A stretch of DNA of 64,000 bases from IMG/VR virus record IMGVR_UViG_3300008448_000049, positions 10,133 to 74,132 of that record; one strand, given 5' to 3'. The position numbers and the translations under genes were made by a program. Each line of letters begins with the position of its first letter. The stretch's first letter is position 1. The notes beneath the pieces were generated by a model. It was not told the origin of the DNA. It saw nothing but the letters and a program-made list of their open reading frames with translations, and made no database searches. This DNA comes from a virus. This document shows, piece after piece, positions 1 through 64,000 of this stretch.

Positions 1-3000
1 CCTAAAAAGAATGGCTACACACCAGCAGAGATTGCTAAAAAATATAACACAGCTCCGTATAAAAAAATACTAGCTGATAAAAACACTGATGACTTACAAC
101 GTGAAACAGCAGAGCTAATGTTGTCTAACTTTAATTTAAAGTTGGGTAAGCTTGCTTTGATTCAAGAGTCAATGAAAGGCTTTCCTCAAGGTATTCCAGA
201 AATTGCTATGCCTTATTTAGAAGCAATGGAGATTAACCCTGAAGACTTAATGCAACAGAATCCAGGTGCGCCACAAGAAGGAGAAGATGCAGCAGGTCAG
301 GAAAGTGCTATGGAAATTGGTGGGCCTGTAATGGCTCAGCAACCAGGCGCTCCTCTTCAGTATCTACAAGACGGTGGACCAGATTACTTTGCCATGGGTG
401 GCTTAAAAAGATATCAAACTGCTGGAGCTGTTAAAGAAGAACCTAACCGTTATAAAGATATAAGCAATTGGGATAATTACCAAATTGACAATCCTTATGA
501 TTTTTATAATATACAAGAACGTATTTGGGATTCTTATAAAGGTACTGATAAACGTCTTGGGCAAGTTGATGATGATGCTATTAAAAAATTAGATGAGCAA
601 ATTGCATTAATCAATTCTTATAAAGAAACACAACCTGAAGTTTATAAAAATCTTTTACCTAGACTTGACAGATTAATTAAATCAAAACAGCAAGGTTCTG
701 AACTAGGACTTAAAGGAAGTGGAGATAGAAATGAATTTGAGTTAGGAGAACCTTATGTACATCCTGACATACAAGCTGCTAGTGATGCATATCCTGTAAT
801 GCCAGCAAAAGAACCTACACCAGGTTTTGGTGGAGGCTTTGGTGTTGATGATGAAGATGATGAACAAGAATTTGCAGGTACTTATAAAGATGATTATGAG
901 GCTTACATGGATGCATTAAAAAGCAATGATCCAAAAAAGATGGCTACCGTAGCAGATCAACTTATCAGCCGTGCTAGTTCAGCAACACCTTGGTATTCTG
1001 CAAAATGGTATCCTAATTCAAATGCTGATAAGTTTCAAGACTTAGCTAACATATTATATGAAAAAGCTTATCCAAAAGCTAAACCTAAAACGTCAACAAA
1101 AAATATAGAAGCTGCAAAAAGTGCAAAAGAGGTTTATCAAAAAGTTTATGATGAATATGCAAAGTTACCAGCTGGTCCAGCTAAACAAGAATTAAGAGGT
1201 AGACTGGATACATTATCTGCATTACATCCTGATTATTTAAAAAAACATGTCTCATCTGGGGTTAGTGGTGGACCATCAATAATGGGTACAGTTTCTTATG
1301 ATGCAAATGAGTTTACTCCTGATTTTTATAATGCTAAAGACTATGATTTAATAAATAAATATAAACAAGCTTATTTACAACCTAAAAAAGATACAGTAAC
1401 TAAAGTAGCTCCTAAAACAAATACAGTTCAAGAAGCTGGTTTTAAACCTAAATGGACTTTAGCTCAATTAGATTCAGCAATTGCAGCAGATGAAGCAAAG
1501 CCTAAAAAAAGATATGGTGGCGCAACTAAGAAAGTAAGAATAACTGGTTTACCTAGTAGTTTACAAAAAGCTCAGTATGGAAGTACTATACCAGTCAACA
1601 GTCCTTTAATGCAACCAGGGGTTCAACTTGATTTTAATAATCCTAATTATGCTGCTCAGGCTGCTATTAATACTAACTATAGTTTAGATGCAACAATCCC
1701 TGAAACAAGTCCTCTAAAGAAACCTGCAACTAAATTAGATTTTACAGCTTCAGACGCTACCAAACCTACTAATACTGAAAATAAAAATTTAGCATATAAG
1801 GATACTCAAATTAAATGGGGTCCAAAATATGGTGTGTCAGGACCAGCTACTGCTCAAGGTATTATAAGTGGTATGGATTTTATATCATCTCTTGGTAGAA
1901 ATAAAGAGATGTTAGCATTAGAGCAAAAAATGAAAGAAAAACAATTTAGTATGTTTACTCCTGAAGCTGGTAATAAAGGTAGTTGGGTACAAAGCGGTAT
2001 GGCTTACGGATTACAAAATCCTAATAGCAATATTGTACAACAACCTGGTTACATGACTATGCGTAGAAATACATTTGGTTATGGTAAAAGTGAATTTGGC
2101 GGAGCAATGGATCAATATAAACTAGGAGGTTTTACTACAGTAAATGGTCAAACAGGTGCTTATGATGACAGGTATCCTAATATATTTATCCCATTAACTC
2201 GTGCTGACTATGATTCTCGTATAGCTAAAGAAAATGCAGCAGCTGGTGCAAAAGCTCAACCGAGTTCTGGATCTTCATCTGGTTCTGGTGCCTCAAAGAA
2301 AGGTCAAAGTGTAGCCTCGACTATTGGTGTGTATACTCCTGAGTGGACCGCGTATTTAACAGAACTTGCTAAGTCATCTGGTATGTCAATTGATGATCCT
2401 AGATTTAAAGCTAAGTTGCCATCATATTTCTTTGATGATGCTACAGGTAGGTTAAAATCAAAAGCGGAACTAGAAAAATTAACAAGGACTGATGCTACAC
2501 AAAAAGCTTTAAAATCAGGAGCATTTGGTGATGAGTATTGGGAAGGTGCTTACAAAGATGATTTTGTAAGAAGACATAAAAAACTAATTGAAAAATTTGA
2601 AGCTGAACACCCTGGTGAAACATTTAATCCTACTAAAAAGGATTTAAAAGGTGGTTCTGAAAGTAGCCATATGAAATGGTTCCAAGAAGAGTATAACAAA
2701 ATGGCTAAAGAAAAAGGAGCTCCTACTTATGATTTTGGAGCACCTAATAGATTTGGCCGTTTAAGTTACAGTGTTCCTTCCTTTGAAGATTTTGAAGAAC
2801 CTACTAAAGCACCTGGTGAAAAACCTGCTGAAACTCAAACAGACAAGAAAACAAGTATGCCTGCTGAAGCGCTTAAGTATAAACATTTAGCTGAACCACG
2901 TATTAACACTCCAGCTTTTGGTTGGACTATGCAAGATATGAACAATATGGGAAGAGCTGTTTCAAGTTACTTTAGTACTAAAAAACAAATGCCATGGGAA

Positions 3001-3702
3001 GCAACACCAAATTTCTATCAAGCTGATACGGTATTTGATGATCCTACAAGAAGAATTGCAGCTATGAATGAGCAACGTAATATCGGTGCTCAAAACATGG
3101 CGGCCTTTACTAATCCTCAAGCTTACATGTCTAACTTCTTAGCTGCTAATAATCTTGGTGATGTAGCTAATGCTATATCAGATGTACATAGTAGAAACAT
3201 AAATATAGCTAATCAACGTGATGCTTATAATGCTCAAGCTTTAAATGCTTTTGATGCAGAAAGAGCCAACCGTGAAACAAGATTATACGATAAATCTAAT
3301 TTAGCTCAAGCGGCTTATGATGCTGAAAGAGAAGCTAAGAAAGATGTAATGAGTCAAGTATTTAATACAGGTATGAAGAATGCTGCTGATATTTATAATC
3401 TTAATCAGATGCGCCCTCAGTTTGCTGTTACTCCTTTTACTCAGACTATGTTCCACAGTAATCCACGTGATCTTAAACCTAATTATACGCAAGAGAAAAA
3501 TCTTGCTGATGTTTATAATGAGATTCTTGCATCACATGATAATCTTAATGCTACAGCAGAAGGAAGGAAAGTAGCATTAGAAGCAGCTAAGCAACAATTA
3601 AGAATTCCTCTTACTCAGGAAGATCCTTACTTGGAATACCAAAGGTCAAGAGCTCAAAGTCAGATACCTCAAGTAAACCCATATGCAGATCAGGAAAGTT
3701 AA
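1..3702 (+). CDS. Large virion/cargo structural protein (5'-truncated at window edge)
   Basis: Frame is open from position 1 (PKKNGYTPAEIAKKY...) into the 118..3702 ORF. Protein is low-complexity and Cys-free with recurrent xxGG motifs. It lies upstream of the crAss-like RNAP block. Confidence 0.65.
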   Translation, partial: PKKNGYTPAEIAKKYNTAPYKKILADKNTDDLQRETAELMLSNFNLKLGKLALIQESMKGFPQGIPEIAMPYLEAMEINPEDLMQQNPGAPQEGEDAAGQESAMEIGGPVMAQQPGAPLQYLQDGGPDYFAMGGLKRYQTAGAVKEEPNRYKDISNWDNYQIDNPYDFYNIQERIWDSYKGTDKRLGQVDDDAIKKLDEQIALINSYKETQPEVYKNLLPRLDRLIKSKQQGSELGLKGSGDRNEFELGEPYVHPDIQAASDAYPVMPAKEPTPGFGGGFGVDDEDDEQEFAGTYKDDYEAYMDALKSNDPKKMATVADQLISRASSATPWYSAKWYPNSNADKFQDLANILYEKAYPKAKPKTSTKNIEAAKSAKEVYQKVYDEYAKLPAGPAKQELRGRLDTLSALHPDYLKKHVSSGVSGGPSIMGTVSYDANEFTPDFYNAKDYDLINKYKQAYLQPKKDTVTKVAPKTNTVQEAGFKPKWTLAQLDSAIAADEAKPKKRYGGATKKVRITGLPSSLQKAQYGSTIPVNSPLMQPGVQLDFNNPNYAAQAAINTNYSLDATIPETSPLKKPATKLDFTASDATKPTNTENKNLAYKDTQIKWGPKYGVSGPATAQGIISGMDFISSLGRNKEMLALEQKMKEKQFSMFTPEAGNKGSWVQSGMAYGLQNPNSNIVQQPGYMTMRRNTFGYGKSEFGGAMDQYKLGGFTTVNGQTGAYDDRYPNIFIPLTRADYDSRIAKENAAAGAKAQPSSGSSSGSGASKKGQSVASTIGVYTPEWTAYLTELAKSSGMSIDDPRFKAKLPSYFFDDATGRLKSKAELEKLTRTDATQKALKSGAFGDEYWEGAYKDDFVRRHKKLIEKFEAEHPGETFNPTKKDLKGGSESSHMKWFQEEYNKMAKEKGAPTYDFGAPNRFGRLSYSVPSFEDFEEPTKAPGEKPAETQTDKKTSMPAEALKYKHLAEPRINTPAFGWTMQDMNNMGRAVSSYFSTKKQMPWEATPNFYQADTVFDDPTRRIAAMNEQRNIGAQNMAAFTNPQAYMSNFLAANNLGDVANAISDVHSRNINIANQRDAYNAQALNAFDAERANRETRLYDKSNLAQAAYDAEREAKKDVMSQVFNTGMKNAADIYNLNQMRPQFAVTPFTQTMFHSNPRDLKPNYTQEKNLADVYNEILASHDNLNATAEGRKVALEAAKQQLRIPLTQEDPYLEYQRSRAQSQIPQVNPYADQES

Positions 3703-3758
3703 ACTTTAAAAGTTTAAGTATAAACAATAAAAATTTTATTAAATTTACAGATAAAAAA

Positions 3759-6749
3759 ATGGCATCTTATTTAAACGGGGCACCCCAGTATATTCCTCAG
3801 ATACAACCGTATCAACCGGACTTAAACTTTTTAAATAATCTATTGCAGACTAAACAATCTGCATATGATAAAAACTATGATGCTTTAAGTAAAAGATATG
3901 GTTCATTGTTGAACTCACCAATGATGCGTCAAGATAATATTGAGAAGAGACAAGAGTTCTTTAATGTGATTGATAATGACATTAAAAGAATATCAGGTAT
4001 GGATTTATCTTTACAGCAAAATGCGGATGCTGCAGACAGCGTGTTTGATTCATTCCTCCAGAACAAAGACATTGTACATGACATGTCTTATACAAAAACA
4101 TATCAAAATCAATTGCAAAAAGGTGAGAGTTTAAAACTTTGTATAGATCAAGAACAATGCGGTGGTAAATATTCTGATGTAGCATTAAGAGCTTTAAACT
4201 ATAAAGCTGATGAATACAAGAAAGCTTCTAAGGAAGATGCCATGACTATGTCTCCTGGTGAGTTTGTACCTTTTATCAATGTTCAAGAGAAGATGAACAA
4301 ACAACTTGAAAAGATGTTAGGTAAAGATGGTTTAGGTACATTTGGTGTACAGCAAGTTATAAGAAGTAAGGATGGTAGATACAATATCAAGCTTACTAAT
4401 GGTGAATTACTTGCAACTCCTTTAAGAGATATGATGTTAAATCAGTTTTCTCAAGACCCTGGTTTTAAAGCAATGTATGAAACAGAGTCTTATGTAAACA
4501 GAAAAGACTGGATAGCTAGTAACAAACAAGGTTATAACAATGATGATGATCTAGCTGAAGATGCTTACTTCTCATTAGTTGATGCTCAAATACAACAAGC
4601 TAGGTCTGAATTACAAAAAGCTCAAGATAATAAAGTTGGTACAGATGCTAAGAAGAAAGTAATAGAAAAACAAATTAAAGAGACTGGTAGTACAGGTTCT
4701 GATGGTATAGCAAATGCTTTTGTAGCAGCAAGTTTTGATGATGCTTCTGCACAAAAAGCTTTAGAACATCATGAGCAAACAATCAAGGTAGCTAATTCTA
4801 TATTTGAAGCTGGTGATAACAGAGCTATGAAACGTCAACGTGTTGATGGGTTTATATCTAAAAACAAGATGACTAATGATATTACTAAAGCTTCTATCCT
4901 TGCTGCAAATCTTACAGGAAGAATGGATCAAGAAGAAGATAAATATAAACTTCATGAGACCAATGCTTATTTAGATTTCTCACTTGCTATGAAAAAACAA
5001 GATGCTGAATATTTATTAAAGAATGAGCATGAAAAATTTAAAACAGGTTTAGAGTTAAACAAATTTCAAATCATTGAAGAGTATAAAAAACGTGGTCCAG
5101 CTACTGGTACAGATAACAAACCCGTAGTTGTACAAAACTGGTTAGGAGCTACAACTGGAGAAGCTGGTGTAGATGAGATTGCTGAAATGCGTCAGACTAC
5201 AGGTTCTTCTGCTCAAGGTTATGTTGAAAGTATGAATGCTTTTTCTAGCGGATACGGTCAACAGATGATGGATATTGTTAGTAGTCAGACAGACCAGTCA
5301 GCTAAAACACAAGCTGAAAATACACTTATTGGTATTTATGGTAAAGCTCAATATGATGATAAAGGAACTTTACTTTCTGCAGGCTATGATCCTATAAGTA
5401 AATCTTTTGTTGATACAAAAGGTAATAAATCTAAAATGGCAAGTTCTGTTGTTACTGAGACTAACTCTAAATTGTTATATCAAAACGCATTGGTTGAAGC
5501 TGATAAGAATAAAGACATATTATCTCACAGTTCATTTTTAAATAAACAGGGTGCTGTCTATAAAAGAAATGTAGAAACCAATTTAGATCTGCACGCCGCT
5601 AGTAGTAAAATATTTGCTCAAAATAACAAGGTAGTAAAAAACCTTGGACAATTCTCAGATGTTAATGATCAAGTTGCTTGGAATGCAATGTTTGCTTCTG
5701 ACAATAGTCTTAACAACTATATTCAGTTTTCTAAGAATTATAAATCAGCATATACAGCTAATAACTTTGGAGCTCAAGCTAGTGATGATGAGGTAGCTGA
5801 AAAGTTTGCACAGATGGGTAAAGAGTACAATAAGATATATTCATCAAGTCCTAAAGGTGTTACAGCTTTAAATGGAAGTTCTATCTTTGGTAATGCTGGT
5901 GGTGGTAAAACTGCAGGTAATGCTTATATGTACACTTACAATTCTAATAGTCCAGCAAGTGAAGGTACAAGAGGATTAATAGGTATTTATGAAGATGCTT
6001 TAAACGGTGGATTTTTTACAGCTGGTCACCAGATGGATTTAGAAGGTGCTCAAAAAGCATCTAGTGAAAATGCTAAGAAAGCACTTGCTACATTAGTTAC
6101 AGATTTTAAATCAGGTAACCTATCAGAGGATGAAAAGAAAGCTGTAGCAGGTCAGTTGTTTTATTCAGACATTGCTTTAACTGATCCTAAGTTTGCAGGA
6201 GCTTATATTACATTTCCTGAGACTTGGTTAGCTAAATACAAAGGTTCAACAAAAGAAGCTGATGATGATACGTGGGCTGACTCTGAAGAATTAACAAACG
6301 GTATAGGTGTTTACTTTAATAAATCCACAGCTAAAAATGATTTGACAACAGCGTTTAAGTCTCAGCCATATGATATTATTTTAAATCATGCATCTAAAAC
6401 AATCTCTTCACCTAACGGTGGTGAGATCACAATCAATAAAAGAAATGCTGATCAATCTATTGATGTAACAGGTTACTTAAAAAGTTGGGATCCTGTTGAT
6501 AAAAAATACATACCGGTACCTATTTCACAACCCTATGGTCCAGAGACAGGTGGTCAAAGTATTTACAGTGGTATAAACTATATCATTTCTGAAATGGAGA
6601 AAAAAAATAACGCAGCTATACAAAGTGGTGCAAGAACATTTGATGTTAACTCATTGAATGAAGTTAAAATGACTCTAGATAAAATTTCAGGTAATCAACA
6701 AGACGTTGATTTAGCTCAAATATTTTATCAACAAACTCAGAATTATTAA
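3759..6749 (+). CDS. Putative virion/ejected protein (996 aa)
   Basis: Long helical ORF with a P/Q/Y-rich N-terminus, in the position typical of crAss-like ejected proteins preceding the RNAP genes. Confidence 0.6.
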   Translation: MASYLNGAPQYIPQIQPYQPDLNFLNNLLQTKQSAYDKNYDALSKRYGSLLNSPMMRQDNIEKRQEFFNVIDNDIKRISGMDLSLQQNADAADSVFDSFLQNKDIVHDMSYTKTYQNQLQKGESLKLCIDQEQCGGKYSDVALRALNYKADEYKKASKEDAMTMSPGEFVPFINVQEKMNKQLEKMLGKDGLGTFGVQQVIRSKDGRYNIKLTNGELLATPLRDMMLNQFSQDPGFKAMYETESYVNRKDWIASNKQGYNNDDDLAEDAYFSLVDAQIQQARSELQKAQDNKVGTDAKKKVIEKQIKETGSTGSDGIANAFVAASFDDASAQKALEHHEQTIKVANSIFEAGDNRAMKRQRVDGFISKNKMTNDITKASILAANLTGRMDQEEDKYKLHETNAYLDFSLAMKKQDAEYLLKNEHEKFKTGLELNKFQIIEEYKKRGPATGTDNKPVVVQNWLGATTGEAGVDEIAEMRQTTGSSAQGYVESMNAFSSGYGQQMMDIVSSQTDQSAKTQAENTLIGIYGKAQYDDKGTLLSAGYDPISKSFVDTKGNKSKMASSVVTETNSKLLYQNALVEADKNKDILSHSSFLNKQGAVYKRNVETNLDLHAASSKIFAQNNKVVKNLGQFSDVNDQVAWNAMFASDNSLNNYIQFSKNYKSAYTANNFGAQASDDEVAEKFAQMGKEYNKIYSSSPKGVTALNGSSIFGNAGGGKTAGNAYMYTYNSNSPASEGTRGLIGIYEDALNGGFFTAGHQMDLEGAQKASSENAKKALATLVTDFKSGNLSEDEKKAVAGQLFYSDIALTDPKFAGAYITFPETWLAKYKGSTKEADDDTWADSEELTNGIGVYFNKSTAKNDLTTAFKSQPYDIILNHASKTISSPNGGEITINKRNADQSIDVTGYLKSWDPVDKKYIPVPISQPYGPETGGQSIYSGINYIISEMEKKNNAAIQSGARTFDVNSLNEVKMTLDKISGNQQDVDLAQIFYQQTQNY

Positions 6750-6751
6750 TT

Positions 6752-9700
6752 ATGGCAGAAGAAGTTACACCACAACCCACAGAACCAGTATTACAATCCG
6801 CGCCAATAACACCTGGATTACCTGAGCAAGGTTCATCAACAGATCCTTTAGCAATACTAAGAGCTGAGATGCCTGTTGTAAATTCACTTATACCACAAGG
6901 CCTTCCTCCTAGTATAAATGCTAATCTTAATATTCAAGGTAGTTATCAAACAGGTCCTAACCCTGGTGCTAAAAAAGCCGGGACTATGGATTATGCATTA
7001 GCTCTTAGAGATATGATGCAAGATCCTAATTGGTCCCAAGATAAGTATAAGTATGGACGTACTTACTCTTATGGTGCTGGTAGCAAGAACATGAACTTTG
7101 ATAGATATTATAATCATCCAAAGTTTAAAGAATTAGGATTTTCTCCATACCGTGATAATGAAACTCACTATAATGAGAACTCATCTTGGTGGGATGACTT
7201 TAATAGAATGAAAGGTCAATGGGCCGGCTTAGCTTGGGGCGGTGCTAAATCTGTATGGGGTGATGAAAAAGAAGCTCATGAGAATATGGAGAAAGGTTTA
7301 GCTATTGGTTCATCTACAAGAGGTGGTGTTGGTGGTTGGGTAACAAACTTTGGTATTAACAGTGCTTACACTGTAGGTATCATGGGTGAGTTAATAGTAG
7401 AAGATGCCGCATTAGCCGCTGTTGAAGTAGCTTCATTTGGTACAGCAACTCCTGAGGTAGCTTATTTAGCAGCAACTAGAAACGCTATGGGTATTGGCAA
7501 AATTGCTAAAGCTTTAAAAGGTACAGCTAATTTTATCAAAGAACTTAAGAATGTAGATAAAGCTAAAGACTTTTTTACTGCCGCAAAAGCTTGGGATACA
7601 ACTAAAGATATTGCTAAATGGGCCAATCCTTTAGAACGTAGTATGGAGACAACCAGTCACTTGCTAAACAACACTCATGGTTTTAATAATTTAAAGTCTA
7701 GTGCTAAGATTAGTAAAAGCTTTGGTAGTTTTTATAGAGATATGCGTGAGTTAAATGTAGCTCACTCAGAAGCTAAGCTAGAAGGTGAAGGCGCTGCTAG
7801 TGAGTTTCAAGATAATATGATTGATAAGTTTTATGCTGAGAATGGCAGAATGCCAGAAGGTGATGAAGCTAAACGTATATTTGACACAGCACAATCTTTA
7901 AAGGCTTCTGTTATTGGAGCTAATGATTTAACAATCTATTTTACAAACAAGTTGGCCTTTGAAGATTTATTTGAAGGTATACGTCCTGGCGCTCAATTAG
8001 CAAAAGCTTTTACAGAAGTAGGCACAGAAGGATTTTTAAAAGTTGCAGGTAAAGCTTTTAAGAAAGCTACAGCAGCTACAGCAGGAAACGCGTTGTTACA
8101 AGAAGGAAAAAGAACAGGTGCTCAAAGAGTTGCTAACTTTTTAACTAAGTCACCTTACTTACCTTGGAGCCGTAAGTACATGGTTGGTAATATTGGTGAG
8201 GCTTTACAAGAAAATGCTCAAGAAGTTATTACTCAAGGTTACTCTAGTTACTATGATAAGATATACAGTGATCCTGTTAGTGCTGTACATGCAAGTGTAC
8301 TTTCTGAAATAGGTAAAGGTATTGGTGATCAGTTTTCACTAAAAGGTCTTGACACTTTTGCTCAAGGTTACTTAATGGGATCTCTTATTCAAGGAGGTGG
8401 AGCTGCTATAAAAAATAGTAAGAACTTAGGAGTGCGTGGTACTAAAGCTGCAGCTTATGGTGTAACAGGTGGTAAGGTAGGTGCTGAATGGAATTCTGAA
8501 ACAGAAGCTGACCGTGTAAAACAACAACGTGAAAAAAATAAGAATGAGGTAATGAATGCCGGCAATACTATTGCTGAACATGCATTGACTTATGGAGCTG
8601 GAGATGAGAGATCATCTTTTGCTGCAGCTATAAAATTAACAAATCAAGAAAAGAAAAACAGACTTGCGGAAGGAGATAAAGTAGGAGCTCATGACATGGG
8701 TGATGAAACTCAAATTAATCACTTTGAGATTCTTGCCAAAACAGGAAACATGAAACTGATTACAGATCATGTTGATGATATGCTTAGTCTTGAAGATAAA
8801 GATTTAGCAGACGCTTATAATCTTGATGAATCTCAAGCAGGTGATGCTAGAAAAAAGTTACAGACTTTAAAAAGTAGAGCTGAAACATATCAAGCTAGAT
8901 ATGATAAAGCTAAAAAGATTAATCCTAATCCACACAACCCGTGGATGTTTGATCCTAAAAAATATCCTGATGCCTATGAAGATGAATACTTTAAATACAT
9001 GGCTCATGAACAAGCTGTATCTGATATCTTATTTGCTACAGAAGACTTTGATAGAACTGGTGAGAGAATGGTTGGTATTGCCAACAAGCTTGCTGGTGTA
9101 GATTCAGCTTATCAAAATATATTAAACACTAGTCGTGGTGGTATTCCTATGGCTAATGTTACAGCTGTTGACTTAACTGCGTTGATAGATCCTATACAAT
9201 CTATTGATACTAAAACAAGTTTACAAAATCAGATTACAGCTATGGAGCTTGGCACACCTGAACAGAAAGCTAAAGCTGTTGAGTTAAAAGAACAACTTGA
9301 TTTTTTAGAAACTTGGCAAGGAGATGTTGAAACTTATCTTTTACATCTAGACTCAGATCATAAAGCTAATATATCTGAGGAAGAAAGAATGCTCAGAAAA
9401 GAAAGAGCTAGAATGTTACCCGGCGCTACAATTATTGAGAAATACAGTGGTCAAGAATTTAAAATTGAGACTGACGCTAAAGGTGAATTGTACATCAATA
9501 AAAATGGTAAACTTAAAAAGTTTAACAAAAATAATTACACTGTAAGTAAAGATGCTCCTGGTGTAAGTCCTGAATATTTAGAGGTAGAAGGTGATGAGTT
9601 AAATAATGCTATAGCCAGATTACATGGGTCATTTCAAAAATACATAAAGAATGTAGCTAAGATGAATAAGGGTTACACCTTTGATGATCAGTTGAATGAA

Positions 9701-12202
9701 GCTTTTGTGGACATTAAAGACTTCTTGCGTTTAGGCAGAGACAAAATGCGTATTGTTAATACAATAAACACTTTGAGTAATCCTGATATGTTTGAGTACT
9801 ATAAAGGTATTCAGTATGAAGTTCAAAAAATGAGACAAGCTCAAAAACTTGAGAAGCGTAAAGAAGCATTGGAGACATTTGAAAAAATGAAAGATGACAA
9901 TGACATGCTTAATGAGATTTTTGATAATCAAGCTTTTGTTAATCCAGAAGACATTGATAAACTAAAAGAGTTTAACATTGTGGATTTTTATGACGCTTCC
10001 TCCAATAACCTAGAACTTATAAAACCAGGTACAGAAAAATATAATACGTTACTTGAGATTGTTGAAAGATATGCCCGCTTAGCTAATAAAACTACAAAGG
10101 GTAAAGAGATTAAAGAAGCTGGTACATCTGCTGAAGCTAGAGAGATGAGTAAGTACAACGCATCATCTAGAAAAAAATATGAAAGAGATAAGCGCTCTTA
10201 TGAAGATCATGCTAAAGAATTTGGGTTTGATCCTACAGCTGACAAATCAAATGTACCAGCACATGATGTATTAAGAGCAATAATAAATGGTAAGTATTCT
10301 ACACCAAGAGAGAAAGCTTTAGCTAGACGTATGCTTACTGTGGTTAAGCCAGACACCAAAGTCACTTTTGTTAACAACCATTCTACACCAGGATCTTATA
10401 ATGGAGCAACTGATGAGACTGTAGTAGATGCACGTTACTCATCTGATGATTATAGACAAGGTGAAAAAGGACACCCAATTGAGCATGTTATCTTGCATGA
10501 ATTAGTACATCAAGTTACAGTAAAAGGTTTAAATACAGACCCTAAGTTCAAAGCTGATATTGAAAAGTTATTAGCGGAAGTTAAAAACTATATAAGAACA
10601 CCTGAAGCTCAACAACAATTTGGTGCAAAACCTTTATACGGTTCAATGAATGCTGAAGAGTTTGTGGCTGAAGCGTTGTCTAATGATACGTTCCAGGCTA
10701 TGCTTAGTAACATTCCTTACGCCGCTACAGGGAAATCTATATGGGAAGAGTTTACTGACACGGTTAAACGTTTTTTAACAAAGATATTTGGCCCTAGAGT
10801 TGATTCATCTTTATTGGATGAAGCAATGTATTTGATAACAAATAAGCTAGAAGCTGATATAGCTGGGCCTGCTGCATCTACTACAGGTGCTATAGGGGGA
10901 ACAGCAACTACCACAATAACTCGTAGTACTCCTATTAGTATAATCCAGAAAGATGCTTCTGTATTATTTAAAAACTTAGCTGCTGATTACCGCGCCTATT
11001 ATAAGGTAAATAAAGGTGGTACTTTAGGATTAACAGATGATGAACTAGTAGACTCTCAAGAGTTTGAAGATTATGTTCAAACATCAGACAGAGCTGGTAA
11101 AATTATTGATGACTACAATGGTGGTAAACCTGCAACTAGAACTACAACAACTACACCAGCAGCTTCTACTAAGAAGACCACAGCTCCGGCAAACAAATGG
11201 TCCGCCGGTAAACGGTATAGCTTTACAGGAACCGTACAAAGAAAAGACGGTACCTCAATTGATCTTACTAAAGTTGATATGGAGGTTGTTGAAGACCAGG
11301 GTGCTAATGTAGATCCTGACACAGGTATAGCAGAACGTATCATTGTATTAAAAGATTTAGCTACAAATGAAGAATATATTATTGACTTAGGCACACCAGC
11401 AGGTAAAGCTGTTGTTGTGGAAGATATAGCTGCTGCTCCTGTGACAGATCCTCATTTTGAAAAGTGGTCTAACATAATTAAAAATGCTGTAAGTGCTAAA
11501 GAGCTTTATAAAATAACTCAGCAGATTGATGCTACAACGGAAGGAATGAGTCCAGAACTAATGGATTTATTAGGTATGAGAAGAGCAGAACTTCCTCAGA
11601 TAGATGAACCTGTAGGTGATGACTTATCTGAACTTTATAATGAGATTAAATCCGGTGAACAACTTGAAGAGTTTATGGATAAGGCCCGTGAGGTTTTAGC
11701 TACAGGAACCATTGGTCAGAAGAACTATTACAGCTCTGTATTCGGTGAGAACTTTAACTCTGCTTTACTTGATAAACTAGAGCAGAACAAAAAAGTAGAA
11801 CTGGCAAACAAGTTAGAATTTACTGATTTAATTCCTGACACAATTGTGTTATTAAATAACGGATATACTAATATGATTGTTGGGAAAATGGATGGAAATA
11901 CTGTATATTTGCTAACCCCTCAAGACAAACAAACTAACAATATGGCAAACGCAATTAAGGTGAACCCTGATGATTATAAAAATATAATCAAGTACATTGT
12001 GGGTGACTTTGTAGCTGATGTAACAACAGCTCCAGATCTTACTGAAGATGAAAAAGCTGATGTTGAATCAGAAGGTAAAGCTTTAAAAGATAAAATTGAT
12101 CCTGCTGAGGCTTTAGCAAGAGCTAAAAAAAGTGCTGAAACACCTACTGAGCAAAGAAAAAAAGATATAAGTAATAAATTCAAATCTTGTAAAATTAGTT
12201 AA
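6752..12202 (+). CDS. Large ejected protein with zincin metallopeptidase-like domain (1816 aa)
   Basis: HELVH at 10496-10510 followed by EEFVAE. Gly/Ala-rich hydrophobic segments in the N-terminal third. Immediately upstream of the RNAP gene. Confidence 0.75.
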   Translation: MAEEVTPQPTEPVLQSAPITPGLPEQGSSTDPLAILRAEMPVVNSLIPQGLPPSINANLNIQGSYQTGPNPGAKKAGTMDYALALRDMMQDPNWSQDKYKYGRTYSYGAGSKNMNFDRYYNHPKFKELGFSPYRDNETHYNENSSWWDDFNRMKGQWAGLAWGGAKSVWGDEKEAHENMEKGLAIGSSTRGGVGGWVTNFGINSAYTVGIMGELIVEDAALAAVEVASFGTATPEVAYLAATRNAMGIGKIAKALKGTANFIKELKNVDKAKDFFTAAKAWDTTKDIAKWANPLERSMETTSHLLNNTHGFNNLKSSAKISKSFGSFYRDMRELNVAHSEAKLEGEGAASEFQDNMIDKFYAENGRMPEGDEAKRIFDTAQSLKASVIGANDLTIYFTNKLAFEDLFEGIRPGAQLAKAFTEVGTEGFLKVAGKAFKKATAATAGNALLQEGKRTGAQRVANFLTKSPYLPWSRKYMVGNIGEALQENAQEVITQGYSSYYDKIYSDPVSAVHASVLSEIGKGIGDQFSLKGLDTFAQGYLMGSLIQGGGAAIKNSKNLGVRGTKAAAYGVTGGKVGAEWNSETEADRVKQQREKNKNEVMNAGNTIAEHALTYGAGDERSSFAAAIKLTNQEKKNRLAEGDKVGAHDMGDETQINHFEILAKTGNMKLITDHVDDMLSLEDKDLADAYNLDESQAGDARKKLQTLKSRAETYQARYDKAKKINPNPHNPWMFDPKKYPDAYEDEYFKYMAHEQAVSDILFATEDFDRTGERMVGIANKLAGVDSAYQNILNTSRGGIPMANVTAVDLTALIDPIQSIDTKTSLQNQITAMELGTPEQKAKAVELKEQLDFLETWQGDVETYLLHLDSDHKANISEEERMLRKERARMLPGATIIEKYSGQEFKIETDAKGELYINKNGKLKKFNKNNYTVSKDAPGVSPEYLEVEGDELNNAIARLHGSFQKYIKNVAKMNKGYTFDDQLNEAFVDIKDFLRLGRDKMRIVNTINTLSNPDMFEYYKGIQYEVQKMRQAQKLEKRKEALETFEKMKDDNDMLNEIFDNQAFVNPEDIDKLKEFNIVDFYDASSNNLELIKPGTEKYNTLLEIVERYARLANKTTKGKEIKEAGTSAEAREMSKYNASSRKKYERDKRSYEDHAKEFGFDPTADKSNVPAHDVLRAIINGKYSTPREKALARRMLTVVKPDTKVTFVNNHSTPGSYNGATDETVVDARYSSDDYRQGEKGHPIEHVILHELVHQVTVKGLNTDPKFKADIEKLLAEVKNYIRTPEAQQQFGAKPLYGSMNAEEFVAEALSNDTFQAMLSNIPYAATGKSIWEEFTDTVKRFLTKIFGPRVDSSLLDEAMYLITNKLEADIAGPAASTTGAIGGTATTTITRSTPISIIQKDASVLFKNLAADYRAYYKVNKGGTLGLTDDELVDSQEFEDYVQTSDRAGKIIDDYNGGKPATRTTTTTPAASTKKTTAPANKWSAGKRYSFTGTVQRKDGTSIDLTKVDMEVVEDQGANVDPDTGIAERIIVLKDLATNEEYIIDLGTPAGKAVVVEDIAAAPVTDPHFEKWSNIIKNAVSAKELYKITQQIDATTEGMSPELMDLLGMRRAELPQIDEPVGDDLSELYNEIKSGEQLEEFMDKAREVLATGTIGQKNYYSSVFGENFNSALLDKLEQNKKVELANKLEFTDLIPDTIVLLNNGYTNMIVGKMDGNTVYLLTPQDKQTNNMANAIKVNPDDYKNIIKYIVGDFVADVTTAPDLTEDEKADVESEGKALKDKIDPAEALARAKKSAETPTEQRKKDISNKFKSCKIS

Positions 12203-12204
12203 AA

Positions 12205-15200
12205 ATGAGTTGTTTATCACAAGAAGAAATAAGAGATGCCCTATTTGATTTAGTAGCTGGTGATTTATATGATAAAGCTAAAGAAGATCAGGTAATTGAT
12301 TTACCCGCATATATAAAAGAAGTATATGAGTTTGTTAAAGAATCATCAGAAGATGAAGCTACAGCTATTAGTGCTGCAGCAATGGCACCAACAATAGTTA
12401 AATTAATTCTTGCTTTAGATACTGAATTAGTTGATAAAATTGAAACAAAAAATCCAGATCTTGAAAGTGATAACCTGGCATTAATAAAAAAATTTAAGAA
12501 CAATACAGATGCTGTAAGAGAAACTGTTGGTGCAACTAAACCTGTTGCTATTGATGATTCAACTCTTAAGTCTTCCGCTTCTATAAAAGTTACAGATGAA
12601 AGACCTACTTCAAAAATCAAAGAGAGTTTTAATAGATTTATGACTTGGGCCTTCCAGACTTTCCGTGTAGATATAAAAAATTATGAGAATCCAAAAGATA
12701 ATGATTGGATGAAGTCAAAAGTTGAAGAAGCTTTAAACTTTACAGTACAGAAAAAGATTAACCAAGCTTTATTTGAACAAGGTATCAATGACAGTTCTGA
12801 GATGAAACTTGATGGTGTTGAAGGTGGTGTGTACTTAAGAGCTATGAACGGTGATACCTTAAGATTAAATTATGCACCATTGATTCCTAAAACTGAAAAA
12901 GGTTGGACACCATTCTTATCTAAGTATGATATTTACATGGTCCTTACCAATGAAGCAGGTGTGCCTATACAATTTGATCCAGAAGGAACCGTAGTTAAAG
13001 ATGGTCAACTCTCTTACTTAAGAGCTAAGAGTAAAGCTCCAATGGACGCTAAAGGTAATTACATAAGTCATGAAGATAAAGAGGCTTTAGAAAAATACAT
13101 TAATAAAAATGTAAATAATGATCCTTATTACAGCAGTGCTATATCTAAAAAAACTGGTAGTGAGGCAGTAAAAGTAATTGCTAAAAGTATTCAAGAGCAG
13201 CTTGAGATGATGGCTAAAAGCTATAATCCTCTGTATGGCACTAAAAAGTTAACGGATAAGGAAAATGAAGAACTTAAAAATAGAGCTACTGATGAATTAA
13301 AAAAAGAGTATGCTGTACTAGAAAAGATGCGTGATTATGTTATAGCTAATTCTAGTAACCCTGATAAATTTTTATTGTCTGTAATGACAGGTACTTCTGA
13401 AGGGTTTGTTCCATACTCACCTTATGTAACAACGCCACTTAAAGATATTAATTTTGAACAAGGTTTCCAACCACGTGTTATAAAAGAAATTCAATCAGCA
13501 ACATCTAATGTATATCAGTCTGGTGTTTATTTTGATTATCCAAATATTGATGAGCCAATATCTATTAATAAAAAACCTTTAGTACAACAAGATGACATTC
13601 TTAACAGTGTTATTGATTTATTCACAAAAGATTTGTGGATGACTATTAACGGTGTGCTACAGCCTGTTCCTATTGGTAGAAGAGAAGAACTGATTAATCA
13701 GTTTATTGTGAATGATTTACACCATGTGTATTTCATGGCAGATAGAAAAAGTGGTACTATTAATTATGAAGATAAAGATGGTACTATAAACATAATGGTT
13801 GACGGAACACGTTACCCTTTAAAGTTTGATGGATCTAAGTCTGGTCAAGAAGCTGCAGCTGCTGCTATAAGAAAACAGTTAAGTACAGGCATGATTGTTT
13901 ATGATGAGAACGGTAGATATCCTGAAGACAAATCAATTAATACTAAACCAAAAGCATTGAAAGCTGCTAGTGCTTTAAATACTCAAATTGTATATGCTGA
14001 GTATGAAACTGATGAGAATGGTATAAAAACTATAAAGCCTAATGATTTAGAAAGAGTTAATAAACCTGGTGTGTATGCAATACAAAAAGGTACTAATTAT
14101 GATTTTGTAGGAACTAATGGACAACCTGAGTATGATTATTTTCATGCAAATGTACCATCAATTGTTATTGTTGACAAACTTATTGAGCCAGGCTATGATG
14201 AAATCTCTTTTACACAAGAGGGTGATAAAGTTATTTTAAATACAAAAAATGCATCATACAAAGACTTTCTTAAAAATAATTTCACAACTAATGCTGTTCC
14301 TTACAACTATAATAACACAGATGAGAAAGGAAAGATTGAGGTTGTAAATTCATCAGTTACTTTTTCACCTACTGCTGAGTCTATGATTAAGTTGGCAGGA
14401 GGAGAAAAAAACTCAGGAGCTGTAGATAACCAAGAAGAAATTGCTAGATTAAGAGCAGAAGAGCAAGAGTTACTAAAAAGAGAAATACCTAACATAGATG
14501 CTTATAAAGTAGATGGTAAAGTAAATCCTTTCTTAATTCCAACTACGGAAGAACGGGAGAAGTATGAAAAGATTTGGGAAGACTATGATAAAAAAATAAG
14601 CCCTTTATTAAAGTTTGCACCAGCAGAACCAAAAGCTGCAGAGACTAAACCGGCTGAGCCAACTATTGAACCATTAACTACAAAGACTACAGCATCATTA
14701 TCTCCAGAGGATATATTAAATAGCCTTAATGACATGAGTAATGAATCTGACTTTGAAAGAAATTCAAGGTTAAAGTTATCAGGTGCTCGTGGTTCTAAAG
14801 AACAATTAGATGCTGCTGCAGAGTGGTATGCTAAAAGTCCATTAAAAGAACACTTTCCATTCAAAGTTGTACTAGCTGCATTGAATGCGCAAAAACCTGG
14901 ACCAGCTGCTAGGTGGGCCGTTAATGGTATTACACTATTTAGATACTTTAATAACCCAGATGTTAGCGGTGACTATACGGATTTATACCATGAAGCATGG
15001 CACGGATTTACTCAGACATTCCTTACACCTGAAGAGAGAGAAGCAATGTATGAAGAAGCGCGTAAGAAAAAAGGTTCTTTTACAGACTACAATGGTAAGC
15101 GCGTAGCTTTTGCTGATGCTAAATGGAAACAACTAGAAGAATATTTAGCTGAAGACTTTAGAGCATACATGATGTCTGGCGGTAAGATCAAAGACAAAAC

Positions 15201-18200
15201 GTCATCAACTAAGAACGGTATCTTTACAAGAATCATGAACTTCTTGAAGGAGCTTTTCTCCGGTGTAAACATCAATGATGTTAATTATAGTCCACTAGGT
15301 ATTCCTAAAATACAAGCAATGTATGAGAACTTAAAGCTTGGTAATCTTTCTGGATACAACTTCAATGTTGAGAATAGAGATAAGACTATAGGTGCTTTAG
15401 ATCATGCTATGATTGCTAGTAAGAATGATGAAAACATGCCTGAGCTTGATTTTGAGACTACTAATAAAATAATGAGTAGTGTTAACTCAATCATATCTTC
15501 ATATACTAATACAAGAAATTTAAAAGAAGATACAAGAGTACATAGACAAGTATATAGTTACACAACTACCTTGATGAAAGATAAAACAAGAGCTCTTGAA
15601 GTTTATAAGTATATTAAATCTATTTTTGAAAATGAGGTATTGTCTAATTTGAATAGAGATTTAGCTGCTGCAAAAGCTAAGCCGGATAATGAGTATGAAG
15701 TTATAGCTCTTGAACAAGATATTACAGGTATACAATGGGCAATTAATAACTTTGGTGATCTTACAAACTTAGCAAATAACAAAGATGGCAAAGATGTAAT
15801 AGGTTACCACTTAAAAACATCCAGGTTGTTGACAGAGGAGGATAGAGCAGAGTTACTTGACGAGGTTAGTGAAGTTGATGCTTTAATAAAAGCTAGTGAA
15901 AAGTTTGACAGACCAGGTAATGATGTTGGTTCATATGATATGGCACCGCCTGAGGTTAAGTATGTACTAAGTACAATTCACAAGTGGGAAGGTACAAAGC
16001 CTGTTATGAACAGTTTTGGTATTCAAGAGCTTAGTGATCCTTCTATTGTATGGAATAGAATATCTAGAACACTTAAAGGTACAATGAGTGCTTCAGAGAT
16101 GTATGAAAAATTACAAGCTGCAGCAGGTAAAGATCCTATTATCGCAGACCTGTTAAAAAAATTAGGACCTGTTAAAACTCACACAGCAGCTGAAACAGAT
16201 TTATGGATTAAGTTCTGGACCGTGTTTAACAAAGCTGAGATTCCTTTAATGCAGATGACTGTGTTTAGAGAAAAAGATATTGAGGGTCGTGAGCTTGATG
16301 AGTACTCAATCAAGATTGGATCTAATAACTCAGTGTCTCGTATAGCTCAAACACGTTGGACAAATACATTTAGTACAGTAACTTCTGATTATAGAAAGAG
16401 AGATCCTCAAAAAGCTAATGAGATTTATCTTGATGTGAAAAAAGTAATTGAACAGTTTGGTGTAAAAGACCGTACTGGTAAATATATTTTTGAAGATGCT
16501 AAAAATTCTTATGAGTTTTTTAGAGCAATTGGTATAGAGCTTAGTGATTCTGATGAACTAAGAGATATAGTTAATAAAGGTAAAGGTAAAGCCACTAGGA
16601 TATTTGATAGATTAAACAATATCTTAAACAGAGGTACTGATAAGATTTATAATCTTAAAGACATATTTAAAGAGTATCCAGCTGTTGATAAGATTGCGGC
16701 TTTAAGTTCTGAAACAACATTAACTGACCTAGCTAATGAAGAAGTTAAATTTGCAGACTACGCGTCTAACTATGCTGTAAATAATGCTGAAGGTAATATC
16801 CAATTTGAACAAAGCTTACACAACAGTATAAGTATTATGATCAGTGCCATAAACAGTTCAAAAGATTATGCTGATCTAATTAGTAAACCTTTTATGGCTC
16901 ACTTAGATATTGATAAGAACCCGTTTGCAAAAGCTTCTGTCTGGTTGAATTCCATATATAAAATGGATGAATATAAGAAAGGCAGTACTACTGAGGTTGG
17001 GGTTAAGCGTGATCAAAAATCTGATATCAATCTTAAGGCTGCAATCAACATGTCTAATCTATCTGGTGTGTCAATTGTAAGTGATAAGAGAGATGAAGGT
17101 GTTGCCTCAGCAAGTGCTGATGAATTTACAAAATTAATTCTTGACTTTCACGTGAGTAATGTGATAGGTCGTCCAGAGTTAATGCGTCATGCTGATAAGG
17201 GTACTTCCTTCTCTTTATGGTTAAGTGATATAATAACGCCAGGATCATCAGATAATAAATCTTATGTAGATACAATTGATTTTATTAATCAGCCTTTAGA
17301 TAATGGTAGTCAATACGTGCCGGGTTATGGTAATGCATCACGTGTTTTAAAAAAATATATTGATGCTGAGATGCAAAGGATAACTAAGTTAAAAGCTCTT
17401 AAAGATCAAAAGGATTTAATATATGACGCTAAATATTTAAAGGAGGGTCAAAACTTTGTGATTTTTGAAGATGTACTTAGTCCTAAGACACGTGCATTCT
17501 TATCTAATTATCCTACTTTAGCAGAAGCTGCAGCAGTTGATCCAGATATTAGTAATGATATTGATAGAGAAATAGCCAAGTACTTTGATAATCAATCCAA
17601 ACAAGTTGGTAGGATGATGAACAGTGCTAATTATATTAGTAAGAGTTTAATGGTTAAAACAGCAACTGATGCTAATAAAGCTAATAAAGCAAACGTAACT
17701 AATAAAACTGTTAAAAATGCTTTAATAAAATCTTTTGTTGTAAACAGCTGGATACACAATATTGAGTCAATGGCTGTTATCTATGGAGACATTGCACAAT
17801 ACAAATTAGAAAAAGAAGAGTTCCATAAGCGTAATGCAGGTGCTGGTTCTACTGGTGGATTAATTGCAAGTGATCCAGTATTTATTGAGTATGTAAATAA
17901 TAAAAGCCGGTTATCTAATATTCCTGGTCGGTCAAATACATATGCCGAGAAAATGAAAATCTTTGGCAAGGATGGTCAAACAAAGAAATTAGCTAGTGAT
18001 GGTTCATTCCAGTCAGCTATACTTGAAGATAACAATATACGTTCTGAGTACTTTGAAGACATTGCTAATGCTTTAATAGACTCTGAAGAAAAAAAACTAG
18101 GTAGCAGAGAAAAAGCTATTAAGAAAGTTTTAGGTTTTGAAGTTGACAAGGAAGGAAAAGAAACAGGTAAGCTAGGTACAATAGATGAGCCATTTAAAAA

Positions 18201-21200
18201 TGGTAGTGTATATGCTTTTACTGAGATGAATGAAGGTGATGCTCAAGGCTGGATTACTTTTGACTTTTACAAAGCTACTGCAATATTAGAAGGATCATGG
18301 ACACCAGCTCAAGAAAAACTTTATAATAAAATCATAAATGAAGAACCTGTTGATTACAGTGAAGTGCTTAACTTCTTCCCTACTAAAAAGTATCAGTACT
18401 GGGGCCCTGTCCAACATAAAGACAAAGATGGTAAAGCTATTGACGGCCCGCCGTTAACAGCTTTTTATAAGTTTTCTTTATTCCCATTAATACCTAATGT
18501 AGTTAAAGGTAAAAATCTAGGTGCTTTACATACACGGATGATGGAAAAAGGTATTGACTTTGCTATGTTTGAGTCAGGATCTAAGATATCAAACTTTACA
18601 AGAATCAACGCTGATGGTAAAGCTGATAAAGATAAATTTTATTCTAGTGTTGATGGTCAAGATAGAACAGTAGATGCTACAGGAGATATGGTACCTAATA
18701 CTGTGTTCTTACAATTCTTAAAAAAGCAATTAGAGATAGCTCCATACTTTAAAGGTAAGGTTACATTCCCAACTCAAATGCGTAAGTTAATTGAGAATGG
18801 TTTAATGGAAGCTGGTGTACCTACAGATTATGAAATGCACTTGCCTGTTAAGCAAAGAGAAAAACTTTGGAGATCACTTTCTCTAGAAAAAAAATTAGAA
18901 AATTCTCAGTTTTATAGACTTGTTAAAAACTATGAGAAAGATCTTTCTGATTTAACTAAGCTTAAGATGAAAAAGCTTGAGGCTGAAGCTAGCATTAAAC
19001 GTGATGAAGATGGTAATGTTATATTCAATGAAAAACTTGCTGAGTTCATTATAAAAGAATTAGACAGACAAGACTTAGCTGAGCATGAGATAGGATTTAT
19101 TAAATCAGGAACAAACAATACACTTGCTCATGATTTATCTTATTCATTATCTGCAGAGAAGATTGAGAAGATCTTAAACTCTATTGTAGTTAAACGTCTT
19201 GTCAAACAGAAGTTTAAAGGGGAAGGTCTGATCCAAGTATCAGGTGCTGGTTTTGAAGATACTCTGCGCGGCAAACTTACTGATGAAGAAAAGGCTAAGT
19301 ACGGTACTAATGGATTAGCTTTTTATAAAAGAAAAGGTGGGCCAAATGGAACAACCTCAGCAATGAAAGTTAAGATTGCTTTACAAGGTAGCTTTGAGAA
19401 CTTGCTTTACTTGAAAGATAAAGATGGTAAAGAGATTGGTACTATTGAAAGATTAAATCAACTGCTTAAAGATGAGTCTTGGTTAGATATAGGTGATCAC
19501 CGTAAAATGGTTAGCATCACTGGACCACGTATTCCTACTCAAGAGAATAACTCTATGGAGTTTGCTGAGGTTTATGAGTTCTTACCTAGAGAAGCTGGTA
19601 ACATTGTTATACTTCCTTCTGAGATTGTAGCTAAATCTGGTGGTGACTTTGATATTGATAAGATCACATTCATGATGCCTAACATTTCCTCCGGTATAAA
19701 TTGGGCTAGCTGGTTAGAAGAAGGATCTGGTAAACGTGAAGAGTTACAAAAATCTACTACCCTAGATCTATCAGCAGAGAATGTTAAACGTGTTATTGAT
19801 AACAGAAAAGCAGATGAACTATCTGTTGAAGATCAAGCTGTATTAAGAATACTAGCTGAAAACTCTGATAAAAATGTAAAGTTTCCATTTGACAGTAAAA
19901 CTGAAGAGGGTCTTGAGAACAGAATATTAGATGATATGAAAAACATATTGTCTCTTAAAGAGAACTACGTGAGTCTTGTACGTCCTAATGGTACTGATAT
20001 TGTTAAGCCTCTTGCTGATGAGCTTTCATCTAAGGTTATGGATTATAATCCTAAGAAGCGTTTATATGATGCACCTAATAGTTCTCGTATTGCGGGTACC
20101 CGTTTGTTTGAGATTCCGTACAACATGTATAAGCATACATCAAACAGTATTGGTAAACAAACTTTAGGTCTTGGTGCTGTAGATAATACTTTTAATACAG
20201 TGTTTAACCGTATTGGTGCTAGAATGAACTACGAGTATTGGGGTAGCAGGAATGTTAAAAGACGTTTGGATTTATTATTTAATCACAATACTTTACAAGA
20301 TGATCAAGGCCGTGATGTAATTTCATTATCTCACTTGATGGATGTTAATAATGATAACAGTATATCTTCAATAATTGGTCAGCTTATTAATGGCTGGGTG
20401 GATATTGCTAAGGATGCTTGGATCTTTAACTTACAAGGGAACAAAGAGATATCACCATCTTTATTATTTTTAGTTCAAGCTGGTGTACCTTTAAAACAAG
20501 CTGTGTATTTTGTATCTCAACCTATTATCAGAGAGTATGTAAAAGAAATGCAGCAAGCTAAAAGCACATTTGCTGGACCTATGGGTAAAGGAACTGATAA
20601 TCCTAACTTGTTTAGAGGTGAAGCGCGTAAAGTAATCTTTAAAAAACTAGGTTATGACGCATCTCAAATGGCTGTCTTTAATGAGAATAATGAGAAGAAG
20701 CAAGAGTTTTTAGATAAACGTACCTTAGAACTTACTGATAAGAAAACAGGATCTGAGATTGATTTCTTTAATCCTGATAAAGTTGAAGCTAATTTAAAAA
20801 ATAAAATTGATGCTTACGCTAATGCTGTTAAAGAGCAACAAGAATCATCAGATTCAGAAGCTCCATTGAATTACAATTATGACGTTAAAGATGAGGCTAT
20901 ATTCTTACACTTCCTTGAAGTAGAAGAGATGACTAATTCAGCAACTAAGTTTAAAATGGCTTTAAATGTTGATACAACTAAAACAAACAACATCTTTCAA
21001 GCTCAAAATAAAAATGAGATCATTAAAGATTTACAAACTGATGGTAAATTACCAGCAGAAATTGTAAAACTTATCCAAGAGGAATCTCCAATAGGCAGCT
21101 TTTTTACACAAGACTTTCAAATTGGTTTATGGAAAAATCTATTTAAGTTGAGAAATGACGATGATCTTAACAAGTGGATCTTGAATAAGACTAGACAAAT

Positions 21201-24200
21201 GGGCTTTAAAGATGAGGTTGATGAAACCTTTGGTGATGATGAGAGATTTGTAAACAACTTGAGAAATGACTGGATAAGCTTTTTATTCCAAAATCAGATA
21301 CGCAAATTTGATATAGATAAGGTTAAAGATTATAAAGGTCTTGTAATTCAGGATACTCTTGGTGTTAAGTTAGCACCTAGTATTAAGTATGGTGTGTTTG
21401 TAGCTCCGGATAAAACGGGAGCACTGACTGTTTATATGGATAAAGTAAAGTTGAGACAAGACTTTGCAAAACTATCTAACAGCACAAGCTTAGAAACTGC
21501 AACCCTTCTTCCTGACGGTACAATAATTAAACCGGCTGATGTTGATGCTGCAGCGTTCCCTACACCTGATACCTATTACAAATTTGTAATTGAGAGAGAG
21601 TTATTAAGAGCTATGTATCCTGGTAAAACAAAATGGTCAGTATTATTAGAACGTGCTGATGTTTCCCGCAAATTGAAAGACGCATTAGAATCTGGGCCAA
21701 CTTTTGAAGGTGAATCAAAACAGAAGAGAGAAGCTCGTATTAATACTGAAGTTTATGAAGAGACTCTACGTGACATGGCTTTAGAGAATACTTATAACAC
21801 TTGGAAGATGTTCCAAAGTCGTACCTCTATGGCTGATCAATTTAATGAGATTGCTGCATTATATCCAGAGCTTAGAAAAAACTACAGCTTAATGAATATA
21901 CTTACAGGTACAATCCGTAATGATAAAAACAATTCCAACCGTATTGGTAACTTACAATTACTGGATTCTCTTTTAGATGGTACTAAGTTGAACTTGTTAC
22001 ATCAGAACTTAAAAGACATGTCTGATCCTACTAAGTTAAGAATCAATGTTAAGTCTGCTCAAGAGAGAACTCGTATTGCTGAATTCTTTAACAAGTTTGG
22101 TCTATATGCGTTTTTACAATCAGGTTTAAATACTAGTGGAAGATTCTCATTAACAAGAGTAGTTCCTCAAGAGATGTTTACTGCAATGATGAGTGAATAC
22201 ATGGGTGACTTTATGAAGAACATGAATGAGCTTACCTTTGAACGTTACTATACAAAGTTTAAAGCTATCAATAGTAGAGCTGGTTCAACATCATACCGTG
22301 ATTACACAGTGCCTGAATTTGATATGGCTGCAGATAAAAATAAAGTTGTTGACAATCCTGTTGGAAGTGCCAAAGAATTAATGTTTAACGAAAAAAAATC
22401 AAGAATAGATAATTTTTATCTTGACAATGCTGGTAACAAACTTTATCATGCTAATGAGTTTAGCCTTAATAAAGAAGATACTATGCAAGCTATAACTATG
22501 ACTCAAGCTGCTGACATACTTGAAAGCAGACCTACAGAAGTAATTATCTTTAATGGTACTGATGGAACTACGGCTGGTCAAGGTACAAAAGGTGAGGCTG
22601 CATTTGATGCTTCCCTATCTACACACAGTAATCTTATTGCATTCCCTGTTAAAAAGAGTTATGAAATGATAAGTGGTAATATACCAAACAGCGCACTTAT
22701 AACTGATATCTCAATAGAAGAAGCTGAAAGAATGAAAGCTGAGATTAAACAACAGGAAAAAATCATTAATAACCTTGTTTCAGGTCCTAAACTAGAAGTG
22801 GGAGTATATGCTGAATACAAAGGTGATAATTACATTGTGACTAAAAAGCTTGATAATGGAACATGGCAACTTTATAATCCTGACATAGGTAGTAAACTAG
22901 CAGTTAGTCCTAGCAACTTTGCATTACTTATGGATAAACCTATTTCTCTAACCAATAGAGATGTTAAGTACTGGGTAAGTCCATTACACAATAATGCTAT
23001 TATATCTCAAGTAAGCAATAACAAAATGAACTGGCCTGATGAGAATGGTGTTAAAAGAGAAATAATGGCTAAGGTACAAAGTCAAAGTTCTAACAAAAAT
23101 GCTGATCAACAAAACATTACTCAACCTGCTCAGAATACTTTTAAATTTGCTGACGGAACTATTATTGATACGCCATTCAAACTTAATGAGCAACAGGAGA
23201 AAGCGTTGTTATCTCTTGAGAATTTTTATAACAAGCCAGGAGAGTATGATAATCAAATTACCTTGCTTGGTTATGCCGGTACAGGTAAGACTAGTATCAT
23301 CACAATCTTTGATAACTATTTAAAAAAGAAATTTGTTAAACCTCTATACAGTTCTCCAACACACAGAGCTAATGCTGTAACTAAGATGAAGAATCCTAAA
23401 GCTGCAGTATATACTTTACATAAATTGTTTGGTTTAAAAGGTCAAATCAAATTTGAAGATGGTGATTATGATTTAAGAGATTTGAATTTTGCAGCATTTG
23501 ATAAAGATGGCAAGCTTAATAAAAACGCTAAAGTTCAAAAGGGTGATATCTTAATTGTTGATGAAGCATCAATGGTTAATGACGCGCTTTATGATTTCTT
23601 AGAGAAGTTTAAACAGATTCTTAATCTTAAGATTATTTACATGGGTGATCCAGCTCAGTTAAAACCTGTTAAGCAAAAAGACTTGTCTAAAACTTTTGAG
23701 AAAGGAACACAGTTACAACTTACCAAAGTTGAAAGAACAGGTGACAATCCTATATTAGAAGAAGCGACCAACTTGAGAAATGGTAAAGATTTTAATTACC
23801 AGACTAAAATGATTGGGGAGCAAGGTGTTGAATACTCTGATGAAGCTAATTTCACAAACAGAATAATTGGAGAAAACTACACAAGTGATGAGTTTAAAGA
23901 TAACAAGCTTTATTTTAGAATTCTATCTGCAACCAATGCTGTTCTTCCAGGTATTAACAGAAGAGTAAGAGAGTTACTTTACGGTGATGAAGCTGATAAA
24001 CAACTTGTGAAAGGTGATTTATTGATGGGTAATAATAACTTTGATATAGATTATAAGACCAAGCAACCATTGATTATAAACAGTGGTGACTATATAGTTG
24101 ATAGCATTGAGGAGTCTGTAAAAACATTACCTGTAGGTAACAAGACAATCAGCTTTAATGGTTTTCAAGTTAGACTTAAGAATGTATTAGATCCAGAAGA

Positions 24201-26130
24201 GTCTGCTAAGAGTGTATTTATTGTAAGCAATAATGAGTCAGATGAGAAGTTAAAAGATTTCATGAATGAGATTGACCGTTTAAATAAACAAGCTGAAGAT
24301 TTTAGAAATCGCGGACAGTTTAGTGCTTCTGCTCAACTTTTTGCTGAGGCAAATGAACTTCAGTCTAGTCTTGCATTTATGAAAGATCTAGTATCTGATA
24401 ACAACAAAGTAAAAGTTAAAAAGACTTTAGACTATGGTTATGCTCACACTATCCACAAGTCACAGGGAGGAACCTATAACAAAGTACTAATACTTGCTGA
24501 TACTATTGATAGTCATAGAGATCCAGAAACACGTCAACAACTTAAGTATGTTGCAATGTCAAGAGCTTCTGAAAAGGTATATGTATCTACTAGTCATGAG
24601 TTAGGTACACCAATCATACGTGATGGCCTTGTCGCTCCTGGTGACGTAGCTCCAACTGTAGAGCCTGTTGAAAGTAAGCAACCACAAGCTTCTACAAGTA
24701 CTAAACCTGATATTATTTTACCAATTGGTACTTCAGGCAGTGGTAAATCTACTTGGATAAAATCTTTACCTAAAGGGCAATTTACTTTAATATCTCCTGA
24801 TGAAATGAGAGTGGAGTTTACCGGAGATATGAATGATAAATCTAAAGATGATGAAATATATAAGGCTGTAACAGAAAGAGCTATAAAAGCTGTAAAAAGT
24901 GGCAAGCAAGTAATCATTGATACTACTAATCTTAAGAAGGAAAGAAGAAGACCATTCATAGAAGCTGTCAAAAAAGCAATGCCTAATGCAAATATTCAGT
25001 ATAAGCTTATGCCATTGAATGCAGAATTAGCTAAACAAAGAATAAAAGCAGATATTGCTGCAGGAGTTAATAGAGCAAATGTATCAGATGAAACCATAGA
25101 TAGACATGCTGCATCATATAAAGAGATGTTAGAAGATATTAAATCTGAAGATATGTCTAATTATGATACTCAGCCACAAGCTTCTATAACTACTGATAAG
25201 TTTGCTAAGAAGAATATATTTACTGTAAAGCCTATACAAACAGCTGATACAAAAGCTATTATTAAAGCAAGTATAGCTACTCAGTTTATAGGATTTGGTG
25301 AAGGTATTGAAAGAAGCTCAACAGAAAGTTATAGACAACAAGTAGGAGCATTAGCTAATACAGGTAACTACTCAAAGGATGATGTTATATTTGTGTCTAT
25401 TGGTGGTAAAAGACCTGCTAACAATTTAGAACTCAGGAAAGCTCAACAAGATAGAACTATTAGAGAAGCTTTAAAAGCTATTGAAGCAGGTGCTACTATA
25501 CTTACTGATAATATAAATTACATACATACTGATAATAAAGGTAATCTTCAAAATGTAAATATGAGTGTAGAAGAATTTACTAAAACACAAGGTTTGTATA
25601 ATGAAGGTGAAAAAAGACTTGCTAAAAATCTTGAATCTAAAGGATATAACTACTCTGAAATAACAGTAGATGGTCAGCTTATTGGTACATGGAGTAAGCC
25701 ACAAGAAAGTAACATACCACAAGATACGCGTAATGGTGAGGACGTGCAGGATGATAGTAAAACTCCCCGTCCAATTAACGGTATGGTCATGGACCCCTTC
25801 TTTAAAAAGAAAATTGATAAGACTATACAGTCTATGCAACAGAAAAAGAATGCGGGTATGACGCTTGACTTTCCTGTTAATGGTATTGGACAGCACATGA
25901 TTGGAGCTGACCCTAACACTGGAAAATTAATTGGTGATATTAAGCCTATTGCATTATCAAGTTTCGTATATTTGTCTGAGCAGCTATTTGAGAAATTTGG
26001 GTATGTTAATCCTAACTATGAAAAGGTACTTGGATACATTGGGGAACAGAGCCCGATCCAAGCTGCTTCTGAAGTTACTGATGACATGCTTGACACAGCC
26101 CTTAGCTTTTGCTTTAACAATATAGTATAA
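12205..26130 (+). CDS. Virion-packaged two-barrel RNA polymerase polyprotein (zincin + RNAP + SF1 helicase + P-loop kinase + further domains), 4641 aa
   Basis: RIPTQ (~19528) and GGDFDIDK (DFDID at 19645-19659) match crAss-like RNAP catalytic motifs. DAQGWIT at ~18238. HEAWH at 14989. Helicase motifs GYAGTGKT, DEASM, GDPAQLKPV, HKSQG and YVAMSRA. Kinase motif GTSGSGKST. Confidence 0.9.
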   Translation: MSCLSQEEIRDALFDLVAGDLYDKAKEDQVIDLPAYIKEVYEFVKESSEDEATAISAAAMAPTIVKLILALDTELVDKIETKNPDLESDNLALIKKFKNNTDAVRETVGATKPVAIDDSTLKSSASIKVTDERPTSKIKESFNRFMTWAFQTFRVDIKNYENPKDNDWMKSKVEEALNFTVQKKINQALFEQGINDSSEMKLDGVEGGVYLRAMNGDTLRLNYAPLIPKTEKGWTPFLSKYDIYMVLTNEAGVPIQFDPEGTVVKDGQLSYLRAKSKAPMDAKGNYISHEDKEALEKYINKNVNNDPYYSSAISKKTGSEAVKVIAKSIQEQLEMMAKSYNPLYGTKKLTDKENEELKNRATDELKKEYAVLEKMRDYVIANSSNPDKFLLSVMTGTSEGFVPYSPYVTTPLKDINFEQGFQPRVIKEIQSATSNVYQSGVYFDYPNIDEPISINKKPLVQQDDILNSVIDLFTKDLWMTINGVLQPVPIGRREELINQFIVNDLHHVYFMADRKSGTINYEDKDGTINIMVDGTRYPLKFDGSKSGQEAAAAAIRKQLSTGMIVYDENGRYPEDKSINTKPKALKAASALNTQIVYAEYETDENGIKTIKPNDLERVNKPGVYAIQKGTNYDFVGTNGQPEYDYFHANVPSIVIVDKLIEPGYDEISFTQEGDKVILNTKNASYKDFLKNNFTTNAVPYNYNNTDEKGKIEVVNSSVTFSPTAESMIKLAGGEKNSGAVDNQEEIARLRAEEQELLKREIPNIDAYKVDGKVNPFLIPTTEEREKYEKIWEDYDKKISPLLKFAPAEPKAAETKPAEPTIEPLTTKTTASLSPEDILNSLNDMSNESDFERNSRLKLSGARGSKEQLDAAAEWYAKSPLKEHFPFKVVLAALNAQKPGPAARWAVNGITLFRYFNNPDVSGDYTDLYHEAWHGFTQTFLTPEEREAMYEEARKKKGSFTDYNGKRVAFADAKWKQLEEYLAEDFRAYMMSGGKIKDKTSSTKNGIFTRIMNFLKELFSGVNINDVNYSPLGIPKIQAMYENLKLGNLSGYNFNVENRDKTIGALDHAMIASKNDENMPELDFETTNKIMSSVNSIISSYTNTRNLKEDTRVHRQVYSYTTTLMKDKTRALEVYKYIKSIFENEVLSNLNRDLAAAKAKPDNEYEVIALEQDITGIQWAINNFGDLTNLANNKDGKDVIGYHLKTSRLLTEEDRAELLDEVSEVDALIKASEKFDRPGNDVGSYDMAPPEVKYVLSTIHKWEGTKPVMNSFGIQELSDPSIVWNRISRTLKGTMSASEMYEKLQAAAGKDPIIADLLKKLGPVKTHTAAETDLWIKFWTVFNKAEIPLMQMTVFREKDIEGRELDEYSIKIGSNNSVSRIAQTRWTNTFSTVTSDYRKRDPQKANEIYLDVKKVIEQFGVKDRTGKYIFEDAKNSYEFFRAIGIELSDSDELRDIVNKGKGKATRIFDRLNNILNRGTDKIYNLKDIFKEYPAVDKIAALSSETTLTDLANEEVKFADYASNYAVNNAEGNIQFEQSLHNSISIMISAINSSKDYADLISKPFMAHLDIDKNPFAKASVWLNSIYKMDEYKKGSTTEVGVKRDQKSDINLKAAINMSNLSGVSIVSDKRDEGVASASADEFTKLILDFHVSNVIGRPELMRHADKGTSFSLWLSDIITPGSSDNKSYVDTIDFINQPLDNGSQYVPGYGNASRVLKKYIDAEMQRITKLKALKDQKDLIYDAKYLKEGQNFVIFEDVLSPKTRAFLSNYPTLAEAAAVDPDISNDIDREIAKYFDNQSKQVGRMMNSANYISKSLMVKTATDANKANKANVTNKTVKNALIKSFVVNSWIHNIESMAVIYGDIAQYKLEKEEFHKRNAGAGSTGGLIASDPVFIEYVNNKSRLSNIPGRSNTYAEKMKIFGKDGQTKKLASDGSFQSAILEDNNIRSEYFEDIANALIDSEEKKLGSREKAIKKVLGFEVDKEGKETGKLGTIDEPFKNGSVYAFTEMNEGDAQGWITFDFYKATAILEGSWTPAQEKLYNKIINEEPVDYSEVLNFFPTKKYQYWGPVQHKDKDGKAIDGPPLTAFYKFSLFPLIPNVVKGKNLGALHTRMMEKGIDFAMFESGSKISNFTRINADGKADKDKFYSSVDGQDRTVDATGDMVPNTVFLQFLKKQLEIAPYFKGKVTFPTQMRKLIENGLMEAGVPTDYEMHLPVKQREKLWRSLSLEKKLENSQFYRLVKNYEKDLSDLTKLKMKKLEAEASIKRDEDGNVIFNEKLAEFIIKELDRQDLAEHEIGFIKSGTNNTLAHDLSYSLSAEKIEKILNSIVVKRLVKQKFKGEGLIQVSGAGFEDTLRGKLTDEEKAKYGTNGLAFYKRKGGPNGTTSAMKVKIALQGSFENLLYLKDKDGKEIGTIERLNQLLKDESWLDIGDHRKMVSITGPRIPTQENNSMEFAEVYEFLPREAGNIVILPSEIVAKSGGDFDIDKITFMMPNISSGINWASWLEEGSGKREELQKSTTLDLSAENVKRVIDNRKADELSVEDQAVLRILAENSDKNVKFPFDSKTEEGLENRILDDMKNILSLKENYVSLVRPNGTDIVKPLADELSSKVMDYNPKKRLYDAPNSSRIAGTRLFEIPYNMYKHTSNSIGKQTLGLGAVDNTFNTVFNRIGARMNYEYWGSRNVKRRLDLLFNHNTLQDDQGRDVISLSHLMDVNNDNSISSIIGQLINGWVDIAKDAWIFNLQGNKEISPSLLFLVQAGVPLKQAVYFVSQPIIREYVKEMQQAKSTFAGPMGKGTDNPNLFRGEARKVIFKKLGYDASQMAVFNENNEKKQEFLDKRTLELTDKKTGSEIDFFNPDKVEANLKNKIDAYANAVKEQQESSDSEAPLNYNYDVKDEAIFLHFLEVEEMTNSATKFKMALNVDTTKTNNIFQAQNKNEIIKDLQTDGKLPAEIVKLIQEESPIGSFFTQDFQIGLWKNLFKLRNDDDLNKWILNKTRQMGFKDEVDETFGDDERFVNNLRNDWISFLFQNQIRKFDIDKVKDYKGLVIQDTLGVKLAPSIKYGVFVAPDKTGALTVYMDKVKLRQDFAKLSNSTSLETATLLPDGTIIKPADVDAAAFPTPDTYYKFVIERELLRAMYPGKTKWSVLLERADVSRKLKDALESGPTFEGESKQKREARINTEVYEETLRDMALENTYNTWKMFQSRTSMADQFNEIAALYPELRKNYSLMNILTGTIRNDKNNSNRIGNLQLLDSLLDGTKLNLLHQNLKDMSDPTKLRINVKSAQERTRIAEFFNKFGLYAFLQSGLNTSGRFSLTRVVPQEMFTAMMSEYMGDFMKNMNELTFERYYTKFKAINSRAGSTSYRDYTVPEFDMAADKNKVVDNPVGSAKELMFNEKKSRIDNFYLDNAGNKLYHANEFSLNKEDTMQAITMTQAADILESRPTEVIIFNGTDGTTAGQGTKGEAAFDASLSTHSNLIAFPVKKSYEMISGNIPNSALITDISIEEAERMKAEIKQQEKIINNLVSGPKLEVGVYAEYKGDNYIVTKKLDNGTWQLYNPDIGSKLAVSPSNFALLMDKPISLTNRDVKYWVSPLHNNAIISQVSNNKMNWPDENGVKREIMAKVQSQSSNKNADQQNITQPAQNTFKFADGTIIDTPFKLNEQQEKALLSLENFYNKPGEYDNQITLLGYAGTGKTSIITIFDNYLKKKFVKPLYSSPTHRANAVTKMKNPKAAVYTLHKLFGLKGQIKFEDGDYDLRDLNFAAFDKDGKLNKNAKVQKGDILIVDEASMVNDALYDFLEKFKQILNLKIIYMGDPAQLKPVKQKDLSKTFEKGTQLQLTKVERTGDNPILEEATNLRNGKDFNYQTKMIGEQGVEYSDEANFTNRIIGENYTSDEFKDNKLYFRILSATNAVLPGINRRVRELLYGDEADKQLVKGDLLMGNNNFDIDYKTKQPLIINSGDYIVDSIEESVKTLPVGNKTISFNGFQVRLKNVLDPEESAKSVFIVSNNESDEKLKDFMNEIDRLNKQAEDFRNRGQFSASAQLFAEANELQSSLAFMKDLVSDNNKVKVKKTLDYGYAHTIHKSQGGTYNKVLILADTIDSHRDPETRQQLKYVAMSRASEKVYVSTSHELGTPIIRDGLVAPGDVAPTVEPVESKQPQASTSTKPDIILPIGTSGSGKSTWIKSLPKGQFTLISPDEMRVEFTGDMNDKSKDDEIYKAVTERAIKAVKSGKQVIIDTTNLKKERRRPFIEAVKKAMPNANIQYKLMPLNAELAKQRIKADIAAGVNRANVSDETIDRHAASYKEMLEDIKSEDMSNYDTQPQASITTDKFAKKNIFTVKPIQTADTKAIIKASIATQFIGFGEGIERSSTESYRQQVGALANTGNYSKDDVIFVSIGGKRPANNLELRKAQQDRTIREALKAIEAGATILTDNINYIHTDNKGNLQNVNMSVEEFTKTQGLYNEGEKRLAKNLESKGYNYSEITVDGQLIGTWSKPQESNIPQDTRNGEDVQDDSKTPRPINGMVMDPFFKKKIDKTIQSMQQKKNAGMTLDFPVNGIGQHMIGADPNTGKLIGDIKPIALSSFVYLSEQLFEKFGYVNPNYEKVLGYIGEQSPIQAASEVTDDMLDTALSFCFNNIV
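23170..24595 (+). other. Dda/RecD-like SF1 helicase domain within the RNAP polyprotein
   Basis: LNEQQ, Walker A GYAGTGKT (23269-23292), PTHRA, IVDEASM, GDPAQLKPV, YGYAHTIHKSQG and YVAMSRA. Confidence 0.9.
24706..25165 (+). other. Polynucleotide kinase-like (AAA_33-type) P-loop domain within the RNAP polyprotein
   Basis: IGTSGSGKSTW, ISPDEMR and IIDTTNL, followed by a lid-like segment ELAKQRI. Confidence 0.8.
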
Positions 26131-26135
26131 CCAAT

Positions 26136-29100
26136 ATGATAACATGTCCTAATCTTAGTAATCCTACTGTGAAAGCACAGTGGGATGCTATTGCTAATAA
26201 CCCTGCTCTAGGTAATAGAGAAGCCATGCGTGAATTCATGGAAGCTGAAATGAATAACAGGCCTATTGGTACACCTGAACAGGTGATGGCTAAACTTGAA
26301 GCTAGGGAAGTAGTAAACCCTATAGCAAGTCATGACAAGTTTGTTGCAGATATGAAAAATATTATAGCTGCTAAGTCTAATGACCCTGTACTTACTGACC
26401 CAGATACACTCTACGGCTTTGCTTCCGTAGTACAACCTATTAATACTAAATCATTATCTGTTACTGATAACAGTAACGGCCGTGCTATGGAAGTCTTAAA
26501 CAAGCTTTCTGAGGCAACAGGCATTAATTACTCTTTCATTACACCGGAGGAAGCAGTAATCATCACTGCTAATTCCAAGAACCCATACACTATAGGTAGA
26601 GCACCCGCATTTTTCCACGGGGGCACTGTATACTTCATTAATGGTATGGTTAATACAGAACTTGCTTTCCATGAATTTGCTCACCCAATTGTTCGCACTA
26701 TACAACAGGACAACCCTGTTCTATTTGAAAAACTATATATGGACGCTATTAGAGCTGACCAGACTCTTTTGGATGAAGCTATTGCAGAGTATCAAGATTT
26801 ACAAAAGGCACTTGACAATGCTGTTGAAGATGAAGAGAAAGATGCTATCAGACTTAAGTTACAGAAAGCTGTTGCGGAAGAAGTAATTGTTAAAGCACTT
26901 ACTAGAGGAGCAATGCTTAAAGAAGCGGGTATTAAACCAAGCACTGGATTAGCTAAAGCACTTAACAATATATTAGCTGCTATTAAAAAGATGCTGAGGA
27001 GCGTCTTTGGCAATAAAGTAAATGTAGCCAAGTTGGATGAAACTACTTCACTTGACAAGCTTGCCGAGATGTTACATGCCGGCGGGAACTTTGTTATAAA
27101 CACTGAGACTGTAAGCCAGGCGGATGTTGTTGCGTATAATCAAGACTTTCAAAATTATGTGAATGATTTAAAGCAAGCTACTGAAGGTGACAAAGGCCAA
27201 GCTGTGATGGCTATGGCTAGAAGAATTTATGAAGGTGCTACTGATCAAATTGAAATGATTATGAAGAACAAGAATTATCAGGAGATGATTAACTTGTTTG
27301 CCGATCAATACAACCGTGGTGACTTACAGGAGATGCGTGCTAATGTATCCCGTTATGCCCGTGAGCTTGAGACCAAAGCTGAATCAATGATTGAAGATAT
27401 CCAAAAGACTCAGAGTCAGGTACAATCTGTTGTAGGCGCTATGCTCCGTTTAAAAGTCATGATGACTAAAATGGAAGAGCACTTGAATGAATTAAGAAAG
27501 GACGCTACTAATAGAGACAACGTACACAGAGCTTACTACTATGCACGAGTACTTGAGTATTGGCAAAAGTATATTTCTGAAGCTCAAGATATGATGATTA
27601 AAGCAGGTGCCAAATCTGATTCTCCAATGAATCAATTGCTTGGTAGTATAGAAACTTCTATGAAAACTTCTGCTAAACACATCAACCAGATGAACAATGA
27701 AGGTATCTCTGATATCTTATGGGAACAATGGGAGAGCATGTCTAATAGAGCTGAAGAGTTATTTAAAGATAAGATTAAAAGATTAGAAGACCGGAACGCT
27801 AGCCAAGCTGCAATAAATAAAGAGTACGTTAAATTCTACGGTATGAATAAAGCTGATTATGAGCGTTACAAAATGCTTCAGGCTAAACAAGAATCAGGTC
27901 AGGATTTAACTTATGAAGAGAGTAAGGATTTAGAGATTGGTAAGAAAGCCAGCTTTGATGGTATAGTTATGTCTCGTGAAAAAGTTGCCCGTGCTATTCG
28001 TGGTGAGGGAGCAGATGCTAGATACATTGAGTCTTATTTTGAAGGATACCTTTATAGTAGTGACCCCGTAATTGGTGGCTTTGCTTTGTACTTTAAAAAC
28101 AACATGACTGAGATGGAAGCTAGAGTACAATCTAGAGTTAGCGGCATGTCGGGAGCACTTAAAGAATTAATTGATGATGCTGGCATAAACTTTTTAAAAC
28201 CAGGAGAGCTTGGTAAAAAGATAGGCTTTGTGGATAAGTTTGGATACATTGATAAGAATGGGACTTTCCAACAAAAAGAAGTATGGGCAATGCTTAATCC
28301 TTACAAGGATTATAGATATGATGTTGATAGGTTTAACAATGAGTTAAAAGGTTTACGTGACCGTTATAACAGAGACCGTAGTAAAGAGAACCAGGAAGCG
28401 TTTGCTGCTAAGCTTGCAGAGAAGAATGCTCACATGCGTAAATGGATGCAACAAGAATACGTTGATGAGTACTATGAAAAAGATGACTTACTTGGTAAAG
28501 ATGCATCAGATACTGTAGGACAAAGAGCTAAGTTCTTGAGAGATGAAATCTTTAATAGAATGGAGATTATTAATCTTGCAGCTAATAGAGATGACCAGTT
28601 AGTAGATAACACTAAAGAGATGGACGATCTGTGGAAAGAGTACAATCAACTGTATTCCTCCTATTACTTAAACGGACAAAAGAAAACAGGTGTTGATCTT
28701 GAAGTTGCCCAACGTTTACAACAACATAGAGATCTTACTCGCAAGTTCCATGAGTATAAACCTAGAACTGGTGTATATGAGAATGAACTAGCTAAGAAGG
28801 AACAACAGATCCGTGACAACTTAATCTCATTACAATATGAAGAAGGTACTGAAGAGTTTGATGATCAGTTTGAAGCTTACCGTGATATGTGGATTAAAGC
28901 AAATACAGTTACTAAAATTAAACCTGAGTTTTATGAAATACGTTCAAAACTAATTGAGAATCTTAAAGAGATATTAGGAAGACCTGCAGCTAGACTTAGA
29001 CAACAATTAAAAGATCTTGAGGCTAAAGGTATTAAAACCGCAGCTGACAGAGCGTTAAAAAAAGACTTAGAAGATAAATTAGTCTCTGCTGATACTAAGG

Positions 29101-31952
29101 CTAAGAAGACTGATTTTACTGAATCATTTAAAACTATCTTGGACATTGCTTCTGGTTACAGAGACAGTGATGGACAACCTATTGGTTCAGATATGCTTGA
29201 TGAACGTAAGGCTGTTATCAAAGAAGCTCAAGAGGAGATGGAGAATGCACGTAATGAATGGGCTGGCTACTCAGGATTAACTCGTGACGAGATGGAGCTT
29301 TTAATTGATTTGTCTAAAAAGAAAAAAGAGAATGGTGAATTAGAACCAAATGAGTTTGAGAAGTTTAAAGAATTACTAAACAGGCAAGATTCACTAGGAC
29401 TTACTAAGAATGAACGTGCTGAGATTACAGGCTTGTTTGGAGATCTTAGAGAGCTACAAACTAAAGACCCGACTACTTATTATGTTGATGCTATTAATCA
29501 CTGGATGGATATAATAGACTCACAAGAAGTGTATGATGAATTAAACTTCAATGAGTTTAATGCAAGCAACATGGATAAGCTTTATAATCCGAGTGTATTA
29601 AGCAAGATGTTTGCTAAGAGTCCTGAGTTTGAAAAATGGTTTAAAGCAAATCACCTTGAGAAAAATTATAGAGACAAAGATGCAAAGTCTGTAACAAGCT
29701 ATGAAAGATTATATGTATGGAACATTATTAAACCTAATGACCCAAACATGTATGAGACAAAGCCGTCTCTTAAATACTTTACAAGAGTTGTAAAAAAAGA
29801 GTACAAGAATGGTTATGATAAAAACACAGGTGAAGTCAAATTAATAATAGGTGTACATAAAGATAACAGAGGAGAGTGGTTACCTAAGCAAGATGTTAAT
29901 TCACCTTATTACAACCAAGCTTACTTTGACTTACAAAAAAATGATCCTAAATTATTTAAACTTCTTGAGTTTCTTAAAGAAGAACATTTAAAATCACAGG
30001 ACGGTCTTTCAAAACGTGGTAAGTTGTATTATGATTTCCCCCGCTACGGAATGAGTGGTTTAGAAGCTGCCCAAGCAAAAGGTATAAAAGGAACAGCTGC
30101 AGAAAAGCTTAGTCCTATTTCAGCTATGCTCACAAAGATTAAGCAATTTTTTACGGGAGCAATGGATGAGCAGGGTAGTATTTATAACGCGGATATGGCT
30201 AACGAGTTGGTTAGAGCTGATGGTTTTAATGACCAGATAGAGAACATACCAATGCAAGGCTTATTTAATCTAGAACTTAAAGATACTTCAACAGATGTTA
30301 TAAGTGGTATACTACGTTATATCTATAACGCTGAACACCACAAACAGTTGGTTAAAATGAATCCTATTGCTCAAGGTTTAAAGAACTTGCTTGAAGATCC
30401 TAATAATAAACTTAAGGAACTAGATAAAATTAACCGTTCAAACTTTATAAACTTTGGTGCTACAACTTACGCTAACAAGAAAGGTAAGTATATCCGTAAG
30501 GATGCAATTGCCCAGTATTATGAACGTGACTTTCAGGGCCAGTCTATAACAGGATTTGGTAAAGATATACCATGGATACAGAATGTACAGAGACACTTGT
30601 TTGGTAAAGCAGCGTTTTCCTTCTTTGCCTTTAACATACCATCTGCTTTGAAGAACATGTTTACTAAAAAGTTTCAGAGTTTAATACTTGCTTCAGCAGG
30701 TAATGATCTTACAGTAAGTACCTTGTTTAAGGGAGAATCTTGGTCAATGAAATACATGATGAAGCTTAGTGGTTCTGATATCTATGCTAAGGGGCCTAAG
30801 TCACTGGAGCATCAGATAGGTGAGATATTTGATCCAAGCCCTAATAGATTTCAAGAAAAGTTTCATGAGTCAATCACAAGAACATTTGCAAAAGATGTAG
30901 TGAGTACGGGTTGGTTTTATAACTTCCGTAAATGGACTGAGGTACAAGCAACCATGCAAACATTTGCTGGCATGATGTTCAAGAAGAAAATACCTATGGG
31001 TAATCAGATGATTGATTATATGGATGCATGGGAACTTAATGCTCAGGGTAAGATACAACTTAAAGCGGGTATTGATCCTACGTGGGGTATTACGTATGAT
31101 GAAGAAGGTAACATGAGTGTAGGTGCTGAATTTAAAGCATTTAAAAATAAAGTTGGTGCTGTTAATACAAAACTGGATGGAGCTTTTGCTAAGCTTGATC
31201 AGCCTTTGATGCAACGTCTTATAGCATTTAGATTTGTGCAGTTCCTTAAAAAGCATATGATCACAATGAGTATTAACAGGTTTGGAAGAAACCGTATGGC
31301 TCCAGGATATGGTCAGGAAGATGAAGGTTACTATGTGCAAGCTGTTAAGTCTTTACTTGGGGCTATTAAGAATAGAAACATAAATGATATGACTAGAGAA
31401 GATAGAGCAGCTTGGATGAGAATTATTACTGAAGTTGGTGTGCTTTATTTAATGGGTCTATTAATGGGACCTTTATTTGGATGGGATGAAGACGATGAAG
31501 ATAGATACAAGAAGCTACGTGAAAAGAGTGGTAAAATGACAATACCTTTCTTAGCTGATGAAGAGCCTGGACAAGAATTTAACTTAGCAGGTTTCATGGA
31601 ACTGCATGCTATGAATCAAATGCTTCAGATCCGTTCAGAGAATGAGCAGTTTATTCCATGGCCAGGTATGGGTCTTGATAACTTATCAACTGTTGTGGAT
31701 CTTAAGTCATTAGCCTTTGGACCAACAACAGATACATGGCAACGTATAGGAACTGACCTGGTTAATATATGGGAAGGTAATGAACGTCAGTTTTATAAAC
31801 GCCGTAGTGGTCCATTCAACTGGTCACAACAAGGCGGTCGTCAGATATGGGCCCATATAGGTAAGATGTTTGGTGTAACAGGTTCTAACATCTCACCAGG
31901 TGATATGATTACAAACTGGGATAAGGCACAAAACATGTCTGCCAAGAGATAA
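26136..31952 (+). CDS. Large ejected protein with N-terminal zincin-like domain (1938 aa)
   Basis: HEFAH at 26670-26684 followed by EEVIV. Long helical body with a C-terminal hydrophobic segment. Follows the RNAP gene as in crAss-like phages. Confidence 0.75.
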   Translation: MITCPNLSNPTVKAQWDAIANNPALGNREAMREFMEAEMNNRPIGTPEQVMAKLEAREVVNPIASHDKFVADMKNIIAAKSNDPVLTDPDTLYGFASVVQPINTKSLSVTDNSNGRAMEVLNKLSEATGINYSFITPEEAVIITANSKNPYTIGRAPAFFHGGTVYFINGMVNTELAFHEFAHPIVRTIQQDNPVLFEKLYMDAIRADQTLLDEAIAEYQDLQKALDNAVEDEEKDAIRLKLQKAVAEEVIVKALTRGAMLKEAGIKPSTGLAKALNNILAAIKKMLRSVFGNKVNVAKLDETTSLDKLAEMLHAGGNFVINTETVSQADVVAYNQDFQNYVNDLKQATEGDKGQAVMAMARRIYEGATDQIEMIMKNKNYQEMINLFADQYNRGDLQEMRANVSRYARELETKAESMIEDIQKTQSQVQSVVGAMLRLKVMMTKMEEHLNELRKDATNRDNVHRAYYYARVLEYWQKYISEAQDMMIKAGAKSDSPMNQLLGSIETSMKTSAKHINQMNNEGISDILWEQWESMSNRAEELFKDKIKRLEDRNASQAAINKEYVKFYGMNKADYERYKMLQAKQESGQDLTYEESKDLEIGKKASFDGIVMSREKVARAIRGEGADARYIESYFEGYLYSSDPVIGGFALYFKNNMTEMEARVQSRVSGMSGALKELIDDAGINFLKPGELGKKIGFVDKFGYIDKNGTFQQKEVWAMLNPYKDYRYDVDRFNNELKGLRDRYNRDRSKENQEAFAAKLAEKNAHMRKWMQQEYVDEYYEKDDLLGKDASDTVGQRAKFLRDEIFNRMEIINLAANRDDQLVDNTKEMDDLWKEYNQLYSSYYLNGQKKTGVDLEVAQRLQQHRDLTRKFHEYKPRTGVYENELAKKEQQIRDNLISLQYEEGTEEFDDQFEAYRDMWIKANTVTKIKPEFYEIRSKLIENLKEILGRPAARLRQQLKDLEAKGIKTAADRALKKDLEDKLVSADTKAKKTDFTESFKTILDIASGYRDSDGQPIGSDMLDERKAVIKEAQEEMENARNEWAGYSGLTRDEMELLIDLSKKKKENGELEPNEFEKFKELLNRQDSLGLTKNERAEITGLFGDLRELQTKDPTTYYVDAINHWMDIIDSQEVYDELNFNEFNASNMDKLYNPSVLSKMFAKSPEFEKWFKANHLEKNYRDKDAKSVTSYERLYVWNIIKPNDPNMYETKPSLKYFTRVVKKEYKNGYDKNTGEVKLIIGVHKDNRGEWLPKQDVNSPYYNQAYFDLQKNDPKLFKLLEFLKEEHLKSQDGLSKRGKLYYDFPRYGMSGLEAAQAKGIKGTAAEKLSPISAMLTKIKQFFTGAMDEQGSIYNADMANELVRADGFNDQIENIPMQGLFNLELKDTSTDVISGILRYIYNAEHHKQLVKMNPIAQGLKNLLEDPNNKLKELDKINRSNFINFGATTYANKKGKYIRKDAIAQYYERDFQGQSITGFGKDIPWIQNVQRHLFGKAAFSFFAFNIPSALKNMFTKKFQSLILASAGNDLTVSTLFKGESWSMKYMMKLSGSDIYAKGPKSLEHQIGEIFDPSPNRFQEKFHESITRTFAKDVVSTGWFYNFRKWTEVQATMQTFAGMMFKKKIPMGNQMIDYMDAWELNAQGKIQLKAGIDPTWGITYDEEGNMSVGAEFKAFKNKVGAVNTKLDGAFAKLDQPLMQRLIAFRFVQFLKKHMITMSINRFGRNRMAPGYGQEDEGYYVQAVKSLLGAIKNRNINDMTREDRAAWMRIITEVGVLYLMGLLMGPLFGWDEDDEDRYKKLREKSGKMTIPFLADEEPGQEFNLAGFMELHAMNQMLQIRSENEQFIPWPGMGLDNLSTVVDLKSLAFGPTTDTWQRIGTDLVNIWEGNERQFYKRRSGPFNWSQQGGRQIWAHIGKMFGVTGSNISPGDMITNWDKAQNMSAKR

Positions 31953-31968
31953 CTCAACATCTAGTTGG

Positions 31969-32000
31969 AAAAAAAAAGGAGAACCCCGTAAGGTTCTCCT
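31969..32000 (-). terminator. Intrinsic terminator at the convergence of the two transcription blocks
   Basis: Stem AGGAGAACC/GGTTCTCCT (31977-32000) with an A9 run on the + strand, giving a U-tract for the - strand transcript. Confidence 0.85.
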
Positions 32001-32022
32001 CTATAATCTAACTTTGTACCCC

Positions 32023-32658
32023 TCAACTTGTCCGAGAGGATAGGTCTTGATTAATAATCCACAACAGAGTTTTCTTGTTCTGCGGCTTCAATATCTTATC
32101 AAGTGTTAGCATTGCATTATTTGATACAGCGGGACAACCCCAACCTTCAGGTACACCATTTGGGTACACTTCATTGTCTGGTACATCATCCCAACTATGT
32201 AATACTATAGTTCTCTTTTCTGCATTCCGGTTTGTGTTTTCTAAACCCTGCAGAGTATACTTTATATGTATTCCCCAATTACTATAACCGCGTTCATTTA
32301 TATAGTACTTACCTATAGATGAACAGTGACTATCAAACGCATTGCTAACTGTGGCATTGGTTTTTGATTGGTCTAAACCCCATGGATTGTTTGCACAACC
32401 ATGGCTAACCGTGAAGCTGTGAGTTACTTCATTTTTATTAAAGTCCCAAACATATAATCTATTAAGACCTGAGTGTATACTCAGATCTATTAAGATATAA
32501 AAGTCAGTGTTGACTTTATGTTTGGTACAATAATCTTTGGCTTTTTGTGAATAAGCTCTAGTGTTGTCATTATGTTTAGCCACTTCTGTTTTCACAGGAG
32601 CATTGCAATTTACCATAAACATAACACACACTATGCTCAGATAAATCTTTCTTAGCAT
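32023..32658 (-). CDS. Murein L,D-transpeptidase catalytic-domain (YkuD_2-like) lipoprotein
   Basis: Signal peptide ending in MVNC. Motifs ID.S.HSG.NR, VSHG, CSS.GKY, IVLH and GWGCPAV (catalytic His/Cys). Confidence 0.8.
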   Translation of the reverse strand: MLRKIYLSIVCVMFMVNCNAPVKTEVAKHNDNTRAYSQKAKDYCTKHKVNTDFYILIDLSIHSGLNRLYVWDFNKNEVTHSFTVSHGCANNPWGLDQSKTNATVSNAFDSHCSSIGKYYINERGYSNWGIHIKYTLQGLENTNRNAEKRTIVLHSWDDVPDNEVYPNGVPEGWGCPAVSNNAMLTLDKILKPQNKKTLLWIINQDLSSRTS

Positions 32659-32660
32659 AA

Positions 32661-33053
32661 TTAACTTTTATTAGTAGAGAGTATTTTATTAATATCAGGC
32701 TGGGAGTATCCCGGGCCCTTTTGGATCTTGCCATCTTCTCTAAAGATAGGCTTACCGTCTGATCCTAACTTGCTCATGTTGCTACGTTGAATCTCACTAA
32801 AGACTTCTTCAATCTTGTGTTGAAGACCGTGCTTTAATATAGTTCCACATAGAATGTATAACTGATCACCTAGTGCATCAGCTATCTCAACTAAGTCTCC
32901 GTTCCAACAAGCTTCCTTGTATTCATCATTTTCTTCAGCCATTAAATTATACCGGAGCAAAAATTCATTCTCAGGTAATAATCTTGGCTCTGTTCCATTC
33001 TCTTGTAAGAATACTTTGTGAAATTCTTCCACGGCTTTTAATTGTTCTTGCAT
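32661..33053 (-). CDS. MazG-like/PRA-PH nucleoside triphosphate pyrophosphohydrolase
   Basis: EENDEY, EIADALGDQLY, SNMSK and REDGKI.KGP motifs. Confidence 0.85.
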   Translation of the reverse strand: MQEQLKAVEEFHKVFLQENGTEPRLLPENEFLLRYNLMAEENDEYKEACWNGDLVEIADALGDQLYILCGTILKHGLQHKIEEVFSEIQRSNMSKLGSDGKPIFREDGKIQKGPGYSQPDINKILSTNKS

Positions 33054-33775
33054 TATATTATGTTGTTTAGGGTTAATATGTCTTTTACTTTGTCTATCAA
33101 ATCTGATATACTACCATTGTTGTCTATCACATAATCAAATTCATGATTGTCAAGAGCTGTTTCTGAAGGGTGTTCTGTGAAAGCATCCCTACTTAACAAG
33201 TGAGTTTCTCCAGTTTTAGAGTGAGTAATAGGAAATCCTTTTCTATTAACTCTAATAGTGATACCACCTTTAGATTTTACAGCATCCATCTCATTAGGAA
33301 ATCTCATGTCTGTGATAATCCAATTAGGAAGTTTATAATGTATCTCTGATTTATTATTTAAAAAGTGTTCATTGAAAAGCTCATCCATGCTTTTATTAGG
33401 AGTAAGATGATAATCAGCCATCAAAGCATTAACCCATACATTTTCATGTAAACCATTTCTCATAGCCTCTGTACCTAGTTTTTGAAGTAACTCTCTATAA
33501 GTTATTCCCCATTCTGGGCCCATCTCTCGTTTCTTAAAATCTTGGTCTTCTAGTTGCTCTAAGGTTGCTCCTGTTAGTATAGAAGCAATCTGTTTAAGCT
33601 TACCTGCAAACTTCTTAATTTCCCAGTTACTGTGAGTATCTAATAAGTAATGTTCTTTATTTATCCAGTCTTGAACAAAGTATTTTGTAGTATTCTCATC
33701 TAACATTAAATATTGAATGATTCTACCTACTGTATCTTTACCAGAGCCTATTTTTCCATTAATCCCTATTATCAT
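33053..33775 (-). CDS. Deoxynucleoside monophosphate kinase
   Basis: GKIGSGKDT, FA..LK, RELLQ.LGTE, ITDMRFPNE and H.SE motifs. Confidence 0.9.
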   Translation of the reverse strand: MIIGINGKIGSGKDTVGRIIQYLMLDENTTKYFVQDWINKEHYLLDTHSNWEIKKFAGKLKQIASILTGATLEQLEDQDFKKREMGPEWGITYRELLQKLGTEAMRNGLHENVWVNALMADYHLTPNKSMDELFNEHFLNNKSEIHYKLPNWIITDMRFPNEMDAVKSKGGITIRVNRKGFPITHSKTGETHLLSRDAFTEHPSETALDNHEFDYVIDNNGSISDLIDKVKDILTLNNII

Positions 33776-34014
33776 AATTCTTTTTTCTTTCTAAGTGAAT
33801 TAATCATTCCTTCAATTTCAATTAACAACTCAGCGGGCATACCTTCCTTTTCTTCTGTGGTTAATTCAACCAACTGAATTTGCTCATCATACTTACATAA
33901 TGATAAACAGTTTATACATATCATCAAGTTCCCTGGAGAGGGTATATCTCCAGGGTCTTTCATTGATGTGTAATTTGCTATTACTGCTTTGCAGTGTGGG
34001 CACGTTACTTCCAT
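33772..34014 (-). CDS. Small Zn-ribbon protein
   Basis: CPHC and CINC pairs. Translationally coupled to its neighbours. Confidence 0.6.
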   Translation of the reverse strand: MEVTCPHCKAVIANYTSMKDPGDIPSPGNLMICINCLSLCKYDEQIQLVELTTEEKEGMPAELLIEIEGMINSLRKKKEL

Positions 34015-35132
34015 TATAAATCTAAATTGATATTAGTAATCATTGATGCATCAGCACACTTGCTACACAATTGGCCATCATTCCATACAGCCTCTGCTCC
34101 TTGCATCTCGTTACAAGATACACAAGGCCAACCTTCATCTTCTGAATCATCTTCTCCTACTAAAGCTGAAAACAATTCAATAACAGTTCCTGATACAAGC
34201 TCTTCTTCTAATCCAACAACGTCTTCTTGAGCAACTCTAATCTCTAAAGGTTCATTAAATACAGCTTGGATTTCTGCAGTCTTTGGTTCATCATCCCAAG
34301 GCGCTGGTTCTACAACTTGTTCTGCTTCAACTTCTGCTATTACATCTAGTATAGTGATTTGATTACTTATTACTTCCGGTTCATTTTCATTTAAAACGTC
34401 ATCCTGTTTTGTATTAACAAGCATGAACTCTTTTTCTAAGAAGTTGTGAGATATAATCTGCTGATCCATCCAAGTCCTAGGGTGTGCTTTTTGTAAAGCG
34501 ATCAGTATTGCATGGTACATATACCATACAGTATTTGATTCACCATTGATAGCATAGCTAGACTTCTTATATTGAGTTCCGATTATTGACATCTGCTCAC
34601 TTGTAAACAACTCGTGTTCAAAATACATCCTGCCTGTTAACTCAGCACGTATCTTACTAGTCAATACTAGGTTTAACATTTTGTCTTTCTGAATAAGCAA
34701 ATCTTTAAAATACTCCTCAGCGTTTATTAACTGATTATCAATTGTACTTAGTACATCACTGTCAGCATCACCCGTATGCTTACGGGCATAAGTACCCATG
34801 TTACCACTAATAATAGATGCTAGTGATTCATGTACATAACCACCAACACAGCATTTGAATCTCATGCTCTTATCATAAGAATTACTCCATGTAAACAACA
34901 TGCCGATATCCGGATCATCACCATATTTCAGGTGATAAATACCTTGTGCAATCTTTGCGTCTAAGTTGCACTTATAGAACTCACGTTCTATTTCAAATCC
35001 CATCTTCTCAAGGGTTTGCTCTGTTCTTTCTATTACATCTTTGTGAGGAACCACAGTATATGTATCTGTGGTCTCAGGTAAAGGAGCATTGATTAAATAC
35101 TCCTTTGTTGTCATGCTTGGTCTTTTACTCAT
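34014..35132 (-). CDS. DUF932-like phage protein with C-terminal Zn finger
   Basis: TYTVVPH, NSYDKS and RKHTG motifs. Acidic linker followed by CVSC...CSKC. Confidence 0.5.
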   Translation of the reverse strand: MSKRPSMTTKEYLINAPLPETTDTYTVVPHKDVIERTEQTLEKMGFEIEREFYKCNLDAKIAQGIYHLKYGDDPDIGMLFTWSNSYDKSMRFKCCVGGYVHESLASIISGNMGTYARKHTGDADSDVLSTIDNQLINAEEYFKDLLIQKDKMLNLVLTSKIRAELTGRMYFEHELFTSEQMSIIGTQYKKSSYAINGESNTVWYMYHAILIALQKAHPRTWMDQQIISHNFLEKEFMLVNTKQDDVLNENEPEVISNQITILDVIAEVEAEQVVEPAPWDDEPKTAEIQAVFNEPLEIRVAQEDVVGLEEELVSGTVIELFSALVGEDDSEDEGWPCVSCNEMQGAEAVWNDGQLCSKCADASMITNINLDL

Positions 35133-35135
35133 ATC

Positions 35136-37031
35136 TTAAAATAATGTTATTTGTTTTGGGCATATGTTATCTATCTCCTTGTATATCTTATCCAGATAGT
35201 ACCTCTCATTAATAAAATAATGTGACCACGGTTTTTCTTGAAACTTACTCATATCTTCCTGCATCCACTTACCTGACTCAAGTTGTATTTCTCTCTTGTC
35301 ATATTTATTAACTTTCATAATCTTACAGCCCTTCTCTGATATATAATACCGGATAGTCTTTTGCAATGTGTCAGTGGTTAATATACCTTTCTTCAAGCAT
35401 CTTCTTTGGAATTCCCAATTGCCTTTAATCTTTACACCAGCACAATAGTCTAGTATATTTTTATTTTCCATCAGGCTTTTCTCAGGAGGAATGTCCTTTA
35501 CAAAATAATTGAACAAGGCTTTAGGTATTACTAAGAAGCTTTTATTCTTGTGAAGAGCTAAGTTCTCAAACTCAAATCTGCCTTTGCACTTATACTTACC
35601 GGCAGTGTTTACTGCAATGTAGTTATTAACGTCAGCTAGAATCAATCTGCTATACTCGTCATGCTCTAATTGCAGATTAGTTATCTTCTCCCACTCAGCA
35701 CATATAGCTAAGTATTTGTCCTTGTAGTTCTCCGGTATCATCATCTCTATACCGTCAGTGTTTTGCATTAACGGTACACAATCTGGTATACCTTCTGCTA
35801 GCATCTCATACAACATCATCAGCGTTAACTGACCATTGATTGTGATCTGCATACCAAACTGAGGATCATACAAGAAACTATTTTCATCTATACTCAGACC
35901 AAATGTAGAATTCAGTATAATCTTAAAGACATAGTTCTTTGGATCTTTCTTAGGTATCTTTTTTCTCTCTTCAAAGAACCACTCATACAGATCACAGAAT
36001 TCTTGTGCGGGTAGATGAGCGGGCGCCCAGCCATTTCTAATAGCCAGATTAGGATAAAAACTTGTAACATCCGAGGACATTATAATCATACCATCACCTG
36101 CTTTATAGATCCCACTCTTTCTTGCACCATGAACACCGCCTAAACCAAAGTCAGTCTTAACTCCTTTATATTGCATTGAATACTTAAACCCGCCTTTTGT
36201 ATTAGCTGCGTTTATTGTGACCATTTTGAAATTATCAAGCAAGTCTTGAAACACGGGTGTACTAAACTTAAGATAAGGGACAAGAATATCTTTGATGTTA
36301 ATGAGGTTCCTCTGAGTCCTATACTGTTTTAAATCATACTTACTTATACCAGTCTTCTTAGATAGGAATAGCAAGAACAACTCTTTAGAGATCCTAGGTT
36401 CAGATGCACTGTATAAAGATATACCATACTCTGCAGTAAGATTAGCTCTAAGATTAATTTGATCCTTACTAAGCTCCATGATTCTTTTAGTGGAGCCCAC
36501 ATCATTCTTACAATAATCTATGATCATTGGAATTTGTTGCGCCGTTATTACAGTGCTATGATGAAGCGGCATCTCTTGGATATTATTCCAGTCCATTGAA
36601 TACTGTATCCATTTCAGGCTAGAGCTTTTAGCTGCATTATCCCAATGGTTAAGTTTAAAAACATCTACCTGTCTAATAGGTATATCCTTTTCACTAAACT
36701 CTTGGAACGCGCCATCATTAGACCTGGTGATACAGTCCTGAGCTTTTACATAAACCAGTGTTGCAATTTCTGCTGCTGTCAGTGTAACTAACTCTTTCTT
36801 CTTTTTAAGAATCATATTAGTAATCTGAGCATCAAACGCAAGACCGTTGTATGAGATATGCCATTCATTGTTTTTGATATTGCTTTCCAAGAATTCTATT
36901 AACTCTTGGATATCATTTTGTGACTCATGTACAATAAATACTTTAGTAGTATCTTCTTTGTGATGCTGAAACACTGCGATAAAACAATTGGATAGGGTTT
37001 CATAATCCATTACCCAGTGACTTTTACTCAT
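35136..37031 (-). CDS. polB: Family B DNA polymerase
   Basis: Exonuclease motifs DYET and YNGLAFD. Polymerase motifs DVTSFYPN, KIILNSTFG and NTDG. Confidence 0.95.
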   Translation of the reverse strand: MSKSHWVMDYETLSNCFIAVFQHHKEDTTKVFIVHESQNDIQELIEFLESNIKNNEWHISYNGLAFDAQITNMILKKKKELVTLTAAEIATLVYVKAQDCITRSNDGAFQEFSEKDIPIRQVDVFKLNHWDNAAKSSSLKWIQYSMDWNNIQEMPLHHSTVITAQQIPMIIDYCKNDVGSTKRIMELSKDQINLRANLTAEYGISLYSASEPRISKELFLLFLSKKTGISKYDLKQYRTQRNLINIKDILVPYLKFSTPVFQDLLDNFKMVTINAANTKGGFKYSMQYKGVKTDFGLGGVHGARKSGIYKAGDGMIIMSSDVTSFYPNLAIRNGWAPAHLPAQEFCDLYEWFFEERKKIPKKDPKNYVFKIILNSTFGLSIDENSFLYDPQFGMQITINGQLTLMMLYEMLAEGIPDCVPLMQNTDGIEMMIPENYKDKYLAICAEWEKITNLQLEHDEYSRLILADVNNYIAVNTAGKYKCKGRFEFENLALHKNKSFLVIPKALFNYFVKDIPPEKSLMENKNILDYCAGVKIKGNWEFQRRCLKKGILTTDTLQKTIRYYISEKGCKIMKVNKYDKREIQLESGKWMQEDMSKFQEKPWSHYFINERYYLDKIYKEIDNICPKQITLF

Positions 37032-37384
37032 ACATCATCTTTTTTAGTTAATTCTTTAATCCTCTTAGATAAAGCTGTTTTAAATCTATCATTAAGATCT
37101 TCTTTTTCTGTTAACCATATTAAATAAGATAAATGAGTACAAGTACTAATCTTATCACCTTTATATTTACCAAAAGGAAATACTGTTACAGGTGCTGCTA
37201 TTGTTGAAGAATTATCCATTTTAGACTTTCTTTCTACAAACTTGTACTTTTTTTTATTTGCTTCCAATACAAGATTTGATTTTATACTTGCTGTAACAAC
37301 TGTTGTAGGTATATTAAAATATTCAGCGGCAAGTTTTTTACTTTCAAAACTTTGACCTGATATTACTTCAGTTACTTTGATCAT
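37028..37384 (-). CDS. Small DNA-binding protein (NUMOD1-like N-terminus + FPFGKYKG domain)
   Basis: FESKKLAAEYF helix-turn-helix-like segment. PFGKYKG motif as in DUF3820 or the ExoX C-terminal domain. Confidence 0.55.
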   Translation of the reverse strand: MIKVTEVISGQSFESKKLAAEYFNIPTTVVTASIKSNLVLEANKKKYKFVERKSKMDNSSTIAAPVTVFPFGKYKGDKISTCTHLSYLIWLTEKEDLNDRFKTALSKRIKELTKKDDV

Positions 37385-37420
37385 AATGTTTTATTCAGTT
37401 CAGCTGTCTCCCCTTATATG

Positions 37421-37456
37421 ACACAAAAAGGAGAGTGATTAGCTCTCCTCCTGTGT
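37421..37456 (-). terminator. Intrinsic terminator-like hairpin
   Basis: AGGAGAG/CTCTCCT stem (37429-37449) with an adjacent A-run and an outer ACACA/TGTGT extension. Confidence 0.6.
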
Positions 37457-37470
37457 GTATGTATGTATTA

Positions 37471-37887
37471 TTATTTAATTAATTCAATTTTAGGTTTCTC
37501 AGGTGTCACTAATAACGTGTCATCTAAATGCCCCATAAAATTAAACGTATCAGCATTAACTGCAACACGCTTAATTAAATCAATAATCTCTGTTTTCTCT
37601 AAAATGTAATGCTCTGTATATGTATCAATGTGTAATCTTTGTTCCTTGAATGTTTTACCATTTTTACGTGGCGCTTTAGTCATAACGGGGTCTCCGTTCT
37701 CATCAAGCCTAGGTAGCATGTGTACTGTTTCTTTTGTCTCTTTGGACATCATGATTAATATTTTACCTTCTGGTTCATAGATGCCTTCTGTAAAGGGACA
37801 CTCATTAGTAATTGGCATTAGTTTAAATGCTTTTCGCCCCTGCCATGCAGAGGTTACTAATAACATTGTTGGTTGTGTTGCTGACAT
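37471..37887 (-). CDS. Hypothetical protein
   Basis: 138-aa ORF in the replication operon. Confidence 0.75.
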   Translation of the reverse strand: MSATQPTMLLVTSAWQGRKAFKLMPITNECPFTEGIYEPEGKILIMMSKETKETVHMLPRLDENGDPVMTKAPRKNGKTFKEQRLHIDTYTEHYILEKTEIIDLIKRVAVNADTFNFMGHLDDTLLVTPEKPKIELIK

Positions 37888-37917
37888 ATTTTTTATTTTA
37901 AAATTAAGGTTACTAAG

Positions 37918-38484
37918 TTAATGTTTTTCTTTCACAATGTCTAAATTCATTATAGAAATATTAAGAGTCTCGTGTTTCATATCTGGTAATGAACACAACT
38001 CTCCTACTTCTTTAAGAACAGACTCATTTACACCCATCATCTCAGCATAGATTTTAAAATATCTGTCTGGAAATAAGAATGAATCAATATAGGGTAAGTT
38101 GGGATTACTTAAACCAATGTAGTGTCTAATACGTCTCTTGAAATCAGGAGTCAGTTTAGAGTACTTACCATTAATTACATTGTCCCATTCAGACTTCATT
38201 GAACTAAAATCAAAAACATACACACCGCGATTGTCTTCAACTTGTTTAAAGTCATGGAATAACTTGTTACCTATAAGTTTTTGTTTCTCAAATTGTTTGA
38301 ACTCATCATCCCCACGTAAATAATACAGGCAGCTAAGTTTAGCATCCTCAGCTTTATGATTATTACTCCAGGCGATGTATGTTTCAATTGGGGTTACGCT
38401 AACCCCACGCTTTATGTCCAAAGAAGGATAGAGAAAGATCCTACTTTTTTGGACATAATCTTTGTACAGAGACTTTATTTGCAT
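37918..38484 (-). CDS. Hypothetical protein
   Basis: 188-aa ORF adjacent to the PD-(D/E)XK nuclease. Confidence 0.75.
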   Translation of the reverse strand: MQIKSLYKDYVQKSRIFLYPSLDIKRGVSVTPIETYIAWSNNHKAEDAKLSCLYYLRGDDEFKQFEKQKLIGNKLFHDFKQVEDNRGVYVFDFSSMKSEWDNVINGKYSKLTPDFKRRIRHYIGLSNPNLPYIDSFLFPDRYFKIYAEMMGVNESVLKEVGELCSLPDMKHETLNISIMNLDIVKEKH

Positions 38485-38496
38485 ATGTGTTTTATT

Positions 38497-39519
38497 TTAT
38501 AAGATTACTTTTGTTTTTGCAAATTTGTATGGCAAGTTATAATTCTTCTCATTATAATGCCACGCCGCTTCAGTCAACTTCTCTTCTAGTTTAATTTGCC
38601 AATCAGCTAAAGTATCTTTACTTACTTCAAATACATACACCTGTTGATATCTATCAATAACTACAAAGTTGAATACAATTTTATAATCCTGCATGATTAA
38701 TTCAGCATACTGATATGCAGCTAACCTTTCATAAACAGCAGCCTGGGCCCAATAGTTATAAAAGTCTACGGTTTCAGGAAAATCTACAATGGTCTTACCT
38801 GTAGTCTTTAAGTCATTGACGTAGATAATTCTAGCATCATGGTCAATTTTTACATTGTCCACAACACCTTTTAATCCAAAGGGTTTATCTGTATGATCAA
38901 CAGCCATGAAGATCTCATTATAAACATCTATGTTATCCATCTCAGATCTCATTAATCCAAGTAGCTCACGTACTTCATCATGATTGCGTAAAACTTCTAC
39001 AGCTTCTGTACAACGCTGCATGGTAACAGAGTCTAGTAGATCTTTGTTACCTTTAATCTTCAGAAATTCAAAGTATGACTTTGCATCCTCAGTCAATATT
39101 TTCTCTAATCTTTTTTCATCTCCCGTTTTAAATGGAGCTTTCTTGTCATCCGCTAGAGCCTGGTGTAACTTTATCTCTTTTAAATAATCCAATATCTCTA
39201 CTGAATAATTTTCAAGAAGTGTTGGTTCTCCGGACACTCTTTCATAGATAGCATCTACTAATCTGCGAGTATTCTCTGTAGGTAGTGTGCTTGGCATAAG
39301 TATGAACTGGTTGTTGAATGAACCATCATCTAGTAATAAACAGTGTATTACTTTTCCATCTATAAGATAGCTGTCTAACTTTTCCTCTTGCTCCTGTAAC
39401 ACATAGTGTTTATAATACAGGGAAGGAGAGTAAAGCATTTTGTTTAGTCCTGAATAACTCAGGAGCAAAGGCCGAGCATAAAACTCAGCCTCTAGTTCTT
39501 GTTTTGTTTTTTTGGTCAT
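38497..39519 (-). CDS. PD-(D/E)XK exonuclease (RecE/DUF3799-like)
   Basis: LSYSGL, G..IH, E...LKG.VD...DLKTT and Y..QAAVY motifs. Confidence 0.85.
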   Translation of the reverse strand: MTKKTKQELEAEFYARPLLLSYSGLNKMLYSPSLYYKHYVLQEQEEKLDSYLIDGKVIHCLLLDDGSFNNQFILMPSTLPTENTRRLVDAIYERVSGEPTLLENYSVEILDYLKEIKLHQALADDKKAPFKTGDEKRLEKILTEDAKSYFEFLKIKGNKDLLDSVTMQRCTEAVEVLRNHDEVRELLGLMRSEMDNIDVYNEIFMAVDHTDKPFGLKGVVDNVKIDHDARIIYVNDLKTTGKTIVDFPETVDFYNYWAQAAVYERLAAYQYAELIMQDYKIVFNFVVIDRYQQVYVFEVSKDTLADWQIKLEEKLTEAAWHYNEKNYNLPYKFAKTKVIL

Positions 39520-40694
39520 ACTTCATCATTTATTAAGGCATTTATATTTAAACCTTTCAGTTGCAACTCTTCTTCTGGTTCATCATATAGCTCAGTGTTA
39601 AAGTTTACATCTAAGATATTGTTAGCTAAGCCTTCTACAATCTTATCAGACCAAATCAGTTTATCAATTGTATAATAATCACCTGATAATCTTGACTCAG
39701 CCTCCTCTGTTAACAAAGGTCTAAGCACATCAAGATTAGTTTGATTTAACAAATTGCGTTTTAACAATGCATCTATTAAATTATCATAGCTGTAATGATA
39801 CCTGAGGTTGTCTACATTAAAGAACTTCATAAAAGATTTAAAATTCACATGATTTCTATTAGGTGTGTTATACATTTTATCATGATACTCATGCACTAAT
39901 AGTAGCAAGTAAACAGCGCTTCTTTCAAAATCACAATTAGCTATGGCTTCCATAGCTAAAGTACAGTTAGAAGTATCACTACTCTCAAACAAACGCTTAA
40001 TACTTTCATACTGTACAGCGTCCATTATTCCACCAGTGTTTAGTTTCTTTAATAGAGTTGTCTCAGGATATATGTTGGGATCATTAATGATCTCTACAAG
40101 TTTCTTGTAAGCATCTTCATCTTTAATATAAGCACCGTTTATGTCATCATAATGTTCATCAGTAGCATCATCTAATTCTTTTTCTGTAAAAGCTTTTGAT
40201 AACATGTTTGTACTAAAACTTGTTGTTAAAATACGGTTTATATGATAATCATGATGAACAAGCTCAGATGTTTGATTTTCTAAACTATCAATAGCTTTCT
40301 TAATAAAGTCATTATTAGTATTACCATACTTATATAAATGGTCAAGTAACTCAGTACGGACATAACAAGAATGATAAAAATGTTTTAAAATATCTTTACC
40401 ATAATTCTCACCTATGATTTTTACATTGGCTTTATCAGGATACTTTACTAGAGCTACCTTGTACTTTTCACAAAATGTTTTTATTTTAAATCTTGGAATA
40501 GTTGAGCCTGGATAAATATAAATCTTATCACCTTTTACTGGTGTGTAATCTTTATCTTGCAGAACAGAGTTGATCAAATTAGATGAGCTTATATGACTGT
40601 CTTCTATAACATAAACTGTTTCTACAATAAATTTTGAATTATTGCTATCAGACCTTAAACTGGTTCTTGTTTTTATTTTGTTAATCATTGTCAT
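39516..40694 (-). CDS. Hypothetical protein (possible BRCT-like N-terminal domain + shared helical motif)
   Basis: IYIYPGSTIPRFK...ANVKIIG resembles BRCT. The C-terminal motif is shared with 40681..41181 and 44857..45348. Confidence 0.6.
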   Translation of the reverse strand: MTMINKIKTRTSLRSDSNNSKFIVETVYVIEDSHISSSNLINSVLQDKDYTPVKGDKIYIYPGSTIPRFKIKTFCEKYKVALVKYPDKANVKIIGENYGKDILKHFYHSCYVRTELLDHLYKYGNTNNDFIKKAIDSLENQTSELVHHDYHINRILTTSFSTNMLSKAFTEKELDDATDEHYDDINGAYIKDEDAYKKLVEIINDPNIYPETTLLKKLNTGGIMDAVQYESIKRLFESSDTSNCTLAMEAIANCDFERSAVYLLLLVHEYHDKMYNTPNRNHVNFKSFMKFFNVDNLRYHYSYDNLIDALLKRNLLNQTNLDVLRPLLTEEAESRLSGDYYTIDKLIWSDKIVEGLANNILDVNFNTELYDEPEEELQLKGLNINALINDEV

Positions 40695-41181
40695 AAATTA
40701 CTGGTTTTAGTTTGTCTTCTGGATTAAGGTGTTTGAATTCAGGCTTCAGCTCCATTGTAAAGTTATAGAACTTGGAACAGGTTATACCGTTTAATCTAAA
40801 CACAATATCTGAATTCAATTTAGTCATCAGTTTTTGGAAAATCTCTGGGGTTAGCCAACCTTTTTTATTAATATGTTCTATAAAGCTAGACTCTCCCATA
40901 GTTGATAAACTAAATAAAGATGTATCATCTCTGAATTGTCTACTTGCCTTTGTTCTAAGATTAACCATTCTTTGTGTAATCCACCAACCTTTTCTAGCCA
41001 ATTGCCATAACCAGTAAATTGAAAGTTGTATGTTTACTTGGTTTAAGATAAGCTGTGCCATCTTGTGATCACCTTCATCGGTGCTTGCTAACATTTGAGA
41101 AATTCTCTCATATGTCTGTTCATTAAGAACAGTAGTGCCGGCTATTACCGGCACTGTCTGTGTTCCTACTAATTCATCCAT
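40681..41181 (-). CDS. Hypothetical protein, paralogous motif family
   Basis: Contains LNEQTYERISQMLASTDEGDHKMA. Confidence 0.7.
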   Translation of the reverse strand: MDELVGTQTVPVIAGTTVLNEQTYERISQMLASTDEGDHKMAQLILNQVNIQLSIYWLWQLARKGWWITQRMVNLRTKASRQFRDDTSLFSLSTMGESSFIEHINKKGWLTPEIFQKLMTKLNSDIVFRLNGITCSKFYNFTMELKPEFKHLNPEDKLKPVIYDND

Positions 41182-41901
41182 TATTTCATTGTCATTTTCA
41201 TTACAGACTCATTCATCAAAAGCTTTTGAAACTTCTGCTTGTTACCGTTAAGTATCTTCTTAATAACTATATACTTCAAGTCATCAGTAAATGCTTCTTC
41301 AGTACCCAATTTGATTAATCTGTCAATGTGCTTTTGTGTAATTGAGTTCTTCTCAGAGTAATTAATTGTAAAGTTAATTAACCTTGTTGCTAATACACTT
41401 GCAATATCAGCACGGTAGTTATGGTCTTTACCAATACATCCGCGTAACTCACCCATGATATAATCTCCATTGTCATGGCATAAAATATCTTGAGGTCTAA
41501 CTAACTTATCCAACTTGTTGTTGATAAACGTAGTGAATATAGTAGTGAACTCAGGCCCCACTGAACCTTCACCAATCATTTGGATTAAAGGTAACTCAGC
41601 AGAGAAATCTTCAATAGAACTAATACAGTTAAAGAAGGTAGTGATACTTCTAGCATTCACACGAGTACTTACTAGTTCCTCATGCATCAACAAGAAGTTA
41701 ATACAACGACCATCAATACCTTGAGTCTCTGCCCAACGTGCCCATACATCTTTGTCAAACTTTAAATTCACACTTACAAAACGAGTACGTTGTGCTGAGT
41801 CAATTGATTGTACTAAATATTCTCCATTGTCTGGATTAGCTGTCAATAAAATATGCCAGTCCTTTGGTAACTTCCATGAGATATACTCTTGTCTATCCAC
41901 A
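41181..41901 (-). CDS. MoxR-like AAA+ ATPase, exon 2
   Basis: Sensor-1 (TANP) and Arg-finger region (DSAQRTRF). Joins exon 1 in frame as ...VMEL|VDRQEY, giving a 478-aa spliced product. Confidence 0.9.
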
Positions 41902-42175
41902 CATTATTGTTATCGCTAAGTTTTTTATCTTAGCTTCTGTATATCTCTATACAGGTCAGCATATATCTTCATACATTAGTATGCCGGGCACTCTTGGGTA
42001 TATTATATTCTACAATGTAGTTTCAATACCTATGCGTTGAACCTTCCCAAATCTTTTAGATTTAAGCTTGGCTGCTGATTGTCTTATAATACTAAACTTT
42101 TCAAGCATTCACACTCACCGTTTCCAGTCATGTTGTAGCATTAGTATTTTCAAGATATCCCAGCAATTCACCCGG

Positions 42176-42964
42176 TTAGGAGCCCGTGAATAGACTCAAG
42201 TTATGAGTATCAGCTTTAACATAAGATGCTAAATACTTTCCTCTCACTTTTCTTGTTTGTGGTTTTTGTAAAACATAAGCAAGATTACTTCTTATTATTT
42301 TCCAGTCACCTTGGTAATTAATATCTGCTGCAATGTATCTTGCACAATCAGATAAAGAGTTAAAAGACATATAGAACTCTCCTCTCAAGTTATATAAATA
42401 TACAGTTCTAGTTTCTAAATTAGAACCTGTATTACACATATATTTTCCAGGAGATATTTTTTCATAAGACCATTGAAATCCATGAGCTGATTTAGAAGCT
42501 TCTACAGAAGGATTAGCACAAGCATGTATTGCATTGTAAGAAACATTAAGTATTCTTGCAGCAACCATAGCTGATTTCCATTCTTTAATAAAAACACCTT
42601 CAAGATCAAACTGATATACAGTTTTTTCATGAAAACCTCCTATACCTTGTATAGGATCATCTAAATTTAACTCAGCATTAAGTTTTTCAACCCACTGCTT
42701 TTCTTTATTTCTAAGTTCTAAAAACTTTATAAGAAAATCACATTCTTCAAGTATTCTATATTCACAGTTTTTGTATTTGTTATACAGGTTCTGTAGATAC
42801 TTGTTATCATGCTTGTTGTTCCTTAAAAGAGTTCTGTGTCTTCTTAGTCTTTTCTTTATGTTGACACTACTGCCTACATATTGTTTACCATTAATTTTCA
42901 AGAGATAAACACCACATGGATTTTTACCTCTTAATTCATCAAGCTGTTTAAATAAATCTTTCAT
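42176..42964 (-). CDS. Intron-encoded GIY-YIG homing endonuclease with NUMOD1-like repeats
   Basis: GVY...YVGSS.NI..R...H motif. Two VY.(F/Y).L.G.F...(W/F).S...AR repeats. Confidence 0.9.
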   Translation of the reverse strand: MKDLFKQLDELRGKNPCGVYLLKINGKQYVGSSVNIKKRLRRHRTLLRNNKHDNKYLQNLYNKYKNCEYRILEECDFLIKFLELRNKEKQWVEKLNAELNLDDPIQGIGGFHEKTVYQFDLEGVFIKEWKSAMVAARILNVSYNAIHACANPSVEASKSAHGFQWSYEKISPGKYMCNTGSNLETRTVYLYNLRGEFYMSFNSLSDCARYIAADINYQGDWKIIRSNLAYVLQKPQTRKVRGKYLASYVKADTHNLSLFTGS

Positions 42965-42968
42965 ACTA

Positions 42969-43000
42969 CAAACATATGTAATATAAATAAGTTATCCAAA
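42969..43000 (-). promoter_or_regulatory. Bacteroidota sigmaA-type promoter inside the intron
   Basis: TTTG-N20-TATGTTTG, ending 4 nt before the endonuclease ATG. Confidence 0.7.
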
Positions 43001-43008
43001 ATTATTTG

Positions 43009-43724
43009 AGCTCCATTACAGCTTGTATGAATCTTGTATCGGACCTGTTCCAGTCATCTAAGATTAAGAAACCACCGCCTTGCTTGTCAGCAATCCACTC
43101 AGGAGGACAATAAGACATACGCTTGTTTCCCGTAAAGTCATATCCACGCTTTACATATTCATTCACGGCATTCTCATCCACCCAGATGCACTCACCTTCA
43201 GAATAAGATAATACAACTTCAGAAGATACAGGTACAATTTCTTCCTCTGTAACTTGTTTCTCAACAGGAACTTCTACTTCCTTCTCAACTTTAACAGCTA
43301 CTGTTACATCACGAAGAACAAGCTTGCCATCTGGACCCATTACTTGTTTCTTAACTGTTTTGTTTTCTGTTACAGTTTGCATTTGCTTTTCCATAACAGT
43401 AATTGTTTTAGTTACAAAACGCTTTTCTGTAGTTGGAATACCAGGTAAAGGTTTACCATCTTTGCATAACTGGAACTGTCTGATTGGAAAACCAACCAAG
43501 TCACCCAACTCTTCTATCTGAGCTAAGTTTAACTTCACTACATTCATCCCAGTCTCGTTGGCTAACTGTAATACAGAACTTGTCTTACCAATACCTGATT
43601 CACCAACAATCTCCACAGCTACTGGTGGCTTACCGCCTGACTGTAAGAAGCGATTGTTATTCATGATGTGAGTTAAGAATCCTTTTACCTCATCAATATT
43701 TAAGTTTACTTGTGCGTTGCTCAT
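43009..43724 (-). CDS. MoxR-like AAA+ ATPase, exon 1
   Basis: Walker A GESGIGKT, ELGDLVGFP, PPEW and Walker B LILDDWNR. Confidence 0.9.
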
Positions 43725-43733
43725 AATTTGTTT

Positions 43734-44954
43734 TTAATTTAATTTAATTTGTGGACCTACTAAATCTGGGTTTAACGGGGACTGACTACTCAATACCCAA
43801 AGCATTCTTCCGCGTGCAGGTGTTGGCGCGGATGCTTCACCGTCTGTAAAATAAATCAGACAGGTAAATTTATGTGTGTTCTCGTTATAATAATCTATAA
43901 CCGGTTGGAAGCTTGTGCCTCCTCTACCATGAACTTTGAATTCAGCTCTATGATTAAACTTGCTTATGTCACTGATGGCTGTATCAGCTTGTATTACTGT
44001 AATCTCAGTACCAGTCTTGTGAATATGATACAACTCTTGTACACACTCATTTAATTCATTAGTACTTACAGAACCTGAGGTATCAATTGCAAACAAGATA
44101 TGACGGCGAGGCTTGATCTTCAGACCAGGATTCTCTTCATATCTCTTATTGAATTTCCTACGTATTTTCTTTGTATAAACTTTAGTTGATCCACCTGTGA
44201 ATCTTCTAAGATATCCTTTCCAATCAAACTTGGGAGGCTCTGTTTTATTTATGTTATCAAGGATCTCGGCAAACTCTCCAGGTATATGACCTTGAGATTT
44301 CTTAACTTGATCAGCAACTTCTTTAAGAATATGCTCAGTTTGTTTACGGATTAACTTCTGTGTTGCTTCTGGTAGCGCATCCATATCACCCCAACCAGAA
44401 TGATCAGGAAGATTAACTTTAATATTTCCGTCACCATCTACAGAGATTGTTACCTCGCACTGACCTTGCCTCATTCCTTCTAGTATCTTATCCAGGTTAG
44501 GACAAGTACCAGGTTGCTTAGCAGCTTTACCTAGTTTATCATAATAGTACTGAGTACCTTTTCTTGATTCAAGATTTAGTTCAGGAAATTTATCAAGGGT
44601 CATACCACCAGGAGGAAGGAAGTCTTCATGAATGAACTGGTTAATCTCCAAGTCCATTGCTATGTTGGCTATCTCATGATCAGTCAGATGTTTAAAGTCT
44701 GTGATGTGAAACAAGCCTATGTGCAGTAGCTCATGCTTAAGTAAACCTATCCTATGCTTAGGAGTTAAATTATCCCAAAATTTTGGGCCTATATCTAGTT
44801 GATAGTTAATTCCATTTAAACTTACACAAGCTGTAGAAACTCTATCACTCCACCTCTTATTCAGCATTATCAGGAACATCCCATAAAATGCTTCCGTCAG
44901 CATTAGTTCCTTGGAGGTCATTGCCAACTGTTCCGGTCTTGTAGTCATAGTCAT
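43734..44954 (-). CDS. Metallopeptidase + vWA protein (DUF2201-like)
   Basis: HELLH zincin motif. MIDAS DTSGS, GRGGT.F.P and FTDG. Confidence 0.9.
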   Translation of the reverse strand: MTMTTRPEQLAMTSKELMLTEAFYGMFLIMLNKRWSDRVSTACVSLNGINYQLDIGPKFWDNLTPKHRIGLLKHELLHIGLFHITDFKHLTDHEIANIAMDLEINQFIHEDFLPPGGMTLDKFPELNLESRKGTQYYYDKLGKAAKQPGTCPNLDKILEGMRQGQCEVTISVDGDGNIKVNLPDHSGWGDMDALPEATQKLIRKQTEHILKEVADQVKKSQGHIPGEFAEILDNINKTEPPKFDWKGYLRRFTGGSTKVYTKKIRRKFNKRYEENPGLKIKPRRHILFAIDTSGSVSTNELNECVQELYHIHKTGTEITVIQADTAISDISKFNHRAEFKVHGRGGTSFQPVIDYYNENTHKFTCLIYFTDGEASAPTPARGRMLWVLSSQSPLNPDLVGPQIKLN

Positions 44955-45348
44955 TAATTTTAATTGTTAGTTTATTGATTGGGTTATCTTTTAAACCCAA
45001 TGTATAGTTGAGATAATCTCTCATTTTATCTGCATATTTATCCATAATAAATTGGATATCATGCAAGGGTGCGTTATATGTCTTAGCCATTTTTAAGACT
45101 GTGTCAAATGTGATAGGCTTGTCTAGGTTTATACCTAGTTGAATAAACATATGGTGCATTGTTGGTGCATTATCATGCCACATGTTGTCGTATTTAACAT
45201 TAGCTTCTTTGGCCATAAGTAATACATACAAGAAATTATCTTTAAAGTCTGTTGTATCCATTGCAGATATTCCAAGTACTATATCCTCTTTGTCAAGAGA
45301 TTCTAACATCATCTTTACTCTGTCAAATGTTTCACTGTTCAATTTCAT
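44857..45348 (-). CDS. Hypothetical protein, paralogous motif family
   Basis: Contains LNSETFDRVKMMLESLDKEDIVLG. Confidence 0.65.
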   Translation of the reverse strand: MKLNSETFDRVKMMLESLDKEDIVLGISAMDTTDFKDNFLYVLLMAKEANVKYDNMWHDNAPTMHHMFIQLGINLDKPITFDTVLKMAKTYNAPLHDIQFIMDKYADKMRDYLNYTLGLKDNPINKLTIKINDYDYKTGTVGNDLQGTNADGSILWDVPDNAE

Positions 45349-45352
45349 TTTA

Positions 45353-45775
45353 TCAAATTTTATTTTTATAGAAGCGCCCTAGTATATTACCATTTAGGTA
45401 CATGTCATCTTCCAATACGCTCAGTAAGAACTGATGCTTTACCTCTTGGTAAGTCAATTCATTCTTGCTATAACATATTCTTAAGATTTCTCTTTTAATT
45501 TTTATCCCATCTTTATGGGCTTGCTTTAATGTTTCATTACTACTAAAATAGTTCTGGTAAGATGTTTTAGTTACACGTTTGTATGTCTTGAGTCTCTTAT
45601 CAGTAGGCATAGATTTCTTGCTCAGCTTTGTTTTAATACTTGCATAAAAGTTTTTCTTTCCTATATAACTAACAACTTTACCATCAATGATAGCTGACAT
45701 TTGATATATGAATCCTACAGCACCATCTGGTATATGTTCATCTGTGAACAAAATTCCTTTATATGACCAACTCAT
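45353..45775 (-). CDS. GIY-YIG family (Seg-like) nuclease
   Basis: GFIY...YIGKK, Y.SS, REIL, E..HQ and N.NI motifs. Confidence 0.75.
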   Translation of the reverse strand: MSWSYKGILFTDEHIPDGAVGFIYQMSAIIDGKVVSYIGKKNFYASIKTKLSKKSMPTDKRLKTYKRVTKTSYQNYFSSNETLKQAHKDGIKIKREILRICYSKNELTYQEVKHQFLLSVLEDDMYLNGNILGRFYKNKI

Positions 45776-45912
45776 TTTCCACTCATGTTTCTTAACATTT
45801 CTACTAATTCTGATTGTATCATAGCATTTACTTCAGAGAGTATTTCTATTTTTAATTCATCAGTTAATGTCTGCACTGGCAGGGTCATTAACCAGTCTTC
45901 AAACTCATTCAT
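45772..45912 (-). CDS. Small 46-aa protein missed by the ORF track (MNEFEDWLMTLPVQTLTDELK...)
   Basis: Fills the gap exactly, with ATGA start/stop overlaps to both neighbours. Confidence 0.65.
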   Translation of the reverse strand: MNEFEDWLMTLPVQTLTDELKIEILSEVNAMIQSELVEMLRNMSGK

Positions 45913-46901
45913 TGTAATGCTTGTTTTAAGATTGGGGTTAATACTTGTTTTACTTTTAGGATACCATGATCTCTACCTGAGTCACTTAAGTCTTTGGATA
46001 ACGGGAGCAATACGCCTTTAATCCCATAGGTCTTCTCATAATTCTCCATAGCTTTTATGCCGGCGGGATCATTATCAAACAGTGTAGCTATACCTTTATA
46101 CTTAAGCTTAAGTGAATTGATCACATGCGGTAGTATAAGCGTGTTCTCACTATCCGGTGCAATGGTCTCTGCCTCCGAGTATCCTAGTTTATCAAAGAAC
46201 ATTACATCTTTAAGAGAGCTGTTGATTATAAGATAAGGTTTGGTATAAGTCAATTGGTCCATACCTTGTATGTAATCTCTAACCTTTATGAATTTACTTT
46301 CCATAATCATAGGCTGATAGATCTTATACAGTGTACCATCTTCTCTAAAATAACCATACATAAAATGTCTATCCTTAATTACAATCTCTTGCAATTGACC
46401 GTCATCTTCTCTACTCATTGTATATGTACTAAGAGGAAACACGTAATACTTATTAAGCAAGGTGGTTCCAATATGGAACTTAGTCCAGAACTTCTGATCT
46501 AAGGTAGTCCAATTTCTTTTTGCAAAGCTTGTTACTTTATACCTCTCAACTACTTTAAAGTTTACAGAAGAGTGATCAGCGTCTTTATTGTTTAACCAGG
46601 CTTCATAGTCCTGTAGTATTTTTTTAACAGCCTCATTCCTAGAGCCAAGCTTAAATAAAGTTTCTACAAAACAGATAGCGTCTCCTGATTGATTTGTGGA
46701 AAAACATTTAAACCTATAACTATCTTTATACTTAAGACTAACAAATAGACTCAAGGAAGGTCTTTTATCATTAGGGTTAAATGGAGAGAGCACCATTATG
46801 TTCTGACCACCTAATCTTTCTGGTAAAGTTATATACTGTTCAAAGATCCATTCCGGAGATACATCTGATAATACCGGTTTAAATTTAGTTGTACTTATCA
46901 T
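45909..46901 (-). CDS. DNA primase (crAss-like, DnaG/TOPRIM)
   Basis: N-terminal SPF...D..PS...FKCFS...GD Zn-finger-like region. SSLKD, LFDND.AG and KDLSD motifs. Confidence 0.85.
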   Translation of the reverse strand: MISTTKFKPVLSDVSPEWIFEQYITLPERLGGQNIMVLSPFNPNDKRPSLSLFVSLKYKDSYRFKCFSTNQSGDAICFVETLFKLGSRNEAVKKILQDYEAWLNNKDADHSSVNFKVVERYKVTSFAKRNWTTLDQKFWTKFHIGTTLLNKYYVFPLSTYTMSREDDGQLQEIVIKDRHFMYGYFREDGTLYKIYQPMIMESKFIKVRDYIQGMDQLTYTKPYLIINSSLKDVMFFDKLGYSEAETIAPDSENTLILPHVINSLKLKYKGIATLFDNDPAGIKAMENYEKTYGIKGVLLPLSKDLSDSGRDHGILKVKQVLTPILKQALQ

Positions 46902-46959
46902 GACTTGTTTAAATGGAAAAGGAGGATTACTCCCCCTTTTTATTCCATATTTTTAGTGA

Positions 46960-47640
46960 TTATAAACTAAAATCTGCACCTGCTGGACCACTCAAATTGA
47001 TGTCCTCACCAGATTCAAATTCACTAATTTCCTCTGTCTTCTTCTTCTTGATATGATCAATAGGATCAAACGTTACAACCTTAGCACCATAAGCTGCACC
47101 AGCTTTGCTATACTTAGGTAAGAATAAATCATAAGCTGTGTAGCCATTTCTGTTGGTATACTCTTTACCACCAATACAGAAGTCAATAAACTTCTCTTTA
47201 AAAGGACGGTCTTTACTAAACGCCGCTATAAGAGATTCAATTGTATCATGTTTGTCATCCTGAGCATCTAACCAATCAGTGCAACCAAATGCAATACATA
47301 AGTTCTTCATAACTTTTAAGATCTCAGCATCTCTGCTAATCTCAATACCGCTTTTAGTTTTACCGTCAGCATAAGCCCATTCACTTGCTTTTACATCACC
47401 AACTTGACCGGCGTGCTTACCAAGAGACTCATCATTCTTGTCTATCCAAAAACCTTCAAAGTCTTTTTCAATAGGAGCACCTTCTAAACTTAATACTAGA
47501 TGATAACCACCTGGTATAAATTTGAATTCTTCTAAACGCGCTCCGTTTAATTTACATTTCTGATTACCTGGTTGTAGCGTCTTAGGTACACCACCATCTC
47601 CACCGACTTTGATGTCTTTTGTGTTTAATTTTCCACTCAT
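46960..47640 (-). CDS. Putative single-stranded DNA-binding protein
   Basis: Located between the annealase and primase. Acidic C-terminal tail ending DFSL. Confidence 0.5.
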   Translation of the reverse strand: MSGKLNTKDIKVGGDGGVPKTLQPGNQKCKLNGARLEEFKFIPGGYHLVLSLEGAPIEKDFEGFWIDKNDESLGKHAGQVGDVKASEWAYADGKTKSGIEISRDAEILKVMKNLCIAFGCTDWLDAQDDKHDTIESLIAAFSKDRPFKEKFIDFCIGGKEYTNRNGYTAYDLFLPKYSKAGAAYGAKVVTFDPIDHIKKKKTEEISEFESGEDINLSGPAGADFSL

Positions 47641-47659
47641 GTTTTTATTTTTTATAGGG

Positions 47660-48280
47660 TTATTTTACTTCTGTTGCTGTTACATTAATGATCTCAGCTA
47701 TTGTTCCATCATCATTTCTCCTTACGTCTGACTCTTTCAAGAATGTATCAGCCATTTCCTCCGCTGTATATAATCCTAATAATAAATCAGCACCTATTCT
47801 GTTTGCACCTTTAGCTAAACAGCGAGCGTATAACATTTCCTTTGGCATACGCTTCCAGTTATCCTTAGTAGTTAAACCTTGTAACTCAGCATCTCTCCAA
47901 GTGAATGAACAAATTTCTTCCATACCATCTCTTACAAACTTAATAGTAGTTCTTCTACCATCAGGTTTCTGATCAGGGCTAGTAGGTTCTGTCCTATTAC
48001 CATAGGTGAATACACCATCTTCTACAGTTACAAAAGCGATACCGCCTTTTCTCAATAAAGCATTTGTTGCTTTAGCAGATAAGCTTAGCTTGCCTTGAAT
48101 AGGTATGATGTAATGAAAGGCCTGCATTGTTGGGAAGCCTAACTCTTTACCCATCTGTGCAATAGTAAACGCATCTTCTACAGTTTTAATGTGGGTTGGT
48201 AGTTTCTTTGATTCTATCAAAGTACTTAAGAATTGCTTAAGAGCATCTTCTGTTGTGGTTGTTACTTGGTTGTTTTCCAT
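47660..48280 (-). CDS. RecT/Redbeta-like ssDNA annealing protein
   Basis: G.ELG..PMQA-like motif, I.GK and WKRMPKEML.AR. Likely start is the ATG at 48280, just past the upstream stop. Confidence 0.75.
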   Translation of the reverse strand: MENNQVTTTTEDALKQFLSTLIESKKLPTHIKTVEDAFTIAQMGKELGFPTMQAFHYIIPIQGKLSLSAKATNALLRKGGIAFVTVEDGVFTYGNRTEPTSPDQKPDGRRTTIKFVRDGMEEICSFTWRDAELQGLTTKDNWKRMPKEMLYARCLAKGANRIGADLLLGLYTAEEMADTFLKESDVRRNDDGTIAEIINVTATEVK

Positions 48281-48281
48281 T

Positions 48282-48830
48282 CTATGATTGTTTAATGATT
48301 TCATTTAACCACGGCTTTTGACTTACTGGTCTCTTTAACATAATTGCTGCTAAATCTCTAATAGTTAATTGATCTAATGGCAAGTCTGTATTAGCATCTA
48401 CTAATTCAAATTCCATTTGTTCAATTGGTTCTACTACAGGAGCTGATGTTTCATTCTCCGGAGCTTTAACATAAGTTAATTCCTCTGTTGGAACAAGATA
48501 TCTGATATGACCAGTAACCGGATGAGGTTCCGTCTTATCATATTCTTCTTCAAAGTGAGGATTAAAACGCCATTTGTATAAGCGTCTTTCAGGATCTTCA
48601 GGTACTAATTCTTTACTAGTGAATTCTACGTATACGTCTTCACCCTTGTTAATCTCACTTGCAAAAAATGCAATGTGCTGTTCTGTTTTTCCATATGGTC
48701 TATATGCCATCTTAGGAATAAACAAAGCGTCTGATACACCTATAGCATCAAGAGTTTTTTGATGATACTCTCTCAACTTTTTAAGTCTATCACGCTTGTC
48801 TTCTGGTTTGTCTGTTGTTGATATGCTCAT
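48282..48830 (-). CDS. Hypothetical protein
   Basis: 182-aa ORF coupled to dnaB. Confidence 0.75.
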   Translation of the reverse strand: MSISTTDKPEDKRDRLKKLREYHQKTLDAIGVSDALFIPKMAYRPYGKTEQHIAFFASEINKGEDVYVEFTSKELVPEDPERRLYKWRFNPHFEEEYDKTEPHPVTGHIRYLVPTEELTYVKAPENETSAPVVEPIEQMEFELVDANTDLPLDQLTIRDLAAIMLKRPVSQKPWLNEIIKQS

Positions 48831-49822
48831 GTCTTTAATCTTCTTTCTTGTGTTGGCGGCGTATCCATTTCCACAATCTGCATCTTACCAAATTCAGTTT
48901 TAAAGAAACTCATTCTTGTGTCTCCATTTCTGCACTTAAGAAAATGCATAACCATTATATCTTTTTCAGCTATGATGTACCTATCAGGTCCATAATATCT
49001 AATGTTTTGTTTACCGGGTTTGTTAATCCCAATAAGTAAATCAGCATGTTGTAGTAACGCGTCTGCTCCAAATAGATCTGATTCTAGTACGTAGTTTCCA
49101 TACTTACCATCTTCAGCTCTTTCAGGATTATCAATGTTCCTATTCAACTGGCTTAGTATGATAAAAGCAATTGGGTATTTTCTCTTTAAATAAGTAAGAG
49201 CTTCACCTAATGAGTTTAACATATCATGCTTATCTTTTTCATAAGCAGCTTTCTTCAGCAGAAGACTATGGTCTAGTGTAATAATGGTTTTAGTATACAC
49301 TTTCTTTTCATCTTCTCCTATTGTGGAATACTCTTCCATGTATGCGGCGATGATGTCTTTAAACTCACCAACCGTACAAGGTTCTTCTACAATGTCTATA
49401 GGGTATGTCACCCTAACTTTTGCATAATTGTAACATGCAACAAGCTCTTCATTTGTTAATTTACCATCCGCGCTACACAAGTGTTTGTAAGTCTTACCAA
49501 GTAGACTTGAGTACTCTCTGATAGCTGATGTTCTAGCTAGCATCTCGAGCTGAAACTCTAATACCCTAAACTTCTGACCGGTGTTTAGTTTAAAAGCTTC
49601 ACGTACAATCTGATCTTTAATCAAAGTCTTACCACTTGCAGGCCTTCCTCCAATTACAGTAGTGGAATGCCATTCTAGCCCGTCAGTACCAGCATCATTA
49701 AACTTGGGCCAAGGAGTTTGAATACTCTTTATCTCCCCTTTCATTCTTCCTTGCAAGTAATGCAAAGATTCCTGAAATCCGTGACGCTGGTCTTTCCAAG
49801 CTTTATTCTTTTTTAGATTCAT
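48827..49822 (-). CDS. dnaB: DnaB-like SF4 replicative helicase
   Basis: GGRPASGKT, F.LEM, LDH, LSQLNR, SDL...ALLQHAD and K.RNG motifs. Confidence 0.92.
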   Translation of the reverse strand: MNLKKNKAWKDQRHGFQESLHYLQGRMKGEIKSIQTPWPKFNDAGTDGLEWHSTTVIGGRPASGKTLIKDQIVREAFKLNTGQKFRVLEFQLEMLARTSAIREYSSLLGKTYKHLCSADGKLTNEELVACYNYAKVRVTYPIDIVEEPCTVGEFKDIIAAYMEEYSTIGEDEKKVYTKTIITLDHSLLLKKAAYEKDKHDMLNSLGEALTYLKRKYPIAFIILSQLNRNIDNPERAEDGKYGNYVLESDLFGADALLQHADLLIGINKPGKQNIRYYGPDRYIIAEKDIMVMHFLKCRNGDTRMSFFKTEFGKMQIVEMDTPPTQERRLKT

Positions 49823-49912
49823 TGGTATAATTAAGGGGATAGCTTTCCCTGGTTGTTTCCAACCTTCAAATTACTGTATTTGAATTGAGGGGGATGCTTG
49901 ACTTCCTTGTTA

Positions 49913-49944
49913 CAAATATAATATATCTGTAGTAAAAAAGCAAA
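49913..49944 (-). promoter_or_regulatory. Bacteroidota sigmaA-type promoter upstream of dnaB
   Basis: TTTG-N20-TATATTTG, a perfect match to the -33/-7 consensus. Confidence 0.8.
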
Positions 49945-49945
49945 C

Positions 49946-50569
49946 TCAAATAACCTTTTCTGAAAAATATTTCTGATCATTATCAGTAGATCCATTCTCC
50001 GCTTGAGCGCACCAATTAGCTAGTTCAGAAGCCCAGCTTTTATCAGGATTCTGTTTCCGGATAAAGTATTGGGATGTCTGCATATACTTGTAGTTGGCCC
50101 GTTCATACTCATCAACATACATTTTAGTAGCGTTGAGTATTATAGTCCAGTCATAAGAATAAGTTTGTATAAACCATCTCAGTGCCATCTCAATATTCTT
50201 CTTATCAGATCTTGCAAACTTACCGCTAGGCAATTTCATTTTAGGGAATATATCAAGAAATTCTAGCACTTTGCTGGCATAGTCCTGACCCATGATCTGG
50301 TTATTAGTTTTCTTCTTAGTTATACTGAATAAAGCTTCTAACTGATTAACAAATGTGATAGCTTCAACACTAAGCTTATAGTTTACTTTATGTTCATCTT
50401 CTGTTATCCAACCATCTGTAACCAAACTTCTCAATTCTTGATGGACATTAATAAACTTAGATGCTTCATTCTCTTTTAGACAACACAGTAAATAAAACTG
50501 ATTAGGGGAGAGTTCTTTTTCACGGATGAGATGAAACATCTCCATCATTTCTAAACTTTTTTTTACCAT
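49946..50569 (-). CDS. Hypothetical protein (possible wHTH replication initiator or helicase partner)
   Basis: 207-aa ORF immediately upstream of dnaB. N-terminal wHTH-like pattern. Confidence 0.5.
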   Translation of the reverse strand: MVKKSLEMMEMFHLIREKELSPNQFYLLCCLKENEASKFINVHQELRSLVTDGWITEDEHKVNYKLSVEAITFVNQLEALFSITKKKTNNQIMGQDYASKVLEFLDIFPKMKLPSGKFARSDKKNIEMALRWFIQTYSYDWTIILNATKMYVDEYERANYKYMQTSQYFIRKQNPDKSWASELANWCAQAENGSTDNDQKYFSEKVI

Positions 50570-51033
50570 ACTATGTCATAATTAAATTGTTTTTTAACTG
50601 TCTTTGATATGTTGTTGAACATGTCATTTGAATCCCACTTTTCAAGTTTGTTATGGATGGCTGATGCCGGATGACTAACCACAATCTTGTAGTTATTATC
50701 AGGGATTGACTCTGCCCATTCCTCCGCTTTCTTACCTAAGAATACATACACGGTACCTGGATTGTTATACATAAGTATATCAAACAAGAATGCTATGAAG
50801 GGTTGCCAGAGTTTATAGTGCTGACCTACCTTATTAATTGTTGTAGTAAGAGCTGTGTTAAGCATTAGTATACCTTGATTAGACCATCTCTTTAGATCTG
50901 GATCTCGCGTAAATCCATTAGTGTAATGAGTATCTTCCAGTTCATTATACATAAACTTCAAGGAAGCCTCAATTTTTTGAGCATTACTACATGAAAAGGC
51001 TATACCGTCTGCTACACCTATGTATGGGTACGG
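50563..51033 (-). CDS. ung: Uracil-DNA glycosylase, exon 2
   Basis: PYP...A.GIAFS, W..QGILMLN..LT and SHPAS motifs. Joins exon 1 to form GQD|PYP, giving 238 aa. Confidence 0.93.
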   Translation of the reverse strand, partial: PYPYIGVADGIAFSCSNAQKIEASLKFMYNELEDTHYTNGFTRDPDLKRWSNQGILMLNTALTTTINKVGQHYKLWQPFIAFLFDILMYNNPGTVYVFLGKKAEEWAESIPDNNYKIVVSHPASAIHNKLEKWDSNDMFNNISKTVKKQFNYDIVW

Positions 51034-51836
51034 CTGTACCACATTTGTCTCATGTTTCCATGAGGATCGGACTATATCATCACTTATTTTTATTATAAGT
51101 GGAGGATGCTATGGGCTCACCGTAGTGTCCCTAGTCTCTGAACCTGCTTGAGTCTTCCCTCAAGATCGGCTGCTGATTGGCTTATCTTCACAGACTTAGC
51201 TTTCCAGCAATTCTTCCTCTTTATTCAGGACCCGTTTAAGATTATTAATAAGTAATTCTAGCTCTTCTAAAGTAAGATTGTTTTTAGCACAATTTGCTTT
51301 ATGAGATATAACTTGTACATTACCTTTAATATACCCTTTTTCACAAATAATTCGGTCTATAGTAGGACTATTTGGTCCTACTTTATCTTTTGTTACATGA
51401 AGAGGTATATTTAATAAAGGGCACATTTTAGGTACAATTACATCATCATATGTAATATTAAAATCCAAGTTTGCTTTTTTAGCTCTACGGCGAGCATGAA
51501 TTAACATAACTTTTCTAGGATCTTTTTTATGTTGTTTTCTTCTAGCTTCAGGACTACAGTATTCAGCTGTATTCACTGTAGCAAGAGAACATTTTTTACA
51601 GTCACTTCTGTAGTAAAGAGTTGGAACTTTTTTACCTGAATCTTTTGTTGTAGGACTAGGCATTCTTACTCTTGAACTAAATAGTGATATATCTAACCAA
51701 CATTTACATTTTTTACATAATCTGGTGTTATTATCAGAGTTGTAATTTTTTAAAGGAGCTATTCTTTCATGTACCATATACGATGTATTTATTGTCTAAG
51801 GTACTACTTATTTATTAATAATCCAAATACTTGTTA
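51034..51836 (-). mobile_element. Group I intron (803 nt) in ung
   Basis: Exon ends in GAU and the intron ends in G. IGS GUCCUGA (51231-51225) pairs with UCAGGAU. P10 ACGG/CCGU. Core elements: P AAUUGCUGGAAA, Q AAUCAGCAGCC, R GUUCAGAGACUA, S AUGAUAUAGUCC. Confidence 0.95.
51196..51777 (-). CDS. Intron-encoded HNH-family homing endonuclease
   Basis: CxxC...CKKC N-terminal Zn finger. CPLL...PTIDRI...GY..GNV.VIS..AN..K motif. Confidence 0.85.
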   Translation of the reverse strand: MVHERIAPLKNYNSDNNTRLCKKCKCWLDISLFSSRVRMPSPTTKDSGKKVPTLYYRSDCKKCSLATVNTAEYCSPEARRKQHKKDPRKVMLIHARRRAKKANLDFNITYDDVIVPKMCPLLNIPLHVTKDKVGPNSPTIDRIICEKGYIKGNVQVISHKANCAKNNLTLEELELLINNLKRVLNKEEELLES

Positions 51837-52082
51837 ATCCTGACCAATCATCACAACCTTCAATTGATCATAAGGACATTCTTCAAAAGCCCTGAATACT
51901 TGCTTTAAAGGTGGTGTGAATCTGTTGTTCTGTTGGGCTTCTTTGAGTAGTTGTTTTAGGATCTTATCAAAGTCTTCACTCATGATAAATGTTTTAAGTT
52001 TATCTCCCCATCCTGAAGGTTTAAGTTTCTCATAAAGTTTTAACTTTACATCATCTAAATTTATAGTGTTTAAGACTGTCAT
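51837..52082 (-). CDS. ung: Uracil-DNA glycosylase, exon 1
   Basis: P....VFRAF and LKVVMIGQD, ending at the catalytic Asp. Confidence 0.93.
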
Positions 52083-52110
52083 AAATTTTTAAAGTTTAAA
52101 TTTTTAATTG

Positions 52111-52118
52111 TATATTTG
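52111..52118 (+). promoter_or_regulatory. Bacteroidota -7 promoter element for the + strand orphan gene
   Basis: TATATTTG 4 nt before the ATG at 52123. Confidence 0.55.
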
Positions 52119-52122
52119 AGTC

Positions 52123-52452
52123 ATGGAAAATAATCAACAACCTTCTGACAAAAATACAAGTGTGGTTTATATACCACAAGATGCCATCATCAATGTGGAA
52201 ATCTCCGGTAATTTTCTGGGTAAATGTCAATCTTTATTAGTAGGTGCTTGTACTAGTATTGGTAATGACAAAGTAAAAGAGGCCTATGAAAAGTTTAAAG
52301 ATGACAAAGAACCAGAAAATTTAGAAGAACATGTGATATTTATCATGACTTCTCTTGTACATGCTATTGAAACAGCAGCAAAAGAACAGTCAAAGACTGA
52401 AATAAAAGTCTTTACTGAAGATGAGATTAATCAGTTAAAAAAGAACAGCTAA
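52123..52452 (+). CDS. Hypothetical protein (sole + strand gene in the - strand block)
   Basis: Fills an otherwise empty gap and has its own promoter element. Confidence 0.75.
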   Translation: MENNQQPSDKNTSVVYIPQDAIINVEISGNFLGKCQSLLVGACTSIGNDKVKEAYEKFKDDKEPENLEEHVIFIMTSLVHAIETAAKEQSKTEIKVFTEDEINQLKKNS

Positions 52453-52853
52453 CGGAAGTTAATCCCTACAGTATCACCTACTTGTATAATTGACTCAATT
52501 ACCATCCCTAAATCTTCTTTGGAAGCATCTGCTAGAGATTTGCAGAATAGAACTTTTTCTCCTGCATGATCTGTTATAAAACACATACCAGACATCTTTA
52601 ATACTTCAAGTTTCATATCTTCAAACGTGTATCCAAGTTCTTTTGCAAGAACTCTGATATTAACGTGCACCTTTGCCAATTGTGCAAGAGTTCCGTCATC
52701 TTTATTAGCTTCTAAAAAGATATCTATGGTTTGACCCACTTCAATATGCTTGACAAACTCTTCATACTTTGTTTTACTTGTAGCCACAGGCACTAGCTTG
52801 TTTTCTGCAGTTTTTGTAAACTTGCCATGAAATATGTTATGCTTTTGTGCCAT
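52449..52853 (-). CDS. Hypothetical protein, possibly NinB/YbcN-like
   Basis: TLAQLAKVH..IR.LA.ELGYTFEDMK and KSLA..SKE pattern. Confidence 0.45.
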   Translation of the reverse strand: MAQKHNIFHGKFTKTAENKLVPVATSKTKYEEFVKHIEVGQTIDIFLEANKDDGTLAQLAKVHVNIRVLAKELGYTFEDMKLEVLKMSGMCFITDHAGEKVLFCKSLADASKEDLGMVIESIIQVGDTVGINFR

Positions 52854-52977
52854 TCTTTCCGTATGCTTTTTTCCAAACAGCTTTAGCTTCTTTTAACTCA
52901 ACTCTTTCTTGAGGAGTCTTTTTAAACTTTTCAGATTTAAGTCTGTTAATCTCTTTTTTTTGTTCTTCAGTTGTCAT
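52837..52977 (-). CDS. Small basic 46-aa protein missed by the ORF track (MTTEEQKKEINRLK...)
   Basis: Fills the gap. The ATG follows the clpS stop by 1 nt. Confidence 0.55.
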   Translation of the reverse strand: MTTEEQKKEINRLKSEKFKKTPQERVELKEAKAVWKKAYGKNGTKA

Positions 52978-52978
52978 G

Positions 52979-53257
52979 TTATTCTATTTTTGCGGTTAAA
53001 TTATTTTCACACAGCGCCTCCTTGATGGGCTTGAGTGTTTTCATATCTCCTTCTTTTACGGAGCACTTACCATTGTTGTGTATAATCAGAGCACATTGTT
53101 CAGCTTGAGACGGTTGATGACTGCAGTATTTTGTAAAGCAGTATATAACATGTTCAAACGTGTTGTGATCATCATTGTATACAACAATGCTTTTTGATTT
53201 TGCTACTTGTTCTTCAACAAGCACGTCTTCTTCATCTATAAACGGATCAAATGTCAT
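52979..53257 (-). CDS. clpS: ATP-dependent Clp protease adaptor ClpS
   Basis: IVVYNDDHNTFEHVI...AEQCALIIH..GKC.VK.G, the Bacteroidota-type ClpS signature. Confidence 0.9.
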   Translation of the reverse strand: MTFDPFIDEEDVLVEEQVAKSKSIVVYNDDHNTFEHVIYCFTKYCSHQPSQAEQCALIIHNNGKCSVKEGDMKTLKPIKEALCENNLTAKIE

Positions 53258-53510
53258 CTGATTTATTTAAAATGTTAAGCATCTTGTTTCTTTCAGCTAT
53301 AGCTTCTAGCTTAGGCTTGTCTAGTTCTATAATAGATTCACCTCCGATTTCTAAATCAGATTCAATCTCATCATATAACTTAATAACCTCATCTAACTTT
53401 CTTGCTAAGCCTTTTGTTACGTCTTGTTCTCTAAGAATAGACTGTATGTATTTTACGGCTTCCTTAGTCTTCACTAGGTCCTTTAGGTTGATCTCCATTG
53501 TCTGTTTCAA
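53247..53510 (-). CDS. Hypothetical protein
   Basis: ORF in a tightly packed operon. Start uncertain. Confidence 0.6.
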   Translation of the reverse strand: MKQTMEINLKDLVKTKEAVKYIQSILREQDVTKGLARKLDEVIKLYDEIESDLEIGGESIIELDKPKLEAIAERNKMLNILNKSDDI

Positions 53511-53709
53511 ATAATTTGTTAAACATTGTGTGATTCCAGCATAGTTTTATCTGGCTGCTGTTATAGTGCTTTATCTCCCGTGTCTTCTCATTGCCGACAA
53601 CCCAGATTGTATTCTCATGTGGACCATAGTCCATTAAGAATAATACTACACCATCTCCGTGAGGTGTCTCCACCCATAGCACTTGTTGTAATTCATGTAT
53701 TACCGTCAT
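53464..53709 (-). CDS. Hypothetical phage protein
   Basis: VETPHGDG...DYG..ENTIWVV, a small beta-rich domain. Confidence 0.65.
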   Translation of the reverse strand: MTVIHELQQVLWVETPHGDGVVLFLMDYGPHENTIWVVGNEKTREIKHYNSSQIKLCWNHTMFNKLFETDNGDQPKGPSED

Positions 53710-53987
53710 TCTAATGCTTTGGCTTTAAAGTTATTAATATATTCTTTCATCTCCTCAAGATACTTATAGGTAGAGGTATCTTCAATCTCTCCAGTCACCA
53801 GCCCGCTACCAACAAGTTTCTTGTGTATTTCTTTATACTGTTTTACCATAAGCTTAACAGTAATCAGAGCATTCTTCTTAGCATTGTTCATATCATAAGC
53901 CGCGTAAGACTTATAATTCTCAATGTAATGCTGCCTCATTATATCATGAGCTTGTTCTGTAGCTGTTAATACTTTTGTTAATGCCAT
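53706..53987 (-). CDS. Hypothetical protein
   Basis: Translationally coupled ORF. Confidence 0.65.
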   Translation of the reverse strand: MALTKVLTATEQAHDIMRQHYIENYKSYAAYDMNNAKKNALITVKLMVKQYKEIHKKLVGSGLVTGEIEDTSTYKYLEEMKEYINNFKAKALE

Positions 53988-54202
53988 TATAATCCAGCTT
54001 TTTGTTTAAAGTGATTAAATACTCCAGGTATATGCTTCTTGTAATAAGGTTGGTTGTCCATGCACCAGCTCTTAAGTTCATCTTTAGACTTAAAAGGTTT
54101 TTGCCAAGAGTTTCCTCCCATTATCATATTGAACATAGGCTCTAGGTCATCAATAAATGATTGTACTGTCCAACCTTCCCATATGTGTTTGTTGTTCTCC
54201 AT
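53987..54202 (-). CDS. Hypothetical protein
   Basis: Translationally coupled ORF (MENNKHIWEGW...). Confidence 0.65.
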   Translation of the reverse strand: MENNKHIWEGWTVQSFIDDLEPMFNMIMGGNSWQKPFKSKDELKSWCMDNQPYYKKHIPGVFNHFKQKAGL

Positions 54203-54438
54203 TACCACTTACCGCTGTTAGTGATACAATAATTACTACCTACATGAGCATCCATCCAATCTGATGGAGCTAGAGTAAAGGTTTTGTTGTTACCACTACA
54301 TTCATTCTTGATTACTACTGAGTAATCTTGTACATTATCACTCTGTACTATACCACAATTACATGGGCCTTCTTCTTCTTTCTTCTTGCAGGAACTAATT
54401 AAAGCTACAACTGCTATTGCTAATACTATTTTCTTCAT
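54202..54438 (-). CDS. Small Cys-rich lipoprotein
   Basis: MKKIVLAIAVVALISSC lipobox followed by CKKKEEE. Four further Cys. Confidence 0.75.
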   Translation of the reverse strand: MKKIVLAIAVVALISSCKKKEEEGPCNCGIVQSDNVQDYSVVIKNECSGNNKTFTLAPSDWMDAHVGSNYCITNSGKW

Positions 54439-54455
54439 GTTAGTTTTTTGTGTTA

Positions 54456-54668
54456 TTATTCTGGTTCTCTACCATTAAGTTTTGCCAAGACTATTCTTGC
54501 TATACCATCAAATGATTCTGCTCTACTGTGAGTAGCTATCCATGTTTCATACATGGCAATGCTAAGCTCTTTTCTGCTGTAACTTCTTTCACATTCATGA
54601 CAAGCTTTTCTTTCTGGATGCATGTCTCTCCTACATGTAGGACAAGGTATTAATTTTGATTTTTCCAT
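54456..54668 (-). CDS. Small Zn-finger protein
   Basis: CPTC...CHEC. Confidence 0.6.
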   Translation of the reverse strand: MEKSKLIPCPTCRRDMHPERKACHECERSYSRKELSIAMYETWIATHSRAESFDGIARIVLAKLNGREPE

Positions 54669-54673
54669 CTTAT

Positions 54674-54961
54674 TTAGTTTTTATAGTTAATAATGTTTTC
54701 TGCATCTTCTAATGACAAACCATGACCTATACAATCCATAGGATTAAGCATTTCTTTTGTCTTATAATCTAGAAGTTCTTCTAAATAAGTAGGTAACTCA
54801 TTTGGTAAATTCTCACAATTCCAAAACCACCATTGATCTCCCATACTTTGTGGTGTTGAATGTTGGTAGGTAATCCCTAACTCTTTCATTACTATTTGTG
54901 GATGCCTATTTTCTTTACAGTTAATTCCTGCTTCCATCATACAATATCTTAAATGTTTCAT
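54674..54961 (-). CDS. Hypothetical protein
   Basis: ORF in the small-gene array. Confidence 0.65.
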   Translation of the reverse strand: MKHLRYCMMEAGINCKENRHPQIVMKELGITYQHSTPQSMGDQWWFWNCENLPNELPTYLEELLDYKTKEMLNPMDCIGHGLSLEDAENIINYKN

Positions 54962-54962
54962 C

Positions 54963-55379
54963 TTATTTGTTTTTACAGATTTCTATTAGTTTATCTAGAC
55001 AAGAACTTTCTGCTTCTTCGTAGGTATGAGGAATGTTTTCATCCAAGTCATCACAGTCCCATCTCTTTCCATTATATACACCATGTTTTGTTGTTGATGA
55101 AGTTTCCCAAATTGTTATTAGCCAACTATCTTTTTGTACAGAGTTTAGTTCATGTAAAAGATTATGTTTCTCTCTAAAAAATTTAAAGGCTTGTTGGTAA
55201 AGAGGAGCTGAAACCCATTCTTTCATTAAATCTGAATTAGATGGATAAATTGTTCCTTTTTGTGAATAAGATGCAGGAATCCATTCCTTAGTTTCTATAT
55301 AATACCCAAAACAGGATTCATCAAAACCTAACTCTTTAAGAGCTACTGCTTGGGTATAGTTAATAAACTCATTTTCCAT
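54963..55379 (-). CDS. Hypothetical phage protein
   Basis: A..LKELGFDE.C...APLYQQAF.FFREK...TYEEAE pattern. Confidence 0.7.
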   Translation of the reverse strand: MENEFINYTQAVALKELGFDESCFGYYIETKEWIPASYSQKGTIYPSNSDLMKEWVSAPLYQQAFKFFREKHNLLHELNSVQKDSWLITIWETSSTTKHGVYNGKRWDCDDLDENIPHTYEEAESSCLDKLIEICKNK

Positions 55380-55380
55380 A

Positions 55381-55854
55381 TTAGTTTTGTTTTTTAGTTG
55401 GTGGATTATAATTTTCTGCTAACCAACACTCAATCATAAGGGGTGGTGCTCCTATAGGTACTTTTTGAGCATCTCTATAAAACTCTCTGATTATTTCTTC
55501 CCAAACTTGTTCTCTTAATTGGTCAGCTCTAGTCTGATAATGAGGCCATTCATCTACAAGCTTGGCATAGTAATTTACATGACCTAGATTATCTGTTTTA
55601 TACCCATCATTACAGCAAGCTACAAAATGAGTTATATTAGGATCTCTATGACATGCACAGTTACATCTTTGCCTATTGTCAAAAATCTCAAAGTCTACTT
55701 CTTTACCTTCATTTTTGCTGTCAGTATCTTGTATAAATAATCCAGCAGCATCATCTGGAAGTAGTGGTAGTGATTGTAATAATGGTCCGTTTAGTGTTGC
55801 TTGTATGTTTATAACTTCCCAACCATTTTCTGTTTTATGCAGTGTTCCTTTCAT
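55381..55854 (-). CDS. Hypothetical protein
   Basis: ORF containing a CNCACH...CC cluster. Confidence 0.65.
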   Translation of the reverse strand: MKGTLHKTENGWEVINIQATLNGPLLQSLPLLPDDAAGLFIQDTDSKNEGKEVDFEIFDNRQRCNCACHRDPNITHFVACCNDGYKTDNLGHVNYYAKLVDEWPHYQTRADQLREQVWEEIIREFYRDAQKVPIGAPPLMIECWLAENYNPPTKKQN

Positions 55855-56193
55855 ATTAGTCTTGTTTGTTTAGTTTATAATAAAAACTATCCTTTGGAAT
55901 CTCTTGTTTTGATTTTTCTCCACATATAGGACAAAAGAAAATAGGAATACTTTTATAATCTTCCTCAAGCCTATCTTTTGTACATTCATTAAAATTATTA
56001 GTTACTTTAACTCTAAACCTAACAAATGTTTGAAATATAATCCATGATGTAACTACAGATTTAATAACTCTTGTTCCAAATTGTTCTATGTCATAGTTAT
56101 GGTTATCTTCATCAGCTTTTATAATTGATTTTAAACAATTACAATTCATATGTGAATATACTCTATCACTCATATTAGTCTTGTTTGTTTAGT
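55851..56193. repeat. 24-bp direct repeat flanking ORF 55856..56173
   Basis: TCATATTAGTCTTGTTTGTTTAGT at 55851-55874 and 56170-56193. Confidence 0.9.
55856..56173 (-). CDS. Hypothetical protein with CNC...FCPICG motif
   Basis: ORF bounded by direct repeats. Confidence 0.65.
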   Translation of the reverse strand: MSDRVYSHMNCNCLKSIIKADEDNHNYDIEQFGTRVIKSVVTSWIIFQTFVRFRVKVTNNFNECTKDRLEEDYKSIPIFFCPICGEKSKQEIPKDSFYYKLNKQD

Positions 56194-56474
56194 GAGTTGA
56201 TAACCTCATTGTTTAGTTTATTTTTAACCCATTTATCTATTTGAGTAGTAAATGTGCCGTCATCTTTAGATTTATTCGTAATACCAAAATGAATAGCACA
56301 ATCTTGAAGCATTATTACAACTTCTCGTTCTGTATATTTCTTATCAGCCATATCATTTTGGCATTGGGTGTAGCCTTGCTTATAAGCAAAATGTTCAAAT
56401 CCTTCATTTGTTGGATATTCTTCTATTGGAAAATTTTTTTCAGCTAACTGCTCTATTTCTTGTTTAGTTTTCAT
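56175..56474 (-). CDS. Hypothetical protein
   Basis: ORF ending LNKQD, like its downstream neighbour. Confidence 0.65.
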   Translation of the reverse strand: MKTKQEIEQLAEKNFPIEEYPTNEGFEHFAYKQGYTQCQNDMADKKYTEREVVIMLQDCAIHFGITNKSKDDGTFTTQIDKWVKNKLNNEVINSLNKQD

Positions 56475-56478
56475 GTTA

Positions 56479-57375
56479 TTAGTTGTTAATTGTTTTTTGA
56501 CAAATTAATAATGATTTTATGTGCAGGTCAAGTACAAAGTCATAGTTGTCTTTACGGTATCCACCAAATAAACAAAGTACTACAGGAACACGTTTGCATA
56601 GTTTAACTGATACATCATTAATCCAATTAGAAAATATCTCAGCTGCTTTAAGCCAGTTTTCTGTACTAAGCTGTCCTCCTAGATCATCTTCATCATGGCT
56701 ATCAGCGCCGTGACAAAACACTACGTAATGTACTTTGTTACTTAGAATCATCTCCTCTACGTGTTTTAACTTTTCTTTAAAGTCTTCAAGGTATGAGTTA
56801 TTACGACCTTGAGGGTTTATGTTACACCCTTTTGGTATAGCTTTCAGAAGAGTTGGATTAAAGATATAAGCATCTTCTATACTGTTACCGTAATGACCAT
56901 CAAGATCTAGATAAGCTCCAGATAAACCAAACTCATCATAAATTTTTATAGCTGATATGACTTGACCTGAAAATGTACAGAATCCTGAGCCACTATCAGG
57001 ATGTGCATGATGCATACCAGATACGGGAGCAAAGCACAGTTGATCTGGATTTTGTATAGCATGTCTTTTTGCTGCTAGCAGTGACCCTGTTGTGTAATGT
57101 AAACTGTTTACTAATTCTTTGCTCCAGGGTAAAGCATTGCTTGAATAATTACCCGTCATATTAAATACATTATTCACGTATTCTTTAGTATGAGCTATAT
57201 AAAAATCAGTTTTCTTGATTGGTTGGAAGTAGTCAATTATATCAAAGTGACTTCTAAGTCCTGTGTTTTCTATTTTCTCCATCAAAAGCTTTGGCTTAAG
57301 AGGACTTTTAGAAAAGGACGCACTCATCTTAGTACACACTTGTTTGGGCGTGTAAAATGTTTTTATTTTTTCCAT
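56479..57375 (-). CDS. Zn-dependent histone-deacetylase-family (HDAC/AcuC/APAH-like) amidohydrolase
   Basis: GMHHA, GFCTF, YLDLDGHYGN, GADSH..D.LG and GGY motifs. Confidence 0.9.
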   Translation of the reverse strand: MEKIKTFYTPKQVCTKMSASFSKSPLKPKLLMEKIENTGLRSHFDIIDYFQPIKKTDFYIAHTKEYVNNVFNMTGNYSSNALPWSKELVNSLHYTTGSLLAAKRHAIQNPDQLCFAPVSGMHHAHPDSGSGFCTFSGQVISAIKIYDEFGLSGAYLDLDGHYGNSIEDAYIFNPTLLKAIPKGCNINPQGRNNSYLEDFKEKLKHVEEMILSNKVHYVVFCHGADSHDEDDLGGQLSTENWLKAAEIFSNWINDVSVKLCKRVPVVLCLFGGYRKDNYDFVLDLHIKSLLICQKTINN

Positions 57376-57383
57376 ATTGTTTA

Positions 57384-57638
57384 TTAGTCTTGCATGTCGC
57401 CAACAGTTAAGTCAGTGTCATCAATGTTGTCCATAAGTTCATTCTCTTCTCCAAGAGCTTTTGTTGTTGACAATAAATGTCTTGTTGTATTCATCATTAA
57501 CATGAATTCAAAAGTGGGATCACCATTTGCATTAGTAGCACCTATTTTTTCATCAATAAGCATGGCCTCTATAGACTTAATCTTTTTTAAAAAACTAAAT
57601 CTTAACTCTTTAGCTGTGTAATTTTCTTCTTCTTTCAT
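57384..57638 (-). CDS. Hypothetical protein
   Basis: Translationally coupled ORF. Confidence 0.6.
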   Translation of the reverse strand: MKEEENYTAKELRFSFLKKIKSIEAMLIDEKIGATNANGDPTFEFMLMMNTTRHLLSTTKALGEENELMDNIDDTDLTVGDMQD

Positions 57639-57856
57639 GGTTGTTGTTTTATACCAAACTCAATACCAGCTTGAGAGTTATAGATAAATCTGTCCATAGC
57701 TCCTGCAGATAATTGAGGATTGATCTCTGTTAATAATGATTGAAATTCTTGATGAGGAATTATTACTAGTAATCTCATGTTACTAGGTATCTCACCCATA
57801 TTATGAGCAATGTGAAACCCAAAGGCTTCAATGTCATGTCTTGTTTTTATTTCCAT
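57635..57856 (-). CDS. Hypothetical protein
   Basis: Translationally coupled ORF. Confidence 0.6.
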   Translation of the reverse strand: MEIKTRHDIEAFGFHIAHNMGEIPSNMRLLVIIPHQEFQSLLTEINPQLSAGAMDRFIYNSQAGIEFGIKQQP

Positions 57857-57869
57857 ATGTGCGATGATT

Positions 57870-57891
57870 AAAAAAGCCGGTCTTTCCCGGC
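57870..57891 (-). terminator. Intrinsic terminator
   Basis: GCCGG-GAAAGA-CCGGC followed by T6 on the - strand. Confidence 0.7.
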
Positions 57892-58073
57892 TGTCAGTCT
57901 TTGATAACCATGATGCCTATGAATTTAAGCTACCAGCATTTTCTATATATGTCACTGTTAAATTGAAACCTTGTTAGGTTTAGTTGGGTACAGCTCTAAC
58001 ACATACGATGGATATCCATCTATTAACTCTCACACTCCGACAAGAGTGTGCGCAAATTGGGTAGACCCCAACT
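57870..58073 (-). ncRNA. Candidate structured non-coding RNA
   Basis: About 215 nt with no ORF in the track, relatively GC-rich, containing five hairpins and a long-range stem. Confidence 0.45.
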
Positions 58074-58370
58074 TTAATTAACTTCTGCGTTTTCTTCTAT
58101 GCTTTCTTCTAATATACGGTCAAGTACATTCTCAGCCCATTGGGCTCCGGGAGATCCTAGTAATGCAAATCTACTTGCGTCAAAATACTGGTAAGGAAAG
58201 CAATCATCAATATTAACCTCAGCTAATTTGAATCCAAGCTTTCCTCCTTGTATCATTAACTTTGTAACATGCGTTACCGTATAGACTTCACTTTCTTTAA
58301 TCCATTTACTTGATGGTATTCCATCAGGTCTTGCCTTATCATTGATACAAATCACCTTGAACTTGATCAT
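58074..58370 (-). CDS. Hypothetical phage protein
   Basis: KVICIND...YTV...F.ASRF, an SH3-like pattern. Confidence 0.65.
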   Translation of the reverse strand: MIKFKVICINDKARPDGIPSSKWIKESEVYTVTHVTKLMIQGGKLGFKLAEVNIDDCFPYQYFDASRFALLGSPGAQWAENVLDRILEESIEENAEVN

Positions 58371-58653
58371 AATCTGAGTTTATAGGTTCAACATAATCAG
58401 GATTCCATTCTGGATGAGTAGAAAACTCTGCTACAAATTGATTATTCTCTGATGCAAAGTGACGTAAGCTTTTATGATATGCTTCATCACTAGCATGTTC
58501 TGATACACCTACTGAAGGTGTACCTACTGGTAAGAAATCATCATCTGCTGTGAATATATCCACATCAATTACACCATTACCTTTATCCACTGTCATGAAT
58601 AAAAGCTTTTGAATTTTGTTGTCTGTTTTAAAGATAAGCGCTGTTGTTGCCAT
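58339..58653 (-). CDS. Hypothetical protein
   Basis: ORF in operon. Confidence 0.65.
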   Translation of the reverse strand: MATTALIFKTDNKIQKLLFMTVDKGNGVIDVDIFTADDDFLPVGTPSVGVSEHASDEAYHKSLRHFASENNQFVAEFSTHPEWNPDYVEPINSDYDQVQGDLYQ

Positions 58654-58655
58654 TG

Positions 58656-58958
58656 TTATAATAGATTTTTATTGTGTTTTGGACCATACATTAAGTTACT
58701 GTCGGGCTGTCTTTTGACAGTGACTTTGTAGAACTTTTTACTTGTTACTGGAGCTAAATCAATTTCCTCTACTATTAAGAGCGGGTTCTTTACATCAATT
58801 ACGCTTGTAGTTTTTAATGTGATTTCTTTTAAACCAGCAAAGTAATTCCAAACATTTTGAAGTTTTAACAAAGGCCCATTGGGTATTTGCACATCTACTG
58901 TGGTTTTTAAAGAGCTTTGCATTATCTCATACTCTTCATGTTTATCTTTGTTTAGCAT
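58656..58958 (-). CDS. Hypothetical protein
   Basis: ORF with TAATTTTG upstream at 58977-58970. Confidence 0.6.
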   Translation of the reverse strand: MLNKDKHEEYEIMQSSLKTTVDVQIPNGPLLKLQNVWNYFAGLKEITLKTTSVIDVKNPLLIVEEIDLAPVTSKKFYKVTVKRQPDSNLMYGPKHNKNLL

Positions 58959-58974
58959 GTTGCAATTTACAAAA

Positions 58975-59478
58975 TTATTTTAATCTCCATATCCTACCAC
59001 TAATATATTTTTTCTGAGCATCACCAGAAAATGTACTCTTAATAGTGTAAACTAATTCACCCTTGTTAGTTTTAGCAATATAATTTTTTGCTTGCTGAAA
59101 AATATTACCTGCAGCTTTCTTAGAGTCAGCTATACTATTAGGTATATATATTGAATCAAGCTTATCAGCTTTTATACTCAACATCTGTTTAGCTAACATG
59201 ATTACAATATCTGGTGTAGTTCTAGTACCTGTAAAAGGTACTTGCTCAATCTTAAAAGGATTAACTTTAATAGTGTTATCAACCTTAGATTTAACATCAG
59301 CAACTTTTGTTACTGAATACCTTTTAGAGTCTTTTCTATTGCCAAACATTCTACCAAACTTAATCTTTGCTGCATTAAGTGTACACCCAATAAGTTTAGG
59401 AGCATCATTTAATTTACCAGTAAGTCCTAGACTTTTTAATACTGTTAATTTTTCTTTAGTCCATTCTATTCTTGCCAT
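58975..59478 (-). CDS. Basic hypothetical protein (possible HTH)
   Basis: WT.E...L N-terminus and GRIWR C-terminus. Confidence 0.6.
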   Translation of the reverse strand: MARIEWTKEKLTVLKSLGLTGKLNDAPKLIGCTLNAAKIKFGRMFGNRKDSKRYSVTKVADVKSKVDNTIKVNPFKIEQVPFTGTRTTPDIVIMLAKQMLSIKADKLDSIYIPNSIADSKKAAGNIFQQAKNYIAKTNKGELVYTIKSTFSGDAQKKYISGRIWRLK

Positions 59479-59489
59479 TGTCTTTTCTT

Positions 59490-60578
59490 TTAAGTTATTA
59501 CATAATTAATTTTAGATTGATCAAAGTCCTCAAGTGCTTGTGCTACCCAGTTCTCATCAACAGTATTAGCATAACATAGTATGTTGATTGTTGATGTGTC
59601 ATTTGGGTTTAATCTTAACAAGCGTCCCAATCTTTGGGCTGTCTTACGTTCATTACCATAAGCATGCATTATTATTCCCTCTTTTAAATTAGGGATGTTA
59701 ACACCTTCATTTAATTGGAGCACACAAGATAGCTTAGTAATCTCACCATTTTTAAACTTGATTAAATTTTCTTCAGAGTAACTGTTGTTACTGTGATAGC
59801 TGTGAGTGCATAAATTATCTGCTTGCTCTTGTGTGTTAGCAAATAAGATTACTTTATCAGATGTTGATTCAAATAATTTCTTAGCCAGATTTTCTTTACT
59901 AGGAAAACCCATAAGAGCTTTCATACGCATTACGCGCATTATCTGTTGTTCTTTTTTAGTTGAAGCCGCATCAAGTCTATTAGTCCAGTAGTTATAAGTA
60001 TCATACTCTGAAGCGTACCAGGTTTTACCCTGTTTGGTCTTCATCTCCATTGTCTTAAGCTTATTCAAGTTAAGCATATGGATTACAATCTGATAATCAT
60101 TTAAGATCTTATCATTGATTGCGGTGTCTGTCTTATACTTGTAAACTATAGGACAATACTTATCCACCATCTCTCCTTTCTCAGAAGCTTTATATTTTGG
60201 TGGAGTACCTGTTAATCCTAAAATCTTTCCCTTGTAACCATTTAACCATTCATCATGTGAATAAAGAAGTGAATGGCATTCATCTAAATAGACTACATCA
60301 TAATCAATATCTTGTTTATACAATGATAAATAAGTTGTTGTATCTATATGAGGTATAAGATAAGCTAACTTGTGTTGTTCAGCTTGCTGTATCCATTCTT
60401 TAAGAATAGACATTTTAGGAGCAACTACAAGGAAGCGCGCGTATTCTGAGTAATTCTTACTCATATGTTTTAAACCTATTAAAGTTTTACCTGAACCCAT
60501 TGAAGCACCTACACCACATCTATTAAGATTGCCTATTGCATTCTCTGCTTCTTTTTGTATGTCATCTCTCTTTTTCAT
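59490..60578 (-). CDS. SF2 (DExH) helicase, UvsW/XPB-like
   Basis: MGSGKT, DECH, GLTGTP, LNEGVNIP and QRLGRLLR motifs. Confidence 0.92.
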   Translation of the reverse strand: MKKRDDIQKEAENAIGNLNRCGVGASMGSGKTLIGLKHMSKNYSEYARFLVVAPKMSILKEWIQQAEQHKLAYLIPHIDTTTYLSLYKQDIDYDVVYLDECHSLLYSHDEWLNGYKGKILGLTGTPPKYKASEKGEMVDKYCPIVYKYKTDTAINDKILNDYQIVIHMLNLNKLKTMEMKTKQGKTWYASEYDTYNYWTNRLDAASTKKEQQIMRVMRMKALMGFPSKENLAKKLFESTSDKVILFANTQEQADNLCTHSYHSNNSYSEENLIKFKNGEITKLSCVLQLNEGVNIPNLKEGIIMHAYGNERKTAQRLGRLLRLNPNDTSTINILCYANTVDENWVAQALEDFDQSKINYVIT

Positions 60579-60961
60579 GCTTCTAAGTTTACGCCGGGTA
60601 ATTTCATCTGAGCAGCAACTGTTACATCAACAAAAGCAATTCCTGATTTAGGCGCACCATGCGGTGCAAATAATTCTTCTGCTACTTGTTGTTCAACACA
60701 CCATATATTACCTGACCTGTAAGGATTAGTAACATCTGTTGTCTTTGCTTCCACAGCACCTATTAGTATAAAGCCTTTATCTTTCATATCTGTGCAATCC
60801 GGGCAAAATGTTTTAGACCAAGTTGTTTTACCATCCATTTTTTCTACTTCTTCAGCAGATTTTTGTGTCAGTTTTTTGTTAATGAAAATTGAGCCTTCCA
60901 TTTCTTTTGTGCATATTGGACATAGTTCATGTACAAGTGCAACACCTATTTTCTTTTTCAT
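60575..60961 (-). CDS. Zn-binding hypothetical protein
   Basis: CPIC...CPDC. Confidence 0.65.
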   Translation of the reverse strand: MKKKIGVALVHELCPICTKEMEGSIFINKKLTQKSAEEVEKMDGKTTWSKTFCPDCTDMKDKGFILIGAVEAKTTDVTNPYRSGNIWCVEQQVAEELFAPHGAPKSGIAFVDVTVAAQMKLPGVNLEA

Positions 60962-60962
60962 A

Positions 60963-61550
60963 TTAGTTTAAACTGATGTTATTGTTTTTAATTAATTCTG
61001 CTAACTCACTGTAATTTTCTTCAAGTAAGTTAGTTAAAACGCCTGAAGCATTTTTGTCTGCCTTGGGCTGTAGGTTTAAATCTTCTATAAGTTTTAAATC
61101 TGTTACATCACCCATTTTAATCATCTCCCAGTACATTACACCTTCATCTTTAAATGTTTCAAAGCTTATCATCAAGCATTCTTTGCTGTCAGGATTAACG
61201 CTTGGTCTAAATGAATCATCTAGATATACACCATCATCATCAATAACAGTTTTACCAATAGGTGCTGTTGCAATGTATGCTTCACTGGCAAATGCTATTG
61301 CCATAGGTTTTAGTTCTTTATTAAACTCCCGCATCAATTCAGCCGCTTTTAGTTTCATTTCATCATCACCGCTAAACAATTGAGTTAGTCCTCCAAGTAC
61401 GGCTATTGATACTTTATTGTCTTTAATAACAAGAGCCATCATTATAGGGTCAACACCACCAAATTCATTTACCATGTCTTTGACCATCATAACTACTTGT
61501 TCTTTAAAGTTTTCTATCTCTTTATTGTAAAATTCTTGTATTGTCTTCAT
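60963..61550 (-). CDS. Hypothetical protein
   Basis: 195-aa translationally coupled ORF. Confidence 0.7.
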   Translation of the reverse strand: MKTIQEFYNKEIENFKEQVVMMVKDMVNEFGGVDPIMMALVIKDNKVSIAVLGGLTQLFSGDDEMKLKAAELMREFNKELKPMAIAFASEAYIATAPIGKTVIDDDGVYLDDSFRPSVNPDSKECLMISFETFKDEGVMYWEMIKMGDVTDLKLIEDLNLQPKADKNASGVLTNLLEENYSELAELIKNNNISLN

Positions 61551-61840
61551 TAAGCTTTATTTAAAAATATTTCTAACTCTTCTAATGTGTACTTAGCAAC
61601 TAGATCAAAAATTACTTTATCTTTTAACCAGTCTTGTACAGTACCTTCTTCATCTGCAGGTTTACCTGCTGTATCATAGCGTAAAGCTTCTCTGATATTA
61701 AATCTAAGATCTTTAAGATACTTAGGGTCATTTTTCTTTTTATATAACTTTACTTTATACTCAATGATCTCTATTAAATCATCATCACTGATTTCATCAA
61801 AGTTTATATCTACATCTGTGTTTATTGTTATGTAACTCAT
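61550..61840 (-). CDS. Hypothetical protein
   Basis: Translationally coupled ORF. Confidence 0.65.
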   Translation of the reverse strand: MSYITINTDVDINFDEISDDDLIEIIEYKVKLYKKKNDPKYLKDLRFNIREALRYDTAGKPADEEGTVQDWLKDKVIFDLVAKYTLEELEIFLNKA

Positions 61841-61841
61841 A

Positions 61842-62261
61842 TTACTTATTTAATCTGTTAATACTAAAGCCCATTTCCTTGGCTTCTCTAGGGTGTTCTT
61901 CAATCCACATGTGGCAAGCTCTACACAGAGCTAACCAATGTGTTTCATCTAAGTATAATTCTCCAACTCTGCCGGCCATGTGATGTACGTCAGTTGCTAA
62001 CTGTGTACATATACCGGGGAGATGAGCTTTACACATAGAGTGTTTACTCAAGTATATCTTTCTTTTCTCAGAATATACTGATTCTTGTATAATACGTTTA
62101 GGAGAGCGTTGAGGCAGCCTTTTTTGCACAGCCGTTGGTTTAGGCTTGGACTTAGCTGAATGAGCACTCCAGCACTGCTTGCAAAAACGCTTGCCTCCAT
62201 CATTTTTCCAAATGATGTTTAACTCCCCACACCTATCACACGGTTTCTTTTTGATCTTCAT
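61842..62261 (-). CDS. HNH nuclease-like protein with N-terminal Zn finger
   Basis: CDRC...CKQC, then C......C...ATDVHH..GR and LCRACH. Confidence 0.75.
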   Translation of the reverse strand: MKIKKKPCDRCGELNIIWKNDGGKRFCKQCWSAHSAKSKPKPTAVQKRLPQRSPKRIIQESVYSEKRKIYLSKHSMCKAHLPGICTQLATDVHHMAGRVGELYLDETHWLALCRACHMWIEEHPREAKEMGFSINRLNK

Positions 62262-62475
62262 CTGATATTATTAAACCAGGTATCTCTTTTGTTGCAGATT
62301 TCTTACAGATAAGCACACCATTTCTGAATGTTTTACTTAATACTGTAACAGCAGATCTAATCTCTGTAAGATCATTGTCCTGTTTCATCATCTGTTTAAG
62401 CAATGCTTCTTCAGCTTCATTCTCAGGAGCAAAAAGTAATGATACTCCGCCATTTACTATAAATTCTACTTGCAT
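62236..62475 (-). CDS. Hypothetical protein
   Basis: Translationally coupled ORF. Confidence 0.65.
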   Translation of the reverse strand: MQVEFIVNGGVSLLFAPENEAEEALLKQMMKQDNDLTEIRSAVTVLSKTFRNGVLICKKSATKEIPGLIISDEDQKETV

Positions 62476-62477
62476 GT

Positions 62478-62957
62478 TTAAGTTGTTTTAAGTTCATAAA
62501 AATTACTAGGTAAGATGTCTTCTACTATGAGCTTTTTAACTATATCTTTCTTTGTAACACCTAGTGTTTTAAAGGATATGCAGCTTGTGTAATTCACATC
62601 TATTTCATTTGTTGTTTGCTCAAGATACTTAGTTATTTCCATATTAGGAAATAATTGTTTGAAAAATCCTGTGCTAAACTTATTAACTATTTGCTGTTTC
62701 CAAATATTTAACGTGGTGCGCGTTTTTCTGTGTTTCTTTTCAATTCTCTTGCGCTTTTCCCAGTTCATACTCTTGATTTCCTCCGGTGAATAAACGGATA
62801 AACCAAACAATGCTCTGTTATACAAGAAAATCTGATAATTATTTAGCTGTGATGGTGTCATGAGATTGTATTTTTTCTCATTATATGTGTTACCTTTTAG
62901 TTGGTAATCACTCAATTTACCTGAATATTCAGGATTTGCTTTGATTGTTTGCGCCAT
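62478..62957 (-). CDS. Hypothetical protein
   Basis: 159-aa ORF. Confidence 0.7.
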   Translation of the reverse strand: MAQTIKANPEYSGKLSDYQLKGNTYNEKKYNLMTPSQLNNYQIFLYNRALFGLSVYSPEEIKSMNWEKRKRIEKKHRKTRTTLNIWKQQIVNKFSTGFFKQLFPNMEITKYLEQTTNEIDVNYTSCISFKTLGVTKKDIVKKLIVEDILPSNFYELKTT

Positions 62958-63005
62958 GTTATGATTTTTAAGATTAAGTTAACTTGCTTTACTTACTTTG
63001 CTTGG

Positions 63006-63054
63006 AAAAAAAAGGGGTTGAAGAATAAGATAAACACCTTATTCTTCAACCACC
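63006..63054 (-). terminator. Intrinsic terminator with long stem
   Basis: 14-bp perfect stem GGTTGAAGAATAAG/CTTATTCTTCAACC (63016-63051) plus an A8 run. Confidence 0.85.
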
Positions 63055-63066
63055 TTAATATCTAAA

Positions 63067-63567
63067 TTACATGATATTCAAATCTGTTTCTTGAGTCTGC
63101 TTTTGAGCATCTTGATCAGCTAATTCTAAATAAGCTGCGCGGATGTCATCAACATTGTTATGAGAAACAGGATTACCAAATTCATCAATGATAAATACAT
63201 CTGATGCTTCAGCATTAGTGCTATAAAACGCTTTACGGTAAATTGGTTGACCGTCAATGCAGCATGGAATATTTGTTCTTCCAGCAATTTTATAATCACG
63301 CTCTGGTTCTTTAGGGTTAAATGGCTCTAATTGCTCTTTAACAATAATAGTTCCTTTTAATTCTTGCTCAGCTTTCCAGTTAAAAGATTTTAAATCTTTA
63401 ATTAAACCGGGGATAAGTGCACTTACACTCTTTAAACGAGCAAAGCCTCGGTCATCAATAACAACACGCTCTTGGCTAACACGAATGTGTCCCCATATTG
63501 AATTGTTTTTTGATGGTACTACTACATTACCTGCAGGATCTGCTTTTACTTTAACTTTTGAGTTCAT
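63067..63567 (-). CDS. Hypothetical protein (beta-rich, possibly OB-fold)
   Basis: 166-aa ORF flanked by terminators. Confidence 0.7.
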   Translation of the reverse strand: MNSKVKVKADPAGNVVVPSKNNSIWGHIRVSQERVVIDDRGFARLKSVSALIPGLIKDLKSFNWKAEQELKGTIIVKEQLEPFNPKEPERDYKIAGRTNIPCCIDGQPIYRKAFYSTNAEASDVFIIDEFGNPVSHNNVDDIRAAYLELADQDAQKQTQETDLNIM

Positions 63568-63611
63568 TTTTAATTTTAATTTTGAGTTGATAATAGCTCT
63601 TTACATAATGC

Positions 63612-63638
63612 AAAAAAGACAGGGAGCTTGTCCTGTCT
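63612..63638 (-). terminator. Intrinsic terminator
   Basis: AGACAGG/CCTGTCT stem plus an A6 run. Confidence 0.75.
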
Positions 63639-63676
63639 AATAACATAATCCGTTACCTTCTGTGTGAGTCTGAGGC

Positions 63677-63973
63677 TTACTGATCTAAACTGTCTGGATC
63701 TGGTATCTCTGGTAATTCATCCAAGTAAATTGTATCTGTATTTGGGTTGTCCCCGTGGCTTTTATCTTCATCAGGATCAGTGTAATCTATTTCATTAGTC
63801 ACATAATCTTTGTTTTTATAAGCATTTGGCTTAATAGATGAACCTACCCAGGGTGAATTAGCATAGTCTCCCGCATTAATACTCACAAGAAATTGTATAT
63901 CTTGGTCTGTGAGAGCCAGATATTCCTCTATTGTGAGTGATATAACCTTACCAGTAGGGAGTTGGTACAACAT
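63677..63973 (-). CDS. Hypothetical protein with acidic tail
   Basis: Begins MLYQLPTGKVI...EEYL. TATTTTTG -7 element at 63997-63990. Confidence 0.7.
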   Translation of the reverse strand: MLYQLPTGKVISLTIEEYLALTDQDIQFLVSINAGDYANSPWVGSSIKPNAYKNKDYVTNEIDYTDPDEDKSHGDNPNTDTIYLDELPEIPDPDSLDQ

Positions 63974-64000
63974 TTATTTGCATTTTATACAAAAATACAG

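Follow-up and report, generated by a model that had tools for sequence, protein, structure and literature searches.

The window that we analysed is a 64,000-nucleotide stretch that covers positions 10133-74132 of one viral contig, 74,132 bp in length. Eight giant open reading frames follow one another consecutively on its plus strand and encode proteins of 1361, 940, 899, 1361, 996, 1816, 4641 and 1938 amino acids. They are followed, on the minus strand, by a set of replication genes that encode a DNA polymerase, a primase, an exonuclease and several helicases, one of them DnaB-like. This layout, in which a block of giant cargo genes is accompanied by a replication module on the opposite strand, is that of the Crassvirales RNA polymerase (RNAP) module. 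Genes for capsid, portal and terminase proteins were not found on the 74-kb contig, and we therefore regard the genome as incomplete. The last three giant proteins, referred to here as B, C and D, together comprise 8395 amino acids, or approximately 947 kDa. Their genes and the features discussed below are located in Table 1.

Table 1. Genes B, C and D and the features within them (coordinates count from the first nucleotide of the window)
Feature	Coordinates	Strand	Description
Gene B	6752..12202	+	1816 aa, 201 kDa; sole cysteine is Cys1813; putative first link
B Cys1813 codon	12188..12190	+	Fourth residue from the C-terminus
Gene C	12205..26130	+	4641 aa, 523.5 kDa; predicted virion RNA polymerase with additional modules; putative middle link; cysteine at both ends
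C Cys3 codon	12211..12213	+	Column invariant in the alignment of C homologues
HEAWH (HExxH, zincin-like)	14989..15003	+	C residues 929-933; region homologous to the C-terminal part of crAss001 gp47
DFDID catalytic motif, two-barrel RNA polymerase	19645..19659	+	C residues 2481-2485
Dda/RecD-like SF1 helicase module	22882..24585	+	C residues ~3560-4127
Polynucleotide-kinase-like P-loop module (AAA_33)	24709..25188	+	C residues ~4169-4328
C Cys4636 codon	26110..26112	+	Sixth residue from the C-terminus; column nearly invariant in the alignment of C homologues
Gene D	26136..31952	+	1938 aa, 222 kDa; putative last link; N-terminal cysteine only
D Cys4 codon	26145..26147	+	In the conserved motif M-x-x-C-P-N-L-S-D-P; C4 invariant in the alignment of D homologues
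HEFAH (HExxH, zincin-like)	26670..26684	+	D residues 179-183

The identity of C was approached through its homologues. A tblastn search with this protein retrieved 120 records annotated as crAss RNAP, including those of crAss001 and phi14:2, with a best E value of 4e-23. The DFDID motif was invariant in 50 homologues, as were its three aspartates D2481, D2483 and D2485. The initial annotation had labelled C an RNAP, and the label holds, given the position of DFDID at residues 2481-2485 and the tblastn matches to crAss-like genes annotated as 'putative RNA polymerase'. C has the make-up of a polyvalent protein, joining a zincin motif, the RNAP, an SF1 helicase and a kinase in one chain, and homologues additionally carry YbiA-like, ART, NUDIX, PD-(D/E)XK and LysM domains. 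The H, E and H of the zincin-like motifs (HEFAH in D and HEAWH in C) were invariant or nearly so in homologues, an assignment made at the level of the motif only, the zincin-like domain having no Pfam match. B and D matched nothing in Pfam or PHROGs. When compared with a phage collection, neither D (by tblastn) nor the nucleotide sequence of the B-C-D region (by megablast) gave a match, and a profile of the B N-terminus found none among the named crass proteins. Mapping of those named proteins revealed that the C-terminal part of D is homologous to crAss001 gp49 and that the C-terminal region of crAss001 gp47 maps to residues 928-1080 of C. Its motifs and homologues mark C as a two-barrel virion RNA polymerase of the crAss type, to which helicase and kinase modules have been added. 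Since C matches crAss RNAPs and D is homologous to gp49, we read the source phage as a distant crassvirus and B-C-D as its RNA-polymerase cargo module. The crAss001 counterparts of B, C and D are gp47, gp50 and gp49, respectively; mass spectrometry has detected all three in virions, from which they are thought to exit partly unfolded via the tail (PMC10172136); the phi14:2 counterparts are likewise virion proteins by mass spectrometry (bioRxiv 10.1101/2020.03.07.982082).

Translation of the three genes, with the codons re-read, revealed four cysteines in 8395 amino acids, namely Cys1813 of B, Cys3 and Cys4636 of C, and Cys4 of D, in exact agreement with the counts and positions given by the initial annotation. 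The outer ends, that is, the N-terminus of B and the C-terminus of D, are without cysteine. Minus-strand open reading frames of the same window encode 1.6% cysteine. If four cysteines were placed at random, one would fall within each of the four 6-residue segments at the inner termini with a probability of 6e-12, a value that argues strongly against chance. The pattern might instead be a by-product of ribosome-binding sites, coupling sequences or other DNA signals where the genes adjoin, and the cysteine codons in the window do lie within 20 bases of stop or start codons; evidence from related phages, given below, bears on this. Searches of the locus with single sequences recovered only close relatives (86-98% identical), in which all four cysteines are kept. 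Ten cysteine-rich small open reading frames were compared with Pfam, and none was recognised as a thioredoxin or oxidase gene.

We then examined how far the terminal cysteines are conserved in more distant homologues. A search of 5.8 billion proteins yielded 59 clusters for D, 188 for B and 240 for C, and for the latter two the best 120 each were examined, making about 300 clusters overall with homologues reaching down to 24-25% identity. In the D family, 58 of the 59 clusters have an N-terminal cysteine at residue 3-5 and one has a C-terminal cysteine, with 6 internal cysteines in 122,481 residues. The B family shows the opposite polarity: among the best 120 of 188 clusters, a cysteine lies within the last 10 residues in 118 and at the N-terminus in none (0/120), and 6 internal cysteines occur in 214,919 residues. 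The C family combines both ends, its best 120 of 240 clusters having a cysteine in the first 10 residues in 109 cases and in the last 12 residues in 119, with 44 internal cysteines in 455,326 residues. Internal cysteines thus amount to 0.003-0.01% across the three families. Each sequence without an expected terminal cysteine was truncated relative to its nearest relatives; the conservation that the initial annotation had proposed to check was borne out, the terminal cysteines being kept in all full-length members of these clusters from 24% identity upward. Within the terminal flanks the cysteine alone is 100% conserved while the neighbouring residues drift, and at N-termini it stands in short motifs of the form MxC[ASL]L or MxxCPN. 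A second, index-free search, queried with D residues 1-330 and restricted to representative clusters of at least 1000 amino acids, added 127 further clusters with a D-type zincin domain. An N-terminal cysteine was present in 120 of these and a C-terminal one in none, and 96 had no other cysteine. Across the 127 clusters, the start of the zincin domain varies between residue 3 and approximately residue 1470, and the N-terminal cysteine rule is unaffected by this position.

Such conservation might also be expected if each chain used its cysteine for a separate chemistry with no link between chains, for instance as an acylation site, as a signal for processing or cleavage, or to sense redox state. 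The fixed N-terminal cysteine at residue 3-5 lies in short motifs that are possible recognition sites, and there are protease-like HExxH domains within C and D. However, no known bacterial or phage modification covers both a starting M-x-x-C and a cysteine 1-10 residues from the end of a chain, and separate chemistry predicts neither a strict complementarity between upstream C-termini and downstream N-termini nor their joint loss upon gene fusion. We consider this explanation to have a very slim chance of being correct.

The RNAP block was next inspected in 16 annotated phages. All 16 named phages, which belong to the Steigviridae, Intestiviridae and Suoliviridae together with FpV4, obey the rule that a cysteine is kept at every inner terminus, and crAss001, phi14:2 and FpV4 among them are cultured. 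The phages with three separate proteins (phi14:2, crAss001, cr128_1 and IAS virus) share one cysteine pattern. In phi14:2, the protein of 1797 amino acids has cysteine as its last residue, that of 2180 amino acids has Cys3 and a cysteine second from the end, and that of 1421 amino acids has Cys3; in crAss001, the corresponding residues are Cys2339 of gp47, third from the end, Cys5 and Cys2404 of gp50, the latter ninth from the end, and Cys5 of gp49. The masses of gp47, gp50 and gp49 are 262.5, 276.9 and 154.5 kDa. The gp47-like protein keeps its terminal cysteine even in crAss001, cr128_1 and IAS virus, where its gene is located on the opposite strand. Since a gene on the opposite strand nonetheless ends in cysteine, the pattern belongs to the proteins and not to the junction DNA. 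The rule is also followed by about 300 diverged clusters with varied flanking residues, contrary to what either chance or junction signals would produce. On the random-placement probability of 6e-12 and the opposite-strand gp47 we rejected both chance and a by-product of junction DNA, to which together we assign practically no probability.

Other named phages have fused two of the three genes, and here the test proposed by the initial annotation, whether terminal cysteines follow gene fission and fusion, could be made directly. B and C are fused in FpV4, cr10_1, cr118_1, cr4_1, cr53_1, cr7_1 and cr108_1. These fusion proteins of 4287-5443 amino acids (in cr108_1, 2967 + 792 amino acids across an intron) have no N-terminal cysteine and no cysteine pair at the fused junction, and they carry a cysteine 1-11 residues before the end; the D-type protein that follows has its cysteine at residue 3-5. 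C and D are fused in p-crAssphage, crAss002, cr271_1 and cr110_1, giving proteins of 4070-4620 amino acids in which Cys3 is present and the C-terminal cysteine absent, and the B-type protein of the same phages has a cysteine second from its end. The cysteine pair is thus gone at the junctions fused in either way, as predicted. Within the RNAP module, the numbers of C-terminal and N-terminal cysteines are equal in every arrangement class. Fusions were confirmed by BLAST mapping of gp47, gp50 and gp49 and by family HMM profiles (local MAFFT, HMMER). This mapping also revealed that gene breaks fall at non-homologous positions in different phages: the break between B and C of the window lies within the gp47-equivalent region, and the gp47 C-terminal region maps to internal positions in fused proteins. 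Judged by these alignments, the cysteines track protein termini and not homologous positions.

Three apparent irregularities in the annotated genes were informative in this respect. The RNAP of cr108_1 appeared to be broken within the DFDID motif, where we found a group I intron (Rfam RF00028, 80 bits), and neither of the false ends made by the intron has a cysteine. The annotated starts of the fusion genes of crAss002 and cr110_1 place the cysteine at residues 35 and 17, respectively, and in each case an internal methionine yields M-S-C, so that the two start codons were likely mis-called. As an annotation tool, the terminal-cysteine rule would therefore have a use of its own, having flagged the crAss002 and cr110_1 starts and separated a real break from the cr108_1 intron, and it predicts which giant proteins form one injected set. 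The RNAP-module proteins of gut crassviruses contain up to approximately 15 internal cysteines.

If the facing termini do interact, the bond need not be a disulfide, and they might, as the initial annotation suggested as an alternative, share a metal ion such as Zn, Cu or Fe bound through their thiolates. In favour of this, thiolates bind metals well, and such a site could arise in a reducing cytoplasm; however, each junction offers two cysteines with no other invariant ligand adjoining, and the two-protein phages hold two cysteines in total, which is insufficient for Zn(Cys)4 without oligomerisation. A Zn(Cys)4 site common to all four termini is excluded by the same phages, which retain only two cysteines. 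The structure of cyanopodophage A4 contains a disulfide (PMC12002296). We regard a metal site as very unlikely.

A disulfide, in turn, could be formed with partners other than the neighbouring chain: the terminal cysteines might make B-B and D-D homodimers, join the two ends of C in a ring, or attach the proteins to cysteines of the capsid, the portal or other cargo. Bond partners are unreadable from sequence alone, and some gp45-like cargo proteins have an extra, unpartnered terminal cysteine. Examples are the gp45-like proteins of p-crAssphage (775 amino acids) and crAss002 (557 amino acids), each with a lone near-C-terminal cysteine and no obvious partner; a 598-amino-acid protein of FpV4 has a lone Cys5, also with no obvious partner. 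The structural proteins of crAss001 are, moreover, rich in inter-subunit disulfides (PMC10172136). Bonding of this kind nevertheless leaves unexplained why the outer ends are poor in cysteine (B N-termini, 0/120 among the best 120 of 188; D C-termini, 1/59; further D-type clusters, 0/127) and why the counts of N- and C-terminal cysteines match in each arrangement class. The two-protein classes permit only a hetero pair, and in A4, for which the structure is solved, the bond runs between different chains from C-terminus to N-terminus (PMC12002296). We therefore consider other partners unlikely, although less so than a metal site or separate chemistry.

Taken together, it is probable, though by no means certain, that B, C and D are tethered head to tail by inter-chain disulfides in the virion, a reading drawn from sequence comparison and from analogy with A4. 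Phages of the B+C|D arrangement keep only the pair formed by the end of C and the start of D, and phages of the B|C+D arrangement keep only that formed by the end of B and the start of C. From these two-protein classes and the homology of the proteins, phages with three genes would carry both links, giving a chain B-C-D. A closed ring of C combined with a B-D link was set aside, the two-protein classes each keeping one hetero pair. Pairing head to tail in chain order is thus well supported by sequence and by analogy. The initial annotation had proposed C-to-N pairing that links the products in gene order; conservation, fission and fusion, and the A4 precedent favour the pairing, whereas the reference to gene order fails for crAss001, cr128_1 and IAS virus, in which the opposite strand encodes the first protein.

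As we envisage it, B, C and D would have been purged of cysteine like other phage proteins that are ejected through the cell envelope, and the four cysteines that remain would form two inter-chain disulfides, one between the C-terminus of B and the N-terminus of C and the other between the C-terminus of C and the N-terminus of D. The three chains would thereby be joined into a single linear and almost unbranched thread, 8395 residues long and approximately 947 kDa in mass, in which the disulfide tether may be the functional equivalent of the peptide bond in gene-fused relatives. Such a tether could hold the parts equimolar and together during packing, partly unfolded extrusion via the tail and refolding in the host, and the reducing cytoplasm could subsequently open it. 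That the thread moves in order and that cytoplasmic reduction releases its parts are plausible inferences. Several circumstances count against a bond: the cytoplasm in which virions are put together is reducing, the habitat of gut phages is anoxic, no thioredoxin-like or oxidase gene was recognised among the ten small open reading frames compared with Pfam, the gp45-like proteins and the 598-amino-acid FpV4 protein break the parity of terminal cysteines, and gut crassviruses tolerate internal cysteines in these proteins. Co-folding of C residues 4330-4641 with D residues 1-330, performed on the window sequences only, returned a score of 0.02, which speaks neither for nor against the bond.

A more far-reaching version, which we put forward tentatively and hold to be rather doubtful, treats the chain as a 'post-translational polyprotein'. 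The thread of approximately 1 MDa would exit processively, each link pulling the next, and reduction in the host would free and activate the RNAP, with gene fusion and the cysteine pair being interchangeable. If this were true, arrival in the cell would act as a redox switch for the injected RNA polymerase, and gene fusion and the cysteine pair would be alternative solutions to the same end throughout the Crassvirales and, independently, in cyanopodophages.

In the human gut, crassviruses are the most abundant viruses. How megadaltons of crassvirus cargo, including the RNA polymerase, exit in an ordered and stoichiometric manner is an open question (PMC10172136), for which a conserved covalent tether offers a concrete hypothesis that is testable in the cultured phages crAss001, phi14:2 and FpV4. 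Our literature searches found no description of a terminal-cysteine rule for the Crassvirales, and neither the crAss001 atlas (PMC10172136) nor the phi14:2 RNAP preprint (bioRxiv 10.1101/2020.03.07.982082) contains the word 'cysteine'. Set against published knowledge, an order-wide, multi-link form of the single A4 disulfide would be new.

The closest precedent is the cryo-EM structure of cyanopodophage A4, in which a disulfide joins gp27 Cys1715 to gp26 Cys5 in the pre-ejectosome inside the capsid, adjacent to a helix at the gp27 C-terminus that inserts into gp26 (PMC12002296). In the genome of Anabaena phage A-4L we found that gp27 (1717 amino acids) has its sole cysteine third from the end and that gp26 (1114 amino acids) has its sole cysteine at residue 5. 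The resemblance to B-C-D is that adjacent genes encode ejection proteins, the first with a lone cysteine on its C-terminal side and the second with a lone cysteine at about residue 5, both being otherwise free of cysteine. Unlike B-C-D, A4 has one link between two proteins and no RNA polymerase in the chain, and its disulfide is treated as a structural detail of a single phage and not as a conserved rule (PMC12002296). Profiles of the B, C and D families scored at best 1.9 bits against A4 gp26-gp29, with the rest near zero or negative, and BLAST gave nothing below E = 0.18; the D-family profile matched only coiled-coil noise among PDB chains. Since no sequence homology could be detected between the A4 proteins and B, C or D, the precedent is one of analogy.

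With crAss001 and phi14:2, in contrast, the relationship is one of homology, C being homologous to gp50 and to the phi14:2 RNAP and D to gp49, and the terminal-cysteine pattern is common to all. In crAss001 virions, numerous disulfides connect subunits among the tail and portal-vertex proteins (PMC10172136). The RNAP of the window differs in being twice as long, with helicase and kinase modules, and in its gene breaks, which are non-homologous. Like the N4-like Schitoviridae, in which the ejected virion RNAP and its partners contain 0.00075% and 0.0055% cysteine, the phage studied here combines a giant, presumably ejected virion RNAP with neighbouring putative ejection proteins and a strong suppression of cysteine (PMC11445570). 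The Schitoviridae proteins, however, are essentially free of cysteine including their ends, while here a cysteine is kept at every inner terminus. A further difference lies in the enzymes themselves, the N4 polymerase reportedly being T7-like and single-subunit and C a two-barrel DFDID enzyme. B-C-D thus depart from the complete absence of cysteine typical of the Schitoviridae in retaining four conserved terminal cysteines, and because the Schitoviridae proteins have been stripped of cysteine entirely, those that remain in B-C-D stand out.

The first giant ORF of the contig that contains the window encodes 1361 aa, matches 'virion structural protein' PHROGs and carries 12 Cys, while each of the four giant ORFs that follow it has 0-2. 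This drop looks like a sharp boundary that separates the structural tail proteins from the cargo that is ejected. At its two outer ends (the B start and the D end) the B-C-D chain looks polar: B homologues mostly have an acidic N-terminus with an M-A-E-E-like start, and D homologues have a basic tail at the C-terminal end (e.g. ...A-K-R or ...K-K). The coordinates of these and the other features are collected in the table.

Features of the window, its parent contig and loci of named crAss-like phages (G000, the whole contig, and the L loci have their own coordinates)
Feature	Position	Details
First giant ORF, 1361 aa	G000 71-4156 (L004)	upstream of window
996-aa protein directly before B	window 3759-6749	exactly two Cys, residues 128 and 134
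B start	window 6752-6775	
HExxH of C	window 14989-15003	
HExxH of D	window 26670-26684	
D end	window 31920-31949	
ClpS-like ORF, 91 aa	window 52979-53254 (-)	ClpS adaptor of Clp protease, Pfam PF02617, E = 1.4e-15
p-crAssphage 775-aa cargo protein	L008 4940-7267	Cys 2nd from end
crAss002 557-aa cargo protein	L015 5520-7193	Cys 8th from end
FpV4 598-aa cargo protein	L009 7811-9607	Cys at residue 5
cr108_1 group I intron	L010 21790-22108	Rfam RF00028, 80 bits, E = 1.4e-20
crAss002 gp33, RNAP fusion	L015 16215-28952	internal Met at residue 33
cr110_1 gp40, RNAP fusion	L020 16761-30014	internal Met at residue 15
IAS virus RNAP gene, broken	L019 14399-23381	two overlapping ORFs

Upstream of the RNAP module, smaller cargo proteins of p-crAssphage, crAss002 and FpV4 contain a single, terminal Cys each. 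No evident partner was found for these lone residues, and therefore they may provide further links or have another partner. Two HExxH (zincin-like) motifs, one each in C and D, are invariant across the homologues and could serve in cell wall digestion or cargo processing as candidate roles. The window also carries a ClpS-like gene, which is uncommon in a phage early or replication region.

The group I intron of cr108_1 (MT774385) splits the RNAP gene exactly within the DFDID catalytic motif, and the record enters the interrupted gene as two distinct 'hypothetical proteins'. The break in IAS virus (KJ003983), where the overlapping ORFs that replace one RNAP gene adjoin ambiguous bases, is probably an assembly error rather than a true split. 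The start codons annotated for crAss002 gp33 and cr110_1 gp40 are probably too far upstream, since an internal Met in each gives the usual M-S-C start. In cr4_1, cr53_1 and cr7_1 (L013, L014 and L021) the late genes contain 4 to 148 in-frame TAG codons per gene, which indicates that TAG is recoded; these phages likewise obey the terminal-Cys rule, which places one Cys at each inner end.

Follow-up and report, generated by a model that had tools for sequence, protein, structure and literature searches.

An RNA polymerase (RNAP) protein of a crAss-like phage raises the question of how about a thousand residues of enzyme modules came to lie between two short peptide stretches near its C-terminus. 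The window, a stretch of 64,000 nucleotides of viral DNA, had previously been read from its letters alone. That sequence-only reading took the two stretches for the halves of one small alpha/beta domain, described as DUF7831-like, and proposed that one loop of this domain is a landing pad for cargo enzymes co-injected with the RNAP. Here, we ask whether the halves belong to one domain, which modules lie between them, and why these modules would be nested in the domain rather than appended to it.

A giant RNAP protein with a split C-terminal domain

The phage is of the freshwater crAss-like type, and its RNAP protein (4,641 aa) is encoded by one uninterrupted ORF (12205-26130). The protein contains a motif of the DFDxD type defined for crAss-like RNAPs on phi14:2 gp66 (10.1101/2020.03.07.982082), and its residues ~2100-3100 match the 'putative RNA polymerase' of crAss001 (tblastn, E 1e-14, 24% identity). 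It thus combines the DFDxD motif with homology to a known crAss RNAP, the two marks of a crAss-like virion RNAP. A HEAWH (HExxH) motif at aa 929-933 is conserved in relatives. Only two cysteines are present in the 4,641 residues, C3 and C4636. The Cys-Pro motif that holds the sole cysteine of the next giant ORF was found at the N-terminus in 25 of 26 loci. In GenBank phage records, cultured phages included, the RNAP region had no DNA match and the C-terminal domain had no tblastn match. A gene for an HNH endonuclease is present elsewhere in the window, outside the insert. The main features are as follows.

12205..26130, + strand: giant ORF, crAss-like virion RNAP-containing protein, 4,641 aa (single open frame)
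19645..19659, + strand: DFDID catalytic-type motif, aa 2481-2485 (read from the translation)
22486..22707, + strand: N-half of the split DUF7831-like domain, aa 3428-3501 (profile match)
22708..25773, + strand: nested insert, 1,022 aa, aa 3502-4523 (gap between complementary profile matches)
25774..26127, + strand: C-half of the split DUF7831-like domain, aa 4524-4641 (profile match)
26136..31952, + strand: next giant ORF, 1,938 aa, sole cysteine C4 in a conserved N-terminal Cys-Pro motif

Both peptide stretches singled out by the sequence-only reading were found where it had placed them, in one ORF: RPTEVIIF...ALITD at aa 3442-3501 (nt 22528-22707) and KKKID...FEKFG at aa ~4529-4601 (nt 25789-26005). 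The stretches themselves were correct, but the homologous halves extend somewhat further, over aa 3428-3501 and aa 4524-4641. The N-half comprises, in order, a helix, strand 1, a Gly-rich loop, and strand 2, and ends on a conserved Asp (Asp3501). The domain breaks after this residue and resumes at Ile4524, the 1,022 residues in between (nt 22708-25773) agreeing with the ~1000 anticipated. The C-half comprises a long helix, strand 3, a GIGQ loop, the YLS...FGYVNPNY helices, and a terminal helix containing Cys4636 (nt 26110-26112).

To compare the halves with an intact domain, a profile was built solely from uninterrupted relatives. Profile positions 6-90 matched aa 3428-3519 (16.7 bits) and positions 73-182 matched aa 4524-4637 (95.7 bits), in complementary register, as expected for two parts of one domain. 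Submitted as an isolated piece, the N-half scored 25.5 bits; excluding the closest relative lowered this to 14.9 bits. Of 5,000 shuffles, none exceeded 11.0 bits, and among 74 other segments of the same protein the highest score was 6.3 bits. A relative, L003, displayed an exact split of the profile (positions 8-72 and 73-182), with its gap at the same position of the alignment as in the window. Pairwise BLASTP of an uninterrupted relative against the tail of the window protein was significant for the C-half only (E 7e-10); detection of the N-half therefore needed a profile. The residues that are invariant in the family are all retained in the two halves. Contigs from independent sequencing runs bridge the junctions at nt 22708 and nt 25696-25773, indicating that these are not assembly artefacts.

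The proposed kinship with DUF7831 held up in the uninterrupted relatives. The corresponding Pfam model, PF25176, was matched by 11 of 20 uninterrupted members (best E 5.9e-7), and the match to one uninterrupted relative (22 bits, E 1.5e-4, positions 7-97 of 118) spans the insertion point; the reported bit scores (22, 21.1, and 15.6) are all lower than the curated cut-off of 27 bits. PF25176 did not match the halves of the window protein alone at E<=10, nor did it match the window's own record. The profile of the host domain found nothing among PDB sequences, even at E<=10.

Structure prediction was performed on relatives. The AF2 model of the domain of an uninterrupted relative (200 aa) had a pLDDT of 84 and a pTM of 0.80, with two strands before the loop and one after it. 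These are the only strands of the model, and formation of its beta-sheet would therefore need both halves. For the L003 tail, with its insert of 186 aa, AF2 predicted both halves at a pLDDT of 80-97 and the insert at 30-67. The AlphaFold models of these relatives, in which packing was read indirectly and of which L003 has a C-half 81% identical to that of the window, indicate that the halves make one compact unit. Searching BFVD by Foldseek with the model of the uninterrupted relative returned DUF7831 proteins at ranks 1, 2, 3, 5, 7, and 8 (E 2e-4 to 3e-2, probability 0.66-1.0, TM 0.35-0.44), and further matches were pieces of giant proteins from the uncultured crAss-like phages cr130_1 and cr131_1. 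Foldseek found no match to the domain model in the PDB with E below 0.1. With VIA-align against 48,161 chains, the best Z scores were 4.6-4.9, and the same ~150-aa single-domain PDB chains spanned L003 residues 19 to 340 or 352 with a Z equal to that of the uninterrupted model. Macro domains were enriched among the top rows (Z 3.4-4.9, rmsd above 4 Å; no sequence or Foldseek PDB match), a Z too low to claim a common fold. Together, the profile and model results show that a C-terminal DUF7831-like alpha/beta domain of ~185 aa is one folding unit split at one surface loop, and that the opening lies in the loop that joins strand 2 to the long helix, immediately after the conserved Asp.

Modules of the insert and their exchange between phages

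The insert contains the following features.

22708..23004, + strand: helical spacer (aa 3502-3527) and beta-rich segment (aa ~3528-3600)
23182..24585, + strand: SF1 (Dda/RecD-like) helicase, aa 3660-4127 (Pfam, PHROGs, PDB)
24679..24702, + strand: first QPQAS-encoding linker repeat, where the kinase cassette begins and DNA homology to L002 breaks off
24709..25188, + strand: P-loop polynucleotide-kinase-like module, aa 4169-4328 (Walker A GTSGSGKST)
25171..25194, + strand: second QPQAS-encoding linker repeat, between the kinase cassette (to its left) and the alpha/beta cassette (to its right)
25189..25695, + strand: uncharacterised alpha/beta module, aa 4329-4497
25696..25773, + strand: acidic linker, aa 4498-4523, shared right-hand recombination boundary

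The helicase, kinase, and unknown alpha/beta domain named by the sequence-only reading were all recovered. Pfam and PHROGs agree on the SF1 helicase (AAA_30, 1e-17; UvrD_C_2, 1.6e-10; PHROG 325 Dda-like, 1e-71, starting at aa 3562), as does PDB chain 9kwf_B (3e-14), and its motifs I (GYAGTGKT), II (VDEASM), III (GDPAQL), and V (HKSQGG) are intact. The kinase module matched AAA_33 (8e-17) and PHROG 505 polynucleotide kinase (1e-14) and, in the PDB, the kinase domain chains 4jst/4gp7 (1e-5); together with the Walker A motif, these profile matches predict a polynucleotide 5'-kinase. The beta-rich segment labelled 'SH3/KOW-like' (aa ~3528-3600) had no Pfam family match. The alpha/beta module is conserved, with 25 homologues, none of which is named, and has no Pfam family. 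One of 22 members gave a weak match to cpYpsA SLOG (E 0.0019), the profile of the module had no match to PDB sequences even at E<=10, and the ESM Atlas provided nothing usable for the module or its homologue P0058. The module is unrelated to the host domain (hhalign probability of 1%); MAFFT had overlaid the two, and the alpha/beta rows were taken out of the alignment before folding. The QPQAS repeats are identical at 21 of 24 nucleotides and are spaced by 492 nt, and the acidic linker is kept in all close variants. These observations show that self-contained modules follow one another along the insert, with short conserved linkers in between.

Comparison of RNAP homologs revealed both uninterrupted domains and different inserts at the same loop. 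The domain is uninterrupted at the extreme C-terminus in at least 31 of 39 viral loci and in most of 48 representative hits, the corresponding proteins being 3,200-3,700 aa long. At the same loop, P0002 harbors the helicase and a NADAR module, the latter occupying the position of the kinase and alpha/beta cassettes; L002/L046 harbor the helicase, the alpha/beta module, and an AlkB-like module; L003 harbors the alpha/beta module alone; L042 harbors the helicase, an oxygenase, and an unknown module; and P0040 harbors a helicase-containing insert, of which the beta-rich segment and helicase were recognised by eye only. The flanks of the variant inserts are 90-98% identical between phages. DNA homology of the window to L002 ends at nt 24684 and resumes at nt 25700, and homology to L003 ends at nt 22725 and resumes at nt 25701. 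The insert variants and the homology breaks at shared linkers bear out the proposal that the loop is a landing pad for cargo enzymes.

Exchange was also detected within a population. In one independent lake metagenome, an in-frame joint 24695->25188 deleted the kinase precisely, from one QPQAS repeat to the other (492 nt), and a second in-frame joint 25171->25697 deleted precisely the alpha/beta module (525 nt), each joint being represented by one contig of short-read assemblies with shorter sides of 59 and 90 nt. The kinase-containing form was co-present in the run with these joints. The variant with the alpha/beta and AlkB-like modules was assembled identically from two samples, and a scan of metagenome contigs returned four lineages, all of them known already. 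These results show that modules are gained, lost, and exchanged in frame at the linkers, both between near-identical phages and within one population. In P0022 and P0024, the kinase and alpha/beta modules sit elsewhere in the RNAPs; the loop is therefore a favoured port, not the sole one.

A possible terminal constraint and the proposed role of the modules

The end of the domain lies 0-14 aa from the stop codon in all 39 loci, and cysteines are confined to the termini in the window protein and 19 relatives. The conserved C-terminal helix with Cys4636 always stays terminal; in P0037 the domain is interrupted late, yet the Cys-bearing tail is found at the very end. The modules may be nested, and not appended, because this last helix must stay at the very C-terminus. 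Complex prediction for the domain and the N-terminus of the next ORF gave an ipSAE of 0.48 versus 0.00 for the best control, which the tool grades as weak support: on calibration, scores at or below 0.60 were obtained for just 7 of 80 solved complexes and for each of the 2 mismatches that passed. At least 69% of the contacts agreed between runs and the pLDDT of the partner was at least 72. The N-terminus of the next ORF is a possible docking partner of the C-terminal domain in these models.

Virion mass spectrometry and an ejection model are available for crAss001, the RNAP proteins of which are packaged (PMC10172136), and gp66 of phi14:2 is translocated into the cell (10.1101/2020.03.07.982082). 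From homology and from its position in a block of giant genes, we infer that the window protein is packaged and injected together with its modules. The spacer on one side and the acidic linker on the other hold the 1,022-aa insert in the opened loop. As judged by homology to the RNAPs of crAss001 and phi14:2, the modules would accompany the RNAP into the cell, before or together with the DNA, and would be in place prior to any phage gene expression. The identified modules are an SF1 helicase, a polynucleotide kinase, NADAR, and an AlkB-like dioxygenase (predicted functions). Since all of them act on nucleic acids or reverse their modification, the most likely role would be pre-emptive repair or counter-defence on behalf of the incoming genome and early transcripts. 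NADAR, described as a phage counter-defence (PMC11825919, PMC11543638), would counter DarT-type DNA ADP-ribosylation. Against a role in repair, the kinase lacks a ligase or phosphatase partner, which leaves the pathway incomplete. Coupling to the next ejected protein may occur between its Cys-Pro N-terminus and the last helix of the domain.

Taken as a whole, this account, in which a split domain carries exchangeable cassettes, the RNAP brings them into the cell, the modules act in repair or counter-defence, and nesting stems from a terminal constraint, is probably correct. A more specific version is tentative and less likely than not: the tail domain would couple ejected giant proteins head to tail, its near-terminal cysteine meeting the Cys-Pro N-terminus of the following protein, and the requirement for a free C-terminal end would have made the loop between strand 2 and the helix an evolvable cargo port. 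Freshwater crAss-like phages would swap counter-defence enzymes there (NADAR, AlkB-like, kinase, and a new alpha/beta enzyme) by short-homology recombination at the linkers, and the enzymes would arrive in the cell ahead of all phage gene expression.

The nesting might be real and the modules might serve early transcription or RNA handling of the phage instead of counter-defence, which we consider rather unlikely. The helicase could then be a transcription or R-loop factor, the kinase could process 5'-ends, and the AlkB-like and NADAR modules could maintain a single-stranded template. The fusion partner is indeed an RNAP, phi14:2 gp66 strongly transcribes single-stranded DNA in vitro (10.1101/2020.03.07.982082), and the helicase is the most constant module across the split variants. 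However, the insert is absent in most relatives, the modules therefore being dispensable for transcription; rapid gain, loss, and exchange, as seen between near-identical phages, is what arms-race genes show; and an anti-DarT role is documented for phage NADAR (PMC11825919).

Cleavage of a polyprotein at the linkers, by the HExxH (zincin-like) region or by a host protease, is an unlikely alternative that would refine the preferred account of nested, injected cassettes without excluding it. The modules would be free after delivery, and the halves of the domain would be held together non-covalently or discarded. The HEAWH motif, the conserved flexible linkers on both sides of each module, the peptidases on record in polyvalent proteins (PMC5512222), and the domain cleavage or refolding proposed for gp66 (10.1101/2020.03.07.982082) would fit such processing. 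The whole protein has no peptidase family match in Pfam at E<=1, however, and strong conservation of both halves in the split proteins argues that a reconstituted domain is needed.

It is very improbable that the halves are two independent small domains with the enzymes in an inter-domain linker and nothing nested. That the C-half alone was significant in pairwise BLAST and carries most of the profile score would suit two domains, but the sheet of the model draws strands from both sides of the insertion point, the pTM of 0.80 applies to the full 200 aa of the uninterrupted relative, the junction lies within the stretch covered by the curated Pfam model and by DUF7831 proteins that consist of one domain (130-220 aa), and single-domain PDB chains align over both halves of the split L003 model. 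Despite the abundance of inteins and introns in crAss-like phages (PMC7886860) and the HNH endonuclease gene in the window, it is highly improbable that the insert is an intein, a homing-type or other selfish element, or the product of a chimeric assembly, as no Hint or homing-endonuclease domain was detected in the insert or in the whole protein (Pfam E<=1, PHROG scans), the frame is open throughout, several independent runs bridge the junctions, and variants recur in separate samples.

Relation to known systems and significance

Like the crAss-like virion RNAPs already described (phi14:2 gp66; the gp47/gp49/gp50 cargo of crAss001), the window protein is a giant DFDxD protein encoded amid consecutive giant genes. 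The phi14:2 and crAss001 homologues reside in the virion and are expected to leave it in a partly unfolded state (PMC10172136; 10.1101/2020.03.07.982082). The window protein is about twice as long as gp66, and nested enzyme cassettes are not described for cultured crAss-like phages in the literature searched. Polyvalent proteins combine many enzymatic domains in one polypeptide, shuffle them quickly, are delivered with the DNA, and are thought to be active at the very start of invasion (Iyer, Burroughs, Anand, de Souza, Aravind 2017; PMC5512222). The window protein, known here from its sequence, shares this multi-domain architecture. In contrast to polyvalent proteins, which are strung end to end, its modules sit inside a single loop of a terminal domain, and its chassis is an RNAP; PMC5512222 makes no mention of NADAR, AlkB, polynucleotide kinase, or crAss RNAPs. 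PF25176 (DUF7831) comprises stand-alone proteins of ~130-220 aa from phages and giant viruses, whereas in the window 1,022 aa separate the two parts of the domain; no function is assigned to the family, and the literature searched does not mention it. Orphan NADAR/DarG-like antitoxin mimics of phages are free early-gene products (PMC11825919; PMC11481870). Unlike these, the NADAR module of P0002, if active as predicted, would be pre-made, inside a virion protein.

The variants provide a natural experiment, as the loop enzyme of a presumably injected protein is the sole difference between phages whose flanks are 90-98% identical. The cargo of the loop points at the host defences that matter in lake populations, and it nominates candidate pre-packaged anti-defence enzymes, including the uncharacterised alpha/beta family. 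An insertion of over 1,000 residues is accommodated in one loop of this small terminal domain, marking a permissive site through which foreign proteins might ride into cells with crAss-like particles. The order and ejection of crAss virion cargo proteins is an unresolved question (PMC10172136), and the strictly terminal cysteines, together with the nesting of the modules, suggest how several ejection proteins of megadalton scale may be ordered and linked.

The phage and its giant RNA polymerase protein

The source is a linear IMG/VR virus record of 74 kb, with a completeness estimate of 61% (CheckV), of which the window covers nt 10133-74132. Five giant ORFs are consecutive on the + strand of the window, and replication genes are located on the - strand:

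12205-26130, +, giant RNA polymerase (RNAP) ORF, fourth of the five giant ORFs, 4,641 open codons
35139-37031, -, family A-type DNA polymerase gene
43737-44954, -, HNH endonuclease-like gene, 406 aa (PHROG 1314, 5e-59)

The HNH gene lies among the replication genes, adjoining the DNA polymerase gene and an exonuclease VIII-like gene. The central 1,000 residues of the giant RNAP protein matched the 'putative RNA polymerase' of crAss001 (tblastn, E 1e-14, ~24% identity) and, likewise, many other Crassvirales, and a DFDID motif is present at aa 2481-2485. 'RNAP' is a fair label for this 4,641-aa protein. The stretch was recovered in sequencing runs from 15 studies, all of them lake, freshwater, or sediment metagenomes. 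The RNAP homology, the DFDID motif, the gene content, and the origin of these runs thus identify an environmental crAss-like phage. A zincin-like HExxH motif, HEAWH (aa 929-933, 14989-15003), lies in a block that every full-length relative retains; this region matched no family of peptidases.

A terminal domain interrupted by enzyme modules

The sequence-only reading had taken two peptide stretches, both found exactly where it placed them, for the halves of one C-terminal domain with enzymes between them; the homologous halves span aa 3428-3501 and 4524-4641. Complementary profile matches and the existence of uninterrupted relatives establish that the halves form one domain. In a distant relative (locus L005/L004), both halves are contiguous, about five residues apart. 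Searching 1.8 billion representative proteins with the 200-aa tail of this relative returned 48 matches, most of which run without a break at the very C-terminal end of proteins of 3,200-3,700 aa. Judging from these sequences, the uninterrupted domain is the normal state. A profile of 183 states, built from 32 uninterrupted members with split proteins excluded, matched the window protein twice, at profile positions 6-90 (aa 3428-3519) and 73-182 (aa 4524-4637). In the related locus L003, the profile was split exactly, into positions 8-72 and 73-182. The isolated N-terminal half scored 25.5 bits, versus 11.0 for the best of 5,000 shuffles and 6.3 for the best other segment of the same protein, and its match persisted with the closest uninterrupted relative left out of the profile. 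This match is not due to chance. The break immediately follows an Asp that is almost invariant (ITD / ... / ING). The two halves retain every invariant residue of the family, indicating that the split domain is under selection and not a relic.

In the AlphaFold2 model of the uninterrupted tail (pLDDT 84, pTM 0.80), two strands precede the insertion loop (residues 77-83); beyond it come a long helix, the third strand, and five more helices. Since strands are located on both sides of the loop, the only sheet of the domain requires both halves. In the model of the L003 tail, which contains a 186-aa insert, pLDDT was 80-97 in both halves and 30-67 in the insert. As an indirect test of packing, the single-domain PDB chains of ~150 residues that fitted the uninterrupted model best were also fitted to the split model, where they aligned over residues 19..340/352 with equal Z-scores (4.6-4.9). 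Many of these chains are macro domains, a resemblance too weak for naming the fold, and Foldseek returned no PDB match for the domain model. The top matches among predicted viral structures were DUF7831-annotated proteins of Rhizobium phages, Caulobacter phages, and giant viruses; parts of giant proteins from two uncultured crAss-like phages, cr130_1 and cr131_1, matched as well. The Pfam DUF7831 model, PF25176, matched 11 of 20 uninterrupted members below its cut-off, crossing the insertion point in an uninterrupted relative, and did not recognize the window's own halves. The proposed likeness to DUF7831 therefore holds at the level of family resemblance.

Two enzymes named in the sequence-only reading, an SF1 Dda/RecD-like helicase with intact motifs (aa 3562/3660-4127) and a P-loop polynucleotide-kinase-like module (aa 4169-4328), were recovered by Pfam, PHROGs, and PDB sequence searches. 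The next ~170 residues (aa 4329-4497) form the conserved alpha/beta module, whose 25 homologues are all unnamed and Pfam-less; the sole hint of its nature is a weak cpYpsA/SLOG match in 1 of 22 members. No Pfam family matched the segment read as SH3/KOW-like.

Exchange of modules at the loop

The proposal that the loop serves as a landing pad is supported by the different contents found at the same site across phages.

Table. Loop contents in the window protein and related phage proteins and loci.
Window: spacer, helicase, kinase, alpha/beta module
P0002 (94% identical over 4,195 aa, 98% in the last 144 aa): helicase, NADAR
L002 and, identically, L046 from another sample: helicase, alpha/beta module, 2OG-Fe(II)/AlkB-like oxygenase
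L003: a single module of ~186 aa, nothing else
P0040 (4,984 aa, another lineage): beta-rich segment and helicase, read by eye, in an insert of ~740 aa
L042: helicase, oxygenase, ~680 aa of unknown nature

In L042 (2398-6330), at least 1,200 aa precede the C-terminal half, the N-terminal half being beyond the end of the locus; this stretch comprises an SF1 helicase, a region weakly matching 2OG-Fe(II) oxygenases, and ~680 aa without a family.

DNA homology of the window to L002 (90%) stops at nt 24684 and restarts (98%) at nt 25700; with L003, it stops at nt 22725 and restarts at nt 25701. The variable block thus extends from the domain loop, its left boundary, to a conserved acidic linker, its right boundary. 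Direct repeats of 24 nt (24679-24702 and 25171-25194; 21/24 identical, 492 nt apart) lie on either side of the kinase, both in frame and encoding QPQAS, the first coinciding with the L002 breakpoint. In an independent lake metagenome run, which also contains the kinase-encoding form, two in-frame joints were detected, each in one short-read contig. The first (24695->25188) lacks exactly the 492-nt kinase cassette. In the second (25171->25697), the 525-nt alpha/beta cassette is missing with the same exactness, and 9 nt are shared at the joint. A chimeric assembly is ruled out since contigs from other runs bridge both the junction of the N-terminal half with the insert and that of the insert with the C-terminal half.

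The loop between strand 2 and the helix is a favoured port and not the sole site, the domain having two more permissive loops. Three relatives (P0010, P0017, and P0021) carry inserts of 45-90 aa at profile positions ~122-124, before the YLS helix. P0037 carries one of ~305 aa (aa 3071-3375) near position 155, before the last helix, and its Cys-bearing tail is still at the extreme end despite this late interruption. Other proteins harbor the modules elsewhere: kinase and alpha/beta modules within the RNAP core of P0022 (aa ~2190-2350; segment after the DFDVDK motif), an alpha/beta module near the N-terminus of P0024 (aa ~270-390), and NADAR in the middle of P0019. The modules form a shared mobile pool moving among permissive loops of giant proteins.

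Predicted roles and the terminal cysteines

Packaging and injection of the giant protein are predicted by homology. In crAss001 virions, gp47, gp49, and gp50 are RNAP-associated cargo whose ejection is expected to occur in a partly unfolded state (PMC10172136), and translocation of phi14:2 gp66 into the cell is required for early gene transcription (10.1101/2020.03.07.982082). All identified modules are predicted to act on nucleic acids or to reverse base modification. NADAR enzymes reverse ADP-ribosylation by DarT and are used by phages against DarTG (PMC11543638, PMC11825919). A counter-defence role fits the fast turnover between near-identical phages better than housekeeping does. The modules may instead serve the phage's own early transcription. 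They may also be released by proteolysis, in favour of which is the HEAWH motif, whose region might process the giant protein.

The end of the domain is separated from the stop codon by 0-14 aa in 39/39 viral loci. The giant RNAP protein contains two cysteines in 4,641 residues, C3 (12211-12213) and C4636 (26110-26112). The giant proteins encoded upstream (1,816 aa) and downstream (1,938 aa) each contain one, Cys1813 (12188-12190), four residues from the end, and a Cys at position 4 (26145-26147), respectively. This near-restriction of cysteines to the protein ends recurs in the 19 full-length relatives (3,231-4,984 aa), which contain 1-4 cysteines each, with a Cys at position 3-5 in 16 and within six residues of the C-terminus in all 19. 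The next ORF begins 0-15 nt past the stop codon of the domain or overlaps it (window 26136-26200; L003, L005, L008-L044). Its start is a conserved M(x1-4)Cys-Pro motif in all but one of 26 loci, L044 having Cys-Ile. Prediction of a complex between the domain and the first 60 residues of the next protein gave an ipSAE of 0.48, which the tool rates as weak support, at a level where predictions fail more often than they hold unless the pairing was already likely, versus 0.00 for the best control; at least 69% of contacts recurred between runs, with a partner pLDDT of at least 72. The terminal helix would link consecutive ejection proteins, perhaps, and we infer that it must remain terminal. With this helix kept at the end, new modules would be confined to loops as their only points of entry.

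The closest concepts are the crAss virion RNAPs and the proteins that Iyer et al. (PMC5512222) term 'polyvalent', in a paper that mentions neither these modules nor crAss RNAPs. Our literature search retrieved no description of such cassettes in crAss-like RNAPs and no mention of DUF7831. Proteins with several enzymes that are injected, and domains inserted into loops, are already known in kind. What is new is this particular port within a terminal domain resembling DUF7831, the in-frame exchange of cassettes at conserved linkers within natural populations, and the connection with strictly terminal cysteines.

Follow-up and report, generated by a model that had tools for sequence, protein, structure and literature searches.

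The virus record IMGVR_UViG_3300008448_000049 contains, within the 64,000 nucleotides analysed here (positions 10,133 to 74,132 of the record, hereafter the window), a giant gene in which short in-frame DNA repeats lie between protein domains, and this raises the question whether the repeats only mark domain borders or are the sites at which domains have been exchanged. We consider it likely that such in-frame linkers are crossover sites, which shuffle effector domains in the giant virion-RNA polymerase (RNAP) protein of freshwater crAss-like phages.

The gene (ORF P0001, 12205..26130, plus strand, as are all its features) encodes a crAss-like virion-RNAP polyvalent protein of 4641 amino acids, identified from the ORF list, its translation and tblastn matches to the RNAP genes of crAss001, cr50_1 and cr118_1. 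The protein is comprised of a zincin-like domain, which carries a HEAWH (HExxH) motif (residues 929-933, 14989..15003) in a segment kept in the relatives L021 and L042 and which, judged from this motif, may have peptidase activity; the RNAP core (residues ~1841-2885, 17725..20859), which contains a DFDID motif (19645-19659) and matches the crAss001 'putative RNA polymerase' over residues 2315-2877 (tblastn, E 1e-13); a helicase block (residues 3508-4158, 22726..24678; Pfam AAA_30 and UvrD_C_2; phrog_325, E 1.4e-71); a P-loop kinase cassette of the AAA_33 / polynucleotide-kinase-like type (24703..25170; Pfam AAA_33, E 8e-17; phrog_505; Walker A at 24727-24753); an alpha/beta domain, domain X (25195..25695), which gave no match in a Pfam search and no clear match in a fold comparison of its AF2 model (pLDDT 74); and a conserved C-terminal domain (residues 4503-4641, 25711..26130), which is 97-98% identical in the relatives L003 and P0004, had no match in a Pfam search and displays an atypical codon usage (GC3 0.36). 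The codon usage of the cassettes, which an earlier note on this DNA had proposed to compare with that of the core, differs only modestly (GC3 0.16 for the kinase and 0.12 for domain X versus 0.23 for the core).

The four motifs that the earlier note had described, two QPQAS, one KPQES and one TQPAQ, are all present at the positions it gave, in the frame of the ORF. Linker copy 1 (QPQASTST, 24679..24702) begins with CAACCACAAGCTTCTA (24679-24694, QPQAS at residues 4159-4163), and linker copy 2 (QPQASITT, 25171..25194), which closes the kinase cassette on its right and opens domain X, with CAGCCACAAGCTTCTA (25171-25186, QPQAS at residues 4323-4327); the two are identical at 15 of 16 positions, and the likeness reaches 24 nt, 21 of them identical (QPQAS[T/I][S/T]T). 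Linker 3 (25696..25710) begins with AAGCCACAAG (25696-25705, KPQES at residues 4498-4502). As had been claimed, the QPQAS copies flank the kinase: the Pfam AAA_33 match spans residues 4171-4307, and homology to the kinase in other phages extends over about 4160-4325. The Dda-like SF1 helicase core begins after TQPAQ (23119-23133, residues 3639-3643; Walker A at 23269-23292) and helicase homology to distant phages starts there (residues 3631-3645), but no recombination breakpoint was seen at TQPAQ, and homology to the relative L020, which is devoid of the whole helicase block, ends at 22725.

Taken by itself, the 16-nt repeat does not stand out statistically in this gene, in which in-frame 15-nt pairs with at most one mismatch number 28 versus 9.5 in codon shuffles, and 6 versus an expected 0.75 within 200 codons; that the repeat is more than chance follows from the comparative and metagenomic evidence below, not from its own sequence. 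This result fits an alternative that we regard as unlikely, namely that the linkers mark domain borders passively. In that case illegitimate recombination would occur anywhere, and selection would keep only the in-frame and domain-preserving products, so that breakpoints accumulate in spacers; the repeats would be traces left by earlier insertions, or would be there because a flexible P/Q/S/T spacer is required. The alternative is also favored by the consideration that any replaced segment gives breakpoints at its own ends.

At least six forms were found at one site within one lineage: kinase with X, X' with AlkB-like, NADAR, a kinase-less form, an X-less form, and kinase followed by TQPST and other sequence. 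The expectation that breakpoints in relatives coincide with the repeats was borne out by L003, L018 and L019 (94-97% nucleotide identity to the window in the flanks), which carry X' and the AlkB-like module at the site and whose homology is lost at 24684, in repeat 1, and regained at 25700, in repeat 3. P0004, a protein-database entry with 94% protein identity, carries KQPST-NADAR-QPQES at the same site, with QPQES at the position of linker 3, and outside this lineage homology to L020 (82-86% nucleotide identity) resumes at the same place, 25701. The predicted kinase-deletion junction was recovered in a contig of run X3, which joins 24695 to 25188 (492 nt skipped; the shorter side has 59 letters, and there are 4 mismatches in 300), and kinase-containing and kinase-deleted contigs coexist in this run. 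Contigs in X3 and X5 lack domain X and join 25171 to 25697 (525 nt skipped) with 9 letters in common, a microhomology short enough to count in favor of passive boundaries, and one contig continues from the kinase into TQPST and a different sequence. The deletion contigs are Logan contigs from two studies other than those of the IMG/VR and JGI relatives; their joints are not graph artefacts, because the assembler works with 31-letter words and the shared repeat falls far below that length. The variant contigs are distinct strains with their own SNPs and represent polymorphism, not ongoing events.

The linkers of the window appear to be diverged, lineage-specific copies of a wider linker family, whose canonical form is the 21-nt ACTCAACCATCTACTAGTGTT, encoding TQPSTSV (ACT CAA CCA TCT ACT AGT GTT). 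Its exact 18-nt core was counted 57 times across 45 viral contigs, in every case in frame as QPSTSV and inside large ORFs, while a search of 596 Gb of cellular genomes for the 21-mer returned nothing. A canonical-type sequence, CAACCATCTACT, stands at the position of linker copy 1 in a sister phage, and TTQPSTSV directly follows the helicase in the distant phage L025; linker copy 2 aligns with the canonical TQPSTSV preceding domain X in L031 and with TQPQAPTTT in P0099. Synonymous-site conservation, proposed as a test in the earlier note, is evident from the 55 linker-class copies collected by a search blind to synonymous codons: 47 have fully canonical codons where about 2% (2.1%) would be expected, although the copies are phylogenetically non-independent and the binomial P value is therefore overstated. 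Within the linker, codon identity amounts to 0.87-1.0, compared with 0.4-0.9 (mostly 0.5-0.75) in the flanks; outward from the second residue upstream of the linker and the first residue downstream, amino-acid identity is down to near background (mostly 6-12%). Both the single codon set and the contrast with the flanks go beyond amino-acid constraint and argue against passive boundaries. So do private linker variants: in each of three lineages the copies bordering a cassette share a variant of their own (QPQAS in the window, TNSQSS..PVS in three copies of 36-42 nt in L009, and TQL in P0010), and this suggests exchange between linkers. Two outcomes had been named beforehand as speaking against the shuffling of cassettes, breakpoints away from the repeats and a likeness due to amino-acid constraint alone; the breakpoints fall at the repeats, and the conservation exceeds that constraint. 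Of the four checks proposed in the earlier note, three gave clear support to its interpretation.

Distant phages have the same cassettes, again set between linkers, at one or the other end of the protein. The X' cassette of L003 shows 88% nucleotide identity to module 2 of L021, with homology that begins and stops in the flanking linkers, and the C-terminal domain of L021 is only 26% identical to that of the window. In P0010 an 88% identical kinase cassette is located at the other hot spot (P0010 residues 628-802), ahead of the core region matching P0001 from residue 854 onward, and among 120 homologues the kinase sits anywhere between residues 52 and 5448. Domain X homologues in five phages have linkers on both flanks in every case. 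L021 possesses four exact 22-27-nt linker copies bounding three unrelated modules, which again is not what passive boundaries would give, and module families occur in free combination on the two sides of the linker. On the other side, many junctions are without the canonical linker, as passive boundaries would have it: it precedes only about 10% of the kinase copies in the 120 homologues, others being preceded by a different adaptor segment, and some cassettes end away from a linker, for example at the junction on the right when L024 is compared with L045. The homology of L020 likewise breaks on its left, at 22725, away from a linker.

It is quite improbable that the motif is mainly a processing site, at which TQPSTSV-type linkers would be cut by a host protease or by the HExxH peptidase-like domain to free the effectors, with a conservation that reflects substrate specificity. 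The HEAWH motif, the location of the linker exactly between domains and the autoprocessing by their own peptidase domains that has been proposed for polyvalent proteins (Iyer, Burroughs, Anand, de Souza, Aravind 2017; PMC5512222) are in line with this function, which could coexist with a role in recombination; it leaves the synonymous-site conservation unexplained, and the QPQAS/KPQES linkers of the window and that of L009 have other amino acids at the same positions. We give very little credence to a homing-like spread, in which a sequence-specific nuclease or recombinase would target the 21-nt linker and a cut, empty linker would be repaired from a co-infecting, cassette-bearing genome. The DNA-conserved 21-mer does include the palindrome ACTAGT, and the window has homing-endonuclease/HNH genes at 42176-42964 and 43734-44954; against this, there was no nuclease in the cassettes examined and no integrase among the 20 neighbouring ORFs scanned, and cassettes are bounded by diverged and private linkers as well. 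Chance similarity combined with assembly artefacts is practically negligible as an explanation of the whole pattern, since, common as short in-frame near-repeats are in this AT-rich gene and although the X3/X5 junctions are known from assembled contigs, the same breakpoints recur in independent IMG/VR and JGI contigs, the protein-database entry and the Logan contigs of two further studies, with repeats below assembly word length and the frame kept in all variants.

Under the linker-crossover reading, the P/Q/S/T linkers separate enzymatic effector domains (among them helicase, P-loop kinase, domain X, AlkB-like oxygenase, NADAR, ART-PolyVal, cpYpsA and DUF7831). All linker copies begin on a codon boundary, and a crossover between any two therefore yields an in-frame fusion. 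The crossing copies could lie within one genome or in co-infecting relatives, and whole domains would be deleted, inserted or swapped in a manner resembling exon shuffling without introns. The DNA identity of the linkers would provide a substrate for short-homology recombination, probably by the phage exonuclease and RecT-like annealase or by template switching in replication. Both genes are present in the window and count for this reading: a RecT-like single-strand annealing protein (47660..48304, minus strand; phrog_4171, E 7e-12) and an exonuclease VIII-like gene, its possible partner (38497..39519, minus strand; phrog_412, E 4.6e-22); their participation in cassette exchange is conjectured from their presence. 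Annealases of the Red/RecT type are efficient with roughly 20-50 nt, and the 9-letter domain-X joint is well below this. This short joint, the chance-like 16-nt repeat and the kinase copies and cassette ends off the canonical linker count against linker crossover. Related crAss-like phages carry the giant RNAP protein in the virion, and on this basis the shuffled domains are presumed to be injected effectors.

Similar to the window, the virion RNAPs of crAss001, phi14:2 (gp66), cr50_1 and cr118_1 share the RNAP core homology and DFDID motif, and their genes are located within a block of giant late genes. The Suoliviridae cr50_1 and cr118_1 also have an SF1 helicase fused to the RNAP protein, which ends a few residues past it, whereas the window adds the kinase, domain X and the conserved C-terminal domain. 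Exchange at short conserved motifs ('His boxes') was reportedly described for T-even tail-fibre adhesins by Tetart et al. in 1998, and there too recombination within a phage gene swaps modules in frame; those modules are receptor-binding segments of a structural protein, whereas the protein at issue here carries the RNAP, its modules are enzymatic effector domains, and the motif is common to very distant genomes. A further parallel is offered by integron gene cassettes and by the 'linker/boundary sequences' of Botstein's modular theory. As in integrons, unrelated cassettes form an array separated by one short repeat, and direct repeats flank each cassette as after insertion of a circle into a site; here, however, there is no integrase or attC structure, the junction is translated within one reading frame, and the units are protein domains, not genes. 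In polymorphic toxins (Rhs, CdiA, MuF; PMC3482391), a conserved pre-toxin motif allows replacement of the C-terminal toxin cassette, so that, as in the window, a short conserved coding motif borders a variable domain which recombination swaps in frame; the cassettes of the window differ in being internal, several in a row and with the same linker on both sides, and in having a lytic-type phage as host instead of a bacterial toxin locus. There is also a resemblance in domain content to the polyvalent proteins of phages and conjugative elements (PMC5512222), likewise giant single polypeptides of highly variable architecture with helicase, kinase, peptidase-like, ART-PolyVal, cpYpsA, NADAR and AlkB-type domains, for which entry into the host together with the DNA was proposed; Pfam ART-PolyVal and cpYpsA were found in members of the present family. 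The text of that paper contains neither 'linker' nor 'shuffling' and raises recombinational variability as a possibility for one locus only; in the present family the junction is specific, in frame and conserved as DNA, and gain and loss are documented directly as polymorphisms. Linker-based cassette shuffling would belong to motif-mediated module exchange, in a new form.

The giant ORF of the window (12205..26130) encodes a protein of 4641 residues, P0001, which unites an RNAP core, an SF1 helicase, an AAA_33 kinase and an HExxH segment in one ORF, and is followed on its 3' side by another giant ORF of 1938 aa. The RNAP core (residues ~1841-2885) is homologous to crAss-like phage RNAP proteins, including that of crAss001: by tblastn, residues 1841-2790 match cr108_1, and a stretch of 23.5% identity to the 'putative RNA polymerase' of crAss001 spans residues 2315-2877 (E 1e-13). 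It carries the DxDxD metal-binding motif of the two-barrel centre as DFDID (residues 2481-2485), which we take, from the work on phi14:2 gp66, to be the catalytic motif of the RNAP. Packaging of the crAss-like RNAP in the virion and its ejection into the host are known for relatives only (PMC10136315). Residues 3562-4127 (phrog_325, E 1.4e-71) are a Dda-like SF1 helicase, with the AAA_30/AAA_19 ATPase core (PF13604, E 1e-17), UvrD_C_2 (PF13538, E 1.6e-10) and the Walker A motif GYAGTGKT (residues 3689-3696) all present. Residues 4171-4307 correspond to a putative P-loop kinase of the AAA_33 / polynucleotide-kinase-like family, based on full-length coverage of PF13671 (E 8e-17, profile positions 2-142 of 143), on phrog_505 (E 1e-14) and on the P-loop GTSGSGKST (residues 4175-4183).

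The kinase is followed by domain X (residues 4328-4497), for which a Pfam search returned zero families, and by the C-terminal domain (residues 4503-4641), where, as for residues 3466-3665, nothing in Pfam matched. Domain X is left without an assigned fold or function: its AF2 model (pLDDT 74) gave, in Foldseek against the PDB, nothing beyond weak rows of Rossmann-like methyltransferases (TM 0.3-0.4), and a wide structure search with VIA gave a top Z of 5.3, with no clear match. The C-terminal domain (25705-26127, plus strand) is the best-conserved piece among relatives (97-98%), and is a real codon-usage outlier with a GC3 of 0.36 versus 0.23 for the core (lowest percentile of core blocks).

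With at least two unrelated enzymatic domains on a single polypeptide, P0001 belongs to the class of the polyvalent proteins (Iyer et al. 2017, PMC5512222). Signature domains of this class, which include ART-PolyVal, cpYpsA and NADAR, occur among homologous giant proteins, and also in cassettes that adjoin linkers in relatives (PF18760, PF12694, PF08719 and PF13532); the window's own protein has 0/4 of them. The Suoliviridae phages cr50_1 and cr118_1 likewise fuse the RNAP protein to a helicase, but their proteins end a few residues past it, whereas that of the window continues. In a DNA search of the annotated phage collection with 22000-26200, no close relative, cultured or uncultured, was found, the single match being 174 nt of the helicase of cr50_1.

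The kinase cassette (24703-25170) lies between two in-frame repeats encoding QPQAS (24679-24702 and 25171-25194), and the domain X cassette (25195-25695) ends at a third, degenerate copy encoding KPQES (25696-25710). The earlier note had described both 16-nt repeats, the KPQES copy and a TQPAQ before the helicase, and had proposed that such linkers delimit exchangeable cassettes; all four lie in frame exactly where it placed them, and the QPQAS pair extends to 24 nt, 21 of them identical. In-frame 15-nt near-repeats number 28 in the giant gene (9.5 in codon shuffles), and those less than 200 codons apart number 6 (0.75 expected); by statistics alone, the 16-nt repeat pair is unremarkable. Codon usage of cassettes and core, which the note proposed to compare, does differ, to a modest degree (GC3 of 0.16 and 0.12 versus 0.23).

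Close relatives supply the evidence for exchange. Three related viral contigs (L003, L018 and L019) align to window 15918-24684 and 25700-33056 with 94-97% nucleotide identity, and are unrelated to it at the DNA level in between, where they encode a diverged domain X (X') followed by an AlkB-like 2OG-Fe(II) oxygenase (PF13532, E 1.4e-15). Their left break falls in repeat 1 and their right break in repeat 3, as expected if homologue breakpoints coincide with the repeats. Contig L020 (82-86% nucleotide identity) is without helicase and kinase and carries only the linker TTQQSASV and a third version of domain X, before homology resumes at 25701. Its left break is at 22725; none was seen at TQPAQ. 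The 4467-aa database protein P0004, whose junctions were read from protein sequence only, shows 94% identity in residues 1-4160 and 98% in 4498-4641, and reads KQPST-[NADAR]-QPQES at the cassette site. Every cassette border examined in the window's lineage bears a linker. Outside the giant ORF, a deoxynucleoside monophosphate kinase gene (33053-33775, minus strand, 240 aa; phrog_139, E 5e-47) is missing in L018, L019 and L020, elsewhere 86-97% identical, whose homology skips from window 33056 to 33772.

Losses were also found in metagenomes. The IMG/VR record carrying the window is 74 kb long and ~61% complete, and the public runs with window sequence are metagenomes of lake water, freshwater and sediment. 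With the likely source run left out, the Logan contigs from four runs were compared with 21500-27500, and the parts that they cover were interpreted. The kinase deletion that the earlier note had predicted is present in a contig of run X3, where 24695 is joined to 25188 (short side 59 letters; 4 mismatches in 300), which skips 492 nt, that is, the kinase and one repeat copy, with the crossover within the extended repeat; a contig with the kinase occurs in this run as well. In contigs of X3 and X5, from two studies, 25171 is joined to 25697 across 9 shared letters, AGCCACAAG, skipping 525 nt with domain X (short sides of 90 letters in X3 and 32 in X5). One further X3 contig continues from the kinase into TQPST and sequence unlike the window's, and in one X5 contig the kinase (2 mismatches in 300) is preceded by another upstream module. 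These junctions are not graph artefacts, because the assembly used words of 31 letters, longer than the repeats; they represent distinct strains, not necessarily ongoing events. Cassettes are gained, lost and replaced in frame at the linkers.

The linkers of the window are apparently members of a larger family that is conserved as DNA and whose canonical 21-nt form encodes TQPSTSV. The exact 18-mer core of this form, CAACCATCTACTAGTGTT, was found in 45 viral contigs, with 57 copies in all, always reading QPSTSV within large ORFs; 8 contigs have 2-4 copies spaced 450-810 nt apart. Of 51 18-mer loci, 38 show homology to the core of the window's giant proteins (21-35%), a few of them with additional cassette matches of 46-73%. 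A search that disregarded the choice among synonymous codons recovered 55 linker-class occurrences, 47 of which were fully canonical, versus 2.1% predicted from the codon usage of the same ORFs; the nominal P value is overstated, because the copies are not independent. Given the same residue, codon identity is 0.87-1.0 inside the linker versus 0.4-0.9 (mostly 0.5-0.75) beside it, and amino-acid identity is about background (mostly 6-12%) from two residues upstream and one downstream. The junction is conserved at the nucleotide level, in line with the synonymous-site conservation for which the earlier note had suggested looking. The 21-mer had zero matches across 596 Gb of bacterial and archaeal genomes. 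The window lacks the canonical linker, for which the remainder of the 74-kb record gave only one chance-like match (14/16); the window's private linker, CARCCACAAGCTTCTAYA, has zero matches elsewhere among viral contigs.

Cassettes have moved between distant phages and between both ends of the protein. The contig L021 carries four copies of (T)TQPSTSV, exact over 22-27 nt, upstream of a zincin-like segment of its giant ORF, bounding three mutually unrelated modules. Module 2 is 88% identical in nucleotides to the X' cassette of L003, with homology beginning and ending within the flanking linkers; the C-terminal domain of L021 is only 26% identical to that of the window. In the related protein P0010, a kinase 88% identical to the window's lies at residues 628-802, before a core that aligns to P0001 from residue 854 onward and is ~29% identical to the window's. 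Upstream and downstream modules combine freely across the linker, one upstream family occurring with 6 downstream families and another with 7, and linker-adjacent cassettes include AlkB-like, ART-PolyVal, DUF7831 and cpYpsA domains; in L025, the helicase is directly followed by the canonical linker and then by NADAR. Domain X homologues of five phages are linker-flanked in 5/5 cases. An all-against-all DNA comparison of linker loci yielded few closely related pairs and added only L024 and L045, which have the C-terminal tail of another giant protein in common (97% identical) and different cassettes between the canonical linker and this tail, the right junction being off-linker.

The canonical junction is recurrent rather than universal, since it precedes only about one-tenth of the kinase copies in 120 homologues, where the kinase lies anywhere from residue 52 to 5448. 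L009 has another linker, of 36-42 nt and found only in its own contig, three copies of which flank the kinase and the next domain, and both linkers flanking the P0010 kinase have a P-to-L change in common. Linker copies within one genome are more like one another than like copies elsewhere, a pattern that suggests that linkers exchange sequence or that the target linker is duplicated upon insertion. Often directly downstream of the canonical linker (L048, L053, L062, L065, L066, L098, L121 and L125) lies a ~35-aa adaptor (K-E-G-V-S-E-L-F-E-S-N-P-E-L-A...), found upstream of the kinase, ART-PolyVal and other domains, and a related ...LANxVYEALGFK segment immediately precedes many kinases. Domain X homologues of L100 and L104 have ~100 extra residues, apparently inserted, without a linker, between the positions that correspond to window residues 4380 and 4383.

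The HEAWH (HExxH) motif lies at residues 929-933 (14989-15003, plus strand). The segment holding it is kept in the distant relatives L021, L042 and P0010, and immediately 5' of it are the three linker-bounded cassettes of L021 and the kinase cassette of P0010; because these adjoin its upstream side, it represents a second insertion hot spot. This motif, together with the autoprocessing proposed for polyvalent proteins (PMC5512222), makes it possible that the linker also serves as a proteolytic processing site, alongside its proposed role in recombination. A Pfam scan of the whole of P0001 found no peptidase family at E <= 0.01, and processing cannot account for the synonymous conservation of the linker.

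Linker identity is probably the recombination substrate, and might be acted upon by a predicted module of the RecT/Red-beta type in the same genome, composed of a RecT-like annealase (47660-48304; phrog_4171, E 7e-12) and an exonuclease VIII-like protein (38497-39519; phrog_412, E 4.6e-22), for which action at the linkers is a candidate role. A joint of 9 nt falls short of what an annealase needs to act efficiently; there, template switching, or older, less diverged linkers, may take part. No integrase was found among the 20 larger neighbouring ORFs scanned, and the replication block contains two homing-endonuclease/HNH-type genes (42176-42964 and 43734-44954, both on the minus strand; phrog_7168/314 and phrog_1314). 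Our tentative reading, to which we give slightly less than an even chance, is that second-order selection maintains the 21-nt TQPSTSV sequence as a dedicated recombination signal at the nucleotide level, a frame-preserving crossover site common to many crAss-like phages for combinatorial trade of effector domains in injected polyvalent proteins. If true, it would give prokaryotic viruses a counterpart of exon shuffling.

Polyvalent proteins are regarded as the weapons of a phage that enter the cell first, and their domain variation is enormous. The locus gives a concrete, testable answer to how this variety arises: a translated, DNA-conserved junction, 21 nt long (15-24 nt for the diverged copies of the window), at which enzyme domains are added, dropped or exchanged in frame. 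If DNA identity is causal, this would explain the fast turnover of effector domains in an abundant, mostly uncultured phage order, and would suggest a natural rule by which modular multi-domain proteins could be designed in phages. The linker would also serve as a tag by which metagenomes could be searched for new effector domains, anything between two linkers being a candidate.

The text of Iyer et al. 2017 (PMC5512222) mentions neither linkers nor shuffling; literature searches found QPSTSV in no phage paper and nothing relevant on domain shuffling in crAss RNAPs. Short conserved coding motifs are already known as crossover points in polymorphic toxins, which the window's locus resembles in that a conserved coding motif borders a replaceable domain. 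Crossover at such motifs is likewise known in the tail fibres of T-even phages. We therefore rate the crossover-motif principle as known, and the DNA-conserved linker in polyvalent proteins as a variant new to it.
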